Shown here piece by piece: positions 1 through 64,000 of a stretch of DNA of 64,000 nt; position 1 is the first letter of the stretch, and every line of letters begins with the position of its first letter. The DNA comes from a virus. The notes under the pieces were generated by a model. The model was not told the DNA's origin. It saw nothing but the letters and a program-made list of their open reading frames with translations, and did not search any database. The position numbers and the translations under genes were made by a program. Where the stretch lies: the IMG/VR virus record IMGVR_UViG_3300045988_109843, positions 1-64,000 of that record; one strand, 5' to 3'.

Positions 1-158
1 CAAAACAATTTCATGTTTTCGACTTAGGAATTGATTGTATATACTTTACCACAAAGGTGGGTTTATTTCAAGGGGCTTCATATAAGTCTATATAATTTAA
101 TATTTGACGATATATCGCACACTGCATTTTACTGAATTGCCGTTTTGTTTATACAGTC

Positions 159-1382
159 TCATATAACCTCATGCAAGTTTTGTGAAATTGGTGTAGTAAT
201 TGGTGTAGTAGAAGACGTACTTTTTTCGGCAAAATTTTTTACAAATTCTTCAATAGACGCATCTTTGAAGACGTGCGCGTATACTTCTAGCGTGATTTTG
301 CTAGTAGAATGCCCCATGAAATATTGGACAGCCTTAATATTCATACCCGACTGAATCAGTCTTGAGCAAAAAGTATGACGAAACGTATGAGGGGTAATAT
401 GGGGAAGTGGATCTTCTGGATACATCTTGTTATAAGACTTCGTCAGAGATTTTATAAACGATTCGATATCTCGTGCTTGCCGCACTGTATTATACTGCCC
501 TGGAAATAAAAACCCACTTCTTCCATCAATAATAATATCGTTATCCGATTCGTGCCTTTTATCAATGACATTTTTAAAAGCATTTTTAGCCATCGGGGAT
601 AGTGGGATAATTCGGTTTCCGGCTTTGGATTTTGGTTTTAAAATAGTACGGTTCCCGCCTTTAGCTCGATAAATTTGATGGTCTATTTTTAGTATCCCAG
701 AATCCAAATCCACATCTTTTTCAGTCAATCCGCAAAACTCACTTGCTCGAATACCAGTTTCATAAAGAATCACAATATCATCAATACGTTTACGATAGAA
801 CCCATTGTTTTGCATGAATTCTAAAAGACTGTTGTATTGTTGATTCGTTATGATTTGTTTTTCTTTCGTATTACGCGGAATAACTTTCGACAATTTAAAA
901 GCAAAAGGATTTCTCGCGACTAAACCGTCCTCGTATGCGGCTTGAAAAGCGCATGATAAAATCGCACGATAATCGTTTACGCTGTCATAAGCAAGGCCAT
1001 TTTCGTAAAGCCCCTTCACCCACAACTTGGCATCAAAAACAGTTGTATTAGCGACCAGTCTACTTCCTATCGGATCGTTTTGTAGTCTCCTAATATAACT
1101 AGCATTTCTTTCAGCCGTTCTAATTCCAAGAGCATGAATTCTAGTATCGTTGTATCGCTTGACAAATTCATAAACAGTTAATTTAAGAGTATCGAAATCA
1201 GAGCCGCTAAGAATAGAATCTTGAATTTTCTTTTCTTTTTCTCTTAGCTCCTTCAAATCCCCAGCGTATACTGTGTGTCTCTTCCCCGCTCGATCTGTCC
1301 ACCGATATTGATACAACCCATCCTTTCGCTGGCTCTCACCTTCTTTTAGAACTTTTCCTTTGCTATCTTTTCTTCTTTCCAT
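159..1382 (-). CDS. tyrosine-type site-specific integrase (phage integrase family)
   Basis: 407 aa. C-terminal catalytic signature ...HTFRHTF...GHSTSKITLEVYAHV (R-H-R-Y box). Lies at the window edge. Confidence 0.85.
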   Translation of the reverse strand: MERRKDSKGKVLKEGESQRKDGLYQYRWTDRAGKRHTVYAGDLKELREKEKKIQDSILSGSDFDTLKLTVYEFVKRYNDTRIHALGIRTAERNASYIRRLQNDPIGSRLVANTTVFDAKLWVKGLYENGLAYDSVNDYRAILSCAFQAAYEDGLVARNPFAFKLSKVIPRNTKEKQIITNQQYNSLLEFMQNNGFYRKRIDDIVILYETGIRASEFCGLTEKDVDLDSGILKIDHQIYRAKGGNRTILKPKSKAGNRIIPLSPMAKNAFKNVIDKRHESDNDIIIDGRSGFLFPGQYNTVRQARDIESFIKSLTKSYNKMYPEDPLPHITPHTFRHTFCSRLIQSGMNIKAVQYFMGHSTSKITLEVYAHVFKDASIEEFVKNFAEKSTSSTTPITTPISQNLHEVI

Positions 1383-1643
1383 AATAAGCTCCTTACATTA
1401 TATAAAGAGCTCCAATGTGACACCTTGATTATATCACACTGGAGCCGATGTTTCAAACGGAATATGCCTGTTCTATGTATTTTTCAAAGGCTTTTCGCTT
1501 TATCAGCTGTTTTCTGCCTACAAATATTACAAACGGACAGTTTTTCTCTTGAAGGAGCTCTCGTATCTTGCATTGTCCAATATTAGAATAGGCAGCTGCT
1601 TCCTCTATTGTTAGGGCAACTTTCTCCTAAATCGGGACTTCTT

Positions 1644-2471
1644 TCATCCAATCACCTCCTCCAGCTTGTGATCTCCATACTTTGCCACACATACATTATA
1701 AAGTAGCATGGCACGTGTCATAAGGCCAACTCCGCCGATACGAGGTGTAACTTTGATATCTTCCATCTCATAAATATCGTCAGCACAGTCGCCGTGTTGC
1801 TTTCCATTCTCGTCATAGTTGATGCCAACATCGATGCAGACTTCAACCCGATCAAGACCAAACGGTGTGATAAAGTTGCGCTTGCCCACAGCAGAGATAA
1901 TCACATCGACCATTTCAAATCCAAGAGCAGTGGCTTTCATGGCGGAACCTGTGCTGTTCACAGAAATCACATTACAGTGCCGCTTAATCAGCATATCAAC
2001 CAGCGGACGACCAACAATATCAGATTGACCGCATACAAGCACATTTTTGCCATCCAGATCGTAACCGATGGAGTCAAAAATCTTCATAACGCCAAGCGGA
2101 GTACATGGCTGAAATGGAGATGTAGTATTAAAACCATCAACATCAACTGCGTCTGGAATATAGATATTTTTGGGATTGATATGTTTTGGCAGCGGGAGCT
2201 GAACAATAATACCGTCTACATCTTCCCAATTATAATCTTCCAGTATTTTGTTATTTAATTCATCCTCCGTAATATTTTCTGGCAATTTGATAAGTTCTGC
2301 TTCGATTCCCACCTCTTCACAGTCACGCAGCTTGCCACGGATATAAGCATTAGACGCAGGGTTGTCCCCTACTTGATAAATATATAAAACAGGAGCGTAG
2401 TCGGTTTCTGCGATAATATTCTTGATTTTATTTTTGATATCTTGTGCAATAGATTTGCAATCAATAATCAT
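1644..2471 (-). CDS. folD: bifunctional 5,10-methylene-tetrahydrofolate dehydrogenase/cyclohydrolase FolD
   Basis: 275 aa. Collinear with E. coli FolD: YxxQVGxNPAS, DVDGF, PCTP, GxSxIVGRP, DVGIN, TPxxGGVGxMT. Confidence 0.9.
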   Translation of the reverse strand: MIIDCKSIAQDIKNKIKNIIAETDYAPVLYIYQVGDNPASNAYIRGKLRDCEEVGIEAELIKLPENITEDELNNKILEDYNWEDVDGIIVQLPLPKHINPKNIYIPDAVDVDGFNTTSPFQPCTPLGVMKIFDSIGYDLDGKNVLVCGQSDIVGRPLVDMLIKRHCNVISVNSTGSAMKATALGFEMVDVIISAVGKRNFITPFGLDRVEVCIDVGINYDENGKQHGDCADDIYEMEDIKVTPRIGGVGLMTRAMLLYNVCVAKYGDHKLEEVIG

Positions 2472-2500
2472 TGTAAACCTCCTTTATAAGAATCCAAGTT

Positions 2501-2911
2501 TTATAAGAATGTCTGAAATAGTTTCCTAAGATCTGCGCTGAGAGCGTCATTTTCAAGATACGATGAAGAATTCAATCTGAACTTTCTGTACGGAATGTTT
2601 TCAGATGATAGATAAACATCATAATTGATGTCGTCCATTATGAAGGATTCATTAGTGACAACTTTGGCGGTCGGTAAAAAACATTCAAGTAATGAAATAT
2701 CATAATTGAAATACTGACAAAGAGATTTACCAAAATCATCAATATCTGGAATCTTCTCATTATCGATATAGTCCCAAATATATTTTATTCCAGTTAGACC
2801 ATCTTTTATAAGGCCATCCGTTTTTACCATTTTGTGTAGGTCTGTATCAATCAAAATAAATCTACTATAGAATCCAGAAAATCCTCCATTAGACTGTAAA
2901 AGCAGCTTCAT
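2501..2911 (-). CDS. hypothetical protein
   Basis: 136-aa ORF, co-directional and tightly packed. No recognisable motif. Confidence 0.5.
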   Translation of the reverse strand: MKLLLQSNGGFSGFYSRFILIDTDLHKMVKTDGLIKDGLTGIKYIWDYIDNEKIPDIDDFGKSLCQYFNYDISLLECFLPTAKVVTNESFIMDDINYDVYLSSENIPYRKFRLNSSSYLENDALSADLRKLFQTFL

Positions 2912-3099
2912 ATGTTTTCCCTTTTATACTCACTACTACTATACAGAATATTTCGTAGCTGATTGATAAAATCATCCACAACGCATTCACTGCAATCTAA
3001 ATTAACCGTGCACATGCCACAGCTATCAGTATAATGGTGCAGTAGATTTTCGATTGATCTTTTATAATATTCTGTTTGGTCTTTATAAAACCCTAATTC

Positions 3100-3396
3100 T
3101 TAAAAAATAAGCTTACGCTGATATTTATTTAAAACTTCCTGAATCTCATCAACAAAACTTTCAACAGCAGAATCTGCTTTTTCTTTACGATATTCTTCTA
3201 CAGAATCTATATCAACGTCAATATTGATTTCATCATTATGGTATGGCTCGCCAGTCAAATCGACTCCATAGTTGATTTCATCGAACGGAGTCTCATACCA
3301 GTTACCGTTTTCTCTATTAACAAACCCAAAAGTCAATTCGGTATTTTCATCATAGCCTATTTCATTCAGCTTTTTGATAAGCTCCACAACTTTCAT
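3100..3396 (-). CDS. hypothetical protein
   Basis: 98-aa ORF, acidic, co-directional. Confidence 0.5.
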   Translation of the reverse strand: MKVVELIKKLNEIGYDENTELTFGFVNRENGNWYETPFDEINYGVDLTGEPYHNDEINIDVDIDSVEEYRKEKADSAVESFVDEIQEVLNKYQRKLIF

Positions 3397-3450
3397 CTCT
3401 TACACCATCCTTCGATTCTCTCACACGCTCTGCAAATTGCGTCAAAAAAG

Positions 3451-3834
3451 TCAACTCTCATCTGCATCAGGAACAGTTTGAAGTACGCTCTCCGATTCTT
3501 TGCGAGCCACCAATCGTTGTTTATATTCTTTGTTAGCGATTTTTTCCTGCTCATGTAAAGCAAGTCCTTTCAGCCAGTAGGATGGACATTCATAAATTTT
3601 TTCGAGGGTGTTTGAATCGCAAAAGTGCTCTCGATCTCTTTTGTTGTAATCGTAATATCCAATAAACGACAGACCATAATCGCTTATTACAACGTTATCT
3701 TTTAAAAGAATCGGACGTTCATCACAGACCTTGACCCAACCTAGGAAGTCTTTGCAAGATTCTGCGCAACTATCTCTTGTTTGCTTCTTAAAAGCGCATA
3801 CTTCTTTATGTAGACATTTACTGCAAATAGCCAT
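3451..3834 (-). CDS. hypothetical Cys-rich protein (start trimmed to MAICSKCL...)
   Basis: Track ORF 3451..3990 overlaps the next gene by 173 nt. The internal Met at aa 53 leaves a 17-nt overlap. Cys cluster CSKCLHKEVC...CAESC. Confidence 0.4.
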   Translation of the reverse strand: MAICSKCLHKEVCAFKKQTRDSCAESCKDFLGWVKVCDERPILLKDNVVISDYGLSFIGYYDYNKRDREHFCDSNTLEKIYECPSYWLKGLALHEQEKIANKEYKQRLVARKESESVLQTVPDADES

Positions 3835-4228
3835 TTTTTCTCGCTTTCCAGCAGAAATTCTCTGCCCAATCATAAAATAGTTTTGGAATGTCTCGTACAC
3901 AAGAAACAACTTCTTGAAGCAAGGTATTATTAGGCTCGTCCTCACAAGGCTCTTTGTAAATACAATTCCATTTGTATTCCCATAGTTCAACCGTATTGTT
4001 GTCTGACGTACTGATCTTCACGAAAATAGAATGAAGCTTGTCGTTTACACTTACGGAAGCATGACAATTTTCTTGTTTGAGAGGCCACTCATTTATTTTT
4101 GCGAATAAATCAAATGCCTTATCAACTGCCATTTCAAACAATGCTTGCTCGTCAGAAGACATACATATTCGTTCTGTATCTCCATCATGCAGAAGATTTA
4201 GTTCCCAAACTTCCATTACGTTCACCAC
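3818..4228 (-). CDS. hypothetical protein
   Basis: 136-aa ORF, co-directional. Confidence 0.45.
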   Translation of the reverse strand: MVNVMEVWELNLLHDGDTERICMSSDEQALFEMAVDKAFDLFAKINEWPLKQENCHASVSVNDKLHSIFVKISTSDNNTVELWEYKWNCIYKEPCEDEPNNTLLQEVVSCVRDIPKLFYDWAENFCWKARKNGYLQ

Positions 4229-4485
4229 ACTTTAAAACATACATTTTATTCATCAAAAATCTTATTCCTAGGCATTATATTAAGATCAAGATTCGGCACC
4301 ATACTAACAGCACAACCGCATTCAGGGCATTTAGTTTAATAAAGAAAAATATTCCCACATGAACTAACCTCCATCACACCATTTGCATCAGACCAAAATT
4401 CACAACCGCAATCACATAAAAATTTATAAGCCAGTTTTTCTGGTTCTTTTTTATGTTTGATAATTTTAATTGCCATAATCATACC

Positions 4486-4758
4486 TCAATCCACAAACAC
4501 AAACGTACTATTAAAAATATCTTGGGAATTTCTTTCTTGAATCATGTTTTCCGCAGATAAAGCAACCTTGATAACTTCTTCATCGGTATGCGTTTCATTA
4601 TATTCTGTCGTGTCGCAGACCTTATAAATCTTGCCTTCATTATCTTGAAGTAATGTTCCCTTACCAAGGTTTAATGAAGCTGTTTTCTTTTCTTCTCGAA
4701 TATGTGCTTTCATACAATCACCTACAATATGCGTGTAAAAAGGCAGATTCTCTTGCAA
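4486..4758 (-). CDS. hypothetical protein
   Basis: 90-aa ORF. Confidence 0.4.
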   Translation of the reverse strand: MQENLPFYTHIVGDCMKAHIREEKKTASLNLGKGTLLQDNEGKIYKVCDTTEYNETHTDEEVIKVALSAENMIQERNSQDIFNSTFVFVD

Positions 4759-5011
4759 GCAATCTCATTCTAATTCCACAAGTGCATTTGCACTCAGGAC
4801 ATTGTATTTCTGCAGGACGCCCTGTATTATCATAATTTCTTACCGTTTCGCTAACAGGTCGTGCCGGTAAAGGCCATACATGAAATTCAGATCTTTTAGC
4901 TTCAAATATACACCCACAAGCGTCACAAGTTACTTTATATATTTTCTCAGAATCTTTTGTCTGGCTCGTTCCGTGTTTTACAACATTCATATTTTTATTC
5001 CTCCCACCCAC
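4718..5011 (-). CDS. hypothetical zinc-ribbon protein
   Basis: 97 aa. CDACGC...CPECKCTCG Cys pairs. Confidence 0.45.
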   Translation of the reverse strand: MGGRNKNMNVVKHGTSQTKDSEKIYKVTCDACGCIFEAKRSEFHVWPLPARPVSETVRNYDNTGRPAEIQCPECKCTCGIRMRLLARESAFLHAYCR

Positions 5012-5027
5012 CCATAAATTTTACCTT

Positions 5028-5351
5028 TTACCAAAATGAATATTTTGTTCTAATTGAGGGTGTTTCTACACTTTTTGCAGGATTTTCCAGCATCGCGGCC
5101 TTCGCTGTGATCTCATCGATACTCTTCTGGAAGTCTTGTAGCTTCTTCAATTCGCTTTTAATATCAACTTTGACTTCAACATTTTCAATAAACCCCATAT
5201 CCTCAAGGCATTTGCAGTAGCCAGCAATCTCGTTGTAGAAGATGTGGTCATACTCTTCCAAAAGCGTATGCTCGTCAAATAGCTTTACTTGCCATGCAGT
5301 TCCAAACGGAGCTTCATTCTCATAATGAGATTCGATAGTGTAATACTTCAT
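5028..5351 (-). CDS. hypothetical protein
   Basis: 107-aa ORF. Confidence 0.5.
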   Translation of the reverse strand: MKYYTIESHYENEAPFGTAWQVKLFDEHTLLEEYDHIFYNEIAGYCKCLEDMGFIENVEVKVDIKSELKKLQDFQKSIDEITAKAAMLENPAKSVETPSIRTKYSFW

Positions 5352-5363
5352 TATGTATTCTCC

Positions 5364-5675
5364 TTACTTGATACCGTACTTAGCTTTAACCCTCTTTAAA
5401 ACATCAGCTTTTTCAGAATAACAGTCGCGAGCCGCATAATAATCGGCCATCTTTTCAGCCAGAATTCGCTTTGCTTCACCTTCTGCTACGTCAGCATCTG
5501 CCAACTCATTATTCAATTGATATCCACTTGCCTTGAGACCATCAACAAAACCATCAATACGATCTTTCTTAACCGACTTTTCTCCTACCGCACCAGTCTC
5601 AGTGTTAAACATTTTCACAATGGAATCAGTTCCGCCTACAATAGAGTAAACATAAAAATACTTAGCCATAATCAT
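5364..5675 (-). CDS. hypothetical protein
   Basis: 103-aa ORF. Confidence 0.5.
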   Translation of the reverse strand: MIMAKYFYVYSIVGGTDSIVKMFNTETGAVGEKSVKKDRIDGFVDGLKASGYQLNNELADADVAEGEAKRILAEKMADYYAARDCYSEKADVLKRVKAKYGIK

Positions 5676-5688
5676 TTTCTCCTTTTAT

Positions 5689-6222
5689 TTACTGCTTTCC
5701 GGTACTTCCAAACCCACCGACTCCACGCTCAGTTTCGTCCAATTCAGAAACTTCTTCAAAATCAGCCTGCCAGAACGGAACAACTGCCATCTGAGCAATG
5801 CGGTCACCATGAGTAATCATTTGAGGAATATTGGAATAGTTGTGGAGAGGAATAATGATCTCTCCACGATAATCCTGGTCTATGATTGGCACGGCGTTCA
5901 CGGGTGCAAGACCCTGCCTAGTGGAAAGACCGCTGCGAGCGAACCCTTGAATGTACCAACCTTCCGGCGGAGCCATCCGTAACCCAGTGTGTACCTTAAC
6001 GGTCTCATGCGGCTGAATCATAATACAACGATCACCATTCTTGTTTACCATCGTTGCGTCATCAAAACCAATATAAGCGTACAGGTCTGCACAAGCAGCG
6101 TTTTTTGAGCCATAAGTCGGCAGATGAGCATCTTCGTGCAGTTTATTGATTTTGATGTTTGGACGATACGGCAACCGACTCATGCCGTAACCAAGATTAG
6201 TAGTTGCATTTCCCAAATCCAT
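5689..6222 (-). CDS. dCTP deaminase / dUTPase-family protein
   Basis: dUTPase-fold motifs ...AACADLYAY..., ...IIDQDYRGEIIIPL... Start trimmed to MDLGNA (6220-6222) to avoid a 74-nt overlap with nrdG. Confidence 0.7.
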   Translation of the reverse strand: MDLGNATTNLGYGMSRLPYRPNIKINKLHEDAHLPTYGSKNAACADLYAYIGFDDATMVNKNGDRCIMIQPHETVKVHTGLRMAPPEGWYIQGFARSGLSTRQGLAPVNAVPIIDQDYRGEIIIPLHNYSNIPQMITHGDRIAQMAVVPFWQADFEEVSELDETERGVGGFGSTGKQ

Positions 6223-6223
6223 A

Positions 6224-6754
6224 TTATTTTCCTTTCTTATCTTCTGGAGTCCACCAAAGAGTTGGCTCTTTATACCCAAGACTCCAACTAATATCAATTA
6301 CTCGTTGGTTCTTACTTCCCATATATGGAAGTGAAATATCTTTTTCTGCTTCAATAAAAGGACCATCTACAAGGATGTTGATGTCAGCAAGAATGTCAGC
6401 CACAAGTCCATCCTGATTCCACAATTCTTCCCACTTGTATCCAGTCCAGAGCCAGACGTCTTTTTTGTTTAGAAATTCAGTCCACACACGATGGACGATT
6501 TTCTCAACAGCTTCTCTATTCTCCGGCAAGAGTGGATCCCCACCAGTAAGTGTAAGCCCCTGAATATAATCAGGTCGAAGTAAATCTATAATTTTATCGA
6601 GCGTTTCATCTGTGAATAGCTGACCACCATTCGGGTCCCATGTAGTAGGATTCTGACAGCTGGGGCAATGGTGATCACAACCCTGCACAAAAAGTGTGAC
6701 GCGCACCCCTTCGCCATTCGCTATATCACATGGAACAATTTTAGCGTAGTTCAT
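6224..6754 (-). CDS. nrdG: anaerobic ribonucleotide reductase activating protein NrdG (radical SAM)
   Basis: CDIANGEGVRVTLFVQGCDHHCPSCQNP = CxxxCxxC radical-SAM cluster typical of NrdG. Start taken at MNYAKIVPCD (ATGA overlap with the next gene). Confidence 0.85.
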   Translation of the reverse strand: MNYAKIVPCDIANGEGVRVTLFVQGCDHHCPSCQNPTTWDPNGGQLFTDETLDKIIDLLRPDYIQGLTLTGGDPLLPENREAVEKIVHRVWTEFLNKKDVWLWTGYKWEELWNQDGLVADILADINILVDGPFIEAEKDISLPYMGSKNQRVIDISWSLGYKEPTLWWTPEDKKGK

Positions 6755-7029
6755 TTTCCAACCTCGATTAAAAGACCGCAGAACGGGCAACGATTATAGC
6801 CAAGGCTTTCTGGCGACTCTTGTCCTTTAATTCCGCCACCACAATAATTACACACCCATGCCGAGCTCTCACAATTATCTACGAACTCAAATACAGTTGT
6901 TGGCTGGCGATCTACTTGAAAATCAATAACTCGTTCAACATCTTTTAGAGTTTTGATATATCCAAGATTTCCTTCCAGCAAAAGACAATCTTTTAATCTA
7001 TCAGCATTAACCAGTTTCATGTAGTTCAT
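6751..7029 (-). CDS. hypothetical zinc-ribbon protein
   Basis: 92 aa. CNYCGG...CPFCG. Confidence 0.4.
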   Translation of the reverse strand: MNYMKLVNADRLKDCLLLEGNLGYIKTLKDVERVIDFQVDRQPTTVFEFVDNCESSAWVCNYCGGGIKGQESPESLGYNRCPFCGLLIEVGK

Positions 7030-7230
7030 TTAAAACACCACCGTCCACATACTCGCACATACGATAATAAAAATATTCGTCGCAATACAGCCATACATTC
7101 CGTTCTTCCTATCACCTCGGAAAATATATGTAGAGGTATCATACAGAATCTGTTCAGAGCGAATCATAGCTGCTGTAAAAATCAAAATAATATAAGCCTT
7201 GGTCATAAGCCAAACAATCTCAGTCAGCAT
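7030..7230 (-). CDS. small hydrophobic membrane protein
   Basis: 66 aa, two hydrophobic segments. Confidence 0.35.
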   Translation of the reverse strand: MLTEIVWLMTKAYIILIFTAAMIRSEQILYDTSTYIFRGDRKNGMYGCIATNIFIIVCASMWTVVF

Positions 7231-7507
7231 CGATTAACACCTCCTCGATAGGAATAATCTGACCATCAACGTAGTAGCACATCTGACCGTGCTCATTATA
7301 ATAAGGGCACATTCCAAATCTATACTCTCGATAGTACATAATCTTGGTATCTTTATCGTATACAAGTGGAGTGTCACGAATTTGATAACACCAGTTAAAA
7401 TTTCCAGTTTCAACATTGCCATTAGTGTCAGTTTCACAAGAGCATCCAGTCAGCATAATCGCTGCCAGAAGTATGCATACAGCAGTATTTTTGAAAGTCT
7501 TAAACAT
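7220..7507 (-). CDS. putative lipoprotein
   Basis: 95 aa. Signal peptide followed by lipobox LTGC. Confidence 0.5.
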   Translation of the reverse strand: MFKTFKNTAVCILLAAIMLTGCSCETDTNGNVETGNFNWCYQIRDTPLVYDKDTKIMYYREYRFGMCPYYNEHGQMCYYVDGQIIPIEEVLIDAD

Positions 7508-7535
7508 ACCTTTCCTTTCTGTTAAAAGCGGAATT

Positions 7536-7874
7536 TTAGTTATTATCTTCTAATGGTCTCCAACAATCTGGTCTTTTAATCTCATCGCAATCATGGTCAA
7601 ACCATCGACCATCAAACGAGATAAATCCGATTGATGTATGGCCATCTTTGAATTTTACTTCAACGTCATCAGAACACATCACAGATGGACTCACATACGG
7701 AGTTTCGATTGAAACTTTACGCCAGCGTTTATTGTCGTCCTCTGGCCAGTCGATTCTAGCTCCGCAGTTACCACAGTAACCATTACGGTTACCATCTTCG
7801 TTATAAAGGTACTCACCACTGCCACAGCATTGGCAAGCGATAATACCATCTTCTGCAAAAGGATTGTTAATCAT
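7536..7874 (-). CDS. hypothetical Cys-rich protein
   Basis: Start trimmed to MINNPFAEDG, giving an 8-nt overlap with the upstream gene. CQCCGSG...CGNCG. Confidence 0.45.
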   Translation of the reverse strand: MINNPFAEDGIIACQCCGSGEYLYNEDGNRNGYCGNCGARIDWPEDDNKRWRKVSIETPYVSPSVMCSDDVEVKFKDGHTSIGFISFDGRWFDHDCDEIKRPDCWRPLEDNN

Positions 7875-8121
7875 TTTTAGCCTCGATTTCTTTCCATCCA
7901 ATGAAATCACAAATACAAAGCTTCTCTGGATCACACCGATGAAGCAGGAATTTGTTCTGTCCAGAAAGCCTAGACCCGCTAGACACTTCAACGGGTTTAC
8001 ACCCATCTTCAAACATTCCTGAAAGAGTCCATTTCTCAGCAATAGATAAATCAACATCATTTTTAATGATATCGCGATTGCATCCACGGCATTTAAAGAT
8101 TTTTACGTATTTCTTTTCCAT
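7867..8121 (-). CDS. hypothetical zinc-ribbon protein
   Basis: 84 aa. CRGC...CDPEKLCIC. Confidence 0.45.
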   Translation of the reverse strand: MEKKYVKIFKCRGCNRDIIKNDVDLSIAEKWTLSGMFEDGCKPVEVSSGSRLSGQNKFLLHRCDPEKLCICDFIGWKEIEAKND

Positions 8122-8122
8122 G

Positions 8123-8542
8123 TCAATCTACCTCAGTACCCTTATCATTGTAAGTGTCGTTTTTCATATCATCAAAGAAAGATTCATAATCAAACCACTT
8201 ATCCTCCAAAATGTTGCCGATAATTTTTACTGTACTGCCCCATCCTTTAGTTGCTACACGAACATACTTACCTTTCATGTTCTCGTACTTATCACAGCCA
8301 ACAGTGTCCATGATTCTCATGATGGCTTCCATACCAGAAGCATAACCTTTAAAGTTTTTTGCTCCTACATATCCTTTACCAAGAACATATCCTCCATAGC
8401 AAACGCCCCATCCGTGACCATCCAACGTCAAATCGGAGGTCAAAACTCCATGGTCTGCCATACTAAGACTGACATTTCTGATTTCTGCATTTCTGATCTC
8501 GTAGCCTTCTGCTTCAAGCAGCTTTTCTGTCCACTTCTTCAT
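8123..8542 (-). CDS. hypothetical protein
   Basis: 139-aa ORF. Confidence 0.5.
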   Translation of the reverse strand: MKKWTEKLLEAEGYEIRNAEIRNVSLSMADHGVLTSDLTLDGHGWGVCYGGYVLGKGYVGAKNFKGYASGMEAIMRIMDTVGCDKYENMKGKYVRVATKGWGSTVKIIGNILEDKWFDYESFFDDMKNDTYNDKGTEVD

Positions 8543-8609
8543 TTTGCCTCCTATTATTTAACATATCTACGTTATAAATTTGATGAAATTTTACGATAAA
8601 ACGGCACTT

Positions 8610-8825
8610 TTATAAAGCACTCCAATAATCAGTATATGAAAGTCGAGCGCTCACGTCTGGTTCGTAAGTAGCAAACAGATGCTCACGATGCCATTGACCG
8701 CGTACATACTGAATTGCTTCATACTCGCTGTCGGCGGGCACCTCATAGTATGAAAAACTACGGTCACCATTAGCCATCAAATACGATAGGCTTACGCCAT
8801 ATATACGTGTTTGTCCGTAATTCAT
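8610..8825 (-). CDS. hypothetical protein
   Basis: 71 aa. Confidence 0.4.
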   Translation of the reverse strand: MNYGQTRIYGVSLSYLMANGDRSFSYYEVPADSEYEAIQYVRGQWHREHLFATYEPDVSARLSYTDYWSAL

Positions 8826-9034
8826 TACTCGTCCCTCTTTTTACGATACATTATAACAGTATACGGTTCATAACCATCTTCTTCCGTCCAGTCCAAACTA
8901 AAACCAGCACGTTGGTAGACTTCCATCTCAATTTGTTTTTCTGTCATATTGTCATCAACATAGAATTCAAAATTACAGTCTTCAAATCCTTTTGCTTTTA
9001 GAACTCCTGTAATTTTTTTCATAATGTACCCCAC
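8825..9034 (-). CDS. hypothetical protein
   Basis: 69 aa. Confidence 0.4.
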   Translation of the reverse strand: MGYIMKKITGVLKAKGFEDCNFEFYVDDNMTEKQIEMEVYQRAGFSLDWTEEDGYEPYTVIMYRKKRDE

Positions 9035-9163
9035 TTTTCTCTACCACATGTATCACATACAAAGTGCCATTTATCATGCCAGCTATGATTGCTGTCATAG
9101 AGCATCACACCACCACATCGGCTGCACTCAGGAAGGAACCAACGTAGTAGACGTTTCAAGAAC

Positions 9164-9520
9164 TTAATCATTCTTACTCTTTCTCCACAATCCGTACTTT
9201 TTCATAATCTCGAAGAAGTCTTCCATAAGAGCATCGGCCATCTTACCAGGTATTTCAGGAAGATCTAGTCCAAAATCTCTAAAAGCACAGTGTAGGCAAC
9301 CCCATGGAGTTAAGGCGAATTTTTCATAAAAGTCATCTTCAGGATTGTTTTCTTTTGAGTCCAACGTATTCGTCTCGTACTCAAACTGTCTCACTTCATC
9401 CTTGGTGAGCCATTTCTGCCACTTACCGCAAACAGAGCAATACAGACCAATCTGGCTACCTTTGCTCTGGATAAAGAAAGATTTACTGTCACACTTACAT
9501 TTGAAGTCCATCTCAGCCAC
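9164..9520 (-). CDS. hypothetical zinc-finger protein
   Basis: 118 aa. CKC...CSVCG...CLHC. Confidence 0.45.
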   Translation of the reverse strand: MAEMDFKCKCDSKSFFIQSKGSQIGLYCSVCGKWQKWLTKDEVRQFEYETNTLDSKENNPEDDFYEKFALTPWGCLHCAFRDFGLDLPEIPGKMADALMEDFFEIMKKYGLWRKSKND

Positions 9521-9707
9521 CTGCCTTTTCTACATTCTGAACCATGCAGCTCGTACCGGGATGAGATTTTTCAAAACGATAATGTGCTTTATTCATAGCA
9601 TCATTCTGATCCTGTGCTTTGACCATATATGTATTGAATGCCTGATGTCCATCATCATAGTACATTACTTCAACAGACCAATAATCCATAATACTCCTTT
9701 CATGCAA
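9513..9707 (-). CDS. hypothetical protein
   Basis: 64 aa. Confidence 0.35.
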   Translation of the reverse strand: MHERSIMDYWSVEVMYYDDGHQAFNTYMVKAQDQNDAMNKAHYRFEKSHPGTSCMVQNVEKAGG

Positions 9708-10215
9708 CTTTTACTTCAACCGTACAAATTGTATCGTTGTGCCATCCGCCATGCGGGACTAAAAGAATGCGAGTGATTTCAAATCCATACTTGCGCCCTA
9801 TGCCACCGGAGTTCCAACCGAATGTAATGACCTTTCCGCCGGGCTTTACAATTCTTGAGATTTCCTTCTTTTGGTTACCCCAGAATGATGCCCGTGTTGT
9901 TTCGCTCGTCACATTCATACCGACACCCTGATAACACTCTGTTACCTGACGCGGAGAATATGGCGGATCATATAACACACCATCGACAGATTTATTTTGA
10001 AATGTTTTCAAGAAGTCGAGTGCATCCATGTGGTAGTCTGTATCAAAATCTGGATTCAAGTCATTCGTAATAGCTGCTAATTTATTTTGATTCGCAAACG
10101 GGTCAATCCATGTCCCATTGGTTAGTTCTGATTGAATCAATTCTTTAATAGGCTTGATATCAAATGTATTCTTGTTTGGCATCGCCCACCGTCTTTGAAT
10201 GTCTATGTACATCAC
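9700..10215 (-). CDS. putative DNA N6-adenine/N4-cytosine methyltransferase (DPPY motif)
   Basis: 171 aa. VLYDPPYSP (motif IV) is preceded by a degenerate IDPFANQN motif-I-like segment, a Dam-like order. Small for a methyltransferase. Confidence 0.5.
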   Translation of the reverse strand: MMYIDIQRRWAMPNKNTFDIKPIKELIQSELTNGTWIDPFANQNKLAAITNDLNPDFDTDYHMDALDFLKTFQNKSVDGVLYDPPYSPRQVTECYQGVGMNVTSETTRASFWGNQKKEISRIVKPGGKVITFGWNSGGIGRKYGFEITRILLVPHGGWHNDTICTVEVKVA

Positions 10216-10252
10216 ACCCTTTCATGCCACCACACCCACCCTGCTAGTTTAT

Positions 10253-10471
10253 TTACTTACCTCGGCTACCTTTGATAAAACATTCAAGCAAAATCAGTAC
10301 CAGCCAGATACCGGTTGCTACTTTGATGGTAAACGTAATATTCAGCAGCTTAAAAATCAGCCAGATAATACCTATCGTGGTAATCCACGAGATAAAATAT
10401 GTAGCCACCAGAATTAGAACAATTCCAAGAAAAGAACAAAGTGCCTTAAAGAGATTTTTCCATGTGTTCAA
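10253..10471 (-). CDS. small membrane protein (holin-like?)
   Basis: 72 aa with 2-3 predicted transmembrane helices. Function not supported beyond topology. Confidence 0.35.
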   Translation of the reverse strand: MNTWKNLFKALCSFLGIVLILVATYFISWITTIGIIWLIFKLLNITFTIKVATGIWLVLILLECFIKGSRGK

Positions 10472-10576
10472 TTTATCGCCTCCATTTCTGACGATAACGC
10501 GTTATATTTTATTAACGCATTTACGCTAAAATTTTCATTTTATAGTAATCCCACCAACCCACCACTTACACGTTAT

Positions 10577-13500
10577 TTAATTGTCGCTTAAATGAACTAC
10601 TCGATCTCGAATTTCCTGAGTGCGACCCTGATTCCAGAAATGACTCCCTACGTACCCACAAGTACGCCGTGCAACGTTCATTTTGTTCTGATCGCGATTA
10701 CCACAATTAGGACACTCCCACACCAGCTTGCCGTCGTCCTCCACGATCTTGATCTCGCCGTCGTAGCCACACACCTGACAGTAGTCAGACTTGGTGTTCA
10801 GCTCTGCATACATGATGTTGTCGTAGATGAACTTCATAACGCTAATTACAGCAGGAATATTCTGCTGCATGTTGGGCACTTCCACATAGCTGATGGCACC
10901 GCCCGGCGAAAGCTTCTGGAACTCGCTCTCGAACTTCAGCTTGGTGAAAGCGTCGATGTGTTCACGAACATTGACATGGTAAGAATTGGTGATGTACTCA
11001 TGATCAGTTACTTCAGGAATAATACCAAAGCGCTTTTGCAGGCACTTGGCAAACTTGTAGGTGGTGGATTCCAGCGGGGTGCCATAGAGAGAGTAGTCCA
11101 TATTCTCGGCCTTCTTCCACTCTGCGCACTTGTCGTTCATGTGCTGCATGATTTCAAGAGCGAACGGCTTTGCTTCTTCATCGGTGTGGCTCTTGCCGGT
11201 CATATACTTCACGCACTCATACAGGCCGGCATAGCCCAGACTGATGGTGGAATAGCCGCCGAACAGCAGCTTGTCGATCTTTTCACCCTTCTTCAGGCGT
11301 GCCAATGCTCCATACTGCCAATGGATAGGACTCATGTCGGAAACAGTTCCGAGTAAACGCTTATGTCGAATCTGAAGTGCTCGATGGCACAATTCCAGAC
11401 GCTCATCAAAAATCTTCCAGAACTTATCTTTGTCTTTTTCAGAGCTGCAAGCCACATCTACCAAATTGATAGTAACCACGCCCTGATTGAAGCGACCATA
11501 ATATTTCTGACCCTTCACCCAATTCTTTGCGTTAGCCACATTCTCAGTGGTTCGGTCAGGCGTTAGGAATGATCTACACCCCATGCTTACCCACACGCCA
11601 CCTTTGAGTTCCTTCATAACCTTTGCGGAAATGTAATCAGGAACCATACGCTTTGCAGTACACTTAGCGGCCAACTCCGTCAGGTAATAGTATTTAGAAT
11701 CAGGATGAATATTATCCTCATCGAGAACGTAGATCAGCTTCGGGAACGCAGGAGTAATCCATGCTCCGGTCTCATTTTTAACACCCTGAATACGCTGTTT
11801 TAGCATTTCTTCAATGATAACAGCCAAGTCATCACGAGTCTGTCCTTCAGGAACTTCATCAAGATACATAAACACAGTGATGAAAGGGGCCTGACCGTTA
11901 GTAGTCATCAGCGTAATCACCTGATACTGGATGGTTTGAACGCCACGAGCGATTTCTTTATGTAAACGTTCTTCAACAATGCGATTGATGGTTTCTTTTG
12001 CTGGCATCTTGTCAATCTCATTGTTTTGAACCATATCGTAGAATTCCTGATGGACTTCTTTCTCAATTTTCTTACGAGAAACATCTACGAACGGAGCCAG
12101 ATGAGATAAGGTAATGCTCTGACCACCGTATTGGTTAGAAGCCACCTGAGCAACGATCTGTGTAGCGATATTGCAGGCGGTGGAGAAGCTGTGCGGTCGG
12201 TCAATTCCAGTACCAGAGATTACAGTACCGTTCTGCAGCATATCCTCCAGGTTGACCAGATCACAATTACCGGTGACAATACCACCATCCAATGTAAACG
12301 AATGAGTCTCTGGTTCTTCAACACACCAAGCGTCATATTCGATTTCCGGTCTGTAAGACCTAATTTTCTTCACGACCCATGGGTTGTTAGGAATTTGATA
12401 CTTTCGGAATCTAAAATCAATAAGCCGAGCCCCTTTTTTAAAGTTCGTGTCGTGAATAATCTCCGATTCACTTGCAATATAAAAACCAGCAACAGAAGAA
12501 ATCTCTCGAATCATATTGGCTACTCGGTCGTCTGCTGTTGCAACTTTGTTGGTTTTTACTGCCCCATCGGCAGCATAAAATCCTTCAAATAAATATTGCT
12601 TCCCCTTATCATCTAAGAATCTCCATGCTTTTGCATTCAAGAAATCTTGCTTAAATGCCCCCTTGTGTAAAACATAAGCATCTCCATGGTATGATTCCGG
12701 GTATGTAACAGTGTCACCAGCCTTCACAAAATAATTTGCATATTTAGACTTGTCTCCACATAAGCGAATCGTAGTATAATCCGTCTTTTTGTCAAGACCA
12801 TCTCCGATTGCGAAACCAGTTGCCCACGCCTGATAGTCTTTTTTCGCTGTCATTTCGGATTTATGTAATTCAGGAAGTAACGCAAGAGTCATACCCTCTG
12901 TCAGATTCGTCGTTACGCTTCCGTCTTTTAACAGCCATCTATGATTCGCCGTACAGAAAATATGTTTAACGGATCGACCGGACTGGATCATAACGTCTTG
13001 CATTTTCTGCTTTCCATACTTTTTTACAGTGGCTGTATGCCATTCACCATCAGCACCAATAACTTTAATTTCCTGTCCATCATTAAAGTCTCTGAACTCT
13101 TTAACACCACTATCCGTTACAAAACGAGTATTGCTCTTAAAGCAGTTGTGCATATGTTGAACGAAATAATCAGTGTCATGTACATGAATGATGCCAGCCT
13201 TATGCGCATCCAGAATATCCTTCGGAAGCAACAGTCGCTCTGTTAATTCTTTTGATACCTCACCAGCCATATAATCGCGTTGGACGCTGTTTACAGTTGG
13301 GTTCTTATTACTATTTTCCTGATTGATTGCATCGTTCCGAATATCGATGATATCCAAAATGCTCGCATTAGTCTTTTCCTTTTCTCGGATTTCTTGACGA
13401 TATTTACGCCACTGACTATACGCTTCTGCTACATCTGAAAAAGGACTATTTTTCAGACTGTCAACCACGATATCCTGAATCTGCTCAACCGATAGGATAT

Positions 13501-13651
13501 CTGGCATGTCTGCGATGTAGTCAGCAATCGCATTCGACACACGAGCGTCGATACCACCCGGCGTACAGGTCATCGCCTTCTCGATTGCATTTACAATCTT
13601 ACTTTTATCAAAAGGAACTTTCGTTCCATCGCGTTTAATCACATATTCCAT
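10577..13651 (-). CDS. nrdD: anaerobic ribonucleoside-triphosphate reductase NrdD, interrupted by an intein
   Basis: N-terminal ATP-cone (VIKRDGTKVPFDKSKI). C-terminal Zn ribbon (CQVCGY...CPNCGN) and glycyl-radical motif RRTCGYVG. 1024 aa versus about 700 for NrdD. The intein is at aa 170-462. Confidence 0.9.
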   Translation of the reverse strand: MEYVIKRDGTKVPFDKSKIVNAIEKAMTCTPGGIDARVSNAIADYIADMPDILSVEQIQDIVVDSLKNSPFSDVAEAYSQWRKYRQEIREKEKTNASILDIIDIRNDAINQENSNKNPTVNSVQRDYMAGEVSKELTERLLLPKDILDAHKAGIIHVHDTDYFVQHMHNCFKSNTRFVTDSGVKEFRDFNDGQEIKVIGADGEWHTATVKKYGKQKMQDVMIQSGRSVKHIFCTANHRWLLKDGSVTTNLTEGMTLALLPELHKSEMTAKKDYQAWATGFAIGDGLDKKTDYTTIRLCGDKSKYANYFVKAGDTVTYPESYHGDAYVLHKGAFKQDFLNAKAWRFLDDKGKQYLFEGFYAADGAVKTNKVATADDRVANMIREISSVAGFYIASESEIIHDTNFKKGARLIDFRFRKYQIPNNPWVVKKIRSYRPEIEYDAWCVEEPETHSFTLDGGIVTGNCDLVNLEDMLQNGTVISGTGIDRPHSFSTACNIATQIVAQVASNQYGGQSITLSHLAPFVDVSRKKIEKEVHQEFYDMVQNNEIDKMPAKETINRIVEERLHKEIARGVQTIQYQVITLMTTNGQAPFITVFMYLDEVPEGQTRDDLAVIIEEMLKQRIQGVKNETGAWITPAFPKLIYVLDEDNIHPDSKYYYLTELAAKCTAKRMVPDYISAKVMKELKGGVWVSMGCRSFLTPDRTTENVANAKNWVKGQKYYGRFNQGVVTINLVDVACSSEKDKDKFWKIFDERLELCHRALQIRHKRLLGTVSDMSPIHWQYGALARLKKGEKIDKLLFGGYSTISLGYAGLYECVKYMTGKSHTDEEAKPFALEIMQHMNDKCAEWKKAENMDYSLYGTPLESTTYKFAKCLQKRFGIIPEVTDHEYITNSYHVNVREHIDAFTKLKFESEFQKLSPGGAISYVEVPNMQQNIPAVISVMKFIYDNIMYAELNTKSDYCQVCGYDGEIKIVEDDGKLVWECPNCGNRDQNKMNVARRTCGYVGSHFWNQGRTQEIRDRVVHLSDN
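12266..13144 (-). mobile_element. intein with LAGLIDADG homing-endonuclease domain inside nrdD
   Basis: Starts with Cys (HMHN|CFKSNTRF) and has block B TANH. LAGLIDADG-like motifs TGFAIGDG and LFEGFYAADG. Ends ...HSFTLDGGIVTGN|CDLVNLED (terminal Asn, +1 Cys). 293 aa. Confidence 0.7.
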
Positions 13652-13662
13652 ATAATCACCTC

Positions 13663-15186
13663 TTACTCAGCATCCTGCGCATCGTTCTTTTCAGAAACAA
13701 TCGTCGAATCGCTTACAAGATTCACATTCTTAGTGACCTTTGCATCGTAACTGTTGGCACGGACGATTTCCTTCATATCAATGCCAGTTGCTTCACGAAC
13801 GGCCTCAAAAGTCTGAGCCATGACTGCCGGGACATTACCGGAAATCTCAGAAACACCATTTGCGTTACTGCCAATGATGGAAACCTTGTCAATGGACGCC
13901 AGCGGCTTTGCAACCTCAGCTGCAATGCTAGGGAGAATCTTAATGATCATTTCGCCCATGGCCGCACCATTATACTGCTTGTAAGCTTCAGCCTTCTTCA
14001 GCATAGCTTCTGCTTCAGCAAGACCCTTCTGCTTGATGGCCTCAGCTTCTGCCATACCGACCATGCGGATACCTTCTGCTTCCTGTTCCTTAGCGAACTT
14101 TGCGGATTCTGCAGAACGCTCCGCCTCGTACTTCTTTGCTTCAGCTTCCTTCTGACGCTTATACAGGTCGGCATCTGCCTGCTTACGAACTTCCGCATCC
14201 AGCTTCTGCTGGCGAACTTCTGCTTCCTTAGCAGCCAATTCAACCATCTTTTTCTGCTGTGCAATAGCTGCATCTGCTTCAGCTTCCTTAATTTCCTTGT
14301 CACGGAGGTTCATCTGAATCTGACCAGCCGCCTCAGCATCAGCATTTGCCCTATCTGCCTTAGTCTTCAGAGCAGCCTGAGCCAGCAGATACTCATTGTT
14401 GCGCTGGGCAATAGCAGTCTTGGACTCGATTTCCTTCTCGTTTGCTTCACGGGCAGTATCAGCCTTTGCGCGAGCAATGTCACGAGCAGCTTCTGCCTTA
14501 GCAATTTCAGCCTGCTTCTTCACCAGTTCTTCCTGCTGAACACCAATTGCCTCGATGACACCGTGATTATGACCCTGAGCATCAATAGCATCCTTGATGT
14601 CCTGAACATTAAAGGTAACAACCTCCAGACCCATCTTTGCAAGATCAGGACGAGCATTCTCAACAACAGAGATAGCCATCTGCTTACGGTTAGTCAGAAT
14701 GTCGTTGACAGTCATTTCAGAAACAATCTCACGCAGATTACCCTGCAGGACATCGTTAATCTTCTCGTTGATACCATCTTCGCTCATGCCAAGGAAGTTA
14801 GAAATAGCAGCCTGCTGACGGGCACTGATATAGGTCTTGGCATCTGCACAGCCCGCACTCTTGATTTCCTCGTCAGTTACAGTAGAGTTTTCAGAGTAAA
14901 CCTGAACAGTAACAACAGAGTCCAACCACAGAGAAACGCCCTCTTTAGTCTTAACACCGGTCTCAGGAGTCTTGACATCAATCTTGAGCAGTCGCATATT
15001 CAGACGATCAGCTCGCTGAATGACAGGAAGGACGAACACGCCACGACCACAGATAACCTTCGGCTTAGACAGGCCAAAGCCAGTCACAACGATTGCCTGA
15101 GTCGGAGGTGCCTTTTTATAGCAAGTAAATGCAAAAGCAACCAGAACGACAACAATGACAGGAATTGCAATAAGCATCATATTCAT
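13663..15186 (-). CDS. flotillin-like SPFH/band-7 protein (FloT homolog)
   Basis: 507 aa. N-terminal transmembrane segment, then an SPFH domain collinear with B. subtilis FloT (IVVTG...G.FVLPV.Q.A..L.....K.DV.TPE; MTV.EI..NR; DLAKMGL.VVSF.V.D). Long Ala/Glu/Lys coiled coil. Confidence 0.85.
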   Translation of the reverse strand: MNMMLIAIPVIVVVLVAFAFTCYKKAPPTQAIVVTGFGLSKPKVICGRGVFVLPVIQRADRLNMRLLKIDVKTPETGVKTKEGVSLWLDSVVTVQVYSENSTVTDEEIKSAGCADAKTYISARQQAAISNFLGMSEDGINEKINDVLQGNLREIVSEMTVNDILTNRKQMAISVVENARPDLAKMGLEVVTFNVQDIKDAIDAQGHNHGVIEAIGVQQEELVKKQAEIAKAEAARDIARAKADTAREANEKEIESKTAIAQRNNEYLLAQAALKTKADRANADAEAAGQIQMNLRDKEIKEAEADAAIAQQKKMVELAAKEAEVRQQKLDAEVRKQADADLYKRQKEAEAKKYEAERSAESAKFAKEQEAEGIRMVGMAEAEAIKQKGLAEAEAMLKKAEAYKQYNGAAMGEMIIKILPSIAAEVAKPLASIDKVSIIGSNANGVSEISGNVPAVMAQTFEAVREATGIDMKEIVRANSYDAKVTKNVNLVSDSTIVSEKNDAQDAE

Positions 15187-15198
15187 GTACTTTTCTCC

Positions 15199-16005
15199 TT
15201 AATCTTCCAACCAACGATTTTCAGCCACATAGAAAGCACCAACTGCAACAGTCATAAGTGCAATCCATAATACCCAGAACCAAATTACTCGTGTGCCAGC
15301 CGCCGAAATCATATAATCTCGTGCTTCTTCGATATTTTTGTCCTTAATGAATTGCGCATCATGCACAGTTTTGTCGCTTAAATTCGCGTATAATGTACCA
15401 TCATAACGAACATCTTTGACATAAAATTCAAATTTTACATGAGAGCTGACCTGTACCGTAGTCAGGTACTTGCTAGATGGCATCTTGATATCGCCATACT
15501 TAAATTCTTTGCCAAGAAACATAATATTCTTAGAATTGTGTTCTTCTGAACTGTAATAATCCCAAGTCCAGTACGTTTCGACTCTTGTTCTTGTATGACC
15601 TTTGCCATCCGTGGTAGTGACAGTTCGTGTATGCATCGTGTAATGCTTTTCTTCGCAATAGATATACATCCACTGACCGTCGATACGTGAATCGCTTACG
15701 GTATCTACTGCTTCTAGTGCGCCTTGGCAAAACGCATTACCTACGTTGGTTCTCATTCCATAATCGAACATATTTTCGGACTCAATCGAAATTGCTGTAT
15801 TATATTCTTTTTTCTGCTCAAGCGAATCTCTAGTGATATTTCCAGCGATAACACTACCAAGTATCAGCATAATGAACACAATACCAACACTGACGATCAA
15901 TTCACGATAAGTAATTTCGGCATTACCGATTTTCAAAAAGGTCCCCGACTGCCGGTGCCGCCTCATTCCCCTCATAGGACAGATACTCATAATTCTGAAC
16001 CTCAT
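15199..16005 (-). CDS. membrane protein of unknown function (possible LemA partner)
   Basis: 268 aa. Transmembrane helices near both ends flank a ~180 aa domain. The start is uncertain because the track ORF overlaps lemA by 83 nt. Confidence 0.45.
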   Translation of the reverse strand: MRFRIMSICPMRGMRRHRQSGTFLKIGNAEITYRELIVSVGIVFIMLILGSVIAGNITRDSLEQKKEYNTAISIESENMFDYGMRTNVGNAFCQGALEAVDTVSDSRIDGQWMYIYCEEKHYTMHTRTVTTTDGKGHTRTRVETYWTWDYYSSEEHNSKNIMFLGKEFKYGDIKMPSSKYLTTVQVSSHVKFEFYVKDVRYDGTLYANLSDKTVHDAQFIKDKNIEEARDYMISAAGTRVIWFWVLWIALMTVAVGAFYVAENRWLED

Positions 16006-16495
16006 ATCCAGTCAGACCAAGCAGAAAGGAGTTCGGAAACTTACGAACGCTCTGCTTATATTCCTTTACAACACGATTGTAGTCGCCACGATAATTTGCA
16101 ATCAAATTTTCAGTGACGGATAGCTCGTTCATAAGCTCCTTGTAGTTGTCACTGGACTTCAGTTCAGGATATGCTTCCGCAATAGCTGCAATCTGAGTCG
16201 TAATCTCCTGGGCGGTCTGGCCGGAAGTGCCACGAGCATTCACAACATCCATTAAAGTCTGATACTCGTGCTGGTCATAAGCCTTGACGGTTTCAACCAG
16301 ATTTGGAATCAGATCAGCCCTGCGCTTCTCCTGAATTTCAATACCAGACTTAGCCTCTTGAATCTGTTCCTCGTAAGAGATAGCCGTGTTCTTCGGTCCT
16401 TGCACCATGAATGTCATACCGAGAATAGAGAGAAGAACGACACAGATAACGATAATAGGTAACTTCCAGTTGTATCTCATATATGTAAACCTCAT
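15923..16495 (-). CDS. LemA family protein
   Basis: 190 aa. N-terminal transmembrane segment. RRADLIPNLVETVKAYDQHE...ARG and AYPELKSSDNYKELMNELSVTENLIANYRGDYNRVVKEYKQSVRKFP match the LemA family. Confidence 0.8.
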   Translation of the reverse strand: MRFTYMRYNWKLPIIVICVVLLSILGMTFMVQGPKNTAISYEEQIQEAKSGIEIQEKRRADLIPNLVETVKAYDQHEYQTLMDVVNARGTSGQTAQEITTQIAAIAEAYPELKSSDNYKELMNELSVTENLIANYRGDYNRVVKEYKQSVRKFPNSFLLGLTGYEVQNYEYLSYEGNEAAPAVGDLFENR

Positions 16496-16577
16496 CTAAA
16501 AGCCATCAAAGCAAGTCCCGGTGCTACGATGAAAAAGAATATTGCAAAAATCAAATATGTATCGTTTTCATTCCTCA

Positions 16578-17063
16578 TTAGAACTTGACCTCATCGGCAC
16601 AATCAGGAACCACGGCAGTTTCAATGTTGCACATCGGTTCTGCCTTTGCTAGCTTTTCTTTGAATGAATCATCAGTACGATAAACCAAATCACGGCAGAC
16701 ACCGCCGGGATTCAGACTGTAAAAATAATCGTTAATATCTTTCTTTACCATCGTAGTCAGCTTGTCAGTAACCTCGTTAGGAACTTTCTTGAGCGTATCT
16801 ACGACACTTTCGGCAACCTTCTGCTGTTCCTCTAAAAGCCGGATTTTATAGTCCAAATACCAACGTGCCTTCGTCAAATCTTGAAGCTGAGAATTACCAT
16901 CTTTGTGTCCTGCCCGGCTCAAATACTTACCAACGTTCCAAAGATAAGCATCTTTGTCCAGCTGCCACTCTCGCAGCACCTTAATAGCCTCATAGGGATT
17001 GTCTGCACCGCCGTAATGGGCTGGATGATCTACGTTCTTCTTAATTTCATCAAGTGTTTGCAT
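16578..17063 (-). CDS. DUF3310 family phage protein
   Basis: 161 aa. HPAHYGG...IEAIKVL...NVGKYLSRAGHKDG...DL.KARWYL matches the DUF3310 signature common in phage nucleotide-metabolism modules. Confidence 0.6.
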   Translation of the reverse strand: MQTLDEIKKNVDHPAHYGGADNPYEAIKVLREWQLDKDAYLWNVGKYLSRAGHKDGNSQLQDLTKARWYLDYKIRLLEEQQKVAESVVDTLKKVPNEVTDKLTTMVKKDINDYFYSLNPGGVCRDLVYRTDDSFKEKLAKAEPMCNIETAVVPDCADEVKF

Positions 17064-17841
17064 TTAATGCCTCCTGTTTCAGTTTGTCGTATTTATCACG
17101 AATCTCGTGGAACTTACCACAAGACATCATACCTTCAGTACAACCATTACCACAGCAGTTTGGGCCAGCACACTTAAACAGATGAGGAGCAATTGGATAA
17201 ACCAGTTTCAGCATCTCAGTTGCAAGCTCCCTGATTTCCGGCTGCGCTCGCTCACAACAACGCAGGTTAAAGAAATTATTCAACGAACGAGCGTTCATTG
17301 TAACAATCATTTTTGTAGAACAAGCATTTGGAAGAACAGAACGTGCATTCTCGTTTGCAATCTTGGATGCTTTTGCGCGTGCCTTTTTCTCAGTCAGGCG
17401 AGAGTCAGCAACCATCAGTTCCTCAGTAATCTTGTCCTCAAGAATCTGGCACAGGTGCTTATAGGAGTATTCAGCAGTCTGAATTGCCTGTTTAAATACC
17501 TCTCTTGCTTCGCTATCATCGTCGATAACATCAGGAATGATGATTTCCGCATTATTCATTCGCACATAGCGCTGACTTTGTACACTGAATGATGCAATGC
17601 GATGCCGTGTAATCTGGGCAAGCAAAGCCCGGCTCACACCTTCAATCCCAAAAGTAAAAGTCACATGCTCCGTAGGACTAGCGTGACCAAGGCTAGAAAG
17701 CCGATTCAGAAACTCATCAACCTTCTCATCGGTCAGTCCATCCATCAAATCCTGAATACTCGAATTGGAGTAGCACAACTTTGCGGCGGCAGCTACCACC
17801 TTTTCAGGATCAGGAGTATGTGTAATCAGTTTAACTACCAT
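17050..17841 (-). CDS. thyX: flavin-dependent thymidylate synthase ThyX
   Basis: 263 aa. ThyX signature RHRIASFSVQSQRY. Confidence 0.9.
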   Translation of the reverse strand: MVVKLITHTPDPEKVVAAAAKLCYSNSSIQDLMDGLTDEKVDEFLNRLSSLGHASPTEHVTFTFGIEGVSRALLAQITRHRIASFSVQSQRYVRMNNAEIIIPDVIDDDSEAREVFKQAIQTAEYSYKHLCQILEDKITEELMVADSRLTEKKARAKASKIANENARSVLPNACSTKMIVTMNARSLNNFFNLRCCERAQPEIRELATEMLKLVYPIAPHLFKCAGPNCCGNGCTEGMMSCGKFHEIRDKYDKLKQEALNANT

Positions 17842-17851
17842 TCAACTCTCC

Positions 17852-18076
17852 TTAATATTCGTCCTGCCAGTTTTCAGGAATATCGTTCTCACCAATTACG
17901 ATACAATTTCTAGGCGCGACATTTAAAGTGTACTGACCATCTTGAACTTTAATCATTACATTCATAATGGCGACAACTTTATGAATACTCCAAAGAATTC
18001 CTCGACTTTTTTGAGTTCTAGCTCTAAGCACCGTATCGCCAACATGAATCTCTCTATTAAGAATATCGGTTACCAT
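17852..18076 (-). CDS. hypothetical protein
   Basis: 74 aa. Confidence 0.4.
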   Translation of the reverse strand: MVTDILNREIHVGDTVLRARTQKSRGILWSIHKVVAIMNVMIKVQDGQYTLNVAPRNCIVIGENDIPENWQDEY

Positions 18077-18235
18077 TTAATCCTCCTTCACTTTAGAAGT
18101 GCAAACTTAAACCAATCTGGGAAGTTGGATACTGAAATCCCATACTTGATAAGGCAAGACAGCAACCACAACGCAATCATGATTCCGGCCGCAATAAGAT
18201 AATCCTTAAAAATCTTAATGAAGGCGATCCACATC

Positions 18236-18439
18236 TTAATCCTGTCTCTCATTTACCTCACCTCTTTCAATCAATTCATCAACAGTAATCTCTCCACAGA
18301 GAATCTGTTTAAGCTGCTCTTCTGACAACTGATATGTAATCGGCTCTCCACATTCAGTCGGATATCGAGCCAAGGTTCTATAATATTCTGCAAGGGCTCG
18401 TTCTTTACGTCCCTGTTCACGATGGTCAATACCAATCAT
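18236..18439 (-). CDS. hypothetical protein
   Basis: 67 aa. Confidence 0.4.
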   Translation of the reverse strand: MIGIDHREQGRKERALAEYYRTLARYPTECGEPITYQLSEEQLKQILCGEITVDELIERGEVNERQD

Positions 18440-18687
18440 ATCGTCCCACCTCCTTCCTCAAGTTTTTCGCTCTTACCAGTCACGACATATACATCATCTT
18501 CAAGGTCTTCTTTGGGAATCACAACTACGATGCCTAGTTCTTTTTCAAATGGCATACCATCCATCATAATAATGTAATATTCATCCAAATCTGCGAACAC
18601 TTCGTATGCGTTACCCTTTTTAAGTTGAACAAAAGTATCTATTGTAGCAACATAACTGTAATAGTCCGTTCTGAAGTACATCCTCAT
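18436..18687 (-). CDS. hypothetical protein
   Basis: 83 aa, ATGA overlap. Confidence 0.4.
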   Translation of the reverse strand: MRMYFRTDYYSYVATIDTFVQLKKGNAYEVFADLDEYYIIMMDGMPFEKELGIVVVIPKEDLEDDVYVVTGKSEKLEEGGGTI

Positions 18688-19034
18688 TAGGGCTCCTTGT
18701 AGGGTTCCATATCACCCTTCCAAATCTGGAAATAAGGATGTGCGTCAATGCCGTAAACCTGACCCTTCATACCGGTACTGGTAATCTTGTAAGGCTTTCC
18801 ATCCTCAAGGCTATTGATAAAGTCCTGATACTGAGGACTCATCTTAAAGAAGTCCTTCTTGCCCTGAATCCTCTTTACCTTAATAGTAACCTCATCACCA
18901 ATCTTTGGCTCCCACTCTTCAACCGGCATTCCAGCCAGAAAGTCGGGACCACCGGCCTTTTTGATTCGCCGGGCAAGGATTCGTGCCTTACGCTGCTCTC
19001 TGCGCCGGTCTTCTCGATTCATCGAATTACTCAT
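18687..19034 (-). CDS. hypothetical protein
   Basis: 115 aa, basic N-terminus. Confidence 0.45.
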   Translation of the reverse strand: MSNSMNREDRRREQRKARILARRIKKAGGPDFLAGMPVEEWEPKIGDEVTIKVKRIQGKKDFFKMSPQYQDFINSLEDGKPYKITSTGMKGQVYGIDAHPYFQIWKGDMEPYKEP

Positions 19035-19266
19035 ATTCTGTTCCTTTCAGCTTATCAAAGTAGGGATCGCCGTCTTGCTTCTCTAGTAAGTTGAGCTCCC
19101 CGGCGGAGCCTACAGAATACAAACGAAAATTTTTAAAAATCTCAGCACCTTTAATAGTGGCTAGAGATGTAATTATGTACAATATATTGTGTTTTTCTGT
19201 GCCATCCGTAAGTTGAACTTCAAGTCGTTCTTTCTTTGGAATGGCTAGTTTTCGGAAGTCGTTCAT
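19027..19266 (-). CDS. hypothetical protein
   Basis: 79 aa. Confidence 0.4.
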   Translation of the reverse strand: MNDFRKLAIPKKERLEVQLTDGTEKHNILYIITSLATIKGAEIFKNFRLYSVGSAGELNLLEKQDGDPYFDKLKGTEYE

Positions 19267-19268
19267 AG

Positions 19269-19523
19269 TTAATCCTTCGGCATAGAATACACATCCTGTC
19301 CATGTGCATATTCGTCATAAATTTCTGCAATAACATTGTAGCATCTGCTCTCAGAATTATAACTACCAAGAATAATTCCACGTTCACCCATGCCTTGTCG
19401 TGCGTAAACATTAAGGCTTGCGGCATCAATGATCGCCATGCGTTCAAGATTTATAATTTCTCCGCCCTGCGTTAAAAGTAGCATTTTAATCCTCCGGCAT
19501 ATCGAAACTAACACGGCTCTCAC
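19269..19523 (-). CDS. hypothetical protein
   Basis: 84 aa. Preferred over the overlapping ORF 19220..19447. Confidence 0.4.
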   Translation of the reverse strand: MRAVLVSICRRIKMLLLTQGGEIINLERMAIIDAASLNVYARQGMGERGIILGSYNSESRCYNVIAEIYDEYAHGQDVYSMPKD

Positions 19524-19710
19524 AAAGAGCAGCGTTAATCTCTTGAATTACTTCTTTTGTCCTCTCTGTGGTTTGATAAGAACCAAGTCGAGACCATGTG
19601 TCGATTCCATATCCATACGCTTTAATCGTTGTTGAACTATCTACGATACGAATAGAAAGACATCGACTTGTGTTAACCACTTCGGTTTTATTTTGCGTCA
19701 AAATAAACAT
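19486..19710 (-). CDS. hypothetical protein
   Basis: 74 aa. Confidence 0.35.
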   Translation of the reverse strand: MFILTQNKTEVVNTSRCLSIRIVDSSTTIKAYGYGIDTWSRLGSYQTTERTKEVIQEINAALCESRVSFDMPED

Positions 19711-19719
19711 TGCAAAACC

Positions 19720-20016
19720 TCACAAATCAGCAAGCTGTACAGGAGAATTGATATCTGGACTATCCAAATCCATCCCAAACTCCTCAGACATTTCATTCTT
19801 GATTCCCCAAAAGTAACCTTCTGATGGAACGTAAACAATAGTCCACCATCCATACGCTTCTTTATTCTTGGGCGTGAATTCACGAGTTGGAATTCGATTA
19901 CCGCCAAAGCTAATTGTTGTGGTTTTGGATGGATTCTCAACACATTTGTTATCAAGAATCCGAAGAATATGTTTAATGGACTTCTTAGAAAGATTCATAG
20001 CTTTCTCCTTAGCCAT
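19720..20016 (-). CDS. hypothetical protein
   Basis: 98 aa. Confidence 0.45.
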   Translation of the reverse strand: MAKEKAMNLSKKSIKHILRILDNKCVENPSKTTTISFGGNRIPTREFTPKNKEAYGWWTIVYVPSEGYFWGIKNEMSEEFGMDLDSPDINSPVQLADL

Positions 20017-21340
20017 AGCTTACTTCGTTCTTATCGTCTCGGAATCGCACAAAGGTCGGGAATTGCAGAGACTCAAGACCAGTCTTTTTGTCCATCGTGA
20101 CTTCTTTGTATTTACACTCCACAATCTTGCCAATGTAGTCATCGGGATTCGCCCGCACAGCAGCTCTCGTAGCATCATCAAAACCAGAACCAATGCGAAG
20201 CTCATTACCCTTATAATCCACAACGAGAGCTCCCATCGTGCCAGCCAGACGGTTCTGGCCTTCCTCGATTGCAGTGATTCGCAGATCAACAGTATAAAAA
20301 CGCTTAATTTTGAGACATCCGTTGTGACGAGCCCGGCGATAAGGGACATCCGTGTTCAACATAAGACCTTCCCAATCGTGCTCAACCGCATAATCAAGCC
20401 ACTTTGGAATCACGTTTTGGTCTTTCCCTTCATAGACCATGGGAACAATCTCAATATTTTCAAGGTTCTTGTGAGCAATCTCTGCACGAAGGCAATTCAA
20501 CCATTCACGGCGCGTCCGATACGGAACCGTGCATTTACTGCGGTCGAACTCGACAACAGGAATCACATCAAAAATCACAAATTTGATTTCAGTCTTGTCC
20601 TTATTGTCAGAATTAAGTAGGCCAGTTCCGAAACGAAACGCCTCTCCGTCCGACATTCCTTCGGGATTCTTGTAGATAAGTTCTCCGTCAAATACCAAAG
20701 AATCTCGCCTCGTCGCATCGCCGTCATACAGAGAAAGCAGGTCATTCTTTATATGGTCGAGCCCTTTAAACTTCTGAGCCTGCCGAGAGATAAGCTCGCC
20801 TCTATGCATGGTGCCCCTGTTTCCATTCATCTTCTGGCTCAAGCTGAACCAAATACCATCCTTCAGCTTAACCTTATCAATCGGGTATCCCTGCTGAACC
20901 TCCCAGACAGGAACAATTTCCTCGCCATATACCTTATTGATGGTAGTTGCTTCCACACCAATTGGCAGATTCTTAGTAAACAGTCGTTTCAGAAACTCTT
21001 CGTACTCAGGATTTTTATGTAAATAATTCTGGATTGTTGCAATAGATGCATCAGAGCCGGTATTGTGACCAGCACCCATAATATAAAGGTATCCGCAGCT
21101 GAGATACTGAACGTCGATATCCGGCTTTGCAGTTACCTTCTTATTGATCTTTGCGTCCGACAGTCCAGTAACAATTGCCGGGTCGAGCAGGAATCGGAAA
21201 AACGCCATCAGTTCATCAGCTTCATCTCCAAAATCCTTACGTGCATCCAGCAAAATGCGGGTCTTATCCGTCTTCTTCTTTGCTTTCTGCAATGCCTTAA
21301 CCATCGCATCAAGCTTACCTATGAGCTCTTTATCTGTCAT
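20009..21340 (-). CDS. ATP-dependent nucleic-acid ligase (DNA-ligase-like nucleotidyltransferase)
   Basis: 443 aa. Motif I KMNGNR (KxNG rather than KxDG), motif III LVFDGELIY, motif IV EGLMLN, motif V LKIKR. Confidence 0.7.
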   Translation of the reverse strand: MTDKELIGKLDAMVKALQKAKKKTDKTRILLDARKDFGDEADELMAFFRFLLDPAIVTGLSDAKINKKVTAKPDIDVQYLSCGYLYIMGAGHNTGSDASIATIQNYLHKNPEYEEFLKRLFTKNLPIGVEATTINKVYGEEIVPVWEVQQGYPIDKVKLKDGIWFSLSQKMNGNRGTMHRGELISRQAQKFKGLDHIKNDLLSLYDGDATRRDSLVFDGELIYKNPEGMSDGEAFRFGTGLLNSDNKDKTEIKFVIFDVIPVVEFDRSKCTVPYRTRREWLNCLRAEIAHKNLENIEIVPMVYEGKDQNVIPKWLDYAVEHDWEGLMLNTDVPYRRARHNGCLKIKRFYTVDLRITAIEEGQNRLAGTMGALVVDYKGNELRIGSGFDDATRAAVRANPDDYIGKIVECKYKEVTMDKKTGLESLQFPTFVRFRDDKNEVSYG

Positions 21341-21353
21341 AAAGCCTCCTCGT

Positions 21354-21376
21354 GTATCCTGTGTTATTTAGTTATA
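21354..21376 (+). repeat. 21-bp conserved motif, forward copy (GTATCCTGTGTTATTTAGTTATA)
   Basis: Sits between terminator 21380-21409 and the ligase start at 21340. RBS GAGGAGG follows immediately. Confidence 0.7.
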
Positions 21377-21379
21377 ATC

Positions 21380-21409
21380 AATAAAAAGGCTTGTCGTTAC
21401 GAGCAAGCC
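21380..21409 (-). terminator. rho-independent terminator (also reads as a terminator on the plus strand)
   Basis: Stem GGCTTGTCG / CGAGCAAGCC with loop TTA. Minus-strand RNA has a UUUUUAUU tail. Plus strand has TTTCCTTTCTC after the stem. Confidence 0.6.
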
Positions 21410-21420
21410 TTTCCTTTCTC

Positions 21421-21441
21421 GTATCCTGTATTATGTAGCTA
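21421..21441 (+). repeat. 21-bp conserved motif, forward copy (GTATCCTGTATTATGTAGCTA)
   Basis: Perfect 21-bp inverted repeat with 21480-21500, separated by a 38-bp spacer. Confidence 0.7.
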
Positions 21442-21485
21442 ATGGGAGAATTTTAAGCCTCCGGGATAGAGACTTCTTATAGCTA

Positions 21486-21516
21486 CATTATACAGGATAC
21501 CGATATGATTGTCAAT
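21486..21516 (-). promoter_or_regulatory. sigma70-type promoter TTGACA-17-TATAAT embedded in the 21-bp motif
   Basis: Minus strand reads aagcaTTGACAatcatatcggtatcctgTATAATgtagcta. The -35 is complementary to 21510-21515 and the -10 to 21487-21492. Confidence 0.65.
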
Positions 21517-23842
21517 GCTTTTCAGAAAATTCTTTCCGTAAAAATTCCTTCAGAAACGTCCGCTTGTATGGCACTCTCGAAGTCTTTACAGCCCGATCAA
21601 GAGCATGAGTTTCGGCGCAAATCACACAATACTTCTTGGCACGAGTAATGGCCGTATAGAGCCATTCTCTCGTCAACATCAGGTACGCAGAGTTATCCAT
21701 ACCAACAATCACATACGGAGCCTCACTGCCCTGTAGTTTATGACAACTCAAAGCGTAAGCAAGTTCAAGCGTTGCCCAAATGTTATTCCCACCAAAGTAA
21801 TGTGGAATAAAGATTGTTCCCCACTGGTCAAAATCAACCAGAATAAAACTACTCTCAATTTTTCGGATAATGCCACGGTTTCCATTGAACACCGGACACT
21901 TCTCTTCTTTTTTCTTTGTCTTGAGATTGTATGTGTGAAGCTCATAGTTGTTCTTGTTGATGATGACCTGATCACCCTCACGCAGAGTATACACCCTATC
22001 CTTGCCATCACCATAGATTGTGACCTTTGCTTCTGCTTGACCACGACTCGGATTAACAATTTCCTGAATAGCATTATTGACTTCATAAGTACAGATACTA
22101 CCACGCAGCTTCTGTGGAAGTACAATCTGAATCTTCGCACTATCATTCCCTACCTTATTATATAAGGTACGGTACTGATTGATGATGTGATTGAATGACT
22201 CACTTGCGTCTTTATAGATATCAAGCTCCAAATCACGAAGTTCACCACGAATCTCACTGCCAGCCCAGCCATAAGGCACCAACTGCGTAGCGTTACGAAC
22301 CTTAATGCTCTCCGTGATAATTGCAGACTTGGCTGCCTGACGATGGATCTTAGTCAAACGAGCCACAGGAACAACCTTAGATGCAAGCATATCCTTGAAA
22401 ATATTACACATACCGATGCTCTCAAGCTGTCCGTCATCACCAATCATGATGAATCGCTTTCCGGTCTCGATAGCTTGAATCAAGTCATAGAACAACTGAG
22501 CTCCAACCATAGATGTCTCATCCAGAATGATAATGTCTTCTTCAAGAGGATTGTCCTTATTATGGATGAAACCACCATTCTCAATATCATAACCAAGAAG
22601 ACGATGGATTGTCTTACCGTCCTGACCAGTAATCTCCTGCATACGAGCTGCGGCACGACCAGAAAGTGCGGTCTGAGCAAAAGACTTGCCATGAAGAACC
22701 TTTAGAACACCAGCGACAACGGTACTTTTACCAGTTCCGCCGTAGCCTGTTAAGATACAGACGTTGCTAGAGCATACCTTTTTAATGGCATCTCTCTGCT
22801 CTTCGGTATACTCGATGCCAAGCGCATCTTCGGCCTCATTGATTGCTGTATCCATATTTCGACCAATCGGCTCAACAGGCGCATCCGCCAGTCGCTTGAT
22901 TTCATTTGCGATTTCATCTTCCAGATTCCACACTCTAGTTAAAGCGAATTCCTGACGGTCATCACTCCACCAAAGTGTTTCACGGACATCGTGCAGATGG
23001 AAAAGTGCTCTCTTGATTACTTCTTGATCACCTTCATTCAAATTAAGTTCCTTGATGCAGCTATTGATTGTCTGGTTTGCCGGGATAATAGAGTTACGTT
23101 CTTCGGCACGGGCGGCAAGAAAATGCATGACGTAAGCTTCGATTCTGAATTGCGAATTGTGCTTTAAGCCCATATTTAAAGCAAGAGCGTCAGCTTTTTT
23201 CCAGCCGATACCATACACATCGTCAATCAGGACGTAAGGATTCTCCTCAATCTTTCTTACCAGTGTGTCTGCACCGTGATACTGACGAACAAATTTTTCA
23301 ATAGCACTGGGAGTCAAACCGTACTCAATCAGCTTCGTGTACGCTTCACTGTTGTCAATGTTGTTTTCAAAAGAGTCGATGATCTTTTGTGCTCGACCCT
23401 CAGTGATACCGCTAACAGTACAAAGAGACTTGATATCACCATTCTTGATAATTTCATACGGATTGTCGAATGCTTCGTAAAGCATCTCAAACTGATGGTC
23501 AGTCAAGATAAAACGGAGAAAGCTTTTTTGCTCTTCCGGGTCAGTGATATCTTGAAACTCATTCATATAGATGATTTTGTACTGATCACCAAACTTTTCA
23601 TGATGAACATACTCACCACAGAACGAATAAGTTTTATTCATATCAAGGCTAGGAACGTTGCCCTTTAGTCGGAGGTCACTGTATCGACTCATAACAGGAT
23701 TTCCCTGCTTGACTTTTACAACCTCGGCGGAGAAAGTGGCGAAGCCGCCGGGCTCCACCTCCCTCCCATCTTTCGGATAAAAGACTCGTTTTATCCTGAT
23801 GTAGCAACGAATCATATTTTCATTAAATTTCTTATCTGCCAC
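21512..23842 (-). CDS. RecD-like (RecD2/AAA_30) ATP-dependent DNA helicase
   Basis: 776 aa. Walker A ILTGYGGTGKST and TIHRLLG motifs. C-terminal ...ITRAKKYCVIC typical of RecD/TraA-like helicases. OB-like N-terminal domain. Confidence 0.8.
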   Translation of the reverse strand: MADKKFNENMIRCYIRIKRVFYPKDGREVEPGGFATFSAEVVKVKQGNPVMSRYSDLRLKGNVPSLDMNKTYSFCGEYVHHEKFGDQYKIIYMNEFQDITDPEEQKSFLRFILTDHQFEMLYEAFDNPYEIIKNGDIKSLCTVSGITEGRAQKIIDSFENNIDNSEAYTKLIEYGLTPSAIEKFVRQYHGADTLVRKIEENPYVLIDDVYGIGWKKADALALNMGLKHNSQFRIEAYVMHFLAARAEERNSIIPANQTINSCIKELNLNEGDQEVIKRALFHLHDVRETLWWSDDRQEFALTRVWNLEDEIANEIKRLADAPVEPIGRNMDTAINEAEDALGIEYTEEQRDAIKKVCSSNVCILTGYGGTGKSTVVAGVLKVLHGKSFAQTALSGRAAARMQEITGQDGKTIHRLLGYDIENGGFIHNKDNPLEEDIIILDETSMVGAQLFYDLIQAIETGKRFIMIGDDGQLESIGMCNIFKDMLASKVVPVARLTKIHRQAAKSAIITESIKVRNATQLVPYGWAGSEIRGELRDLELDIYKDASESFNHIINQYRTLYNKVGNDSAKIQIVLPQKLRGSICTYEVNNAIQEIVNPSRGQAEAKVTIYGDGKDRVYTLREGDQVIINKNNYELHTYNLKTKKKEEKCPVFNGNRGIIRKIESSFILVDFDQWGTIFIPHYFGGNNIWATLELAYALSCHKLQGSEAPYVIVGMDNSAYLMLTREWLYTAITRAKKYCVICAETHALDRAVKTSRVPYKRTFLKEFLRKEFSEKH

Positions 23843-23854
23843 TTTACAACCCTC

Positions 23855-26800
23855 TTACGCTATCTCTCTATCTTGCAGCCACTGCTTATAAGGCTTCATC
23901 TTCTCAACAATGTACGAATTTTCTTTTCTCTTGCAAAGGATTGCAAGATCGCTGCCCTTTGAAATCAGACTTGAATATCGTGCATACTGAGATGCCCAAC
24001 AAATCATTTCAACAATACCACATGTCGTATAAACATGTAAGTATGCAAACTGGTTACCACGTTTATCCTTCTTTTTTTGGATGTCTACGATGACACAAAT
24101 AGCAGTTGCCTTACCGCCATCCTCTACAGTATCAAGACCAGCATCAATATAGGTACAAGCATCCTTAATGGGATTGCTAGTCAAGAACATTGAAAGGGTT
24201 TCAAATTCCCACATGTGCTCGTCTTGCATATATTTCTCGGCAAACGCTTGCATGAAATCTTTTCGTCTCTTGTCTTTTTCCTTTTTGCGGTTCTCTGTAT
24301 CTGCCTCCCAGCGCACCCTTCTTGCCTTATTATATAAAGCAAGTCTAGTAGGCTTATCTTTAATATAATTTGTGTCAATCCCATATTCGTCTTTAAGAAC
24401 AGAGATTTTGGGAAGAGATGCCATCTCATGAAAACCCTTCTCTTTATACTCGTTCTCAAAAACCATATTTGCAAAAGTGATTAAGATTTTTCTCTTGTCC
24501 TTTGTTGGAATAGCTCCCGCCTTAATCAACTTGACAACGTTTGAAGTGCCAATCTTGCCACCGTTTGCTCTCTGAACAAAGTCTGCCAATCCAGAATATG
24601 GACGGTCTGCAATCACTCCTGCTGCGACACTCTCACCCATTCCCTTAATGGCTTTCAAACCAAACAGAATTGTGTGTTTCTCCGCATCGGCCTTAAATTC
24701 CATATCAGACTTGTTAACACTTGGAGGAAGAACCCGAATATGTAGCCGGTCACATTCATTGATAAACACACCCATTTTGCCAGAATCATCTTCTTTAGTA
24801 ATCATACACGCAGCCATGAAATACTCAGTATAATGAGTCTTCAGGTATGCTGTCAGGTAAGAAAGAAGCCCATAAGCAACTGCGTGGCCCCGGTTGAAGG
24901 AATAAGAAGCCTGTTTCAAGATCAATGCCCACATCTCAGAAATCTGATAATCGTTCCATCCTTTCTTGTGAAGACCATCTCTAAACTGGACCTCCAAGGA
25001 TGCCATAACATCTTTCTTTTTCTTACCAATGGCACGACGAGCATTGTCAACCTCAGTTTCAGGGAATCCTGCATAACGAAATACTGCCAGAGCCTGTTCC
25101 TGATAAAGAAGAATGTATTGCGTCTTAGCAAAAAGCTGTTTGATGTCAGGATGAAGTAGTTTGATAGTCTCTGGATGAAGTTTATTGGAGCAATACGTCG
25201 GGAAGCTGTCCTTAGTACCAGGACGATTCGCTGCGTTCACAACAATGATATCCTCAGCATTATCGCACTTTGCTTCAACACACATCTTTCGTGCTTCTGC
25301 AGATTCCATCTGGAAAATGCCAATTGTGTTGCCCGACTTGTAGACGGTATCATAGACAGCCTTATCACTTAGATCAAGATGGTTGATATCGACATCTTCC
25401 CATGTTAATCCAGCCATCTTTAACGTATCGTCAATAATGTCCAGATTCTCAAGACCAAGGAAGTCCATCTTGACCAGCGACAAATCATCCATGGCATTGT
25501 GCATCTCAAGTTGGCACATCTGATTGCCTTCTCTGTCCATACAAAGAGGACAATATTCAATGACAGGCTTAGGCGTAATCAATGTACCGGCAGCATGGCG
25601 ACCCATACTCTTAGGCAGACCCTCAAGACGCATAACGTATTTGAACCATAGAGGAAACTTGTCATATACATTAGAAAGCTGTTCACTCTTTCCGAGGATA
25701 TCCTTTAGTAGAACTTCCTTTTCAACTTCTTCGCCAAGGTCATCCAGCGTTTTTACAGTCGGAATTAACTTGGCGACCTCATTACGTAATTCATACGGAA
25801 TCTGCATATAATACGGGCTCTCTGGGTCTTCGTTCAGAACTTTGCCAATATCTTTGATAGCAACTTTTGTAGACAAAGAGTTAAACGTAGCGATAGGAGC
25901 AACATTTTCTTTGCCGAAAAGTTCTTCTGCAATAGCAATAAGTTCCTTTCGACGACGTTTAGAGACATCGAAGTCGAAGTCGGCCAGGCTCTTTCTACCT
26001 TTGTTTGCAAAGCGAGAGAAGTCAAGATCCCAACGAACAGAGTCAATCTGAGTAACATTCTCCATAAAAAGGCAAAGACAATTTGCGCCAGAACCACGAG
26101 AGTACCCACGAGGAATTTTGCGTTCATCAGCCTTTTTGCAAAGCATATACAGCATAATGAAATAGTCAATATAATCAACATACTTCAAAACATCCAGTTC
26201 CATCTCAATACGATTCCGCCGGGTTTGCTGTTCCACTTCACTCATCCACCCGAATTTTTTATTAAAAGTGGCATATACAAGGTGCCGAAGATAATCAAAA
26301 TGAGAATCAAATTTTCCCTCAATTTTCACTTCTGGCATCTGGTTCGGCTGTCCAAGACCGATATCGATATCATCAATCATGTCTGCAATTTTCACAGACA
26401 TTGAGCAGCCTTCTCGGATGAAGTCTTCATCAAACTGCTTTGAAAGTGTTCTCAGCACATCGTCTTCGGTCTGAAGATAACAGTCAACATAACTTTCTCC
26501 AACTTCTCGTCCTTCTCCAATTTCTACAAAAACTGAATGTGCCTCAACATCTTCCTTGGAAAGCATATGAGCATCTGTTGTAATAGTATACGGAAGATTG
26601 TACTTTTTGATAAAAGCTGCAATTTTGGCATTAGCTTCAGCCTGATCTGGCGTATCATGAGACTGAACTTCCATAAACACGTCATCAAAGATCCATTTCA
26701 GTTTGTTCCATAACTGCCATGCCTCGGTCTCGTTTCCATCAACAAGCAATCTACTCATTCGACCAACTTGACAGGCCGTAAGACAGATGATACCTTTACC

Positions 26801-27199
26801 CCACCCGTTCTGTTCAATGATGTTCAAAGAAGTTCGAGGCTTTTTATACATGCCATCAACGCAAGCATTTGAAACAACCTTAAATAGATTTTTTAAACCG
26901 GTCTCGTTCTTCGCTAGTAAAATAAGATGGTAACGAGGTTGTTTATAGTCTTTTGTGTCAGCTTTCTCTGCCTGATTATCTACTTCATAAACTTCACAGC
27001 CGATGATAGGCTTAATACCTTCTGCTTTACAAGCTTTAACTTGGTCAACAAAAGAGTGCATCTTGCCATGGTCCGTAACAGCAATAGCCTTCTGACCATT
27101 CTCTTTGGCAAAGTCTACAAGTTCCTTGACGGTAAGAATAGAGTCAAGTAACGAACCCTGCGCTGTATGTACATGAAGATTTACAAAATTATCTGACAT
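23855..27199 (-). CDS. DNA polymerase III alpha-like replicative polymerase (DnaE-type with PHP domain)
   Basis: 1114 aa. N-terminal PHP motif LHVHTAQGSLLDS...AVTDHG. Length and architecture match the DnaE family. Confidence 0.85.
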   Translation of the reverse strand: MSDNFVNLHVHTAQGSLLDSILTVKELVDFAKENGQKAIAVTDHGKMHSFVDQVKACKAEGIKPIIGCEVYEVDNQAEKADTKDYKQPRYHLILLAKNETGLKNLFKVVSNACVDGMYKKPRTSLNIIEQNGWGKGIICLTACQVGRMSRLLVDGNETEAWQLWNKLKWIFDDVFMEVQSHDTPDQAEANAKIAAFIKKYNLPYTITTDAHMLSKEDVEAHSVFVEIGEGREVGESYVDCYLQTEDDVLRTLSKQFDEDFIREGCSMSVKIADMIDDIDIGLGQPNQMPEVKIEGKFDSHFDYLRHLVYATFNKKFGWMSEVEQQTRRNRIEMELDVLKYVDYIDYFIMLYMLCKKADERKIPRGYSRGSGANCLCLFMENVTQIDSVRWDLDFSRFANKGRKSLADFDFDVSKRRRKELIAIAEELFGKENVAPIATFNSLSTKVAIKDIGKVLNEDPESPYYMQIPYELRNEVAKLIPTVKTLDDLGEEVEKEVLLKDILGKSEQLSNVYDKFPLWFKYVMRLEGLPKSMGRHAAGTLITPKPVIEYCPLCMDREGNQMCQLEMHNAMDDLSLVKMDFLGLENLDIIDDTLKMAGLTWEDVDINHLDLSDKAVYDTVYKSGNTIGIFQMESAEARKMCVEAKCDNAEDIIVVNAANRPGTKDSFPTYCSNKLHPETIKLLHPDIKQLFAKTQYILLYQEQALAVFRYAGFPETEVDNARRAIGKKKKDVMASLEVQFRDGLHKKGWNDYQISEMWALILKQASYSFNRGHAVAYGLLSYLTAYLKTHYTEYFMAACMITKEDDSGKMGVFINECDRLHIRVLPPSVNKSDMEFKADAEKHTILFGLKAIKGMGESVAAGVIADRPYSGLADFVQRANGGKIGTSNVVKLIKAGAIPTKDKRKILITFANMVFENEYKEKGFHEMASLPKISVLKDEYGIDTNYIKDKPTRLALYNKARRVRWEADTENRKKEKDKRRKDFMQAFAEKYMQDEHMWEFETLSMFLTSNPIKDACTYIDAGLDTVEDGGKATAICVIVDIQKKKDKRGNQFAYLHVYTTCGIVEMICWASQYARYSSLISKGSDLAILCKRKENSYIVEKMKPYKQWLQDREIA

Positions 27200-27216
27200 C
27201 TATTCTCCTTTCACCA

Positions 27217-27540
27217 TTAAAACTGGTTGCGTTCCTTCAAACGCTTAATCCAGCGCTTGCGCTTCTCGTTAGCAATCTCATTCGCTTTCGATGTAAACGC
27301 CAAGATACAATCCTCGTCATCATCATAGTATGCGTAGATACAGTTCAGCACATCCCCAAATTCTTCTACGAGATTTTCATAAGCTTCATTGATGCTTACC
27401 GGCGTAGGATTCTTCATGTCAATTGCACGATAAAACTTTATTGCAGCTTTCGACAACTCAGAACCTTCCTCACCCATCTGAATGAGAATTTCCTTGCCAT
27501 CAATATAATCAAGCACTCGTAAATTTTTATCTTTAATCAT
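27217..27540 (-). CDS. hypothetical protein
   Basis: 107 aa. Confidence 0.45.
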   Translation of the reverse strand: MIKDKNLRVLDYIDGKEILIQMGEEGSELSKAAIKFYRAIDMKNPTPVSINEAYENLVEEFGDVLNCIYAYYDDDEDCILAFTSKANEIANEKRKRWIKRLKERNQF

Positions 27541-27781
27541 CTGTCTGCTCCTTACCTTCGATAGACACTTTCAAAGTTACAGTATTACCTTCCTTTGTTG
27601 TCCATGAGTACTCACTAGAAGTTCTATTGTTGAACTGAGCTTCAGAAAGAAGCCAATCACGAACTGCCTCAATAGCTTCATCTGTGACACGAGTTTTATC
27701 TTTCCACTCGGTTCCATTCTTTTTAACAGTTCCTGCGTAAATACCAAACATACCACAACTCACATGATATTCACTCATCAC
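27533..27781 (-). CDS. hypothetical protein
   Basis: 82 aa. Confidence 0.4.
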   Translation of the reverse strand: MMSEYHVSCGMFGIYAGTVKKNGTEWKDKTRVTDEAIEAVRDWLLSEAQFNNRTSSEYSWTTKEGNTVTLKVSIEGKEQTDD

Positions 27782-28532
27782 TCTTCACCTTATCTCCAAA
27801 CTTAATAATATCGTCGAAAAGCATCACATAGTCATCGGTGTACTTGTTACCATGGAAATGGCCGAAGTACCAGAATGGTTTACAATCGTTAGGATAGCAT
27901 TCGTATATATTATCAAAGAATATTTCAGTTGACTGGTCTACTGTGCTTTGATCAATACCACCGATAAACAATTCAGTTGGAATGAACCGGAATGGACAGG
28001 TGTGCGTGAGCATAACATCAATATCATCGATTTGAGGGTCATGTGTAATATTCCAGATCTTTTTCTTAGTCTTCTCATTAGGTTGCTCATCAGGAAACCA
28101 ATGCCATCCACGTTCCAACCGATAATATTTATCTACAGAATAGGCTCCGCCACAAACAAGACAGTTCAGAATTTCCCTATCAGCAAGAATCTGGTAAACT
28201 TCGCCATCGATAGCGAAATACTGATTGGGATAATGTGGGTCATGCCACACTTTGCCGCAAATATCTCCACTGATTTCCTTTGTCCTATAACCATCCTTAC
28301 GAGAAGGGCGGCGTTCGTGGTTGCCATAAATACAAAACAGATTTGCAGGAATATCTGCGGCGATAGTCTTAATACTCCATTCGCGAGGGTCGTCCTTGCC
28401 GTAATAGTTCAAACCGACATCGCCAAGGCAGACAATCCAGTCATTCTTTCCAAGATTGTGTTCATGGCAAAACTTTTCCAATTCTAAAAAACGATTAAAA
28501 TCACCATGAATATCGCCTGTAATGTAAACCAT
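27771..28532 (-). CDS. calcineurin-like metallophosphoesterase
   Basis: 253 aa. GDIHGD, GDVG and GNHE motifs in the canonical order. Confidence 0.75.
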   Translation of the reverse strand: MVYITGDIHGDFNRFLELEKFCHEHNLGKNDWIVCLGDVGLNYYGKDDPREWSIKTIAADIPANLFCIYGNHERRPSRKDGYRTKEISGDICGKVWHDPHYPNQYFAIDGEVYQILADREILNCLVCGGAYSVDKYYRLERGWHWFPDEQPNEKTKKKIWNITHDPQIDDIDVMLTHTCPFRFIPTELFIGGIDQSTVDQSTEIFFDNIYECYPNDCKPFWYFGHFHGNKYTDDYVMLFDDIIKFGDKVKSDE

Positions 28533-28541
28533 ATACTCACC

Positions 28542-28790
28542 TCACTCAAAATCTTCTTTATCAATCACATAAGTTCGTGGATAAAATCTATCGTTTCTAT
28601 CACCGAAAATATCAACAAAGTAGACTTTAACAACCTCAAACTCACGATTACACTCTTTACTTTTTAGCATTTGAACTGCATCTCTTGCATTTTCAGCGTA
28701 GATTTCTCTGTGTAAGTTGTGATATTTCTTGAGCGTATAATTATATGTACGGTAATCAATTTTGTAATATCTATATCGTCGTTTTTCCAT
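28542..28790 (-). CDS. hypothetical protein
   Basis: 82 aa. Confidence 0.4.
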   Translation of the reverse strand: MEKRRYRYYKIDYRTYNYTLKKYHNLHREIYAENARDAVQMLKSKECNREFEVVKVYFVDIFGDRNDRFYPRTYVIDKEDFE

Positions 28791-28793
28791 TTT

Positions 28794-29117
28794 TCATTCA
28801 AAATCAAGAACAATCATATCTCCCATACCTTCATAGAAAACATGATCCATCTTAAATTTCTCACTAACCGATCCGTGGTCAGTTTCGATACAAATCTCCC
28901 AATTTGGATGCTGCTCTGCAAATTTATCAAGAATATGAGTCAATTCATCCGGTTCAATAATATGAGCACCATCATTTAAAATCTGATTAAATGCTGTGCC
29001 TTCCCGAAGTAGTTCTAAATCTGCAATAGTATGTGCAAGTGATTGATGTGCTTTGTCAAGCAAATTTAATGACAAATCGTAATTATCCACTTTATTCATT
29101 GTCAACCAACTCTCCAT
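28794..29117 (-). CDS. hypothetical protein
   Basis: 107 aa. Confidence 0.45.
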   Translation of the reverse strand: MESWLTMNKVDNYDLSLNLLDKAHQSLAHTIADLELLREGTAFNQILNDGAHIIEPDELTHILDKFAEQHPNWEICIETDHGSVSEKFKMDHVFYEGMGDMIVLDFE

Positions 29118-29433
29118 TCTTTACTTTTACAGCCTTATCGTCCCAATATTCATCAGCTCCAACCTTTCTAGGAGCAGTGCCAAAATGCTCTTTCCACTCA
29201 GGAAGACTCTCGTTGATGGCGTCAAACTGAATACCCCAATCAAAGCAAGCCTCCATTGCATCATACAAAAGCTTTCCTTCACGGCAAGTCCAGAGAATCA
29301 AACCAGCACCGTGCTTCTGTTCCTGAATTGCTTGATAAATGACATTCCAGTTTGGCTCACCGATATCAGGATAATTATTCTCACAGAGAGTGCCATCAAA
29401 GTCGATGGCGATAGCACGTTTCCAATTTCCCAT
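29092..29433 (-). CDS. small HAD-like phosphatase-fold protein
   Basis: 113 aa. N-terminal AIAIDFDGTL is a DxDGT HAD motif I. Confidence 0.45.
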   Translation of the reverse strand: MGNWKRAIAIDFDGTLCENNYPDIGEPNWNVIYQAIQEQKHGAGLILWTCREGKLLYDAMEACFDWGIQFDAINESLPEWKEHFGTAPRKVGADEYWDDKAVKVKNGELVDNE

Positions 29434-29434
29434 A

Positions 29435-31177
29435 TCAAATCACCTCAAAATCAACAATCTGTGCCTGCGGAGTCACTTTATTTCCATACTGATTTATAGA
29501 TAACCGGCATACAGCATTGATATATTTCTCTTCCTGACCACCATAGAAGTCATTGTTGATCCAGCCAATCATCCGGCCATTATCAGCAAAGCACACAAAA
29601 TCAATGCCTTTTTCTTCATCAGAATACTTCCACATATTACCGTTCTTGCCCATCGGAGCACATCCACTATGAATCAGCGGAATGTTTTTAATGTAGAAAT
29701 ACGGTTCGGAGATTCCCTGTGCCCAGATTTTATGCATTTCATACATGGTCTTCGGCAACGCAACGGTCAACCTACTATAGTCAAAATCAAAATCAACCAC
29801 GATTGCTTTACTCATCGTGACATCTTTAAGCAGTTCATCGCAATCCGCAATAGCCTTTGGTACGTTTTTTTTCTTGATTTTTACGCCAGCGGCATTATCA
29901 TGACCAAGAACCGACTCAAAATCTCCGGTACTCATCAAAAACTCCTTTAGACTTTCAATCGGAGAACCATCAGGATTTCTCATTGAACCACCAAAATACT
30001 CTTGATTTTCGTCTGGTTCTTCAGGGCAGGCCATCTCTCGAAGTAGTACGCAAGGTTTACCATACATTTCAGCCAGCTTGATTGCTACAACGCCAGTCAA
30101 ATTACTGTCCAGAATGCCAGTGGAATTACAAAATAAAACTTTACTTCTATCCGCTCCATACTTAGAAATCCAGTTTTGAAGTTCCGCGACAGCCTTGTCC
30201 TTGGTCTTGTTTTGCTGATACTTGCAAGACGAACACTCACGAGCCACATGCTGTGCCAGAGTCTCGTCAATCGTGACACCGGCATTCTTGCCACGAGTCG
30301 GAGTGTACTGGAATGTCTGTTCCTCACCGACCATCGCACGAAACATCCGCTTCTTCTGCTCGGATGAGCCAACACGAATCAGTGCGTTCATCATCGGAAC
30401 GATGTAGAACTGAACATCATTGATAGTCGGGTCACCCTTAATGTTGAAGCTATTCGCCTCAACCAAAGCACAAATCATCGGATTTACAATTCGTGCCAGA
30501 CCTTTCGTACAAAGGCGCTTTGTCTCATGCGAGTGCATATCCATAACATCACCGATGTTTCCGACAGCCACCAGATCAAGATATCGGTCTGCAACATCAG
30601 TCCAATTATATTCATCAACAGCCTGAAGGAACTTATACACCACGCCAGCGCCAGACAATTCCTTATTAGGATATGTACCATTCTGGTTATTAACGATTAC
30701 TGCGTAAGGATTCTCTCTGTCGCAAATGTGATGGTCAAGAACCAAAATATCAATGCCCTTTTCACGAAGTTCCTTGCACTGCTCAACATCATTGCTGCCA
30801 GCATCAGGAATAATCAGTAAGGTAGTTTCAGGTGAAACCTCAATTTCTTTAGAGAGTCCATGCTCCTTGCCACTATGATGCAGAACATTGATTTTTCCAA
30901 AATAACCAATCGTCTTCAAATACTGAAACATCATTGAAGCACTTGTGAAACCATCCACATCACAGTCTACAAGGATAGAGATAATAGACTTATTCCAGAT
31001 GTGTTTGTTCAACAGCCTGACAGCATCTTCCATGTTGTCCAGTTCCCACGGAGAATTTAAGCAAGAATCATCCAGATTCATGTAGGTCTTATAATCCTCG
31101 ACCCCTCTATTCTCCATAATCGTTCCAATCGGGTCTGATAGGTCGTTCCTACTCCCCTTCCAGAGTTTTACATTCAT
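29435..31177 (-). CDS. RecJ-like DHH/DHHA1 phosphoesterase (single-strand DNA exonuclease)
   Basis: 580 aa. DHH motifs DCDVDGFTS and LVLDHHICD. DHHA1 GHDNAAG. Confidence 0.75.
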   Translation of the reverse strand: MNVKLWKGSRNDLSDPIGTIMENRGVEDYKTYMNLDDSCLNSPWELDNMEDAVRLLNKHIWNKSIISILVDCDVDGFTSASMMFQYLKTIGYFGKINVLHHSGKEHGLSKEIEVSPETTLLIIPDAGSNDVEQCKELREKGIDILVLDHHICDRENPYAVIVNNQNGTYPNKELSGAGVVYKFLQAVDEYNWTDVADRYLDLVAVGNIGDVMDMHSHETKRLCTKGLARIVNPMICALVEANSFNIKGDPTINDVQFYIVPMMNALIRVGSSEQKKRMFRAMVGEEQTFQYTPTRGKNAGVTIDETLAQHVARECSSCKYQQNKTKDKAVAELQNWISKYGADRSKVLFCNSTGILDSNLTGVVAIKLAEMYGKPCVLLREMACPEEPDENQEYFGGSMRNPDGSPIESLKEFLMSTGDFESVLGHDNAAGVKIKKKNVPKAIADCDELLKDVTMSKAIVVDFDFDYSRLTVALPKTMYEMHKIWAQGISEPYFYIKNIPLIHSGCAPMGKNGNMWKYSDEEKGIDFVCFADNGRMIGWINNDFYGGQEEKYINAVCRLSINQYGNKVTPQAQIVDFEVI

Positions 31178-32196
31178 TTAATTCTCCTAACACAGTTCTC
31201 AATCAATGCCTTAAATTTTTCAGGATTATCAGTCGGGGCTTCCTTTTCATCCAGAATTCCTTTATCATCTACTACAGCATACACACTTACGCCATCAACA
31301 AATCGATTGGCGAGAACCATAAGCTCACTAAGCTGAACGTCTTTATCAAAAACAAAACAAATATCAACGCAAAGACGTGTTAAAATTTCAATTTGATTCT
31401 GTGAAACCTTCTTGCCGCCAGTCGCCACGCAGTTGCAGACGTTCATATTCCACATCTGCATGACAGACTTTTCAGCTTCACCAACATATACTAGACCTTC
31501 ATTCTTAATGTATGGCTCTGTCTTATAAAGACCATACAGAATACGGTTTCTGGCACACGGCTCAAGATACAGATACTTCAATTCACCTTCAGGCGGCTTA
31601 CCAAAATATCTTCCCTTTACACCAACCAGAGTACCAATTTCATCTCTGATTGGAATCGTGATTCTATTTGTTAGTTCGTCAAAGCCAATCTCAAATTCCT
31701 GCTGTGTCTCATAAGATATCCCATCGTCAGCAAAGATCTGGTTCACATAAGGTTTATAATAACCGAGGATGGCTTCGGGGATAGGGACTATCGGACGGTC
31801 ATCCTCGTGTTCTTCACCTTCATTTTGCATGGCGATGAGTTCTTTTAGAATCAACATACTTTTAGGAAGGTCTTCCTCGAAGTTGTGATAGTAGTCAAGA
31901 CCAACCCATTCGCAGATTTGCTTAATGGCTTTTGGGAAAGACAGTTCCAGAAAGAACTGGACGACAGAAATCAAATCATAACTGGTCTTTCCATTGGCAA
32001 TATCTCGTGTGTAATCTACCGCAGTAAGATTTTCATTCTCGTAAATGCAGAGTGCCGTTCTATTGTCACCATCTGGATTTGCACACTGGTAATAACCAGT
32101 CTTGTGACTAATATGATGACAACCAAGTTCCTCCAGAATCGGTTCAATCTGCTGTTCTTCAAGAATGTAATTTTTCAGATCTGCGATATTTACCAT
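31174..32196 (-). CDS. DNA primase (zinc-finger + TOPRIM, DnaG-like)
   Basis: 340 aa. CHH...C.NPDG zinc-binding region. TOPRIM-like VYVGEAEKS and FVFDKD acidic motifs. Confidence 0.55.
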   Translation of the reverse strand: MVNIADLKNYILEEQQIEPILEELGCHHISHKTGYYQCANPDGDNRTALCIYENENLTAVDYTRDIANGKTSYDLISVVQFFLELSFPKAIKQICEWVGLDYYHNFEEDLPKSMLILKELIAMQNEGEEHEDDRPIVPIPEAILGYYKPYVNQIFADDGISYETQQEFEIGFDELTNRITIPIRDEIGTLVGVKGRYFGKPPEGELKYLYLEPCARNRILYGLYKTEPYIKNEGLVYVGEAEKSVMQMWNMNVCNCVATGGKKVSQNQIEILTRLCVDICFVFDKDVQLSELMVLANRFVDGVSVYAVVDDKGILDEKEAPTDNPEKFKALIENCVRRIK

Positions 32197-32205
32197 TGTA
32201 GTTCC

Positions 32206-33729
32206 TTACTTTCTGGTGCAGACACCGACCTCTTTCCAGACATTCTGGTTCAAATTCACTTCAAACATGATTTTCTTTTTCTCACCAAAGCGGTTCTTGT
32301 CGATGTTTCCAACGTAATACCGCTTATCTGGATTTAGCCGATGGGCACAGTCACCGCCCCACTCAGGGTCATGAGATATATATTGATACTTCACGAACTT
32401 ATCTTTTGGAATCTCCTTAAACAGAACCATCGTCCAAGCAACATGTTTAATCATTTTTGACTCAGCAATGTTATTTGAATTCAGCTCATCAGGAAGATAC
32501 TCATGAGCGTTTTCGGCCAACTGGATACTACCATAGATAAAGATCTTTAGATTTTTCGCAATCTCTTCAAGCTCGGTGGCCGTGACCTTGAACGCTGCCC
32601 ATTCACCAATAGATGCAATATCGTTCTTTAAAGTATCATAGAACACATACTTAACTCCCTGAGTGAGAGCTGCCTTCTGAATTTCAAATCGCAGGGACTT
32701 ATCACTATAATCGGCAGAAACATCTTTTGCGATAATCAAGCCTTGTGATTCGTTCTCAATCCACTGGCAAACATCAAGCACATTGCGGTACTCTTCGCTT
32801 TCTTCGTAGACACGAGCGGTAAACTCATCAATGCTTTCTATGTATTCTCCATCTTCGTTTTGCTTTCGGAAGATGAAATTTCCGTTTGCATCCCGGTACA
32901 TTCCAAGAGTGATTTCTCGCTCATCCTTATGGAAACGATGACCATGCAACTCTTGAAACTCAGGATTATTGATGGCGGTGACCAGTAAGCAATACCGGAC
33001 GGATTCAAGATCCATCTCATTCAGCAGCAGAAGAGCTTTTTGCTTTTGAACTAATGTGACGTAGGCAACAATCGCCATCATGTATCTAGTCTTACCAGCG
33101 TTAGATGGCATACCATTGAACATCACAGTGCCAAGCTTCAATCCTCGGAACAAATCATTCATGATAGGATACTGGAACGGCAAACCCATATCGGGAACGC
33201 TCAGCCGTTCATTAACCATTGGTAGCAGACCATTATTCAAAATCTCAGCATCATCGTTTGTAATGATAACCGTATTGATCTTGTCGGCCTTGCCACGAAT
33301 CAATTTGTAAATGTCCTGAGCACCAAACATTTCAAACTGTCGATGCTTCAAGATTCCTTCAATGTTAAATCCGTTTCTTTGATACTCACGAAGTAGCGAA
33401 TATTTCTTCAGGATATTGAAATATCCCTTGATATCATCGTCATTCGCAAGGCTCATGTAGTATTCAATGGTTGACCAGCCCTTCAGCCGCTTGTATTGAG
33501 ATAATCTGGACTCGTCTTCAGCCATAAACGTTAAAACAGACGTTTTATTAAATTCTTGAGTCCGAGTTTCGTAAATAATCAACGCTGTATCGTAGAAAAA
33601 TTTTGTTGCTTCATCGGCAAAATCGTACTTGCTCTTGACATAATGCCCATACTCGACCAAATAGTCAGGATGCTTGTAAATTGCGCCAACAAATAGAATT
33701 TCGTTCGGGATATTTGAAATGAGTTCCAC
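32206..33729 (-). CDS. DnaB-like replicative DNA helicase
   Basis: 507 aa. Walker A GMPSNAGKT inside a RecA-like core. Encoded next to the primase. Confidence 0.65.
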   Translation of the reverse strand: MELISNIPNEILFVGAIYKHPDYLVEYGHYVKSKYDFADEATKFFYDTALIIYETRTQEFNKTSVLTFMAEDESRLSQYKRLKGWSTIEYYMSLANDDDIKGYFNILKKYSLLREYQRNGFNIEGILKHRQFEMFGAQDIYKLIRGKADKINTVIITNDDAEILNNGLLPMVNERLSVPDMGLPFQYPIMNDLFRGLKLGTVMFNGMPSNAGKTRYMMAIVAYVTLVQKQKALLLLNEMDLESVRYCLLVTAINNPEFQELHGHRFHKDEREITLGMYRDANGNFIFRKQNEDGEYIESIDEFTARVYEESEEYRNVLDVCQWIENESQGLIIAKDVSADYSDKSLRFEIQKAALTQGVKYVFYDTLKNDIASIGEWAAFKVTATELEEIAKNLKIFIYGSIQLAENAHEYLPDELNSNNIAESKMIKHVAWTMVLFKEIPKDKFVKYQYISHDPEWGGDCAHRLNPDKRYYVGNIDKNRFGEKKKIMFEVNLNQNVWKEVGVCTRK

Positions 33730-33746
33730 TCATCCACCTCCCTCTT

Positions 33747-34439
33747 TTATATCTCATCGAGAATTGCATTTATATCAATTTCGTTCTCGTTTTTGCTCTG
33801 TTTCGGTATTGTTTTCATTCGTTTCAGTACCGTTTCAGTCAGGTTTTCCTTCGTTTTGCTTTCGCTTTCACGGCGAATCGAAGCTAGTCTTTCTTTCCGT
33901 TCAAGATAACTAGGATATTGAGCCAACAAAACAGCCAAATCGTAATTCCATCGCTGGCTCATATCACAACCCTTAGCTTCTTTCTCGGCAATTATCTTAT
34001 CTAGTCTGGGTTTCGCTAGAACCCACATATCGTAAAGTTCTAGCGGAGGAATAGAACCTCTATATTTGTAATAATTACCGGAAATCAACTGCGTAAGTTT
34101 CGAGTAGAAGCTACCCGGAACAACCGCCGGGGCGTATGTATCTCGAATGTGGTCGAAAAGAATCTTTTTCTCTTCCTGTTTGATATGTGCAAGCTCACGA
34201 TTTTTGTCTTGCTCTCTCTTTTTGGAAAGAAGATCATCGACCTTTTTGTCCGTAGTGTCTTTCACTTTGTCAAAAAATGCCCTTAGCAGGTCATCTGTCC
34301 AAGGGCGTTTTTGATTTTTCTTTTTTTCTACAAAACAATCCTTATGGTAAAAACCCGTCTTGTCGTATAAAAAAGTGCTACGGTCTCGCTCGATGAAAAT
34401 ATTCTTCCCGCAAATCTTGCATTTACGGGTAAGTTCCAT
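33747..34439 (-). CDS. hypothetical protein with N-terminal zinc ribbon
   Basis: 230 aa. CKICG...HKDC. Confidence 0.5.
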   Translation of the reverse strand: MELTRKCKICGKNIFIERDRSTFLYDKTGFYHKDCFVEKKKNQKRPWTDDLLRAFFDKVKDTTDKKVDDLLSKKREQDKNRELAHIKQEEKKILFDHIRDTYAPAVVPGSFYSKLTQLISGNYYKYRGSIPPLELYDMWVLAKPRLDKIIAEKEAKGCDMSQRWNYDLAVLLAQYPSYLERKERLASIRRESESKTKENLTETVLKRMKTIPKQSKNENEIDINAILDEI

Positions 34440-35587
34440 TAAGCCAGTTCCTTCTCCATGACTGCGGCGACCTTCTTCAGTTCCTCAATATCAGTCATAG
34501 AACGGAATGCAGTAGACAGGCCAGCTGCCTTAACAGCCTTCTGCGCGGCGCTCTTCTTCACAGGAGAAGCGGAAGCAATCAGGTCATTCAGCTTTGCCTT
34601 GATGTCATCCATAGAAGGCTCTTTACTATCGGAACTCTTATCTGCCGGAACATCATCCGGCTCATCGTTTTCGATACCAAGGTCACGCATACTCAACTTA
34701 ACCTCAGTCTTAACAGCATCGTTTAAGCCGTTCTTAATGACGTTCTCCCGATTCTTTGCGCTACTAGAGATAATATCCTGATACTCAAGCAGGGTCAGAT
34801 CCTCAACGACCTCACCGCCCTTATGCATACCGGTACGATCCTTATCGAAGAAAGCGAGCTGCTGACCATCCTGAAAATACAGGCGGAACTCAGTATCAAC
34901 GTTGTACTCCTGACCAGCAAACCCATCAGGAATCTTACGACCAGTAGGCTCACTTACGATAGAACCATTCACAACCTTAGTATGTTTCTCGTCCTTCTCT
35001 CGGCAAACAACGATGTAGTTCACACCAGAAGCATTCAGATCCAGAATCAGAGACTGACCCTTGAAGTTCAAGGTATTGAAATCCTTGAGCTCCATACCAG
35101 CACCCTCAATCTTGACTGCCTTTTCATCACCAGTCAGACCCTGAGATGCAGCCTTAACCTTGGCACGCTTCTGCGAGAAGGCGGTGAGGCCCTGGGTAGC
35201 AGTCATCTTGAGGATGGAAGCTGAGTCAACAACCAGAGCGTCTGCACGGAACGGCTTGCCATCTGCATCCAGATAAACATCTCCATTCTCATCCTCAATA
35301 TCCTCATCATTGGTAACCATCTTGATATAATCCTGAACCTCTGCTAGAGACTGTGTGTAAACAATCAACAGATTATCAGGATTCACACCATTGGCTTCCA
35401 GCTCCTCAGTGTAATTATCAATAGAACCATTCTCGGTATCCAAATACAGAACACGGAACGGCTTGCCATCTGCATTCTTCAAATAGCACAGCTGCATAGC
35501 AGTACGAGACTTACCAGTTCCCTGTTCACCATAAATCAGCATATGAAGCTTCTTACGAACAGCAGATGCCTTACGAATCATAGCCAT
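34439..35587 (-). CDS. phage AAA_24/Sak4-like RecA-fold ATPase
   Basis: 382 aa. MLIYGEQGTGKSRTA Walker A, then YLDTENG, typical of Sak4-type recombination ATPases. Confidence 0.65.
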   Translation of the reverse strand: MAMIRKASAVRKKLHMLIYGEQGTGKSRTAMQLCYLKNADGKPFRVLYLDTENGSIDNYTEELEANGVNPDNLLIVYTQSLAEVQDYIKMVTNDEDIEDENGDVYLDADGKPFRADALVVDSASILKMTATQGLTAFSQKRAKVKAASQGLTGDEKAVKIEGAGMELKDFNTLNFKGQSLILDLNASGVNYIVVCREKDEKHTKVVNGSIVSEPTGRKIPDGFAGQEYNVDTEFRLYFQDGQQLAFFDKDRTGMHKGGEVVEDLTLLEYQDIISSSAKNRENVIKNGLNDAVKTEVKLSMRDLGIENDEPDDVPADKSSDSKEPSMDDIKAKLNDLIASASPVKKSAAQKAVKAAGLSTAFRSMTDIEELKKVAAVMEKELA

Positions 35588-35623
35588 ATATGTAAATTCC
35601 TCTCTAAATCTTTTCCTTTATAA

Positions 35624-35644
35624 GTATCCTGTGTTACTTAGCTA
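35624..35644 (+). repeat. 21-bp conserved motif, forward copy (GTATCCTGTGTTACTTAGCTA)
   Basis: Lies between the SSB stop and the sak4 start. One of at least 9 copies. Confidence 0.7.
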
Positions 35645-35654
35645 AGACTAAAAA

Positions 35655-36758
35655 TTACACTCCCCAGTCATCCTCTTCCTCATCGGCAGGAGTCGCAGTG
35701 GACTTGTTAGAACCACCCCACCAAGAAGTATCGTTCTCAGCTGCCTTGCCATCGAAGTCCTTCTTAGCCTGAGCGTTGGCAGCAATCTTTGCCCGTGCCT
35801 CGGAGATATTGTCCTCAGTATAGGTAGGCTCTGCATCCTTATCGCCGGGATTCGGATCAAAGGAATCAGGATTAACACCCTCGATATACAGCTTACGAAC
35901 TGCCGGAGTGCTCTGACGCTTCATCTTGTTAGGACCACCCCAGATATTCTCAGTCTCAACTTCCTCAACCTTCTGCTGATTAACGATGGGACCAAAACAC
36001 TCGAAACTAGTATAAGGCTTCAAACGCTTACGAATAGAATCGGCCAGAACCTTATTCTGAGTGTTTGCCTTATAGTCAATGAAGAACTCTGCATCCTCAA
36101 TAGTGTTGTAATTCACGATTTTTGCATCGACAACTACTTCATCGCCCTCATCACTCTTGCGGCAACCAGTGTAAACAATGGTCTGGGTAAACAGAGCCAG
36201 CTCTTCAAAACCCTCTGCATCGAAGTCGATTTCCTTAGAACTCAGAGAAACCTGAGTAGGAACAAAGCGAATCTGGTGCTTGCCGTTGTAAGTGCTGTAC
36301 TCGATGTTGCCACGGACATACACGTTGTCACCGTCATGCAGGTTCTCGGAGATCTCCTTAGCTGCATCGAAGTCGGTCAGAGTCTTGTTATCATTGACGA
36401 CCTTACCAGACTCATTCGTCTTCTTGGTAACACCGACCTTGACGCCAATCATATCATAGCCTTCCGGTGCAACATAAGTCAGACGATCCTTCCAAGCGAC
36501 TTCCTTCTTATCCTTCTCGATGCCCTTGTCCTTATCGGCACGACGGAAGAAGTAAACCTTATCACGAGGCATACCAGCCAAATCAATATAGAATGTGTTT
36601 TCATTGGAAGTCTGAACACCAAAGCTCAGAACACGGCGCATAGCACCACTCTTAGTCTCTTTCTCGTTATAGAAGTTACTACGCTGGGTGCCGGTGACCT
36701 TACCAGCCATCTCAAAAGAACCACGGGTCTGAGGAAGATTAAAAATTCTATCTGCCAT
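35655..36758 (-). CDS. putative single-stranded DNA-binding protein
   Basis: 367 aa. Two OB-fold-like halves and an acidic C-terminal tail ...PADEEEDDWGV. Sits next to Sak4. Confidence 0.45.
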   Translation of the reverse strand: MADRIFNLPQTRGSFEMAGKVTGTQRSNFYNEKETKSGAMRRVLSFGVQTSNENTFYIDLAGMPRDKVYFFRRADKDKGIEKDKKEVAWKDRLTYVAPEGYDMIGVKVGVTKKTNESGKVVNDNKTLTDFDAAKEISENLHDGDNVYVRGNIEYSTYNGKHQIRFVPTQVSLSSKEIDFDAEGFEELALFTQTIVYTGCRKSDEGDEVVVDAKIVNYNTIEDAEFFIDYKANTQNKVLADSIRKRLKPYTSFECFGPIVNQQKVEEVETENIWGGPNKMKRQSTPAVRKLYIEGVNPDSFDPNPGDKDAEPTYTEDNISEARAKIAANAQAKKDFDGKAAENDTSWWGGSNKSTATPADEEEDDWGV

Positions 36759-36903
36759 ATCAAGTCTCCTTTATGTAATTTTGTTTCATTGATAATCACT
36801 TATGTTTCCTGTTATCGTCTTAAATCAATTCATGCACTATTCATTTTATGTATTATCCTCCGTCTGGTTTATTGATGGCTTATATTTCATACGGCACCCG
36901 CCG

Positions 36904-37116
36904 TTAGAAATCGTCCTTTAATGGATTATGTATAAACATTGCGCCGAGCACTACTGGGAACCGTTCTGAACACTCAGGACACAAATCAAAACTCAAAAGC
37001 GAACCATCAAGTTGGCTACCATAAGAGTATTGATGCTCAAAACTGATTCCCTGCTCGCTACCTATCGGCTTGATTTCACGACCACACCAGTTACATATTT
37101 TCTTACATGTGTTCAT
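36904..37116 (-). CDS. hypothetical zinc-ribbon protein
   Basis: 70 aa, 4 Cys. Confidence 0.4.
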   Translation of the reverse strand: MNTCKKICNWCGREIKPIGSEQGISFEHQYSYGSQLDGSLLSFDLCPECSERFPVVLGAMFIHNPLKDDF

Positions 37117-37133
37117 ACGGCATCACCCCATTT

Positions 37134-37421
37134 TTAATATTCTCTATCACGGAACATTTTAGATTGAGCACGAGTCAGTCTGTTGTTCCGGCCATACTTA
37201 GGTCTGAATGCGGACTGCAGCTTATTGTTTGCGTATTCGAGGTCACTCTCCAGAATCTTAGCAGCTTCTTCAATATAATCTCGAATGGCACAATACTGGT
37301 CGTTGTTGATGCAGTGTGTCTTTAGACAATCAAGCATATCGACGGCCTGATTTTTTAAAAGAAGCGTATCTTCAAGCTGTGTCTTGCGCCGTTGGAAGAA
37401 ATCTATGTTCATATGTGTCAC
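37134..37421 (-). CDS. hypothetical protein
   Basis: 95 aa. Confidence 0.4.
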   Translation of the reverse strand: MTHMNIDFFQRRKTQLEDTLLLKNQAVDMLDCLKTHCINNDQYCAIRDYIEEAAKILESDLEYANNKLQSAFRPKYGRNNRLTRAQSKMFRDREY

Positions 37422-37735
37422 TCCTTCTTTACAAAAGGATTATACTCACTAGGGTCGGCTTTATTTGCCCACTCGACCCACTTAACAACCTTTTCACGAA
37501 GTTCATCGTCAAGTAAAAATGGCTCACGAATCAAAATAATCTTTGGATTCTTCTTCATGATGTCTGCATTTGTCTTGATTTCATCATAATCAATCGAGCC
37601 ATAAAACATCTTGCTACGAACCTTGTCGCTATGACTTGAAATATGACGAGTGAACGATTCCTCACGAAACTTAAACTTCTCGGTCAGATGCGGATTGAGC
37701 TTCAAATCATACTCTTGAATGTATCCGACTTTCAC
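37418..37735 (-). CDS. hypothetical protein
   Basis: 105 aa. Confidence 0.45.
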   Translation of the reverse strand: MKVGYIQEYDLKLNPHLTEKFKFREESFTRHISSHSDKVRSKMFYGSIDYDEIKTNADIMKKNPKIILIREPFLLDDELREKVVKWVEWANKADPSEYNPFVKKE

Positions 37736-37962
37736 AGCACTTCACCTCCACTAAAACCGCAATCACGCTTGACGTTCTTATCAGTCCATCGGCTCCAATC
37801 CATCTTGTGATGACACTCTGGACACTTCGGCTCAAGCTTCTCTAATTTTGTCACACAGAACGGACAGAGATATGTGCTCTTTTCCTTCTGGAAGATAGGA
37901 CTTGCCAGAAGGCTCAAGGAACCGGAATCAATGGTTACATTGATAGGAATTTTGCTGTTCAT
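37732..37962 (-). CDS. hypothetical zinc-finger protein
   Basis: 76 aa. CPFCV...CPEC. Confidence 0.4.
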   Translation of the reverse strand: MNSKIPINVTIDSGSLSLLASPIFQKEKSTYLCPFCVTKLEKLEPKCPECHHKMDWSRWTDKNVKRDCGFSGGEVL

Positions 37963-37999
37963 CGTGTCACCTCTTGTTTGAATTAGCCTTTTATGAGAT

Positions 38000-39409
38000 T
38001 TAGTCTTCTGGAAAATGCTTCTTTGTCACCGCAACGCAAAACGGTTCAATTTCAGATCCCCAGATAGCAGTATCATCACCATACGTACTTTCAAAGACAA
38101 GCGGAAAGCCACCGATTCCATCGAAAAGACTGCCAAGCGTAGGATTCTCACCGATATACGGCTTCATTTTCTGGAAAATCCAGTACCACTGCGGCAACGC
38201 AATCGAATTGCCGAGTGCCTTATAACGAGCTGCGTCAGAAGTTTTATGCTTCTTTTCGTTCTCATCAATCCAGTCACCGATATCTGTCCATCCATCAGGG
38301 AACCCCTGAAGCCGTTCATCCTCCAAAGGAGTCAAACGGCGAACAATCCATCGTAGATTCTTCGTTTCCTTCTCTGCAATCAGATCAGTAGCGTCCTTAT
38401 AATCACGAGATTTCATCGTGCTGGCGTGTTCACTTTCCTTGTACTCACCAATGCGCTGCATTGCAAAGGCTTTCTTTTCAACGACCAGCGGCATATTATT
38501 ACCGCCCGTTCCCCACTGAGCAGTACAAGTCGGACTTGTATCGCCCTGCTGAGTGTATCGAGCGTCCTGACTGTGACTCTCAAATACAACCGGTGAAATC
38601 TTTTGTTTTGAATTATGTAATGAGGGATTTTCTACCAAGCAAATTAGCGTCTGGTCTTGCAAAGTAGAAATCGTTGCGCTCAATTCAGTTTGAACCAGAG
38701 CGCCTTTACCTCCACCTTCACATCCAGAACGGATTTTTAGAGTGTAGGCTGCAGGTTCTGTGCATCGAGTTGAAGTCTCTCGATGGTCTGATTCCAATAC
38801 TCGTCCAATTCCTTCTCTTCCAGACCTTCTTGTTCCTTTACTTTCTGCACCACCTGTGACAGAGTTCCTGGATTCCACCATTCGATCATATCCAGCAACG
38901 CTTGCTTCAGGAGTTCGGGTAAAGGTTTTCCACGCCGGGATGCTCTCACAAGAATCCCCTGACATGCTCGTGCGCTCAAATAGAATTTCTGAGGCACGTT
39001 GTCCTCCAAAATCCATGACAAGCGCGATTCTCTGGCGACGCTGGGCGACTCCCCAGTATTTAGCGTCGAACAATCTCCATGCAAGAGACCATCCATTACC
39101 AGAAATCGCTCCAGCTTTTTCCCACTTTCCGTTCTTTCCTGAAGGTCGAGGAATTGAAACGTCTGGCTCGACAATGCGTGCAAATCTTTCCAACACACAT
39201 CTGAAGTCTTCGCCTTTGCTTGAGCTGAAAGCTCCTCTGACATTTTCCCAGATTGCAAATTTTGGATGTTCTCCATTGGTAGCCTCCCTCATTTCTGTAA
39301 TCACACGAATCATTTCAAGGAACAATCCAGAGCGTTCACCAGCCAAACCTTCACGTTTACCGGCCTGACTCAAATCTTGGCATGGACTGCCTCCTGTGAT
39401 ACAGGACAC
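38000..39409 (-). CDS. DNA (cytosine-5) methyltransferase with circularly permuted motif order
   Basis: N to C order: motif IV GGSPCQDLSQAG, VI ENVRG, VIII QRRQRIALV, IX RRLTPLEDERLQGFP, X ALGNSIALP, then motif I LFDGIGGFPLVFE and II WGSEIEP at the C-terminus. GTG start. An in-frame stop lies 19 codons upstream. Confidence 0.75.
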   Translation of the reverse strand: MSCITGGSPCQDLSQAGKREGLAGERSGLFLEMIRVITEMREATNGEHPKFAIWENVRGAFSSSKGEDFRCVLERFARIVEPDVSIPRPSGKNGKWEKAGAISGNGWSLAWRLFDAKYWGVAQRRQRIALVMDFGGQRASEILFERTSMSGDSCESIPAWKTFTRTPEASVAGYDRMVESRNSVTGGAESKGTRRSGREGIGRVLESDHRETSTRCTEPAAYTLKIRSGCEGGGKGALVQTELSATISTLQDQTLICLVENPSLHNSKQKISPVVFESHSQDARYTQQGDTSPTCTAQWGTGGNNMPLVVEKKAFAMQRIGEYKESEHASTMKSRDYKDATDLIAEKETKNLRWIVRRLTPLEDERLQGFPDGWTDIGDWIDENEKKHKTSDAARYKALGNSIALPQWYWIFQKMKPYIGENPTLGSLFDGIGGFPLVFESTYGDDTAIWGSEIEPFCVAVTKKHFPED

Positions 39410-39478
39410 CGGCTCAATCTGCCATCCATGGAGTTGTGTGATATCTCCGTAATGCTTCAGTTTTCATTCCTCCTTTTA

Positions 39479-39499
39479 GTATCCTGTGTAATGTAGCTA
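39479..39499 (+). repeat. 21-bp conserved motif, forward copy (GTATCCTGTGTAATGTAGCTA)
   Basis: Between the tRNA-operon terminator and the methyltransferase start. Confidence 0.7.
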
Positions 39500-39515
39500 T
39501 AAACCTAAAAATTAG

Positions 39516-39546
39516 CGAAAAATAATAGACGTATTAACGTCATATT
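39516..39546 (-). terminator. rho-independent terminator after the tRNA array
   Basis: Minus-strand hairpin AAUAUGACGU-uaau-ACGUCUAUU followed by UUUUUCGC. Confidence 0.5.
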
Positions 39547-39602
39547 ATTTCATCGCCTATAAAACAAAAGTTCTAACAGATTTTATGTATGCCCTATCGG
39601 GC

Positions 39603-39677
39603 TGGTGGGACAGGCAGGAATCGGACCCGCGACCAAGCAGTTATGAGCTGCCAGCTCTACCATTGAGCTACTATCCC
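39603..39677 (-). tRNA. tRNA-Met/fMet-like (anticodon CAT)
   Basis: Manual fold: acceptor GGGATAG/CTGTCCC, D arm GCTC-AATGGTA-GAGC, anticodon loop CTCATAA, T arm GCGGG-TCCGATT-CCTGC, discriminator A, encoded CCA. Confidence 0.7.
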
Positions 39678-39882
39678 ACATATAAAAGAAAATCAGGAAC
39701 AGCCAACCATTCATTTTACATTCTAGTTTTCTGGCGAATCGAAGAGTATTTATCCGATAGCTAGTCGGCTTACACCTTATTTCTCTTCTTGTCTGGCTTG
39801 ACGTCCTTTACCGGTATGACGCCTTTCCGGTCGCCAATGTACGGCCAATCCCCGAACGAGCTAGAATAACTGATTTTCTTTT

Positions 39883-39957
39883 TGGAGCAGCGAATGGGAA
39901 TCGAACCCACTCCATCGACTTGGAAGGACGATGTACTAACCGTTATACGATCGCTGC
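39883..39957 (-). tRNA. tRNA-Gly (anticodon TCC)
   Basis: Acceptor GCAGCGA/TCGCTGC, anticodon loop CTTCCAA, T loop TTCGATT, discriminator U, encoded CCA. Confidence 0.65.
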
Positions 39958-40043
39958 ATGTAAACCCAGCCTAACCCATTACGAGCGAGCTGGGAATAAT
40001 AGTAAAGGAGATCAACAAACGGTACGCAACCATAAGTTGATAA

Positions 40044-40128
40044 TGGTGCCACAGGCGAGACTCAAACTCGCAAGCCTTTCGGCGTCTACCCCTAAAATAG
40101 ATGTGTAGGTCAATTCCACCACTGTGGC
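40044..40128 (-). tRNA. tRNA-Leu (anticodon TAG), long variable arm
   Basis: Acceptor GCCACAG/CTGTGGC, anticodon stem TCTAT/GTAGA with loop TTTAGGG, long variable arm, T loop TTTGAGT, CCA encoded. 85 nt. Confidence 0.65.
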
Positions 40129-40135
40129 ATATAAA

Positions 40136-40209
40136 TTGCGCCGGAAAAAATCGAACTTTCGCAATCGGGACTTCAAAGGACCCTGCCTTAACCGCTTGGC
40201 TACGACGCA
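40136..40209 (-). tRNA. tRNA-Gln (anticodon TTG)
   Basis: U1:A72 acceptor typical of bacterial tRNA-Gln, anticodon loop CTTTGAA, T loop TTCGATT. 74 nt, no encoded CCA. Confidence 0.55.
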
Positions 40210-40214
40210 TTATA

Positions 40215-40290
40215 TGGTCCGAGTGACAGGTCATGATCCTGCGGCCTCATGCTCCCAAAGCACGCGCTCTACCAACTGAGCTACACCCGG
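40215..40290 (-). tRNA. tRNA-Pro (anticodon TGG)
   Basis: 5' CCGGGTGTAGCTCAGTTGGTAGAGC..., anticodon loop TTTGGGA, unusual T loop ATCATGA, CCA encoded. Confidence 0.55.
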
Positions 40291-40297
40291 ATATCAG

Positions 40298-40382
40298 TGT
40301 CACTACTGGGAGTCGAACCCAGATGGTATCGCTACCGTCGGAGCTTAAGTCCGATGCGTCTCGCCAATTTCGCCATAGTGAC
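40298..40382 (-). tRNA. tRNA-Leu (anticodon TAA), long variable arm
   Basis: Perfect acceptor GTCACTA/TAGTGAC, anticodon stem TCGGA/TCCGA with loop CTTAAGC, long variable arm, T arm TGGG-TTCGACT-CCCA. 85 nt. Confidence 0.6.
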
Positions 40383-40461
40383 ATATCGCTGTCTGTCCAG
40401 CAGTCAACCGTCTTTCCGATTTGCCAATATTCTAGCACTTACCCATCTGCAAATGAGTTGA

Positions 40462-40537
40462 TAGCCCTACTCAGATTTGAACTGAGAATTTTACAAGGTT
40501 TGAGCTTGTTGCGTATGCCTAATTCCGCCATAGGGCC
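40462..40537 (-). tRNA. tRNA of uncertain identity (anticodon CAA, short variable arm)
   Basis: Acceptor GGCCCTA/TAGGGCT (G1:U72), anticodon stem ACAAG/CTTGT with loop CTCAAAC, T arm CTCAG-TTCAAAT-CTGAG. A CAA anticodon without a Leu-type long variable arm is atypical. Confidence 0.45.
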
Positions 40538-40647
40538 ATATTGCCGGTCTTTCCCGGCTGTCAGCCCCGCGCAGGGCATTTTCGGAGGAAGAAATATCAC
40601 GACACTTCGTTAATTATTTTAACGAAAATCACGATAAAATGTCTATT

Positions 40648-41031
40648 TTAATTCAACTCTTCCAGCTTCTTCATCAACTGGTCTACGTCCATATCTTCCA
40701 GTTCCTTATCCTTCTTCTTTGCCACAATCTTCATGATCTTATCGCGCTGCGCCTTCTTTTCGGCAGCATTCACACGAGCCTCAGATTCAGCCAGCTTGAC
40801 AGATACGATGTACTTGACCAACTCGATCTTGTTTGCCAGTTCAGTATCCTCGGCGCTCTTAACAGACAGCAAAGAATCTTCATCTGCAGTTTTCTTCTGA
40901 CGGTTCAGAGTCTTAAAAATCGCATCCAATGCCTCGACGCTCAGATCCCACAGATCCTCAACAGTCATAACACCCTTGTAAGTAAAGCGATAGCGATTAC
41001 GTGTTGCGATTTCAAACAGATTCTTTTCCAT
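40648..41031 (-). CDS. hypothetical protein
   Basis: 127 aa. Predicted coiled-coil C-terminus. Confidence 0.5.
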   Translation of the reverse strand: MEKNLFEIATRNRYRFTYKGVMTVEDLWDLSVEALDAIFKTLNRQKKTADEDSLLSVKSAEDTELANKIELVKYIVSVKLAESEARVNAAEKKAQRDKIMKIVAKKKDKELEDMDVDQLMKKLEELN

Positions 41032-41045
41032 AATTATTTCTCCTT

Positions 41046-43124
41046 TCAGATAACTACTTTCAGAACTCGCTCAGTAGCTCCCTGCACCTTAACAATAAAG
41101 AAATCATGCTTTGTCTCAGAGAAGCCAACACCAGACAGCTGGTCATCCACGGACTGAACTGCCATCTGAGAACCAAGTGCCTCAAACACACGCTTATGCT
41201 GTAGCAGTTCCGCCTTCAGGAATTCGTTGTAAAATCCGTTCGGCTTTTCGGGATTAACGCAATCTTTGAGCATGAAGAAGTAGTGACGGTTGCCATTGCC
41301 GATCTGCTCATCCCAGTAGTTCGGAGAATACATCGCCACAGACACAGGTACGAACTGATTGGAATTCACACCCCAGATCTCGCGGGTGCTAGTAGAACTG
41401 GGCAGCAGCTCCTTGATAGAGAACTTACCATCCTTCAGTGTGACCTTTGCCACGGCGACATTCTGACCCTGATGCAGCAGCTTATCATAGTTAAACGAGT
41501 AGATATTGCCATCGAATTCGATCTCAGCACGGAAACCAGTTTTACCGCCACGACCAGCAAAGCATCTCACATAGAAGCTGTACTCGCCTTCCTTCATCTT
41601 CTTAATGTCAGGCCAGGTGATGTTCTCAACAGCAGCCTTATCCCGCAAAGGATGAGTGATATCCACATCCAGACGGCCATCGGTACGATAATTCCAACAC
41701 CTTCCGAAATAGATGTGATTGTTATCGGGTTCAATGCAATGAGCATCCTCATCGTTTTCATCCCACTCGCCCGGCTTATCGTTCCACTGAATAGAAAAAC
41801 GCAGCACGCCATCGACCTTGCCGCCAGCAGCCTTAACGTTTTCGCGAATATCGCTGTCTGCCATATTGCCGGTATATGCCCAACTGAAACCATTAGGCCA
41901 CTTGAACATGCTCGGCGCACTCTTATCCTGCGGAGCAATCAGAGACATCATATTCTTCTCGAAACGATTTTCCATGAACAGCTCCAGCCCAGTCGCAGTC
42001 GGCAGCACGTCCTTGATGAACTTGTCGATGCCAATTTCCTCTGCGCGGCCAAACTTCTTGGGATCAATTGCAACAGTCTTAGCCATTGCTTCAAACGGAT
42101 TTGTAGCGCCAGCAATACGAGGGGCAGCATCCCGGTTGCAGAACAGGATATTATTGGCGGTGATATCGTCCAGAGTAGCAAACCGGCGACCCAGACTGCT
42201 CATATAGCCCAGCTCGGTGACAGTCTTCTGTGTATCTTCCAACATCTTCTTGGTGAAAATCGCCTTGGGACGCTTATAGTTTGCGGGAGCAACAACCTTC
42301 TCAAAGGCGGTAACGGCGGAATCCACATCCATACCTTCGCTCAAATTTACCAGCAAAGTACCGATAGCGGTGTTACGGATACGAAGCTGTCCCATATCGC
42401 TCCACGCCGGTGCCAGCCAAACATAAGCGGCCTTGTTCTCAGCCAGAGTGTTGTCGTATTCGATTTTGTTAGTCTTAAATACCTTAACGGCATTTTCAAA
42501 TTCCTTACCGCGATACAGACTATTCTGTGCAATCAGCTCCAGAACAGTATCAACAGCATCCATGGTCAGTTCTTCCAGAGAACGCTTGTATACATTTGCG
42601 GAATCACGCCACTGAGCCATTTTGGTAGCCACATCATCAGGCCGCACAACGAAACGCTGCGGAATCTTGACTGCGAAATGATCCCAAGTATGCACGTCCT
42701 TGTGGTTCTCATCGTACTCGTAGCTCATCTCAGTTCCGAACATATTGCCAGAACCGATCATATTGCGACTGACAAAATACGGATTCACAATAGTGCGGCT
42801 CTTCACATAAGCATCCAGAGCGTCCACAACAGGCTGATACTTGGCAGACTTTGCATCAAAATCCCACACAGTAATCATTTTTCCATCATCAAACGCTACC
42901 AGCTTGCCGATATTCTTCACGAAACGGCGGCAGCAGGAACAGTCATGCTCGCGCCGCTTACGGAACAACTCATTCGTGCCAGCCGGGAAGCTGTCGAGAT
43001 ACAGATTGTACAGCTCATCCTCGTCTGCATCGGTGATAAACAGTGGATTCTCACCCTTCACCATCTCATTGAAGTGGTCCTGCAGCAGTGCACGAAATTT
43101 CTTGAAATCAGACATTGTTATCAT
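41046..43124 (-). CDS. large hypothetical protein (about 690 aa)
   Basis: Track ORF 41046..43379. The N-terminal 85 codons run through the promoter motif and terminator, so the start is placed at MITMSDFKKF (43124 or 43115). Visibly GC-richer than its surroundings. No family recognised. Confidence 0.55.
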   Translation of the reverse strand: MITMSDFKKFRALLQDHFNEMVKGENPLFITDADEDELYNLYLDSFPAGTNELFRKRREHDCSCCRRFVKNIGKLVAFDDGKMITVWDFDAKSAKYQPVVDALDAYVKSRTIVNPYFVSRNMIGSGNMFGTEMSYEYDENHKDVHTWDHFAVKIPQRFVVRPDDVATKMAQWRDSANVYKRSLEELTMDAVDTVLELIAQNSLYRGKEFENAVKVFKTNKIEYDNTLAENKAAYVWLAPAWSDMGQLRIRNTAIGTLLVNLSEGMDVDSAVTAFEKVVAPANYKRPKAIFTKKMLEDTQKTVTELGYMSSLGRRFATLDDITANNILFCNRDAAPRIAGATNPFEAMAKTVAIDPKKFGRAEEIGIDKFIKDVLPTATGLELFMENRFEKNMMSLIAPQDKSAPSMFKWPNGFSWAYTGNMADSDIRENVKAAGGKVDGVLRFSIQWNDKPGEWDENDEDAHCIEPDNNHIYFGRCWNYRTDGRLDVDITHPLRDKAAVENITWPDIKKMKEGEYSFYVRCFAGRGGKTGFRAEIEFDGNIYSFNYDKLLHQGQNVAVAKVTLKDGKFSIKELLPSSTSTREIWGVNSNQFVPVSVAMYSPNYWDEQIGNGNRHYFFMLKDCVNPEKPNGFYNEFLKAELLQHKRVFEALGSQMAVQSVDDQLSGVGFSETKHDFFIVKVQGATERVLKVVI

Positions 43125-43147
43125 TCTCCATTCAAATACTATTTTCT

Positions 43148-43168
43148 GTATCCTGTGTTGTATAGTTA
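43148..43168 (+). repeat. 21-bp conserved motif, forward copy (GTATCCTGTGTTGTATAGTTA)
   Basis: Between terminator 43171-43213 and the start of the 690-aa gene. Confidence 0.7.
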
Positions 43169-43170
43169 CA

Positions 43171-43213
43171 ATGTTAAAATCAAGGGGCCGAAGCCCCCTG
43201 TTTTTAATTTTTG
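43171..43213 (-). terminator. rho-independent terminator (bidirectional)
   Basis: GGGGC-cgaa-GCCCC hairpin at 43184-43197. Minus-strand tail UUGAUUUUAACAUU. Plus-strand tail CTGTTTTTAATTTTT. Confidence 0.6.
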
Positions 43214-44130
43214 TGGAAGTATTCGATCCAGCCCTTGTATCCTTGCCGGAAGCTAATGTATGCAACCTTGCTACACTTTCTTCCGATAATGTCCGCAAGA
43301 GGATCTTTACCATTTCCGAAACTAAGTTCTGCAAGATTAAATTCTGGATGAGTTTTACAGTAGTTATAAACCTTGACATACTCGCCGTTTCTGGTCAGAT
43401 GTCTTCGGTCTAAAGCCTTTGAATGATATCTTCTTTCGAGAATATCATTCAAGCGCGTGAAATAACTATGAATTGTGTTTGTAGACATTCTTGGATCACT
43501 GTTTGCACCAGTTCTATCCTCTGTTTTGCGAAGAATGTAATCACCATTTATGACATAAAACGTTCTGTATCCTCCCATATTTGGAGCATCGTATTGTTTC
43601 ATTTCATAACACTGCTTGATGATATTCATCAGCCTCGCGTCAACATCAGTTTTGCCAAGAACGGTACGAGATTCAAAATCAACATCGTTAATTGTCAGAT
43701 TAGAAACCTCTTCTGAAGTAAGGCCAATCCAGTACAGCACGGCAATTACGTTCATACGAATCTGATATGGTTCTTCATACTTGTCCAAGAAATCAACAAA
43801 CTCATCAACTGATGCAAAATACTTGCCCTCGTACATGTTGTCCGAGCTCACATCATCCTCTGAGAATTCAGCTAAGTCATACATGCTCGCTCGATCCTCA
43901 CTTTTGATGTAACCTGTAATTATCGACTTTACATTTCTGAACGACCGACTTGAGTTCACCCAATTGTATTTGGCAAACATCTTTACGAAATCATCTTTTG
44001 TGAAGTCAAACAACTCATACCCACGCTCGGCCTCGTAATCCATAACATGGTTAAGCGTCGATATAACAAACTCACCGCTTCTATCAGAATACTTTTCAGC
44101 AAAAGCTTTGATCTTTTCTTCAGTAAGCAT
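43204..44130 (-). CDS. tyrosine-recombinase-like protein (phage integrase family, divergent)
   Basis: 308 aa. ...LYWIGLTSEEVSNLTINDVDF... core-binding/catalytic junction, HSYFTRL and RRHLTR boxes, C-terminal Tyr candidates. Weak match. Confidence 0.45.
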   Translation of the reverse strand: MLTEEKIKAFAEKYSDRSGEFVISTLNHVMDYEAERGYELFDFTKDDFVKMFAKYNWVNSSRSFRNVKSIITGYIKSEDRASMYDLAEFSEDDVSSDNMYEGKYFASVDEFVDFLDKYEEPYQIRMNVIAVLYWIGLTSEEVSNLTINDVDFESRTVLGKTDVDARLMNIIKQCYEMKQYDAPNMGGYRTFYVINGDYILRKTEDRTGANSDPRMSTNTIHSYFTRLNDILERRYHSKALDRRHLTRNGEYVKVYNYCKTHPEFNLAELSFGNGKDPLADIIGRKCSKVAYISFRQGYKGWIEYFHKN

Positions 44131-44183
44131 AGTGGCACACTCCTTCTTATTATATGTAGTGTACCATTAACCCTTATAAAAAA

Positions 44184-44609
44184 TCAAGCAAATGCGGCAA
44201 AATTCTGAAATTCCATGGTATGTTGTACGCCGCTCAAGAATGCTGCGAGTAAAAATGGTTCATCCTTGCATCTTGCCATTGCGATCATATTCATCTGACG
44301 CTCCGACAAGACACCAAGTTTCTTAATGAACTGTCCTTTATTAAGTGTATCAGTCTCTTCACAGAGAACAATACTGTCAACCTCTAGGAAATCACAGTCT
44401 TCCTTTGAGAGTAGAACATGAACCGGAGAACGCTTGCATATTCTTGAAGACAACGGATTCCCTTTAATTGTTGGGCTGAAGAGGTTGCGCTTGTTGTTGC
44501 TTGTCACAACGAAGGGCCGAATGCCGCGCTGCTGATGACCTGTCGCATTGGATAGATCAACCAACCAAACCTCTCCGACCTTTGGGTCAATATTGATATC
44601 CATAGTCAT
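44184..44609 (-). CDS. MazF/PemK-family endoribonuclease toxin homolog
   Basis: 141 aa. GEVWLVDLSNATGHQQRGIRPFVVTSNN...V.V.PLSSR.......V.L......FLEVDSIVLCEETDTLNK matches the MazF/PemK fold signature. Confidence 0.65.
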   Translation of the reverse strand: MTMDINIDPKVGEVWLVDLSNATGHQQRGIRPFVVTSNNKRNLFSPTIKGNPLSSRICKRSPVHVLLSKEDCDFLEVDSIVLCEETDTLNKGQFIKKLGVLSERQMNMIAMARCKDEPFLLAAFLSGVQHTMEFQNFAAFA

Positions 44610-44639
44610 TCTCCTCTACAATGGTGTAGCTCCGTTCCA

Positions 44640-44675
44640 TAGCTACATTATACAGGATACAATTGAAGAAGTCAA
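44640..44675 (-). promoter_or_regulatory. sigma70-type promoter TTGACT-17-TATAAT (21-bp motif, inverse copy) driving the mazF-like gene
   Basis: Minus strand reads ctcTTGACTtcttcaattgtatcctgTATAATgtagctatggaacggagctac... An A/T-rich upstream element sits above it. A GTAGCT...AGCTAC palindrome spans the predicted transcription start. Confidence 0.65.
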
Positions 44676-44694
44676 GAGGTTTTTGAAAATATTT

Positions 44695-45051
44695 TTAGTG
44701 CCCGTACAACTCAGGATTCTCTGATACGAACACGCTGGTATTATCGAAGATCATCTCATACGCTCTCTCTTTATCACCCGGCCTAAACTCTATCCTCCTT
44801 ACCTCGTAGCATTCTTGCCGCAACTCAACGTGACTTTCGTTTCCAAAAAAACCAATGCCTTTGACAGTCCCATGCGTCTCTACGCCAATGTCGTCCATCT
44901 TTTTACAGATCATGTGAACGTCCACACCATTGCAAACAAAACAGACCCACACTCTCTTTTTTCTTATGTACTTCAAAAAGTTCTTAACCTGTATAACTCC
45001 CAAAACCTTTTTTTCACTCATCGAAATACCGCCTTCCGCTCGCACAAACAA
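44695..45051 (-). CDS. hypothetical protein
   Basis: 118 aa. Lies directly upstream of the mazF promoter. No antitoxin-like features recognised. Confidence 0.5.
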   Translation of the reverse strand: MFVRAEGGISMSEKKVLGVIQVKNFLKYIRKKRVWVCFVCNGVDVHMICKKMDDIGVETHGTVKGIGFFGNESHVELRQECYEVRRIEFRPGDKERAYEMIFDNTSVFVSENPELYGH

Positions 45052-45145
45052 CTTTCAAGATACATTATACACATCTTTTTGTTTTTCGTCAATATGTTGT
45101 ACATCTTTTTGTCGTATGATTCGCCGAAATTTTAGATGATGCCAT

Positions 45146-45772
45146 TTACTCAGCATCATCCACAACTAGACTTGCGTTATAATAAAACCTGTGTGCGCCA
45201 AATTGTCCAGCAAATGTTGCTCCGCGCTCGTGCCAACTGCCGGGAGCTGCCGCCGGGGTCACAAACCATTGAATAGGTTTGTCTGAAATCTTAGCACCGT
45301 AATCAAACACCATAGACACAGCCAGTTCGTTCTCTGCCGTCACCTTCCTATTATATAAGGAACTATAACCATACTTCTTAAAGACCTGCTGGATGGTTAG
45401 ACCATCAAGCACAGCGGAATCATAAAGACATTGAGCCACAGCCATCTGACCTTCTAGGCTATCAGCACCTGCTTCACAAGCAACGATCTGCTCCGCAAGA
45501 GCACGCTCATCATCAGTGAGTTCGCGCTTTCCCTGGCTGAAGTTCACAATCCGCGTCTCAACAACAGTCTCTACAATGACTTCTGGCTCCTTTTCCTCTT
45601 GTTGCACGATACTCGCTGCCGGAGGACTACTATTATAAATGTATGAATTGCTCTGATTCTGAATCGCAGGACTGATCTTCGATACCAGATTCCCTGCCAG
45701 TAAGCACATTATACACACGATAGCAATACTTTGCTCACGATTTATTAACAAATTAGAGTTAATAAAAATCAC
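45146..45772 (-). CDS. SleB/CwlJ-family (Hydrolase_2) cell-wall hydrolase with N-terminal membrane anchor
   Basis: 208 aa. N-terminal transmembrane segment. ...EQIVACEAGADSLEGQMAVAQCLYDSAV...TIQQVFKKYGYSS resembles the SleB catalytic domain. Confidence 0.55.
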   Translation of the reverse strand: MIFINSNLLINREQSIAIVCIMCLLAGNLVSKISPAIQNQSNSYIYNSSPPAASIVQQEEKEPEVIVETVVETRIVNFSQGKRELTDDERALAEQIVACEAGADSLEGQMAVAQCLYDSAVLDGLTIQQVFKKYGYSSLYNRKVTAENELAVSMVFDYGAKISDKPIQWFVTPAAAPGSWHERGATFAGQFGAHRFYYNASLVVDDAE

Positions 45773-45793
45773 TTCCTTTCAAAAATATTGGTT

Positions 45794-45949
45794 TTATAAG
45801 CTGCGCAAAAATTCATACAACTCAATTTCACCTTGCAACCAAACGACATCTCCGCCAGCCTTCAAATACACCGAATAGACCTTATCAGGATGCTCGAAGA
45901 TGGATTCTACCTTCTTAGCTGCGTTCCGATCAATAAGTACACTGCTCAT
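45794..45949 (-). CDS. small hypothetical protein (51 aa, below the ORF-track cutoff)
   Basis: Hand-translated MSSVLIDRNAAKKVESIFEHPDKVYSVYLKAGGDVVWLQGEIELYEFLRSL. Fills an otherwise empty 190-nt gap. Confidence 0.3.
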   Translation of the reverse strand: MSSVLIDRNAAKKVESIFEHPDKVYSVYLKAGGDVVWLQGEIELYEFLRSL

Positions 45950-45966
45950 AGTCTTATTTTCCTTCT

Positions 45967-46302
45967 TTAAAACGCATATCCACGCACATTATTATGCAGC
46001 GGAGGTTTAATTTCAAATGCCTTATCACTCTCTGCATCATACTTAAACCACCTCGTTAGCTCGGCCACAGGATAGAATCCTTCCTCATACCCTTCGATAA
46101 CTGCATAGTTGTAGCAATGTTCAAAGACATCGGCCACATTATCAATCACAGACTGGATAGCTTCTTTCAAATCCGTGAAGTACCCAGCAATCCAACTATC
46201 ATCTGGCATCCAATAGATACCTTTGGTGCTTGATACCGGCGAGCTAAATTTCGCATTCTGCTCATCCTTAAACGAGTCAATCATTGTTACGGTATAAATC
46301 AT
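45967..46302 (-). CDS. hypothetical protein
   Basis: 111 aa. Confidence 0.45.
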   Translation of the reverse strand: MIYTVTMIDSFKDEQNAKFSSPVSSTKGIYWMPDDSWIAGYFTDLKEAIQSVIDNVADVFEHCYNYAVIEGYEEGFYPVAELTRWFKYDAESDKAFEIKPPLHNNVRGYAF

Positions 46303-46332
46303 TTTAAAACCATTCCCATTAAATCTTAATTC

Positions 46333-46530
46333 TTATCTGTTAAGCAGTTCTTTGATGTAAAGCGTCTCAAAATTTTTCAGATTAGGATATTCGCTTCGAG
46401 CCATCTTTTCTGCCTGTTCTTCAACGCTCAAAATACTTTCAAAATCATCATCTACATCAACAACATAACACATACATTCGTGGTCGTGCTTATTGTTCCA
46501 ACCTTCAAAAAGAACAACGAACTTTTTCAT
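46333..46530 (-). CDS. hypothetical protein
   Basis: 65 aa. Confidence 0.4.
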   Translation of the reverse strand: MKKFVVLFEGWNNKHDHECMCYVVDVDDDFESILSVEEQAEKMARSEYPNLKNFETLYIKELLNR

Positions 46531-46541
46531 AATGTATCTCT

Positions 46542-46718
46542 CCTTAAATCTTAGTTTTTATCATTTTTCTTAATTTCTTCTTTAATCACAATGTACGGAA
46601 TGCCCTCCAAAGATGCTCTAAGTAACGCAATCACCGCTCTGCCAGATTTTCCGTCTGCCAATTTTGATACATCTTTTAGCTTTTTTAAGACATCTTCTCG
46701 CTTCACATACTTACCCAT
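46542..46718 (-). CDS. small hypothetical protein (58 aa, below the ORF-track cutoff)
   Basis: Hand-translated MGKYVKREDVLKKLKDVSKLADGKSGRAVIALLRASLEGIPYIVIKEEIKKNDKN with RBS AAGGAGAAT upstream. Confidence 0.35.
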
Positions 46719-46736
46719 TATGATTCTCCTTAAAAC

Positions 46737-46997
46737 TTATCGTTTCAAATAATGTGCTGGAGCATCTTCCATAAGAAGTAAAACAATCTGCTTGTATCGT
46801 TTATGCGCTTCTTCTGTAATGGCGCATTCCAACGCTCTCACATCAGAAAACTGTAGATTTTCTGCAAGAATTTTGAGTGTCGAAGTTGGCTCCAACACTC
46901 CGTTTCCGTTCTTGAACTCGTAAACGCTCTTGCACAACGCAACCAAATCATTGTCACTAACATGAGTGATATAGTTGTTCATTTCTCCGTAAGTCAT
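46737..46997 (-). CDS. hypothetical protein
   Basis: 86 aa. Confidence 0.45.
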   Translation of the reverse strand: MTYGEMNNYITHVSDNDLVALCKSVYEFKNGNGVLEPTSTLKILAENLQFSDVRALECAITEEAHKRYKQIVLLLMEDAPAHYLKR

Positions 46998-47024
46998 AAT
47001 ATTCTCCTTAAATCTCAGCTTTTA

Positions 47025-47252
47025 TCAAATGTCTTTCCACCACTCGGAAATATCATCATCGTTAATTTCTTTCTTTGTTTCGACCTCACGAAAGCATTCG
47101 CAGACACTATCCCAAATTGCAATCACAAGATCACTACTTCTTTCAAGAGTATGCCCGAAGTAGTCCTTGTAATAAAGGTTAAGCATAAACGATTTGCCAT
47201 TCATTCCATAAGTTGGAATTGGTTCATCAGCAACTTTAATCCACATATACAC
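47025..47252 (-). CDS. hypothetical protein
   Basis: 75 aa. Confidence 0.4.
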   Translation of the reverse strand: MYMWIKVADEPIPTYGMNGKSFMLNLYYKDYFGHTLERSSDLVIAIWDSVCECFREVETKKEINDDDISEWWKDI

Positions 47253-47271
47253 TCCTAAATCTTAACTTTTA

Positions 47272-47493
47272 TCAAACTCGTTTATTCCATGCTTCGATAA
47301 GGTTGGCTCTGATTCTTTCTTTATCCTTTTCAGGGCAACCAAACCAATACTCTCCGCTTTCCATAAAAATACGACAAGAGCATTTGTTTTCTCCGTGCGC
47401 CCTCGAAATAAACATCCACTTCTTTGTATCAGCCCCTGTTTCGGCAATGGTAACTTCCCCACCGCAGAACGGACACGGTTTCAAATTATCCAT
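47272..47493 (-). CDS. Lar-family restriction-alleviation-like zinc-ribbon protein
   Basis: 73 aa. MDNLKPCPFCGG...C.C...W.GCP...AIEAWNKR matches the Lar-family pattern. Confidence 0.5.
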   Translation of the reverse strand: MDNLKPCPFCGGEVTIAETGADTKKWMFISRAHGENKCSCRIFMESGEYWFGCPEKDKERIRANLIEAWNKRV

Positions 47494-47714
47494 TTCGACT
47501 ATCCCTTCCCTGTTTCATCACCAGCCGCCCACGCTGATCATCAGCATCAGAAAGCACTTCTAACAGACCAAGTATGCACATGGCATTCAATACCATAAGT
47601 AAAATTATCATAATCCACATTATATTAACCACCTTCCTGCGCTTGCATTCTGTGGTTATGCAAAGCATAACAGCATAACCAGTTCTCGTCAAGCTTTTTC
47701 CAGTAATTTCCTAA

Positions 47715-47867
47715 CTACTTATACTTTCGAATCAATTCAGATAGCTCCATCAGCAAATCAGTGTCTTTAAGATGCTGCTCTGCCGGATAATACGGGGTTT
47801 GACCGCGCTCAATAATTCTTGCCTGAGCCATCCGTAGAATTTCTTCATTTGTCAAATTCTGTTTCAT
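47715..47867 (-). CDS. small hypothetical protein (50 aa, below the ORF-track cutoff)
   Basis: Hand-translated MKQNLTNEEILRMAQARIIERGQTPYYPAEQHLKDTDLLMELSELIRKYK. Sits in a ~430-nt stretch that has no ORF in the track. Confidence 0.3.
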   Translation of the reverse strand: MKQNLTNEEILRMAQARIIERGQTPYYPAEQHLKDTDLLMELSELIRKYK

Positions 47868-47922
47868 ATTATCATCGTACCTAAGTTATTTATTTTTCTT
47901 AATTTTTTCTAAAACCCGGATT

Positions 47923-48138
47923 TTATCGCCCCTTGTCCATTGCATCTTCAAGCTTGCCATTGATAGAATCAATTTCACGCATTAGCTTACAGAACCAATC
48001 TCCATCCTTACCAAGTTTGAAACACAAATCCTTGCCACCGCTTTTATAACCCATATAGCATCCAGATCGGCACAGGCTTGTCGCATCAAGTGCGTCTTGG
48101 ATTACTCGTGCTTCATTAAGAGTTAACTCAATCTTCAT
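47923..48138 (-). CDS. hypothetical protein
   Basis: 71 aa. Confidence 0.4.
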   Translation of the reverse strand: MKIELTLNEARVIQDALDATSLCRSGCYMGYKSGGKDLCFKLGKDGDWFCKLMREIDSINGKLEDAMDKGR

Positions 48139-48157
48139 TATCCATTCTCCAAAGAAT

Positions 48158-48391
48158 TTAGGTTTTATATGGGTCTACGTCAAAAGCTTCTTTGGTATAT
48201 TCTGCCTTAACCCTTTCGAGCACTTCATCGACGATGTTAATAGCAATTTCTAACCCATGCACTTTACCATGTAGATATATTCTGCCACCATTCTTTTTCA
48301 TATCAAGAGCAGACTCAAAATGCTCTCGTCTAGCGTCAATGTACTCATCATATAATCGATTGTAAATTTCTTCCAGTTCTTTCATATTCAT
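48158..48391 (-). CDS. hypothetical protein
   Basis: 77 aa. Confidence 0.4.
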   Translation of the reverse strand: MNMKELEEIYNRLYDEYIDARREHFESALDMKKNGGRIYLHGKVHGLEIAINIVDEVLERVKAEYTKEAFDVDPYKT

Positions 48392-48485
48392 GCCTCCACT
48401 TAAAACGCAAACGGATTACTATTCACTGCTATTATCAGTGCCACATTAAAAGCAAACATTACAAACGCGGTCATTCTCTATCACC

Positions 48486-48674
48486 TCAATCTCTAAATTC
48501 AATATCTACAACAATATTCTCAGGCTCTGTCATGTACCTTCGTGCCAGCAGTTCTACCATACGCTCCTTGTCGCCAAGATTACTATTACGCAGTAGATAT
48601 GAACAAACTTGCCTACCTCTGTACAAGAACACAGCCCATGCACTTCTCTTTAATGGGTTTGTGGTCTTAATCAT
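48486..48674 (-). CDS. hypothetical protein
   Basis: 62 aa. Confidence 0.35.
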   Translation of the reverse strand: MIKTTNPLKRSAWAVFLYRGRQVCSYLLRNSNLGDKERMVELLARRYMTEPENIVVDIEFRD

Positions 48675-49015
48675 TCCATCGCTTCCTCCAGAGAAGTAGT
48701 CACATCACCAAAATCAAAATCCAGCGCACCAATCATATCATCCAGAGCATCCACAGCATCAGACAAGTTTGTGCAAGCATTATCTGCCTTATCATACCGT
48801 TCACTTCCCTGCAGGTTCTCAGGCATATTGTCACGATACTCTTCTTCTTCCCACTGGATATCCTCAACATCGGATTTTACACTTTCGACCTCAGATACAA
48901 GTTCTTCCAGCTTCTTACGGATGGAACAGAAACGATCAATAGTCTGCTTAATAGCTTTTCTACGAGTGTTATTCATTTTCAAATCTCCTCTCAATCTACG
49001 ATACCAAGCTTGCAA
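48671..49015 (-). CDS. hypothetical protein
   Basis: 114 aa, acidic. Confidence 0.45.
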   Translation of the reverse strand: MQAWYRRLRGDLKMNNTRRKAIKQTIDRFCSIRKKLEELVSEVESVKSDVEDIQWEEEEYRDNMPENLQGSERYDKADNACTNLSDAVDALDDMIGALDFDFGDVTTSLEEAME

Positions 49016-49392
49016 ATATTTTTCGGATCAGTGATATAACCAAACGTCAATGTGTTTCGCAGATATCCTTTGTATTCAAAACCACGGTCACGAGCTGCTA
49101 GACGACACACATCTCGAATCGCGGATTCTCTCGGCCAAGAAATACCAGCCAGCTGATACTTCCACTGAAGATCTCTCAGCTTCTGCCACTCAATTACAGG
49201 CTTCTTTTCATTCTCAAAACATAAACCGTTCTGCACGGCATACTTTAGAGCATCACACCGCTTACTCTCTTCCGATGTACAAGTACCCCATTCATTTTCG
49301 AGACGGCGATATGCTCTATCAAACGGTGCTTGTTTTACCGCATCAATACCAAACGCTGCACCAAGCAAGCCTAACCCAAGTAACAATCCCAT
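48991..49392 (-). CDS. hypothetical secreted protein
   Basis: 133 aa. N-terminal signal-peptide-like MGLLLGLGLLGAAFG. Confidence 0.45.
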   Translation of the reverse strand: MGLLLGLGLLGAAFGIDAVKQAPFDRAYRRLENEWGTCTSEESKRCDALKYAVQNGLCFENEKKPVIEWQKLRDLQWKYQLAGISWPRESAIRDVCRLAARDRGFEYKGYLRNTLTFGYITDPKNICKLGIVD

Positions 49393-49407
49393 AATTCAAA
49401 CCTCCAC

Positions 49408-50094
49408 TCATGCTGTTTCTAGCTCTCTTTTAACTAATGAACGACGTTTCGTCGCATTTTTCAACCAATCATTCCCACTAGGAGCTTGTCTATCAACTCT
49501 CGTGTTGCGACCACTCCTTATTGGACATACCCTACGATAATCATCAGCAGTCTTACAACCAAGTGATTCAGCTTCGTCCAGTGCTTTTCGCACATAAGCC
49601 CATGTACTACCACCTAGATCAGAACACTTTTCAATCACAGCAAGTACAAGTTCATCGCCCATGCGCTCAACATATTCTGCCAAAGCCTTTTTTCCTGCAA
49701 CACCGAGCTTCCCGATGTTCTCTCGAAAAACATCCTCGACAGGTTTCGTCGTTGTCGTTTCATCACAAGACGAAGACGATATCTTATCTTTTTCTTTTTC
49801 TTTTTCTAGCTTTGTTTTGCTTGCGTTTGCTTCGTTTTGCTTACGCTTGCTTTCACCGCCAGCTTTTCCGGAAATACGCTTACCTTCGATGTATTCGGCA
49901 TCTTTAATCAAATCTCTCTTGATAGCAGGCCACACGTACCGCTCATTTCCGATGAGTTCAGGCTCCGTTCCAGACGATTTATATTTCATCATCGCCAGTA
50001 CCAGACGCCCCACCTCAGCAGCACTAAGTGGTTCAAAGTAGCTCTCGTAAGTATCCCAGATTTTAATATAAGTATCAGCCATAACACACCTCAA
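49408..50094 (-). CDS. DnaD-like / replisome-organiser-like protein
   Basis: 228 aa. C-terminal ...ALAEYVERMGDELVLAVIEKCSDLGGSTWAYVRKALDEAESLG resembles a DnaD domain. Weak match. Confidence 0.4.
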   Translation of the reverse strand: MRCVMADTYIKIWDTYESYFEPLSAAEVGRLVLAMMKYKSSGTEPELIGNERYVWPAIKRDLIKDAEYIEGKRISGKAGGESKRKQNEANASKTKLEKEKEKDKISSSSCDETTTTKPVEDVFRENIGKLGVAGKKALAEYVERMGDELVLAVIEKCSDLGGSTWAYVRKALDEAESLGCKTADDYRRVCPIRSGRNTRVDRQAPSGNDWLKNATKRRSLVKRELETA

Positions 50095-50960
50095 GAGTTT
50101 TCATGGCAGTCCACGCCATAATCAATCCCAGAGTAGTATTCATCATCCACTTCTTCATCCAGACCAATATAGCGAAGCGTAATTGCCTGGCTACTATGAT
50201 TAAGACTATGCTGTAACCAAGCTAAGGCTTTTACATCATTTGGATGAGATGCAATAAACTGATATCCGAAGGTTTTACGACAACTATGAGAACCAAGCTG
50301 GACGGGAAGATTTAATTCCTTACCGACTTGACGCATAATCCTACCAAAAGAATCCACATCAAGCGGATCTCCCGTCTCTTTTGGATTAGCATCATACTTA
50401 CGGAACACATCAGACTTGCTTACGCTCGTTCCACCGTTTGTTCTCATAGAGCTTTTCCAACTACCTTGCCGAGACGGAAAAAGCCAATCGTCATAAGACA
50501 ATCCATCAATATTGATATAAGTTTGAATACACTTTAGTGCCGGGGCCGGAACTTTAAGAATGCGATACTTATTTGTTTTCTTTTCCTTAACACGAAGTTT
50601 TGCGTTGAAATTCACCACAACCTTTCCATTCATATCTGTAGCTGCTACATCAGAAACCTTCAAACGAAGCAAATCGCTTGCTCTGAATCCTGTGCAACAT
50701 CCTACATTAAACAAACACCAGTTGCGGTACTGACGTTTAATCCAGAAATATTCTGAAATACGTTTGATATCCTCTTTGTCTTTAATTGGCTGAACTGACC
50801 CATGATTTGCTTCCATACGAGTCAGTCTATAATTCTTTTTAACTACTTTCTGACGTTTTTCTTTGTTAGAAGAGTCGTAGTCAGAAAAATCAAGAGCAAC
50901 AGTATTTTCGATTTTCTTTTCGTTTTCAAGTGCGCTCATTTTATTCACCTCAAATTCCAT
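50091..50960 (-). CDS. tyrosine-type site-specific recombinase
   Basis: 289 aa. ...GFRASDLLRLKVSDV, HSCRKTFGY, LQHSLNHSSQAITLRYIG give the R..H-R-Y catalytic residues. Confidence 0.8.
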   Translation of the reverse strand: MEFEVNKMSALENEKKIENTVALDFSDYDSSNKEKRQKVVKKNYRLTRMEANHGSVQPIKDKEDIKRISEYFWIKRQYRNWCLFNVGCCTGFRASDLLRLKVSDVAATDMNGKVVVNFNAKLRVKEKKTNKYRILKVPAPALKCIQTYINIDGLSYDDWLFPSRQGSWKSSMRTNGGTSVSKSDVFRKYDANPKETGDPLDVDSFGRIMRQVGKELNLPVQLGSHSCRKTFGYQFIASHPNDVKALAWLQHSLNHSSQAITLRYIGLDEEVDDEYYSGIDYGVDCHENS

Positions 50961-51174
50961 ACTTTAAACAATACTTACCGTAAGATAATCCTTCAGCATC
51001 TGCCATTCTTGCAATCTCAACAAATGTTGGTTTATATTTCTTTTTATTCTTGCATCGAATAGATGCCTCATTTCTTATTATCTTACGACATTCATCACAA
51101 TAGAGCTTTCCACATTTAGGGCCATACCATGTAATGCCACAGCGATTACACGTTATGTTTCCATATACCATCAT
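50950..51174 (-). CDS. hypothetical zinc-ribbon protein
   Basis: 74 aa. CNRCG...CGKLYCDEC. Confidence 0.4.
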   Translation of the reverse strand: MMVYGNITCNRCGITWYGPKCGKLYCDECRKIIRNEASIRCKNKKKYKPTFVEIARMADAEGLSYGKYCLKYGI

Positions 51175-51177
51175 AAT

Positions 51178-51447
51178 TCACACCTCAAACTTGTCAATTT
51201 TCCAATGATGTCGATAGTAATTTCCAGAGCTCTCACTAACAACGGACGCCTCACATGAATCACACCACGTTTCGTCTTGGTTCACACTATTTCCTTCCGA
51301 ATCCCGGCAATCCTTATAAAGCAAGAACATCTTTTCGGACAACTTCTCTTTATCTTTGTTAATGGTAATAATATTACCTTCCGCGTAAAAATCGCTAGAG
51401 TCGATACATTCGTGTAAAATATGAATCGTCATTTTTATGTACCTCAA
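51178..51447 (-). CDS. hypothetical protein
   Basis: 89 aa. Confidence 0.4.
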   Translation of the reverse strand: MRYIKMTIHILHECIDSSDFYAEGNIITINKDKEKLSEKMFLLYKDCRDSEGNSVNQDETWCDSCEASVVSESSGNYYRHHWKIDKFEV

Positions 51448-52064
51448 TTCTTTTCAAACAGATCGTTACGAACTTTCGGAGTGAACTGACGAGCGCCAAG
51501 CTGCTCAATAGCAGTTTCCAGCTTGCCATCTCCCCACTCTCTGGTTTTTGTGTTCATAACAATTTCAAGCAAAAGCTTTGCATCCTTAGCTTCTCTACGC
51601 TTCCGGCGAGCTCTTTTAAGTTCTGCCATAAGCTGATAACCTTGTGCTGCATTCACAGTCTTGAACTCAATAGCGTGTTCAATATCAGCAATCTCATCGC
51701 TGGCCGCAGTTAAATCGCCGTAGACTTTGGTGTATAAATCATTGAGACTGCCCATTGTTTTGTCTGTAATCTCAAGATTTTTCTTCAACTCGGTCAACCA
51801 TTCAGAATCTTCTATGTGAAATGCATATGTATTCGGCTTTGCAGCCGGAGCCGTTATATTCGGACTCTTACTTGCAGCTTCGATTTCATCCATAGGCTTC
51901 GGTGCATAGTGTCCGTTTTTATACCCGGCGGGAAGTTTGTTAATTTCACAAATCGCCAGTCCCTTAGATTCAAACTGTAATGCCAGATTGATATCACAGG
52001 TGGCGCAAATTCGACCTCCCTTCCGTTTCATAATATAGTTGTGACCATTCGAGATTACATACAT
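51444..52064 (-). CDS. hypothetical protein
   Basis: 206 aa. Confidence 0.5.
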   Translation of the reverse strand: MYVISNGHNYIMKRKGGRICATCDINLALQFESKGLAICEINKLPAGYKNGHYAPKPMDEIEAASKSPNITAPAAKPNTYAFHIEDSEWLTELKKNLEITDKTMGSLNDLYTKVYGDLTAASDEIADIEHAIEFKTVNAAQGYQLMAELKRARRKRREAKDAKLLLEIVMNTKTREWGDGKLETAIEQLGARQFTPKVRNDLFEKN

Positions 52065-53368
52065 TACTTACTCTCCTGCTCTTTCATCAGCTCTTTAACC
52101 GCTTTCTTGAACATCCGCATAGCCTTGTCATTCTCAAGGAATACTTTTGTCTTGGGACTCGGAACACGACCATGAATACGCTTATACTGCTTCATCATGT
52201 TTTCCATCTTAGTGAATCCAATCTTGTTGTAAACCATACGATAGGTTTTATGATAATGAATAGTTTTATCACCGAGTTTTTGAGCCAGCGGTTCAATAAT
52301 CGGAACCAGACGAGTTGCCGTTTCACTCTGTTTCTTAGGCTTCTCATCCACAACTTCTTTAACTTCAACTTCAACTACAGGATCGTCGTTTACATTCACT
52401 TCTGGAGCTGCTTCAATACCCTTCAAAACCGGACAAAGTTCGTTTTGATTCTGATGCAGACGCTCAATAGACGCCGCGTACATGTCTGCGACAACAGCAC
52501 CCATAACGGATTTCCAAGTGGAGTCTTCTTCGATAATATCAATCGTAGAGATTTTTCCACTACGATTCGTTCTCTTAATATACTTTGCACGAGCATCTTC
52601 CAAAACGAAACCATAATTACGATTTAAATATTCATAGATCTTGTGAAGCGTTTCTTTATTCGTGTAACCTTTTGTATTTGCAATCACACCGATCTTGCTA
52701 TACAAATCTTTACGCCAGTCACTCATTTCATCCTGAAACACATTGCGAGGAGTGTAGCTCTTAGCACGAATCGCGTTATCCATCTGCTTGTCCTTAATCT
52801 GATGGACACACTGAGATACGCTGCTAATCACATTCAGCGCTTCGTTGCTAGTAGCGCGAGCTTCCTCAATCTGTTCACTAAGATCCTTGCGAGTGGAATC
52901 AAGTTCACTCTGAAGATTCTTCATGCTATCAAATAGAGCGTGAAGTCTTACATCAATGAACTCCTTGCTCAATGCAGCATCCATCTGAGGAGTAGCCAGA
53001 ACGGAATCACCACGCATTAGAGATTCCATAATGTCCCAGCAGAAATCCATGAACGCATCTGCTTTCGGCTGACGTGACAGACGGCAGATTTCCATAACAC
53101 CACGCAAACTGTAAACAATATATTCACGTTCCTTCGTGATTCCGCCCTCAACTTTCCTCAGTTTGAGGAATGTTGAAAGAGGGTCAAGACGATCCGTATT
53201 CTTAACATGGATGTTTTGAATTGCCTTATTAGGATTATTGTACTCTAGCGCCGCACCAATCTGTTCACGAGTCATGTAATACTGGTGCTTGTCATTCTGG
53301 TACACATCCACATTCAGTGCGCCAAAGGACTTTGAGGTTATTACGGTCATAGGATTGTTGGTAGTCAT
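52064..53368 (-). CDS. Bro-N domain antirepressor-like protein
   Basis: 434 aa. The N-terminal ~120 aa (FGALNVDVYQNDKHQYYMTREQIGAALEY.NPNKAI...) resemble the Bro-N/KilA-N family. Long C-terminal extension. Confidence 0.55.
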   Translation of the reverse strand: MTTNNPMTVITSKSFGALNVDVYQNDKHQYYMTREQIGAALEYNNPNKAIQNIHVKNTDRLDPLSTFLKLRKVEGGITKEREYIVYSLRGVMEICRLSRQPKADAFMDFCWDIMESLMRGDSVLATPQMDAALSKEFIDVRLHALFDSMKNLQSELDSTRKDLSEQIEEARATSNEALNVISSVSQCVHQIKDKQMDNAIRAKSYTPRNVFQDEMSDWRKDLYSKIGVIANTKGYTNKETLHKIYEYLNRNYGFVLEDARAKYIKRTNRSGKISTIDIIEEDSTWKSVMGAVVADMYAASIERLHQNQNELCPVLKGIEAAPEVNVNDDPVVEVEVKEVVDEKPKKQSETATRLVPIIEPLAQKLGDKTIHYHKTYRMVYNKIGFTKMENMMKQYKRIHGRVPSPKTKVFLENDKAMRMFKKAVKELMKEQESK

Positions 53369-53391
53369 TTTGTTTTACTCCTTTATATTTA

Positions 53392-53637
53392 TTAAGAAAA
53401 ATCTGCGGTCAAATCTTCAAACGGCCAGCTCTTATGATTCGTGTACTCATCACTGAACACATCCATCCAAAGATAACTTTCAATATCACCACAACTTTCG
53501 TAATTGATACTGGACAGGTTAATTGTTTCGCCATCATTTCTTTTAAGGTAAATCACAATCTCAGGATATGGCTCTACAAAACCTTCTGCAACAATCCTTC
53601 CGATGGGTGTATCGATTGCAAATCGCTTCTTATTCAT
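53392..53637 (-). CDS. hypothetical protein
   Basis: 81 aa. First gene of the small-ORF array. Confidence 0.4.
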   Translation of the reverse strand: MNKKRFAIDTPIGRIVAEGFVEPYPEIVIYLKRNDGETINLSSINYESCGDIESYLWMDVFSDEYTNHKSWPFEDLTADFS

Positions 53638-53667
53638 ATTATTTTTCCTCCTAGAAGAACTGTTTTA

Positions 53668-53931
53668 TCAAATCGTTACATAATACCATCCAGTGTACTT
53701 ATCTACGCACCCCATTCGTTTATCCTCTTCTGGGTCATAAAAACCAGTAGCGGAGACTGCCGCCCCAGCCTTTTCATCAATATAATCAGCAACACTCTGC
53801 GCATCTTCGTTCGTTTTGCATAGAATGTTCTCACCATCACACCAGCGTTCACAACCTTCTTCTGGATAACAAGGCAGATTCCTCACAAAACGATTCCAAA
53901 CATCAAAAACATGATTTTCAAATTCACTCAT
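53668..53931 (-). CDS. hypothetical protein
   Basis: 87 aa. Confidence 0.4.
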   Translation of the reverse strand: MSEFENHVFDVWNRFVRNLPCYPEEGCERWCDGENILCKTNEDAQSVADYIDEKAGAAVSATGFYDPEEDKRMGCVDKYTGWYYVTI

Positions 53932-53955
53932 AATCGTTACCTCAAAACTGTTTTA

Positions 53956-54216
53956 TCAAATCTCTACGATTTTCCACCAATCATATGCGTCATAAGTATC
54001 AATACGAATATCACCTTTTAATCGCAAAACACTAAAATTCTGTTCGCCGTTTTCATCTTTATAATATTTATAATAATGATTTACAAGAATATCGTCCACT
54101 TGTTTATTCATTTCATTTTCCGCCTCAAGAATCGTATTAAAACCTTTTTTATAAACAACTTCTGGGAGAAATGAATTCTCACCTTTTGCAATATACGTAT
54201 TGATAAGTGCAAACAT
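53956..54216 (-). CDS. hypothetical protein
   Basis: 86 aa. Confidence 0.4.
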   Translation of the reverse strand: MFALINTYIAKGENSFLPEVVYKKGFNTILEAENEMNKQVDDILVNHYYKYYKDENGEQNFSVLRLKGDIRIDTYDAYDWWKIVEI

Positions 54217-54237
54217 TTTGTCCTCACAATCTATTCA

Positions 54238-54498
54238 TCAAGCCGTCTCTTTTTCCATGTACTTCAAAGCGTTGGCAAGATATCTGAACTCCTTACTCTT
54301 GTGCATTCCATCGAACCACTGAGCAACATACCAGTTTCCAAGACAATCACAGCGACACTTCAATTTGCCAAACCGGAACTCAGGTCGTACCGTTGGCATC
54401 TTACTCAGCTTATTCCACAGGTTTAAAGCCTCTTCTCTATTCATTGGAAATGATATCCATGGCTCGTGACCATCGGTAAATTCAAGTTTTAGAACCAT
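54238..54498 (-). CDS. hypothetical protein
   Basis: 86 aa. Confidence 0.4.
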   Translation of the reverse strand: MVLKLEFTDGHEPWISFPMNREEALNLWNKLSKMPTVRPEFRFGKLKCRCDCLGNWYVAQWFDGMHKSKEFRYLANALKYMEKETA

Positions 54499-54507
54499 AT
54501 CATCACC

Positions 54508-54714
54508 TCAAAACTGATACTTCCAGAACAACTTTGCATTGCCGGTAATTGTCTGCAAATAGCTAATATACTCTTTAAAGGAGCACACACCATTCATTTT
54601 CATCTTACGTGCTCCCACAGCTCGTGCAGCCACCTTCGGATCATAATCAACAGCATCAATAAATGCACTGTCAATCATCTTCTGCTCAAACATTTTGATT
54701 TCGTTAATATCCAT
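54508..54714 (-). CDS. hypothetical protein
   Basis: 68 aa. Confidence 0.35.
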   Translation of the reverse strand: MDINEIKMFEQKMIDSAFIDAVDYDPKVAARAVGARKMKMNGVCSFKEYISYLQTITGNAKLFWKYQF

Positions 54715-54731
54715 TTTTTAAAACCTCGATT

Positions 54732-55049
54732 TTATTTAATTTCAATATTCATTTTGCTAAATAAATATTTAACAGATTCTTCAATCGCATCAATAGACCA
54801 AACATTAGGATTACACACACCAAGAATTTTATCGCCAGAAGCATTATCACGTGCATCACAAAAATGCCACCAGCTATTATCGCCAGCATCATATTCATAA
54901 TAAACATCAACATCAATTTCAGGGTGACCATCTACATGATATTTAATCTGATCTTTATCATTAAATGTATCCGGTTTGTATCCACGTCCATTCCATCCAG
55001 AAGGATTCATCTTAGAAAGAAAATCTTTTGCAATTTCACGCGCCGTCAT
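54732..55049 (-). CDS. hypothetical protein
   Basis: 105 aa. Confidence 0.45.
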   Translation of the reverse strand: MTAREIAKDFLSKMNPSGWNGRGYKPDTFNDKDQIKYHVDGHPEIDVDVYYEYDAGDNSWWHFCDARDNASGDKILGVCNPNVWSIDAIEESVKYLFSKMNIEIK

Positions 55050-55240
55050 AAACTCACGCTCCCTAAAATAAAAGCCTTTTTTGAATCAAAAGGTTTTAGT
55101 AGCTCAAACTTATCGGTTTCTTCATTAAAAATTCCAACCGTCGCACCTTCTCTTAACCAATAAGAAAGTGTATCAAGTGCTTCCTTAATCTCGTCCATCG
55201 AGTTATCCCATCCACCATTGGAAACAATCACAACACTCAC
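55046..55240 (-). CDS. hypothetical protein
   Basis: 64 aa. Confidence 0.35.
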   Translation of the reverse strand: MSVVIVSNGGWDNSMDEIKEALDTLSYWLREGATVGIFNEETDKFELLKPFDSKKAFILGSVSL

Positions 55241-55497
55241 TCCCTTAATTCTCCATCCTCATAATCAAAAACATGACAACAATCTTCGCAGCCTTTCTTA
55301 TACAGGTCGGTTTGAATCTTATCATCTACTGCATCTTGCTCAATAACCGTAATTAAATCGTACCACGAAAATGTCTTTCCGTCTTTAGAGTAAAAAATCA
55401 GCATACCAGGATAGCATTCTTTGTCTGCCGATCCCGTGGCAATCAACCAACCATTATGAATTTTGATTTTGAAATCATGTTCATTAACGTTAATCAT
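55237..55497 (-). CDS. hypothetical protein
   Basis: 86 aa. Confidence 0.4.
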   Translation of the reverse strand: MINVNEHDFKIKIHNGWLIATGSADKECYPGMLIFYSKDGKTFSWYDLITVIEQDAVDDKIQTDLYKKGCEDCCHVFDYEDGELRE

Positions 55498-55510
55498 TCG
55501 TCTTTCTCCT

Positions 55511-55705
55511 TTATATTATTATCTTCTCTTCACCAAACGTTTCGGTTTCATACGTTGTATAGACAAGTTCTGTCGGCTTGCTGTAACACGTTTTCATCCA
55601 GTCAAGTTCTGCATCACGCAGCTCTTTTGTGGGATAGACTTCATGCCCTCTATATGTATCGCCGTACATAAAGTGTCTGACAGAGTATTCAAGATGGTAA
55701 TACAT
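55511..55705 (-). CDS. hypothetical protein
   Basis: 64 aa. Confidence 0.35.
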   Translation of the reverse strand: MYYHLEYSVRHFMYGDTYRGHEVYPTKELRDAELDWMKTCYSKPTELVYTTYETETFGEEKIII

Positions 55706-55890
55706 TATCGTTTTTCCAACTCCTCACACACTTTTGCAATGATAGCCAAACCTGTGCGCCGAAAATCTGCATTGTAAGGATTTTGTGCTTGAACATCTAA
55801 ATGGTACAGCAATTTTTCCAAATCAGAGCTATATTCAACGCCTGCTGTTTTACAAAGGACCTCGGCCATCGCTTGAGTGTCATATTTCAT
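55705..55890 (-). CDS. hypothetical protein
   Basis: 61 aa. Confidence 0.35.
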   Translation of the reverse strand: MKYDTQAMAEVLCKTAGVEYSSDLEKLLYHLDVQAQNPYNADFRRTGLAIIAKVCEELEKR

Positions 55891-55905
55891 AATAAAACTC
55901 TCCTT

Positions 55906-56241
55906 TTACACGCTCATATTCTCGTAAACCCAGCCAACACCTTTACTATGAAACTCATCCACCCAACGGAACCAATCATCTTGTGTGAAGTTGCCAACTG
56001 GGAAACCTCTCCAATTCTGATCAAGAACTAGTTCTCCACGTTCATTTTCGGTCCATGCGATATCTGTGTTCTCTTTCCAAAGACGCTCAACAAATTTATC
56101 ACAATCATCTTTATCCCAACTTAGCTTCTGCATCCACTGTGCATCTAAATATGTATTTTCATATGCTTCCGCAACAGCACATGGACAATTCTTACAAGAT
56201 TTCTCAATACACAACCAGCAAGGTCCATTATCATAATTCAT
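55906..56241 (-). CDS. hypothetical Cys-rich protein
   Basis: 111 aa. CWLC...CKNCPC. Confidence 0.45.
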   Translation of the reverse strand: MNYDNGPCWLCIEKSCKNCPCAVAEAYENTYLDAQWMQKLSWDKDDCDKFVERLWKENTDIAWTENERGELVLDQNWRGFPVGNFTQDDWFRWVDEFHSKGVGWVYENMSV

Positions 56242-56418
56242 ATTTTATACCTCGTAGCTTTCTTCCAGACAATCAATCAAATCTGCTACATACTCACCGA
56301 TTTAATCACAATTTACATTTTTGTATTCAGCACCGGAATTTCCATTATCACTGATATAGACGTTAAACAAACCACTTCTAACACGTTCAATATCAATGTC
56401 AATATTCATTTTCATATT

Positions 56419-56913
56419 TTAAACCTCATCAAAATCTACATCTTCCAGCACTTCATTTCCATGTTCTACAATGATATTCTTGAACCAATTTTCATTTTTC
56501 TTCCACCACTGTTCAGCCTGCTTCGGAGTTAGCACAATTCCTTTTTCCTTTGCAATATCAATAATGTCATCCGTACACCAACGTGTTTCGGCAAACCAAT
56601 ACTGATTTACGTCATCATCCTTTTCCTGTTCGTCTTCAATATAGTTAGGGCAATAGTTGGTGTAGAAATCCACATCAAAAAGTGTGATAGTCATATCATT
56701 GCCGCTTAATTCACGTTCAACGTCAGCTACTTCTTCTCTGAGATACAACTCAGACATAATACCGTCTTCATGTTCCTGAATCCATTTCTCTGTAATATTG
56801 AACTTTTTCGCCAGTTCATCGACCTCAAACACCCATGTGCCATAATTCGTATTTTCAGTACCATGTTTCACCATATAATCAGCAATCTGACGTTCCATCA
56901 TATTGTCATCCAT
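56419..56913 (-). CDS. hypothetical acidic protein
   Basis: 164 aa. Confidence 0.5.
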   Translation of the reverse strand: MDDNMMERQIADYMVKHGTENTNYGTWVFEVDELAKKFNITEKWIQEHEDGIMSELYLREEVADVERELSGNDMTITLFDVDFYTNYCPNYIEDEQEKDDDVNQYWFAETRWCTDDIIDIAKEKGIVLTPKQAEQWWKKNENWFKNIIVEHGNEVLEDVDFDEV

Positions 56914-56932
56914 GATATCTTCCTCCTAAAAT

Positions 56933-57799
56933 TCAACATTTATCAAAGTTATAAGTGACGGTCACAACCTTCTCTGCATCACCGATACGGCACCGATCTT
57001 CCCTCAATGCCTTTTCAAGACCACAGCCTGCGCTGTATATGATACCGTTTTCAAACACGTCAGAACCGATAAATCCGAATGCTCTGTCAATCTCTTTCCA
57101 TTCTCCGTGTTCTTCTCGATAAAGCGTATAGCCATAGTTCTCACCAGAAAGATAGTCACTGTATTCCTTCACCTCATTACGCATAATTCGTTCTGCTTCA
57201 TTTTTGGTATTATCCGAACTATCAGCAACAGCTGTTACAATCCAACCAACATTGCTATCATCCCATGAACCTCTAAACCGGGTATCGCAATCCATAGACA
57301 AGCCAGAATGGTCATGCAGCCAAATAGGAAGCCAAGCAATATGCTTATCAAGAAGGATCTGACAATCACGAATAGAAAACTCACCAGCAACATATGTAAT
57401 GATTTCGTTATATTTCAATCCCACATACATCGGATTTTCAGAAACTTTTTCATCAAAAAAAGTTCCAATACCGCAAATGGCATATCGTTTTTCGTCGCCA
57501 TAATTTTCATCAACAACGACACAGGTGTCTTCCAGCTTCATATTAAAAAGCGCATCCAGAATCTCTTCATTAGAGCAATATTTGTAAACCAGATTATTCC
57601 AAAACTCTTCCGGTGTTTTTGCCTCAACCTTATCGCCCAGATTGTATCGAGAATGGAAACAGGCCATTACAGAATCGTGGTCATCCCACCAACGAGGATT
57701 ATTATCTGCTTCATCATCATGCTGGATATGTAAGCAATACAGATTATCGCCGTAAGTCCATTTTATGATTTCATTATCGTAACAATATAGAACAGTCAT
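56933..57799 (-). CDS. hypothetical protein
   Basis: 288 aa. Largest gene of the small-ORF array. No family recognised. Confidence 0.55.
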   Translation of the reverse strand: MTVLYCYDNEIIKWTYGDNLYCLHIQHDDEADNNPRWWDDHDSVMACFHSRYNLGDKVEAKTPEEFWNNLVYKYCSNEEILDALFNMKLEDTCVVVDENYGDEKRYAICGIGTFFDEKVSENPMYVGLKYNEIITYVAGEFSIRDCQILLDKHIAWLPIWLHDHSGLSMDCDTRFRGSWDDSNVGWIVTAVADSSDNTKNEAERIMRNEVKEYSDYLSGENYGYTLYREEHGEWKEIDRAFGFIGSDVFENGIIYSAGCGLEKALREDRCRIGDAEKVVTVTYNFDKC

Positions 57800-57810
57800 A
57801 TTTATTCTCC

Positions 57811-58323
57811 TTATTCATACCAAAAGGTTTGTTCATCCATTTCTTCTGGATACAAATTGGCGTATTCTGCTGTCACTGCGCGATAATCGATTCCATCAAT
57901 AGTAACATATTCTTCGTCAAGATGTTCCACCATGTCCGCATTCGATTCCGACACTTCGATGTCGAAAATCTCTTTTGTTTCCGTATTCACCTTGCATTTC
58001 GTAGTGATATCAAAACCACCGTCCCAAACAGAAGTAAACATGGCGTCTTTAATATTTTCAGAGTATTTCGTATCAACCACCTCGCAAATTGCAAAATCCC
58101 AGTTTCCATCGCCAAGCTCAAAATGAGCATCTGTCACATAGGCACTGTCATTGTTGATTTCAAAATCAACTTCCGTTTCTCCGCCAGATTGACTCACGAT
58201 TTGCTCAACACGTTTTCTCATCTCTGCTTGAGCCTCATCAAGAGTTTCAAAATAATCAGGTTCGAAAATTTTCCGTTCGTTAACGGCGATCAAAATATAT
58301 TTTTTCATATCTAAAATCTCCAT
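57811..58323 (-). CDS. hypothetical acidic protein
   Basis: 170 aa. Confidence 0.5.
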   Translation of the reverse strand: MEILDMKKYILIAVNERKIFEPDYFETLDEAQAEMRKRVEQIVSQSGGETEVDFEINNDSAYVTDAHFELGDGNWDFAICEVVDTKYSENIKDAMFTSVWDGGFDITTKCKVNTETKEIFDIEVSESNADMVEHLDEEYVTIDGIDYRAVTAEYANLYPEEMDEQTFWYE

Positions 58324-58324
58324 T

Positions 58325-58510
58325 TTATAAAATAATTCCGTAATTCTTCATTTTTTCGATTGTTTCAATAGACTTTTTAATTCCGGTTGCTTTGCCATAA
58401 TACCATGTCATTCTCTCTTCATCGCCTTCTTTTTGTGCAGTGTAAGCAATATCTTGGCAATAAGAATATTCGTCCTTCAAGGCAATGATAATCTTTTTAA
58501 CATCATTCAT
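58325..58510 (-). CDS. hypothetical protein
   Basis: 61 aa. Confidence 0.35.
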   Translation of the reverse strand: MNDVKKIIIALKDEYSYCQDIAYTAQKEGDEERMTWYYGKATGIKKSIETIEKMKNYGIIL

Positions 58511-58523
58511 ATCCCATCACCTC

Positions 58524-58796
58524 TTATGCGCTAGCCTTTTCTTCAAATGTGTACCAATCAGACCAAATCTTATCGACTTCGCCATTCTTAAAACCGTTCT
58601 TATAATCGGTAAACTCAACATAATAATTGCTTGTCCACTCATTCAGAGCGTGCTCATAGATAGCTGCAACACCACGCTTTGTTTCAACAACAAAACTATC
58701 GACCAGAACACCTTCAACGTAAGCACCAGTATATTGTGCTTTGTTCTGGTGCATCCAACGGTTAAGAGCACCTGCATTAAGATAAAACCGTGTCAT
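58524..58796 (-). CDS. hypothetical protein
   Basis: 90 aa. Confidence 0.45.
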   Translation of the reverse strand: MTRFYLNAGALNRWMHQNKAQYTGAYVEGVLVDSFVVETKRGVAAIYEHALNEWTSNYYVEFTDYKNGFKNGEVDKIWSDWYTFEEKASA

Positions 58797-58809
58797 AACT
58801 CATTCTCCT

Positions 58810-59058
58810 TTACTCTGTAATCATCATAGCGAGAACTGGTTCACCGGAATCTTTCAGCTGAAGTTCCAGAATGTCGCCGTCATCCACAATCTCACACTTG
58901 CTTAGATAATCCTGAAGAAAGAACATCTGACATTCTTGCCAGAAGATTTCTTTCGGATCTTCATTCTCACCTACGAACACATTCTTGTGGTGGAAAGATT
59001 CATTCCAAATCCAACCTTCACCATCGTGCAGTGCATGAACTTCTCTTAAATCCCACAT
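58810..59058 (-). CDS. hypothetical protein (MWDL... N-terminus)
   Basis: 82 aa. Confidence 0.45.
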   Translation of the reverse strand: MWDLREVHALHDGEGWIWNESFHHKNVFVGENEDPKEIFWQECQMFFLQDYLSKCEIVDDGDILELQLKDSGEPVLAMMITE

Positions 59059-59060
59059 AA

Positions 59061-59297
59061 TCAGTCCTCCCCAAAAATATGACGCTTGTTAAGGTCATCA
59101 TAGATAATATCCTCAATTTTATTTTTGGTATTATCATCGAGTTCTCCATAAGGAGCATCATCAAGATAATAGAAGTAAATTTCATTTCCAAGATTCTTAT
59201 ACATGACACTCACATAAAACCCAGCTGAAATTCCATTCAGTAAAGCATATCCAATACCATATACTTCTGAATAATTGTTACCCATTAAATCCCACAT
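59061..59297 (-). CDS. hypothetical protein, tandem paralog 1
   Basis: 78 aa. Paralog of 59300..59533: shared MWxL...IGYA... and a C-terminal IFGED/IFAED. Confidence 0.5.
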   Translation of the reverse strand: MWDLMGNNYSEVYGIGYALLNGISAGFYVSVMYKNLGNEIYFYYLDDAPYGELDDNTKNKIEDIIYDDLNKRHIFGED

Positions 59298-59299
59298 AG

Positions 59300-59533
59300 T
59301 TAATCCTCCGCAAAAATCCCTTTCTCTTTCAAATAAGCTTTTAAGATATTCTCACACGTTTTCTTTTCTAGCCGGTCGCTCACTTCTAATAGACAATAAA
59401 AGAACTCAATAGAATTTGTATCTTCATATATTTTGAACATAAGTGTTACACACCCAAGCTTATCAATATCGTAAAATACAGCATATCCAATCTTGTTATC
59501 ATCTGAATATTGGCATTTAGCTAAAACCCACAT
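59300..59533 (-). CDS. hypothetical protein, tandem paralog 2
   Basis: 77 aa. See 59061..59297. Confidence 0.5.
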   Translation of the reverse strand: MWVLAKCQYSDDNKIGYAVFYDIDKLGCVTLMFKIYEDTNSIEFFYCLLEVSDRLEKKTCENILKAYLKEKGIFAED

Positions 59534-59537
59534 TTTA

Positions 59538-60059
59538 TCACCTCAAAATCCCCTTGAGCATCTTTACCATACCTTCGTAATCTTTATCATCTGCACCTAG
59601 CATACGAACTGTTCTATCAAAATCAACCGTCTGACAATCACTGAAATCGTATTGCTCAATATCGTTGCTACAAGTGTCAGGGTAATGTTCTTCAAGCCTG
59701 TCTTTCGTACCACAGTCACAGAAGGTTCCAGAATAATAATCACTGGCCGACTCACCTGTTTTCATGTACACACGGATACCATCTGTGACAATCACTTTAG
59801 CGAACCGCTTCATATCTTCTGGCGTAAAGGTCTTATCCATGACATCATACGAATAGACCATGTAACAAGTTTTATCAGGCTCATAAATATCCTGTTCCTT
59901 ATTTGCACCGAACGCTCTAGCGTATCCACCAGCCCATCCACCACAAAACACAAGAATTTCTTTTCCTGCTTCGATAGCTGCCATATATTCCTCTTCAGGA
60001 ATTGCTACAATTCTTCCGTTAGGAAAAATAAAACCTTCAAATTCTCTCATATCAAACAC
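59538..60059 (-). CDS. hypothetical protein
   Basis: 173 aa. Confidence 0.5.
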   Translation of the reverse strand: MFDMREFEGFIFPNGRIVAIPEEEYMAAIEAGKEILVFCGGWAGGYARAFGANKEQDIYEPDKTCYMVYSYDVMDKTFTPEDMKRFAKVIVTDGIRVYMKTGESASDYYSGTFCDCGTKDRLEEHYPDTCSNDIEQYDFSDCQTVDFDRTVRMLGADDKDYEGMVKMLKGILR

Positions 60060-60288
60060 TCCCTACGTTCTTAAATCCATAAAGACTATAACCTTTATAT
60101 TTAAAATACCGCATCGCTTTGTTAATCTGGGAAGAACTTGCTGTCGAATGGCTTTTTAGGTATGTATTTTTGTATTCACACAGCTTTTTATACTCATCAC
60201 TTTCACGATGAGCTTTTAACTTTTCACAATGGTCATGACAGCCGGGATAACGCTCCGGTGCCACACAGTAACGGCAAGGATCAGTCAT
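60052..60288 (-). CDS. hypothetical Cys-rich protein (start trimmed to MTDPCRYC)
   Basis: Track ORF 60052..60372 overlaps the upstream gene by 92 nt. An internal Met gives an 8-nt overlap. CRYC...CHDHC. Confidence 0.4.
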   Translation of the reverse strand: MTDPCRYCVAPERYPGCHDHCEKLKAHRESDEYKKLCEYKNTYLKSHSTASSSQINKAMRYFKYKGYSLYGFKNVGSV

Positions 60289-60601
60289 CGTTATTCTCCT
60301 TTTCGCCAATGCTATCAAACATTTCTCTGATACAGTTAATCCACACGTTGTTTTCCGGCATATTGCAATCAAAATTATCTTGAAAACGTTCTACTAATTC
60401 CTCAGCATATTCAATAGCTTCATCATAAGAATAGCCGTATTCTCCTTCAATCCAATCCTCATGAAGTTCGAGTTGATTTTTAGCATCAGCAAGGCAATAC
60501 TGATATTCTCTATAACGATATGCCGCTTCAATCTGTTCAGGTGTCATCTCCCAAGACTTACCATCCCAGCTAGTTACAATAACCTTGTTTTCGTTTTTCA
60601 T
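60281..60601 (-). CDS. hypothetical protein
   Basis: 106 aa. Confidence 0.45.
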   Translation of the reverse strand: MKNENKVIVTSWDGKSWEMTPEQIEAAYRYREYQYCLADAKNQLELHEDWIEGEYGYSYDEAIEYAEELVERFQDNFDCNMPENNVWINCIREMFDSIGEKENNDD

Positions 60602-60783
60602 ACTGCAAACTCCTTTTCTCTTGTGAACTTAATCACCAGCGCATTTACGTTGGCTGCTTCCATCGTACTTGCTTTCGCATCCTCGTGATTACCAGCTCTG
60701 AGAAACGAAACACTTTGATCCATCAGCTTACGCCGATAAGAAGAAAGTGCCGCCAGAACGATATTCTTTTCGGTGTTTGTCAT
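60598..60783 (-). CDS. hypothetical protein
   Basis: 61 aa. Confidence 0.35.
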   Translation of the reverse strand: MTNTEKNIVLAALSSYRRKLMDQSVSFLRAGNHEDAKASTMEAANVNALVIKFTREKEFAV

Positions 60784-61076
60784 TATTCTTTCCTTTCTTC
60801 AAATCCGATTAAGTCTCCCAAACCAATTCGCTCTTCATCATACCAGTTTGTTTTTTGATACGGCCATTCGCCTACTGTTTCACTAAAAGGTCCACATTTA
60901 TGCACTGCATAAAGCGGAATATCGGGTTTGTAATTCAAAGAGATAGCCACAATCTCATCGTATGCTCCGGTGACAGAATCTCTATACTCTTCTTCGTTTT
61001 CAGAAGAAAAAGTTTTCCCACACAAACGACATTTGTATCGCGGAACCATCGTCATTCTTATCACCTCAATCTTCAT
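60783..61076 (-). CDS. hypothetical zinc-ribbon protein
   Basis: 97 aa. CRLCG...HKCG. Confidence 0.4.
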   Translation of the reverse strand: MKIEVIRMTMVPRYKCRLCGKTFSSENEEEYRDSVTGAYDEIVAISLNYKPDIPLYAVHKCGPFSETVGEWPYQKTNWYDEERIGLGDLIGFEERKE

Positions 61077-61288
61077 CGCTCAGGTTCTGACAAAAACTCA
61101 CGATAAAACTCCAAGTATTCCAAGCGTTCGAAAAGTTCTTGTTCATATAACCTATCACAATATTGGTCTAAATATTCCTGTTCATAATCTCGAATTTCAT
61201 TTTCGAGTTTTTGTTTTTCTTCAAAGAAATCATCTATTCCTTCTTCGATAGGATTATCTCTTTGTACTTTCATATTTCCCCTCGTCAA
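61073..61288 (-). CDS. hypothetical protein
   Basis: 71 aa. Confidence 0.4.
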   Translation of the reverse strand: MTRGNMKVQRDNPIEEGIDDFFEEKQKLENEIRDYEQEYLDQYCDRLYEQELFERLEYLEFYREFLSEPER

Positions 61289-61307
61289 TCATTGTAAAAT
61301 ATCTGTT

Positions 61308-61613
61308 TTAGAAGTTTTTGAAATCCAAATCTCTTACAAAATTCACAACAGGGTCTCGGAAAACAACGCTCTTAATACAAAGAGACTCCACCTCATACTG
61401 ACCTTTACAATTTCCGTAAAAGATAAGTCCATGACCGATTTCATCAAACCATTTTTGAGCCTTATCAATAGAATAAAAGTGCTGCGCACCATCAACGGAT
61501 TCAGTAAAAAATGTATACCCACACTCACCAAATTGAACATACTCCCAACGATTAAGAGTGTTTCCTTCGTAGTCGAATAAATGCTTTACGGCAATAACAT
61601 ATACAGTTTTCAT
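61308..61613 (-). CDS. hypothetical protein
   Basis: 101 aa. Confidence 0.45.
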   Translation of the reverse strand: MKTVYVIAVKHLFDYEGNTLNRWEYVQFGECGYTFFTESVDGAQHFYSIDKAQKWFDEIGHGLIFYGNCKGQYEVESLCIKSVVFRDPVVNFVRDLDFKNF

Positions 61614-61640
61614 ATTTTCATCTCCTATAAAAGCATGATT

Positions 61641-61856
61641 TTAGATATAAAAAGCATCATAAAGATCCTCGGGCTTATCATTCGGCATCCATACTTTTGC
61701 ATTATCATTAAGGAAGTAACAGCAACCAAAAAATCCCATAGGAGAATCACAAAGATTCTGTTCACCATCTTTAACACCAACTTGATAAACAATATAGATA
61801 AACTCAGCAAGTTCATGTTTATCCATTCGCTTAATGCGGTCGTACATTGTTTCCAT
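61641..61856 (-). CDS. hypothetical protein
   Basis: 71 aa. Confidence 0.4.
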   Translation of the reverse strand: METMYDRIKRMDKHELAEFIYIVYQVGVKDGEQNLCDSPMGFFGCCYFLNDNAKVWMPNDKPEDLYDAFYI

Positions 61857-61870
61857 ATCAATCGCTCCTT

Positions 61871-62260
61871 TTAGATGTCACTCTCTTCGTTTTTAAGACG
61901 ACACTGTTCTTGACACTTGTCATAATAATCAATAACTTCGTTAATCTTCTCAGGAGATTCTTCTCTATATTTCTTATACATCTCCACTGCCTCTTTTGCT
62001 TTACAATCATATGCCCACCGATAAGCCTTTACAAATCTCTGCTGACGGCGACCATAATTCTTATCCTTCTCTCTAGCTTCATATATCTTTTTAACAGTTC
62101 TTTCAGTGACCTTATCGTTGTTTATCGAAACTCTATGCATTACATCAGAAAACTCAAGAAACATACTTTCAGGTACATATCCATTGTGATCTCGCATCTG
62201 TGTCCACATCTTTCCAAGCATCTGAAAGTCCTTTTTACCGATATAAGCCATACCTAACAC
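61871..62260 (-). CDS. hypothetical protein
   Basis: 129 aa. Confidence 0.5.
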   Translation of the reverse strand: MLGMAYIGKKDFQMLGKMWTQMRDHNGYVPESMFLEFSDVMHRVSINNDKVTERTVKKIYEAREKDKNYGRRQQRFVKAYRWAYDCKAKEAVEMYKKYREESPEKINEVIDYYDKCQEQCRLKNEESDI

Positions 62261-62343
62261 TCCTTTTAATATTATTGTGTTTTTACATTCTGGTAGCGGT
62301 TATGTCTGCCCTAGTACCGCCAATCACCTAGCATAATAACGTA

Positions 62344-62670
62344 TTATTTTAATTTTCCTTTCAAATATAACTCCTGCTTATAATGCCTATGTTCTTTCAT
62401 GATTTTATTTCGTTCTTCTAATGACGGTTTATAATCTTTCCAGTGACTCTTGATGTGATCATCGTTTTTCTTTTTGGATTCTGGATTAACTATAAGCAAA
62501 ATAGATTTCTTACTCACGTTATATTCTTTCGCCAAATCCATTAAGCTAAATAATCCAGTAGAATATTTTTTTCGGATTTCTTCTTTCATTACAGATGTAA
62601 TCTTTACTCTTCTATCTTGTTGTTCTGAAAGTTTTATTTTTTCAGATTTATAAGGCATTATGACACCCAC
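62344..62670 (-). CDS. hypothetical protein with possible helix-turn-helix
   Basis: 108 aa. LFSLMDLAKEYNVSKKSILLIV looks like a helix-turn-helix. Confidence 0.4.
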   Translation of the reverse strand: MGVIMPYKSEKIKLSEQQDRRVKITSVMKEEIRKKYSTGLFSLMDLAKEYNVSKKSILLIVNPESKKKNDDHIKSHWKDYKPSLEERNKIMKEHRHYKQELYLKGKLK

Positions 62671-62906
62671 TCCTGACTTCTTATATAATCCTTAATAGAT
62701 GGATTGTATTCATTACGGTCAATGTATTGACACAGGACACGCTGCACATCACGGTTATCACCGTAATCCATCGCTAACGAAATATCTTCACCGTGAGTTC
62801 CAACACCTAGGCGTTCATACTTTCTAACTTCAAGATAAAAGTCATGTGAGCTGTAGTGTCTGCCATCCCGGCGATCAAGAATGCTATCAATAATCAAAAT
62901 ATTCAC
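62658..62906 (-). CDS. hypothetical protein
   Basis: 82 aa. Confidence 0.4.
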   Translation of the reverse strand: MNILIIDSILDRRDGRHYSSHDFYLEVRKYERLGVGTHGEDISLAMDYGDNRDVQRVLCQYIDRNEYNPSIKDYIRSQEWVS

Positions 62907-62909
62907 CTC

Positions 62910-63146
62910 TTAACCAAAAATAAAAATGGCTAACGTTCTTGAAGTCACAGCATAATAAACACCGGTTTCATGACCTCTTAACAACATTCCGTTACAACCA
63001 TAAACACCGGAAGAATATCCAACTTGAGAAAGAAACCCTTCTTTTTTGATGATTCTTTCATAATCTTCGTTGTTTGCACGAGTAACATCCTCTGCCATTC
63101 CAAGGGCAACCATATTCTTCAGTTCTTTCTGAGTGTACTTACGCAT
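62910..63146 (-). CDS. hypothetical protein
   Basis: 78 aa. Confidence 0.4.
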   Translation of the reverse strand: MRKYTQKELKNMVALGMAEDVTRANNEDYERIIKKEGFLSQVGYSSGVYGCNGMLLRGHETGVYYAVTSRTLAIFIFG

Positions 63147-63687
63147 TTTCTTCCATCTCCTTTACAGTCTCATCGTCCCAATGGAATCCACGCTTTTCAT
63201 AAAGCGGAATCCAATGAGCTTCAAAAAAGTCGTAGCCACAACCATCAATGCCGAAAATGTACTCAAAATCCTCTTGCTCGTAGATACGGAATCCGCAATC
63301 TGCCATTTCCTGAAGATGATTTTCAAGCCACCAGTTGTCGCAACTGTCGCTAAACTGCCACATCGTTCCCCACATCGGAAAGAAGTCGTCACGCTCGACT
63401 TCAAAATCATCTTCTCTGACATCAACTTCCTCGCCAGTGCCGTCGAGACAAATTTTGTAAGTGTTGTCATCTTCGTTGTAGCTCCGAATCTCACCATTTT
63501 CACCATAGTGGTCACCGCTAAAGATATAGATACGATCACCACAAGACGGCGGCGTGATTTCAGTAATGCCTTCGCCATTCTCTTCCAAATCGACCTTGGC
63601 GAGCTTTTCAATAACACTCTGAGGAATCGCATTAAATTCCCGAACCCATGCGTAAGCTGCATCCTTCTTAGTTTTGTACATAGCCAT
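63139..63687 (-). CDS. hypothetical highly acidic protein (first gene downstream of the 63.8 kb promoter)
   Basis: 182 aa, very D/E-rich. Confidence 0.5.
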   Translation of the reverse strand: MAMYKTKKDAAYAWVREFNAIPQSVIEKLAKVDLEENGEGITEITPPSCGDRIYIFSGDHYGENGEIRSYNEDDNTYKICLDGTGEEVDVREDDFEVERDDFFPMWGTMWQFSDSCDNWWLENHLQEMADCGFRIYEQEDFEYIFGIDGCGYDFFEAHWIPLYEKRGFHWDDETVKEMEENA

Positions 63688-63711
63688 AGCAGTTGACTCT
63701 CCTTTTCTTTC

Positions 63712-63732
63712 GTATCCTGTGTTATATAGCTA
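63712..63732 (+). repeat. 21-bp conserved motif, forward copy (GTATCCTGTGTTATATAGCTA)
   Basis: Forms a 21-bp inverted repeat with 63772-63792 (1 mismatch, 1 G:U-type position). Lies 24 nt upstream of the 63687 start codon. Confidence 0.7.
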
Positions 63733-63737
63733 TATGG

Positions 63738-63765
63738 TAAAAATAAAAGTCCTATAACGGACTGC
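63738..63765 (-). terminator. weak hairpin + U-tract between the two motif copies
   Basis: AGTCC-tataac-GGACT (5 bp) with a minus-strand tail UUUAUUUUU. Only a marginal stem. Confidence 0.3.
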
Positions 63766-63771
63766 CTTTTC

Positions 63772-63808
63772 TAGCTACATAATACAGGATACCGCTGATT
63801 TTGTCAAG
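63772..63808 (-). promoter_or_regulatory. sigma70-type promoter TTGACA-18-TATTAT (21-bp motif, inverse copy)
   Basis: Minus strand reads gtgcTTGACAaaatcagcggtatcctgTATTATgtagctag. The -35 is complementary to 63803-63808 and the -10 to 63779-63784. Confidence 0.6.
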
Positions 63809-63883
63809 CACTTTAATGTAGATTTTATTAACGTCGCATTTTAGCGCGTTGATACGTTGCTTATTCATGACCATTTTGTGAAT

Positions 63884-64000
63884 GTACGGTCAAGCCATAC
63901 CAAACAGCTTCATTCCGGCAGTGCCCATGTCTGCCGGATACAAGTTTACAACACGATTGTCGTAAAACTCTGCAATCAGGTTACCGCTGCAGACATCCAT
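63884..64000 (-). CDS. partial CDS (3' end of a gene running off the window edge)
   Basis: Open frame ...MDVCSGNLIAEFYDNRVVNLYPADMGTAGMKLFGMA ending at TGA 63884. The upstream part lies outside the window. Confidence 0.35.

Follow-up and report, generated by a model that had tools for sequence, protein, structure and literature searches.

The region between the DUF3310 gene and nrdD of this phage is a hypervariable accessory site that holds two stacked, independently mobile membrane-protein cassettes. The first cassette is a flotillin of bacterial type with a long history in phages, and the second is a phage-typical pair consisting of a LemA-family protein and a protein with two transmembrane helices (2TM). 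The site was studied in a stretch of 64,000 nucleotides, referred to here as the window, and in relatives of this phage. The source phage belongs to an integrase-encoding human-gut lineage of ~130 kb, and the window also encodes an integrase, an Ant-like protein, a ligase and Pol III alpha.

Table 1. Features of the slot and its surroundings in the window.
Feature	Coordinates	Strand	Basis or remark
thyX	17050-17841	-	Thy1 2.1e-69
DUF3310 protein, upstream slot boundary	16578-17063	-	PF11753 9.9e-12
Putative 28-aa hydrophobic small TM ORF MRNENDTYLIFAIFFFIVAPGLALMAFR	16492-16578	-	read directly from sequence
LemA-family protein, 185 aa	15923-16480	-	PF04011; maximal ORF to 16495 = 190 aa
Two-TM protein (phrog_3886), 245-258 aa	15199-~15975	-	PHROG family 3886
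FloT-like flotillin, 507 aa	13663-15186	-	Pfam, NCBIfam and PDB matches
NrdD, anaerobic ribonucleotide reductase, downstream slot boundary	10577-13651	-	NRDD 1.1e-191, ATP-cone, Gly_radical
nrdG	6224-6790	-	same strand as trio
dcd/dUTPase	5689-6297	-	same strand as trio

A first-pass annotation of this DNA had placed three minus-strand open reading frames in the slot, and all three are present (Table 1). It had also described 12-nt gaps between the genes, which holds for the junction of the 2TM and flotillin genes (12 nt), but flotillin and nrdD are separated by 11 nt and the 2TM start overlaps the 3' end of lemA. Similarly, nrdG and dcd do follow nrdD on the same strand, but lie ~3.8 kb beyond it. 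Both flanks of the slot, DUF3310 and nrdD, are conserved across relatives, DUF3310 in all of them; NrdD of the window carries a ~293-aa intein-like insertion that is missing from the NrdD of most relatives. A consensus scan for promoters and terminators at the cassette junctions found none above shuffle controls, and it is plausible that the trio is co-transcribed with the neighbouring nucleotide-metabolism genes. Most of the 97-nt spacer between DUF3310 and lemA is occupied by the 28-aa ORF, whose start overlaps the DUF3310 stop codon. This ORF is identical in 6 other contigs sharing the arrangement of the window and occurs in relatives in two diverged versions that keep its hydrophobicity; we regard it as a putative, unproven gene.

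Comparison with relatives shows that the content of the slot is exchanged in two units. In counts that overstate the number of independent events, because the contigs are not phylogenetically independent, the slot contains flotillin alone in 18 IMG/VR contigs, LemA and 2TM alone in 47 contigs, neither cassette in MT835556, and both in the window and in 17 contigs with identical flotillin, the arrangement being examined in six of these 17. The trio is therefore not the single three-gene block for which it had been taken at first. The idea that the LemA-2TM insertion is restricted to the window was likewise overturned, by a 2TM-based scan that found the pair in 47 related contigs. Cassette boundaries are exact, with a stop codon plus a ribosome-binding site at the junctions. 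The clade as a whole is highly mosaic, with swapped thyX, nrdD and ligase alleles, and most relatives carry just downstream of nrdD a different SPFH lipoprotein (phrog_200, 283 aa) that the window lacks. Inside this clade the cassettes resemble alternatives more than they resemble partners.

The first-pass description of a 507-aa protein collinear with FloT, with an N-terminal anchor, an SPFH domain and an Ala/Glu/Lys coiled coil, is borne out by an end-to-end alignment with the NCBIfam FloT model NF058507 (residues 6-477 against profile 5-474 of 477, E 6e-76). Residues 25-233 match Band_7/SPFH (PF01145, 8.4e-20, 72 bits against a cut-off of 23.6) and residues 374-452 match Flot (PF15975, 3.3e-8, 34.1 bits, cut-off 27), while an Ala/Glu/Lys-rich coiled-coil stretch is visible in the translation at ~215-410. 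The N-terminal hydrophobic anchor, read from the sequence, comprises residues 3-22, MMLIAIPVIVVVLVAFAFTC, followed by KK. The score of 256 bits does not reach the NF058507 equivalog threshold of 700, and by this measure the window protein is classed as a member of the flotillin family and not as a FloT equivalog. With FloT of Bacillus subtilis (YuaG, of the yuaF-floT-yuaI operon) it has in common the anchor, the SPFH domain, the Ala/Glu-rich coiled coil and the flotillin C-terminal domain; it differs in being phage-encoded, in having no NfeD/YuaF-type partner and in having LemA and a TM/beta/TM protein as neighbours. The human flotillin complex is built of two paralogous subunits with different membrane anchoring, whereas the window has a single gene and a hydrophobic N-terminal segment. 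Homology to the human flotillin-1/flotillin-2 complex is nevertheless near full-length (residues 27-489 match flotillin-1, PDB 9L3G/9BQ2, E 1.7e-48) and would be consistent with an SPFH-type membrane oligomer, suggesting that the phage protein may form membrane-associated oligomeric cages or foci. The phrog_200 lipoproteins, which it matches weakly (6e-5), are also phage-encoded SPFH membrane proteins, but they are shorter, have a lipoprotein-like signal at the start, and contain neither the coiled coil nor the Flot domain of flotillins.

No partner of the NfeD/YuaF/YqiJ type lies beside the flotillin, whose neighbours are LemA, phrog_3886, DUF3310 and NrdD. The nearest bacterial chromosomal flotillins are likewise solitary, so the first-pass statement that NfeD is the usual partner is untrue for this flotillin lineage. 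The 2TM protein was considered as an NfeD-like partner, as were the small proteins encoded ahead of flotillin in other phages; both ideas were rejected, with no Pfam support even at E up to 1. Flotillin had further been called an unusual phage cargo; it is indeed rare, being found in 10 of 50,697 deposited phage records, but it is not exceptional, as relatives are encoded on at least 110 IMG/VR stretches.

At the amino-acid level the flotillin shares 76-78% identity with flotillins that gut bacteria encode as solitary chromosomal genes. The GC3 of the phage gene, 0.47, is like that of the neighbouring phage genes, in contrast to 0.73-0.88 in the bacterial chromosomal homologues. Within the region, GC peaks at 0.486 in the 1-kb interval around the gene, a rise that follows from the Ala/Glu-rich composition of the protein. 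All three genes are under purifying selection: across 17 related phage contigs the dN/dS of flotillin is 0.02-0.07, with dS up to 0.75, and the corresponding ratios are 0.02-0.05 for lemA and 0.07-0.14 for the 2TM gene. The phage-like codon composition together with these low ratios shows that flotillin is not contamination from a host and not a gene carried along in decay, and recent capture from a host is ruled out by the GC3 and the within-clade dS. The first-pass annotation had named host-like flanks, with absence of the block from related phages, as the case against itself; in more than 65 related contigs the slot is instead flanked by syntenic phage genes, and the annotation's view that the trio is phage-encoded and lies between thyX and nrdD stands.

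The LemA protein matches PF04011 over residues 49-183 (1e-33, 116.7 bits, cut-off 26.2), and also phrog_1383 (5.9e-35) and PDB 2ETD (1.8e-28). It begins with MRYNWK and a hydrophobic stretch, a single N-terminal TM helix, which leads into a helical bundle; the most likely start is at 16480, given the relatives and the 185-aa gene calls. The bundle is probably outside the cell, an orientation that draws on work on LemA-family proteins (PMC3905215). The MamQ model is matched by LemA with 1.9e-20 and 73 bits, against a cut-off of 250. MamQ is a LemA-family magnetosome protein that is required for formation of the magnetosome membrane (PMC3905215), and it provides, by way of its LemA domain, a precedent for membrane remodelling, although it comes from an unrelated organism and context.

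The maximal ORF of the 2TM protein runs to 16005 and has the 268 aa given by the first-pass annotation, but homologues and gene callers point to starts at 15975, 15966 or 15936 (245-258 aa), all of which overlap the 3' end of lemA. An AlphaFold2 model (pLDDT 87) has a TM helix, a beta domain and a second TM helix, and in the sequence an Arg/Lys-rich N-terminus is followed by the first helix, a ~150-aa all-beta domain and the second helix. By the positive-inside rule the beta domain is predicted to face outwards. The match to phrog_3886 is full-length (residues 25-267 against profile 2-263 of 263, 2.6e-68), while no Pfam domain was found even at E up to 1, and none of the 531 homologues has one. 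Foldseek comparison of the model with the PDB returned nothing below E 0.01, and thus no informative fold for the beta domain. In BFVD the best viral fold match was a homologous 269-aa phage protein (TM-score 0.76), the others being weak giant-virus ORFans. A TPM domain was found in neither the 2TM protein nor LemA. In PADLOC-DB 2.0 flotillin and the 2TM protein had no match and LemA only noise (E >= 0.016), and neither NCBIfam nor PADLOC gave a functional hint for the trio.

LemA and 2TM form a tight pair that is widespread in phages and prophages of Firmicutes. Of ~160 loci in phages and prophages, nearly all have lemA directly upstream of the 2TM gene; in most of the exceptions the locus is cut short at the gene. 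The pair stands beside the terminase genes in small temperate phages, and more generally among accessory genes adjoining the packaging genes in temperate phages and prophages. Some records label LemA as a 'virion structural protein'; a basis for this label was sought and not found. Enterococcus phage EFDG1 has a homologous pair in the same order, gp156-gp157 (LemA 44% and 2TM 29% identical), among genes for nrdD, tmk, pnuC, thyA and NMN adenylyltransferase, and in Lactococcus garvieae phage PLg-TB25 ORF23 (LemA, 40% identical) is followed by ORF24, a 269-aa membrane protein. Unlike in the window, no flotillin adjoins the pair in either phage.

The combination of LemA with flotillin, which the first-pass annotation had considered atypical, is recurrent in phages and not a one-off. 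At least three further phage lineages, phage-like contigs of 350-410 kb among them, have the order LemA, 2TM, flotillin at 30-50% identity. At seven loci on contigs of up to 411 kb (L236, L237, L240-L244) the three genes are adjacent at 30-47% identity, and at another (L125) flotillin lies 2.5 kb downstream of LemA and 2TM. In L025/L026 flotillin is 78% identical to that of the window but LemA only 50% and 2TM 39%, and these unequal values point to separate histories of flotillin and of the LemA-2TM pair. If the two cassettes were distributed independently, a rough chance expectation (110 x 593 / 2.9 million) would be ~0.02 IMG/VR contigs with both, and the recurrence of the order argues for a functional link. 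Of 113 LemA-2TM loci outside the clade, 112 have no flotillin partner, and of 101 flotillin loci, 94 have no LemA and 2TM; each cassette, then, can do without a phage-borne copy of the other.

A possible role for the two stacked cassettes, and the one we favour, if tentatively and with rather less than even confidence, is that of an accessory module that conditions the host membrane. The flotillin, LemA and 2TM genes would be co-transcribed with the nucleotide-metabolism genes, and flotillin, anchored by its hydrophobic N-terminal segment, would oligomerise, as other SPFH proteins do, at the cytoplasmic side of the membrane to give a cage or microdomain. LemA and 2TM would enter the same membrane with their soluble domains outward, and since flotillin would be inside, any contact between them would have to be made through the TM segments. 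The trio might then condition the cytoplasmic membrane of the host during infection or in the lysogen, so that it stays fluid, intact and energised up to the programmed moment of lysis. A parallel may be drawn with cellular modules against envelope stress in which an SPFH scaffold is combined with membrane proteins. One belongs to the sigma-W stress response of B. subtilis, where the membrane proteins YdjG and YdjH, the SPFH protein YdjI and PspA organise a membrane-protective complex (PMC8581546, PMC11237479). The likeness is an operon in which an SPFH protein is encoded alongside two integral membrane proteins, and it is a functional analogy only: YdjI has no anchor of its own and YdjH has a TPM domain, whereas the window flotillin is anchored and its 2TM protein has neither a TPM nor any Pfam domain. 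The membrane-stabilising protein DynA is known to alter the timing of phage lysis (PMC8844932). Our literature search turned up no study of what a flotillin or LemA encoded by a phage does; the paper on phage Perkons deals with integration into host floA and not with a phage flotillin.

A bolder form of membrane conditioning, which we consider somewhat unlikely, is a three-component phage system in which an inner-face flotillin cage corrals outward LemA-2TM complexes. It would be used in full or in part by phages ranging from temperate ones of ~40 kb to huge ones of more than 400 kb, would repair or re-engineer the host membrane or exclude competitors, and would have in the SPFH lipoprotein of the relatives an interchangeable scaffold.

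The main rival to membrane conditioning is superinfection exclusion or surface masking, to which we give perhaps half the weight. Here the outward LemA and 2TM would block DNA injection or receptor use by competitors, flotillin might help by reorganising membrane domains, and the slot would be a hotspot of phage-phage competition. All products of the trio are membrane proteins, the beta domain and probably the LemA bundle being predicted to lie outside; the cassettes alternate and come and go as in known competition hotspots; the pair accompanies packaging genes in temperate phages and prophages; and the integrase and Ant-like protein make lysogenic expression conceivable. Exclusion proteins share no sequence signature that would define them as a class. 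They are, however, usually small, lineage-specific and fast-evolving, whereas this flotillin is strongly conserved, both towards cellular flotillins and in its dN/dS. The 11-12 nt junctions leave no room for a separate promoter, and PADLOC offered no match.

Somewhat less probable is the absence of any functional link, so that two unrelated accessory cassettes share a recombination-prone slot and the trios elsewhere reflect coincidence or shared descent. Most contigs of the clade do have one cassette without the other, in a mosaic background of thyX, nrdD and ligase swaps, and the short stop-plus-RBS motifs common to the junctions could promote illegitimate exchange. Against this, the order recurs in the other lineages much more often than the rough chance estimate would predict, and the discordant identities between the window and L025 favour independent assembly over shared descent.

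Two further readings strike us as improbable, to about the same degree. HflK/C SPFH cages in E. coli enclose FtsH and affect the stability of lambda CII, and Bacillus flotillins interact with FtsH, so that a phage flotillin cage might corral or modulate a host membrane protease such as FtsH and thereby adjust how stable regulators of the phage or the host are, those of the lysis-lysogeny decision among them. The high identity to cellular flotillins makes co-assembly with host partners plausible, and the phage does encode an integrase and an Ant-like regulator, but no protease or regulator target is indicated at the locus, the recurrent LemA-2TM neighbourhood is left unexplained, and the trio is found on the 350-410 kb phage-like contigs as well. 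Alternatively, a flotillin microdomain could anchor replication, nucleotide-synthesis, assembly or lysis complexes at the membrane, a role that the first-pass annotation had put forward for replication and lysis complexes. The cassettes lie in a replication and nucleotide region (thyX, nrdD, ligase, Pol III alpha), the EFDG1 pair is beside nrdD, tmk, pnuC and NMN adenylyltransferase genes, and the L125 pair is among NAMPT and NAD synthase genes; but co-location is weak evidence where large phages place most of their accessory genes in such a region, the pair is by terminase genes in small temperate phages, and the cassettes are dispensable in close relatives. Misassembly of a host chromosomal segment into the phage contig, which the resemblance to bacterial flotillins and the local GC peak might suggest, can practically be discounted in view of the identical arrangement in 17 contigs of independent gut assemblies (six examined), the matching position of flotillin on 18 phage contigs of IMG/VR, the exact junctions and a GC3 far from that of the bacterial homologues.

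SPFH proteins, flotillins included, organise membranes universally, and what they do in bacteria is still under debate; LemA, a very widespread family, has no established function. In human-gut metagenomes an abundant phage lineage maintains both by strong purifying selection and exchanges them in cassette form, and its isogenic variants with flotillin, with LemA and 2TM, with both or with neither form a natural genetic system in which to ask what these proteins do to membranes. Should the functional link prove false, the locus remains an example, in large gut phages, of an accessory hotspot with sharp boundaries. If the link is true, it would provide the first partner and context for LemA, and would mean that phages manipulate membrane microdomains, which would matter for the timing of lysis, for superinfection and for host defences that target the membrane.

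The interval between the DUF3310 gene, on the thyX side, and nrdD behaves as a variable slot for two cassettes, one carrying a flotillin gene and the other lemA together with the gene for a membrane protein (2TM) in which a beta domain lies between two transmembrane (TM) segments. When the window proteins were mapped onto related loci, the slot held flotillin only on 18 IMG/VR contigs (94–99% identical), LemA and 2TM only on 47 contigs (95–98% and 89–95% identical, respectively), both in the window, and neither in the more distant relative MT835556. Seventeen contigs that come from independent human-gut assemblies carry a flotillin identical to the window's, and the six that were inspected all have the order thyX, DUF3310, LemA (185 aa), 2TM (258 aa), flotillin (507 aa), nrdD. 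The three genes do not form a single unit; instead, two cassettes occur singly, together or not at all in relatives. The cassette junctions are exact, each set of ORFs with its own ribosome-binding site lying between the preceding stop codon and the next ribosome-binding site. On flotillin-only contigs, a conserved hydrophobic ORF of 29–31 aa has the same ribosome-binding site as lemA and the same first five codons (MRYNW), and it may be a remnant, a recombination joint or a small partner peptide.

Alleles are also mosaic gene by gene when the window thyX, nrdD and ligase are compared with loci L007–L084. Contigs with near-identical LemA or flotillin have thyX alleles that are 97–100% or only ~34% identical, while nrdD alleles are ~99, ~90, ~86 or 26–35% identical and ligases 74–96%. 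The presence of the insertion in nrdD varies between relatives as well, and these differences in alleles and insertions therefore indicate that the lineage exchanges single genes as cassettes. The insertion has ends like those of an intein: it begins with Cys (CFKSNTRF...), and a Cys comes after its final ...VTGN. A Pfam search gave no intein or Hint domain within it. In most related phages nrdD is uninterrupted (HCHNCDLVNLEDM), and other alleles or insertions occur in some.

Every gene of the flotillin, 2TM and lemA region is on the minus strand, with DUF3310 and thyX upstream of the slot and nrdD downstream. Domain and profile matches confirmed the earlier identification of the three proteins, with small corrections to starts and gaps. 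The most likely lemA start is 16480 (185 aa), and the likeliest start of 2TM, which overlaps the lemA 3' end, is 15975, 15966 or 15936 (258–245 aa). The reported 12-nt gap holds between 2TM and flotillin, but not between flotillin and nrdD (11 nt) or at the overlapping 2TM start; nrdG and the dcd/dUTPase-like gene do share the strand, but lie farther downstream of nrdD, as does folD. A 28-aa ORF occupies most of the DUF3310–lemA spacer; it is unchanged in six other contigs arranged like the window, has diverged, still hydrophobic versions in a few relatives, and is lacking in many. The 72-aa phrog_36365 protein is a further small membrane protein of the same gene string and is kept in relatives such as locus L010. 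No terminator-like hairpin marks a cassette boundary in window positions 9000–21500, a region with 19 such hairpins compared with 8.3 ± 3.1 in shuffled sequence, most of them within coding regions. Close gene spacing, together with an absence of convincing signals, suggests that the slot genes would be co-transcribed with the thyX...nrdD genes.

Features of the window and of related loci (L-numbers, homologous loci on other contigs)
Feature	Coordinates	Strand	Remarks
Integrase, tyrosine-type	159-1382	-	phrog_1, 3.7e-62
FolD-type methylene-THF dehydrogenase/cyclohydrolase	1644-2471	-	adjoins integrase
Two-TM protein, 72 aa	10253-10471	-	phrog_36365, 7.6e-10; directly 3' of nrdD
nrdD	10577-13651
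NrdD insertion, ~293 aa	12266-13144	-	inside nrdD
Flotillin	13663-15186	-	507 aa; Pfam Band_7 8.4e-20, Flot 3.3e-8
2TM (ORF)	15199-16005	-	phrog_3886, full-length match, 2.6e-68
LemA (ORF)	15923-16495	-	PF04011 1e-33; PDB 2ETD 1.8e-28
Small hydrophobic ORF, 28 aa	16492-16578	-	MRNENDTYLIFAIFFFIVAPGLALMAFR; between DUF3310 and lemA
thyX	17050-17841
Ligase	20009-21340
Ant-like protein	52064-53368	-
Hydrophobic ORF, 29-31 aa	L007-L024, about 5880-5975		MRYNWEEPFAAFALFVTMLIFGFAKFVLR; upstream of flotillin
SPFH gene, phrog_200	L020, 9855-10706		also in about 45 other related loci; missing from window
Three tandem paralogues (323, 323, 438 aa)	L025, 10419-13691		past flotillin; ~55-aa repeats (GEKRVMNNGLEAEIIAYR...)
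AAA_5 protein, 612 aa	L028, 11781-13619		a few genes past flotillin; another phage-like context

Misassembly of a host segment is ruled out by the 17 contigs of independent assemblies, the phage-like GC3 of flotillin and the phage gene content. GC3 is 0.47 in flotillin, 0.46 in nrdD and 0.48 in the ligase, and 0.73–0.88 in the closest bacterial chromosomal flotillin homologues. The host-like flanks and absence from related phages that the first-pass annotation had named as grounds for doubt were not found, the same order being present on related contigs. Related contigs in IMG/VR measure 70–150 kb, mostly 110–140 kb, and flotillin homologues at least 90% identical occur on contigs of up to 478 kb. 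The window encodes Pol III alpha, a DnaB-like helicase, primase, a RecJ-like exonuclease, a RecD2-like helicase and an ATP-dependent ligase, as well as DNA methyltransferases. The integrase, the FolD-type gene next to it and the Ant-like protein suggest a temperate lifestyle for this ~130 kb phage with its own Pol III alpha.

The flotillin aligns end to end with the NCBIfam FloT model (E 6e-76), in keeping with the collinearity already described, but its 256 bits are well under the equivalog cut-off of 700 bits. It is a new phage-encoded protein of the flotillin family, not a FloT equivalog, with homology to human flotillin-1 across residues 27–489 (E 1.7e-48; PDB 9L3G/9BQ2), and it has no NfeD partner gene. 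More than 5,000 homologues were detected. The nearest outside the clade (76–79% identical) include solitary chromosomal genes, one amid glycoside hydrolase and transporter genes and another adjoining thiamine biosynthesis genes, and further close homologues occur in phage-like contexts. Within the phage clade dN/dS is 0.02–0.07, with dS up to 0.75, and the gene is bacterial in type, though long resident in phages. Flotillin is indeed an unusual cargo, present in 10 of 50,697 deposited phage genome records, of which several are short fragments, but a profile-guided scan of IMG/VR found at least 110 flotillin-encoding stretches. Gene calls for some close homologues join them to AAA ATPase domains (P0006, 786 aa); these and the AAA_5 protein of L028 echo the flotillin and AAA+ operons known from bacteria (PMC11237479).

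LemA and 2TM form a conserved phage pair whose members belong to existing families, LemA and phrog_3886. In nearly all of ~160 2TM loci from IMG/VR and bacterial genomes, mainly Lachnospiraceae and other Clostridia, lemA is directly upstream of the 2TM gene, the exceptions being mostly truncated loci. Close inspection of a single bacterial locus, in Blautia producta, showed a prophage in which the pair lies between the small and large terminase genes. The pair also occurs in Enterococcus Schiekvirus phages such as EFDG1 (amid nrdD, tmk, pnuC, an NMN adenylyltransferase gene and thyA), in Lysinibacillus phage LC76P1, and just upstream of the packaging genes in gut phages MT835477 and MT835973, while in Lactococcus garvieae phage PLg-TB25 ORF23 belongs to the LemA family and the ORF after it, ORF24, encodes a 269-aa membrane protein. 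Both genes are constrained (dN/dS 0.02–0.05 for lemA, 0.07–0.14 for 2TM). The 2TM protein has no match in Pfam or NCBIfam, and none of its 531 detected homologues has a Pfam domain. Its AlphaFold2 model (25 homologues, pLDDT 87) places an all-beta domain (residues ~49–198) between two TM helices, the first of them long; the best match among viral folds is a 269-aa protein, and no similar solved structure was found for the beta domain.

Most relatives have a second SPFH gene just past nrdD, encoding a 283-aa lipoprotein-like Band_7 protein (phrog_200, 1.9e-54). It occurs in 39 of 47 LemA and 2TM-only loci, 7 of 18 flotillin-only loci and none of 7 loci with both cassettes, counted on contigs that are not independent samples and with a few loci too short for scoring. 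This pattern suggests that flotillin and the 283-aa protein may substitute for each other. An SPFH lipoprotein is mentioned in a recent phage paper, where its role is called unclear (PMC13239085).

The three proteins also meet outside this lineage. On a 108 kb NCBI assembly contig (L025/L026, with a cluster member annotated in Clostridium sp. TM06-18), LemA is followed by 2TM, a 120-aa TM protein and flotillin, in that order. Identities to the window are 50% for LemA and 39% for 2TM versus 78% for flotillin, which implies that flotillin and the LemA pair were joined separately in the two lineages. On seven further IMG/VR loci (L236, L237, L240–L244; contigs up to 411 kb) the three genes adjoin at 30–47% identity, among neighbours of the kind that very large phages usually have (dUTPase_2, a short NAD-dependent ligase, a CCA-adding enzyme, patatin and many hypothetical proteins). 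On a 120 kb contig binned with Congzhengia (L125), flotillin is 2.5 kb downstream of the pair, surrounded by NAMPT, NAD synthase and related genes. Given some 110 stretches with flotillin and at least 593 with 2TM in 2.9 million IMG/VR contigs, independence would give ~0.02 contigs with both, a crude expectation uncorrected for phylogeny. The association is facultative, as flotillin and the LemA pair each occur without the other at most of their loci, and mere co-location without a functional link is one explanation to be weighed.

Family identities, cassette structure, purifying selection and a recurrent neighbourhood were established, and a mode of action can be proposed. The flotillin would be anchored via residues 3–22 with its bulk in the cytoplasm, and would probably oligomerise like other SPFH proteins. 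The Arg/Lys-rich N-terminus of 2TM implies that its beta domain should face outwards, and the LemA helical bundle is probably outside too (PMC3905215); all three would act on the host cytoplasmic membrane. The role that we tentatively favour would be to condition this membrane and boost host functions, keeping its fluidity, integrity and energisation until lysis. We favour it because the flotillin stays near-cellular in sequence under strong constraint, because SPFH proteins of cells have dedicated membrane-protein partners in modules for envelope stress, for example PspA-YdjGHI (PMC8581546, PMC11237479), and because membrane-stabilising proteins alter phage lysis, measurably so for DynA (PMC8844932). 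Superinfection exclusion would suit the predicted outward-facing domains and a slot that behaves as a hotspot, but fits poorly with the slow evolution. Other candidate roles are modulation of FtsH-type proteolysis and a scaffold for phage replication or assembly.

We found no paper on a single slot with polymorphic cassettes in a prevalent lineage of gut phages, on a LemA, 2TM and flotillin arrangement recurring across unrelated phages, or on a possible interchange of flotillin and SPFH lipoprotein, and all three appear to be undescribed so far. The finding yields hypotheses that are open to experiment.

Follow-up and report, generated by a model that had tools for sequence, protein, structure and literature searches.

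A conserved 21-bp motif of gut phages as a candidate promoter of a YonO-like RNA polymerase

A 64,000-nt stretch of virus DNA (IMG/VR record IMGVR_UViG_3300045988_109843, positions 1 to 64,000; hereafter the window) carries a 21-bp motif in two orientations, sometimes ahead of a gene and sometimes reversed within what looks like a host-type promoter. What could one sequence be doing in both settings? The original prediction considered an operator of a phage transcription factor, a second promoter class, or both. Below, we describe the two settings, follow the motif into related phages and weigh the explanations.

The motif and its two settings

On the minus strand, which carries all genes in the window, the motif reads TA[G/A]CTA-N6-ACAGGATAC, or in its fuller form TA[G/A]CTA-tATAAy-ACAGGATAC. 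A motif search allowing up to three mismatches returned nine matches against 0.00 expected in 100 shuffles, and upheld the coordinates and orientations of all nine copies first noticed. Six copies are gene-directed (a-e and i) and three are reversed (f, g and h; Table 1). A weaker copy suspected near 36813 could not be recovered, as nothing there lies within four mismatches of the motif. Over the 15 fixed positions (TAGCTA-N6-ACAGGATAC), the nine copies have zero or one mismatch and the next best site in the 64 kb has four, so the copy set is sharply bimodal; the motif itself is real. It is asymmetric, holds ~30 bits over 21 bp with almost no degeneracy among sites, and shows by inspection no similarity to its own reverse complement. 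The phage has many small proteins without known function, as well as Ant-like and Bro-N proteins, and tyrosine recombinase genes are also present.

Table 1. Motif copies and associated elements in the 64-kb window
Feature	Position	Strand	Description
Forward copy d (TAACTAAATAACACAGGATAC)	21354..21374	-	13 nt upstream of ATG of ATP-dependent DNA ligase gene (20009-21340); orthologous site conserved in relatives
Strong intrinsic-terminator hairpin and T-tract	21376..21414	-	between copies e and d; -15.8 kcal/mol, z -4.08
Forward copy e (TAGCTACATAATACAGGATAC)	21421..21441	-	gene-directed half of divergent pair f/e; followed by terminator, no gene
Spacer of pair f/e, 38 nt	21442..21479	-	weak hairpin 21455-21475; -8.8 kcal/mol, z -2.0
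Inverse copy f	21480..21500	+	TAGCTA to ACAGGATAC on + strand; gives the gene-strand sigma-A promoter its spacer half, -10 and +1
Sigma-A/sigma-70-type promoter TTGACA-17-TATAAT (12/12)	21487..21515	-	overlaps copy f; -35 and TAnnnT conserved in relatives
Forward copy b (TAGCTAAGTAACACAGGATAC)	35624..35644	-	13 nt past stop of 367-aa gene; 36 nt upstream of AAA_24 ATPase gene (34439-35587); no terminator before it
Forward copy a (TAGCTACATTACACAGGATAC)	39479..39499	-	downstream of tRNA cluster and terminator, upstream of C5 DNA methyltransferase region
Strong terminator hairpin and T-tract	39514..39557	-	precedes copy a; -19.2 kcal/mol, z -5.71
Forward copy c (TAACTATACAACACAGGATAC)	43148..43168	-	32 nt upstream of 689-aa gene (41046-43115)
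Strong terminator hairpin (GGGGCTTCGGCCCC core)	43174..43207	-	precedes copy c; -18.2 kcal/mol, z -5.44
Inverse copy g	44640..44660	+	lone, without forward partner
Sigma-A-type promoter TTGACT-17-TATAAT (11/12)	44647..44675	-	overlaps copy g; ahead of MazF/PemK-like gene 44184-44609; conserved in 20/20 distinct relative sequences
Forward copy i (TAGCTATATAACACAGGATAC)	63712..63732	-	24 nt upstream of 182-aa gene (63139-63687)
Spacer of pair h/i, 39 nt	63733..63771	-	weak A-tract/hairpin/T-tract element, stem 63748-63763; -8.0 kcal/mol, z -2.4
Inverse copy h	63772..63792	+	partner of forward copy i
Sigma-A-type promoter TTGACA-17-TATTAT (11/12)	63779..63807	-	overlaps copy h; -35 in 34/34 distinct relative sequences

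Each reversed copy overlaps a close match to the sigma-A promoter consensus, in agreement with the proposal that the inverse copies are complete minus-strand sigma-70 promoters; the promoter at 63.8 kb, formerly given a spacer of 18 nt, has one of 17 nt. Both parts of these promoters are conserved in the relatives, where TAnnnT is kept in 62 of 62 distinct sequences of reversed copies and the -35 likewise in every distinct sequence. At site h, relatives differ in the 8-9 nt that separate the -35 from the motif but keep the -35 itself. The promoter at copy g putatively drives the MazF/PemK-like gene that follows it.

The gene-directed copies have neither a -35 nor a TGn. The equivalent of T-7 is a C in 45% of these copies and the equivalent of A-11 is not an A in 20%; judged by these features, none of the forward copies is a sigma-A promoter. 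At copies d, a and c, the stretch from terminator to gene holds no sigma-A-like promoter, and none lies near any of the unpaired forward copies (a, b, c, d and j; site j is described with the relatives below). Forward copies had been said always to sit 15-40 nt upstream of a start codon; five of the six do, at 11-36 nt, the exception being the copy at 21421, where a terminator follows instead of a gene. Copy a precedes a 17-codon mini-ORF, with the start of the methyltransferase ORF 69 nt downstream. The ribosome-binding sites at d and a begin 3-6 nt past the motif, so any start site there must be inside the motif.

A hairpin terminator directly upstream, also described as invariable, is present at the copies at 21354, 39479 and 43148, whereas the pair spacers hold weak hairpins only and the copy at 35624 has none (folding of its upstream sequence is no better than that of shuffles, z -1.3). 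The terminators ahead of many forward copies are predicted to be strong enough to halt the host polymerase, and the gene-directed copies are the sole conserved candidate start signals behind the strong ones.

The inverted pairs noted at 21.4 and 63.7 kb are present, with spacers of 38 and 39 nt. Three such pairs occur per genome, at a near-constant spacing of 38-40 nt over 148 pairs. Variants of the f/e spacer in the relatives place C-G, U-G or U-A at one stem position. In pair k/l, seen in the relatives, a TTGAAT-17-TGgTATAAT promoter aimed at the polymerase gene described below fills the 38-nt spacer exactly.

Conservation in related phages and the phage polymerase

The motif was also looked for in related phages, as the original prediction had advised, and is present there in 12 orthologous site groups. 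At least 120 IMG/VR stretches carry it, almost all from gut phage contigs of ~80-140 kb, and it is conserved in place, amid drifting flanks, in over 100 related ~135-kb genomes from gut phages. Its fixed positions are 96-100% conserved, compared with 64-97% in the flanks and only 63.5% in the upstream flank of site j. The ~12 sites per genome, six of them unpaired, are spread over 50 kb and not clustered. Orientation is tied to context: all nine site groups without a -35 are gene-directed, and all three reversed groups have a conserved -35.

YonO-type enzymes, of the two double-psi beta-barrel type, are related to the multisubunit RNA polymerases of cells but minimal, with a single chain. The relatives of the window encode such a YonO-like single-chain RNA polymerase of 927-930 aa, which matches the Pfam RdRP family (E 2.4e-15) and aligns with YonO by BLASTP over 514 aa at 25% identity (E 1e-24 to 3e-28); its metal-binding motif reads NGADFDGD, compared with FDNDGD in YonO. 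A tblastn search with this protein found SPbeta yonO, as well as closer homologues in Clostridium phage c-st and Enterocloster phages. Window positions 63353-63983 are 94.8% identical to a locus in which the polymerase gene lies 8.4 kb further on, and from synteny the polymerase gene of the window's own phage is probably on the other strand, ~8.4 kb past the end of the window. The first reading of the sequence missed the polymerase because the gene is outside the window.

Among 70 loci collected by their polymerase protein and not by the motif, site j is present in all 70 and pair k/l in 69, and in 70 of 70 genomes the polymerase gene has a motif copy immediately before it. The polymerase arm runs co-directionally into packaging genes, and over its first ~20 kb after the polymerase gene, a span that includes the terminase gene, it has no motif copy. 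At polymerase identities of at least 81% the motif does not vary, and genomes with identities of 46-57% lack it. Four of the 10 such diverged loci examined have a repeated 18-24 nt element of their own, which lies just ahead of the polymerase gene and recurs within the locus, at only 2-6 copies per locus; three of the four elements have an AT-rich, TATA-like centre.

In SPbeta, YonO makes one long late operon from a single promoter and transcribes late genes only (PMC5467207). This promoter, P(YONO), has one mapped start site and an undefined sequence, and whether YonO-type enzymes recognise promoters alone or need helper factors was left open (PMC5467207). No later description of a YonO-type promoter appears in the searchable literature, and the SPbeta yonN-yonK region shows no similarity to the motif.

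Weighing the explanations

On balance, with confidence a little better than even, we take the 21-bp motif to be the promoter of the phage-encoded YonO-like polymerase, its reversed copies overlapping early promoters of the host polymerase. Among the options of the original prediction, a second promoter class is the best supported (sole conserved start candidates behind strong terminators, no -35, -10 key positions not kept, a polymerase encoded by the phage family); the pure operator reading is weaker because it leaves the genes behind strong terminators without a promoter.

Several known systems resemble this arrangement. Promoters of the T7/T3/SP6-class polymerases, of N4 RNAPII and of the phiKZ/AR9 non-virion polymerases are, like the motif, asymmetric and near-invariant elements of ~20 bp with an AT-rich melting segment; they lack a -35, are gene-directed and stand behind terminators that stop the host polymerase. 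In those systems, and as proposed here, host sigma-type promoters act first and the element is lineage-specific, differing between phages with diverged polymerases. The polymerase here is not T7-like, being a YonO-type single chain related to multisubunit polymerases. In contrast to these systems, a quarter of the sites here are embedded backwards in host-type promoters, and each genome has three divergent pairs of near-constant spacing. SPbeta offers a homologous polymerase with a DFDGD-type motif, whose gene heads a co-directional arm into packaging genes and is followed by a long stretch without a further promoter copy (PMC5467207); it differs in having one mapped start (PMC5467207), compared with ~12 sites per genome here, mostly before replication genes. 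The dual use of an AT-rich core has a parallel in bidirectional promoters sharing one symmetric -10 region, which Warman et al. reportedly described in 2021: one AT-rich hexamer can be the melting element both ways, and the extent of the conserved side blocks of the motif roughly matches the separation of two divergent start sites. Here, however, two polymerases would read the two directions, and the flanks are conserved far beyond sigma-70 needs.

Several points count against the polymerase-promoter reading. Most motif sites precede replication (middle) genes, whereas SPbeta YonO transcribes late genes; directional reversed copies would fire antisense into upstream genes; a simple promoter model does not account for the near-constant spacing of the pairs; and copy e runs into a strong terminator within 9 nt.

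The main competitor, which we consider unlikely, is an operator for a phage DNA-binding regulator such as an early-promoter repressor. The 21-mer would be bound in either orientation, shutting off the sigma-A promoters at f, g and h and in the k/l spacer and serving as a roadblock or marker at other sites. Three copies do lie across the -10 and spacer of sigma-A promoters of consensus type, the k/l copies bracket another exactly, and the 38-40 nt spacing of the 148 pairs would be compatible with two protomers binding cooperatively; candidates are the small proteins without known function and the Ant-like and Bro-N proteins. An asymmetric ~30-bit site with hardly any degeneracy would nevertheless be unusual for an operator, for which dyad or tandem symmetry, degenerate copies and placement at promoters in either orientation would be expected. 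The strict link between orientation and context, the absence of any sigma-A promoter to regulate at lone copies a, b, c, d and j, and the promoterless genes behind strong terminators argue against it as well, and the Pfam scan of ~60 proteins returned no helix-turn-helix or sigma candidate. Somewhat less probable again is that the forward copies are -35-less promoters of the host core polymerase, used through a phage sigma or an appropriation or activator factor, with the YonO-like enzyme confined to the late arm. Phage factors of this kind acting on host polymerase include T4 gp55, MotA/AsiA and SPO1 gp28. The AT-rich centre of the motif is close to TATAAT, TATA-like centres recur in the equivalent elements of three distant lineages, PMBT24, a related phage in culture, has a gene for a SigK-like sigma factor, and the late-only role of SPbeta YonO (PMC5467207) fits this division of labour. 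Against it stand the varying -10 key positions of the forward copies, a contiguous 21-bp element that exceeds known sigma -10 elements, and a motif copy that also heads the polymerase/late arm; Pfam and a tblastn search with the PMBT24 sigma found no sigma factor in the window and sampled arms, which cover all but ~35 kb of the genome. The host polymerase may still be involved at the motif, given the -10-like AT-rich centre and the few copies per locus behind the cross-lineage pattern.

Two further readings are far less probable. Antitermination of the lambda Q/qut type, invoked as an analogy in the original prediction, would have a phage protein bind the motif at sigma-A promoters and alter the host polymerase, which would then read through downstream terminators. 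Sites f and h have the expected order, with a promoter, a motif overlapping its -10 and spacer, and a hairpin or terminator within 10-95 nt, and the first transcribed bases at f (TATAAG) resemble, by eye, a -10-like pause element. The analogy covers at most three of the ~12 sites per genome, since nine have no promoter and g has no terminator; the forward copies face the other way and follow the terminators, a place where a binding site for Q would serve no purpose, and the Pfam scan of ~60 proteins gave no Q-like hit. We therefore rate it as very improbable. Scarcely more can be said for a structural element, the least probable of the readings, be it an invertible promoter switch, a long RNase III-type hairpin of paired copies in read-through RNA, or replication iterons. 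The three inverted pairs per genome, a k/l spacer exactly one promoter long and the tyrosine recombinase genes would suit such an element. A spacer flipped relative to its flanks was found in none of 135 orientable pairs of related genomes (assemblies give the majority orientation only and would miss rare inversion), and a 38-nt segment would be very short for inversion by a recombinase. In the pairs compared, the central hexamers of the two copies differ without compensating changes, and the sigma-A starts come after the upstream arm, so the two arms would not be on one early RNA. Half of the ~12 sites are unpaired, iterons are clustered whereas these sites are dispersed over 50 kb, and an Rfam search matched tRNAs only.

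A possible order of events and its implications

If the motif is the promoter of the YonO-like polymerase, transcription may proceed as follows. The host sigma-A polymerase would fire the consensus early promoters, including the one in the k/l spacer directed towards the polymerase gene. As the phage polymerase builds up, it would initiate in or just after the AT-rich centre of the forward copies and transcribe from them the minus-strand replication and nucleotide-metabolism arm in the window. It would also transcribe its own arm, which continues into the packaging genes and carries no more motif copies, comparable to the long late operon of SPbeta. On the reversed copies, it would shut off the early sigma-A promoters: their AT-rich core is shared with the sigma-A -10, so occupancy by the phage polymerase would exclude the host polymerase. 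At pairs f/e and h/i, the forward copy 38-39 nt downstream would then take over the same genes. Of all the steps, this handover is the most conjectural. That the motif is the first YonO-type promoter consensus and is built into a host-to-phage handover, reversed copy off and forward copy 38-39 nt downstream on, is a tentative proposal, possible but rather doubtful.

The analysis provides a candidate 21-bp promoter that recurs ~12 times per genome across more than 100 genomes of gut phages, and a candidate so sharply defined in so many genomes makes the question of YonO-type promoters directly testable. If the polymerase-promoter reading is true, a transcription map would follow for the ~135-kb phages of gut Clostridia considered here, an abundant family that is uncultivated, together with an orthogonal polymerase/promoter pair. 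It would also reveal an unusual coupling, in which shut-off of a host-polymerase promoter goes with turn-on of a phage-polymerase promoter.

A 21-bp motif in two orientations

The window corresponds to a large phage's replication and nucleotide-metabolism arm; the phage has no close cultured relative, its best DnaE match being 47% identical (Clostridium innocuum phage). All credible window genes lie on the minus strand, so the motif is described on that strand, where it reads TA[G/A]CTA-N6-ACAGGATAC. A search for the pattern GTATCCTGTRTWRTRTAGCTA with up to three mismatches returned nine matches, against none in 100 dinucleotide-preserving shuffles, and these recover all nine copies of the original prediction in position and orientation. 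Each copy has at most one mismatch in the 15 fixed positions, while the next best site in 64 kb has four. This gap makes the set discrete and rules out the weaker copy proposed near 36813, where no site lies within four mismatches. An Rfam search of the whole window found tRNAs only.

Features of the window and of compared genomes. Forward copies point at the downstream gene; inverse copies are reversed and lie inside a sigma-A promoter. L-numbers are fetched stretches of other genomes.
Feature	Position	Strand	Details
Forward copy d	21354	-	
Forward copy e	21421	-	
Forward copy b	35624	-	
Forward copy a	39479	-	
Forward copy c	43148	-	
Forward copy i	63712	-	
Inverse copy f	21480	+	
Inverse copy g	44640	+	
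Inverse copy h	63772	+	
Promoter f	21515-21487	-	TTGACA-17-TATAAT, 12/12 consensus match
Promoter g	44675-44647	-	TTGACT-17-TATAAT, 11/12
Promoter h	63807-63779	-	TTGACA-17-TATTAT, 11/12
Further sigma-A promoter	45064-45092	-	TTGACG-17-TATAAT, 11/12, followed by GTATCT
Strong terminator after promoter f	21376-21414		
Region of predicted RNA from promoter f	21383-21500	-	~95 nt
C5 cytosine methyltransferase region	38000-39499	-	ORF with GTG start at 39409
17-codon mini-ORF	39467-39414	-	strong ribosome-binding site
tRNA cluster	39603-40538	-	seven: Met, Gly, three Leu, Gln, Pro
689-aa gene	41046-43115	-	PHROG 1735
657-codon ORF	41283-43256	+	
689-aa gene and 127-aa neighbour	40648-43121		86-89% identical to MT835544.1 (L001) 16001-19335
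Recombinase-like gene	43204-44130	-	
MazF/PemK-like endoribonuclease gene	44184-44609	-	Pfam E 5e-19
Nucleotide metabolism genes	window		anaerobic ribonucleotide reductase, ThyX, dUTPase, FolD
Replication/repair genes	window		ATP-dependent DNA ligase, RecD2-like helicase, DnaE-type polymerase III alpha subunit, RecJ, primase, DnaB-like helicase
Other genes	window		C5 methyltransferase, seven tRNAs, MazF-like protein, three tyrosine recombinases
Large terminase of relatives	L124 17984-20229	+	120-aa and 439-aa ORFs
HNH/homing-endonuclease-like gene	L076 10136-11086		
Repeated element ATACAAATATAnnATTTACA	L207		six copies
Repeated element TCGTGCTAATTATAYSATTTAC	L205		two copies
Repeated element GTCAAGCTAARAATATTATTTACA	L211		two copies
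Repeated element TTGTACCAACATTCTATT	L212		three copies
Perfect 58-nt tandem repeat	L207 1694-1869		three copies
Perfect 58-nt tandem repeat	L205 5350-5465		two copies
Repeat array	L216		seven copies, period ~41-43 nt
Repeat TTACGAATTGA	PMBT24, e.g. 1089, 5045, 73417, 87083 (-)		seven copies

On the gene strand, each inverse copy makes up part of a promoter: the spacer's downstream half, the -10 and the +1. The earlier description of these copies as complete promoters holds at all three, which are near-consensus, although the spacer at 63.8 kb is 17 rather than 18 nt. Between 21 and 64 kb, a score of 11 or 12 of 12 is reached at only two more sites on the minus strand. In relatives, the inverse copies keep the gene-direction hexamer TAnnnT in 62 of 62 distinct sequences; their -35 is conserved, and the 8-9 nt between it and the motif are variable. 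One further near-consensus sigma-A promoter (45064-45092) has TATAATGTA in common with the inverse motif and lacks the rest of it. The MazF/PemK-like gene lies immediately behind promoter g and is followed by the recombinase-like gene; no antitoxin was recognised adjoining it. A link between the motif and the cleavage sequence of the MazF-like toxin was considered, but as only some copies contain UACAU the idea was abandoned. Promoter f and the strong terminator behind it would produce an RNA with a small hairpin and an RNA copy of motif e, and promoter h with its weak terminator is predicted to yield one of ~35 nt; small RNAs or primers are possible identities for both.

The six forward copies all lack a -35 element. 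Five of them are followed by a start codon at a distance of 11-36 nt, and copy e by a terminator 9 nt away. Strong terminator hairpins precede copies d, a and c (-15.8, -19.2 and -18.2 kcal/mol, respectively; z -4.1 to -5.7). The terminator-motif-gene cassette that had been proposed is thus present at three sites but is not a rule: the spacers of the pairs f/e and h/i contain weak hairpins only (about -8 kcal/mol, z about -2), and copy b directly follows a stop codon. Compared among relatives, the forward hexamer is T-A-T-A-A-Y, in which the equivalent of T-7 is C in 45% of copies and that of A-11 is G or C in 20%, and a conserved TAnnnT was not found in any other register. At d and a the motif is followed within 3-6 nt by the ribosome-binding site, so any start site for those genes must lie inside the motif. 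On this sequence evidence, the forward copies are unlikely to be sigma-A promoters.

The mini-ORF lies between copy a and the methyltransferase start, and the methyltransferase matches the Pfam DNA_methylase profile only from position 64; it may lack the N-terminal AdoMet-binding motif, or this may be split or frameshifted. The tRNA cluster separates copy a from the 689-aa gene module, and the 657-codon ORF, unusually long for chance, is antisense to almost the whole 689-aa gene. MT835544.1, an unrelated human-gut phage contig, is the only megablast match among deposited phages; it shares the 689-aa module only, has no motif and is not informative for it. The homology ends exactly at the start codon, indicating that this module moves between phages without the motif.

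Conservation and genome layout in relatives

An exact IMG/VR scan for TAGCTA-N6-ACAGGATAC matched at least 120 stretches, and the matches listed are almost all human-gut phage contigs of roughly 80-140 kb. Relatives are also present in Clostridia, such as the element of Anaerocolumna xylanovorans DSM 12503. Family matches sort into 12 orthologous site groups, nine of which are the window sites and three (j, k and l) lie outside it. Within groups, in figures that select on the motif itself, the 15 fixed positions are 96-100% conserved versus 64-97% for the flanks (63.5% for the upstream flank of site j). The check was therefore repeated on 70 loci fetched through a protein, of which all 70 contain site j and 69 contain the pair k/l. 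Of the 12 site groups, the nine that lack a -35 all face the next gene, and the three with a conserved -35 all face the opposite way.

On either side of the divergent pair k/l lies an arm. The one headed by copy l enters the window on the minus strand, with ~6.5 kb of genes before the pair h/i at 63.7 kb. The one headed by copy k is entirely co-directional: a 389-aa protein, an Ant-like protein, site j, the polymerase, a ClpP-like protease, PhoH, terminase and further large genes. Downstream of the polymerase gene, roughly 20 kb contain no motif copy (up to three mismatches) in sets of 70 and 76 genomes. The large terminase of relatives appears split into a 120-aa ORF matching the terminase N-terminal region and, ~560 nt later, a 439-aa ORF without a PHROG match; the same arm contains an HNH/homing-endonuclease-like gene, which suggests intron- or intein-type interruptions there.

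Each genome has three inverted pairs, k/l, f/e (21.4 kb) and h/i, in all of which the TAGCTA ends face inward, and none of those examined was convergent. Spacing is nearly constant among 148 pairs (38 nt in 110, 39 nt in 31 and 40 nt in 7). The 38-nt spacer of k/l is exactly one sigma-A promoter, TTGAAT-17-TGgTATAAT, aimed at k and the polymerase arm, whereas in f/e and h/i the promoter makes use of the inverse copy itself. An invertible switch is made unlikely by the spacer orientation, flipped in none of the 135 pairs orientable by their flanks. A long RNA hairpin processed by RNase III is contradicted, since paired copies show uncompensated differences in their central hexamers and the sigma-A start sites leave the upstream arm out of the early RNA.

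The YonO-like polymerase and its distant relatives

Site j lies directly upstream of a gene for a 927-930 aa protein (for example L116 3940-6723) that matches Pfam RdRP (PF05183, E 2.4e-15). By tblastn, YonO of Bacillus phage SPbeta is 25% identical, and proteins of Clostridium phage c-st and Enterocloster bolteae phages are 39% identical; the BLASTP alignment with YonO spans 514 residues at E 1e-24 to 3e-28. Its NGADFDGD is the beta-prime subunit metal-binding signature, the YonO counterpart being FDNDGD. A PDB sequence search gave no significant match. At its alignable end the window matches, over the final 630 bases and at 94.8% identity, a relative whose polymerase gene lies 8.4 kb further on, and the window's phage very probably has this gene itself. 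YonO is a proven DNA-dependent RNA polymerase and itself transcribes the late operon of SPbeta, from a single start site; the promoter sequence and the need for helper factors were left open (PMC5467207). No later paper defining a YonO-type promoter was found in the searchable literature.

The motif is absent from Enterocloster phage PMBT24, the SPbeta yonN-yonK region and GTDB Clostridia genomes with 46-57% identical polymerases. Four of ten loci with such polymerases have a repeated element of their own, both immediately before the polymerase gene and at other places in the locus; the remaining six have no convincing one. In L207, L205 and L211 the element follows a plan of specific block, TATA-like centre and second specific block, less clearly so in L212. 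These elements resemble expected co-evolving polymerase-promoter pairs, but copies are few and the TATA-like centre also fits the host polymerase.

In the cultured phage PMBT24 (OQ326496.2; L122/L123), the polymerase shares 39% identity with the YonO-like one, and a SigK-like sigma factor is also encoded. The TTACGAATTGA repeat of this phage lies within a longer common stretch, TTTTACTTTACGAATTGAA; three copies come directly after gene-strand terminator hairpins and one after a weaker possible hairpin, and the repeat could be this phage's equivalent signal. The 58-nt repeats of L207 and L205, distant clostridial relatives, lie ~3.5 kb upstream of the YonO-like gene, the relative position of k/l in the window's family. 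These repeats and the L216 array are possible origin or iteron arrays.

Candidate functions of the motif

The best explanation, which we hold to be somewhat probable on comparative grounds, is that the motif is the promoter of the YonO-like polymerase. It draws on the conservation, asymmetry and directionality of the motif, on forward copies free of sigma-A constraints and placed behind terminators, and on a family polymerase with motif copies before its gene and heading both arms. Apart from the forward copies, no conserved candidate start signal stands behind terminators that are strong enough to stop the host polymerase. There are two rivals. An operator for a phage DNA-binding regulator is an unlikely reading, and a promoter element for a phage sigma factor or activator acting on the host polymerase is quite improbable. 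Both are kept alive by the near-constant pair spacing, by the terminators after promoters f (strong) and h (weak), and by the inverse copies, which retain all 21 motif positions though as promoters they would fire antisense; most sites, moreover, precede middle rather than late genes. Pfam identified no phage sigma factor or helix-turn-helix gene in ~60 proteins of the window and both arms, a set that is not exhaustive for small proteins and takes in none of ~35 kb of the genome, and tblastn with the PMBT24 sigma factor found no phage sigma factor. Q/qut-type antitermination, of which the promoter-terminator-operator layout had seemed reminiscent, is contradicted by specific tests, as are invertons, RNA hairpins and iterons.

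If the motif is the promoter of the YonO-like polymerase, host polymerase would use the sigma-A promoters first, among them the one that points to the polymerase arm, and the phage enzyme would then initiate at forward copies, transcribing the replication arm and, by read-through, the late arm, much as YonO serves one long operon in SPbeta. More speculatively, inverse copies share their melting hexamer with the sigma-A -10, so the two polymerases might exclude each other there, with takeover by a forward copy 38-39 nt downstream. Copy g, the one inverse copy that stands alone, lacks such a partner, and the MazF-like gene behind it would then be early-only. As far as the searchable literature shows, the comparative link proposed here between the motif and a YonO-type polymerase is new. 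The motif is far more widespread than the window alone shows and very likely marks a phage-specific transcription code.
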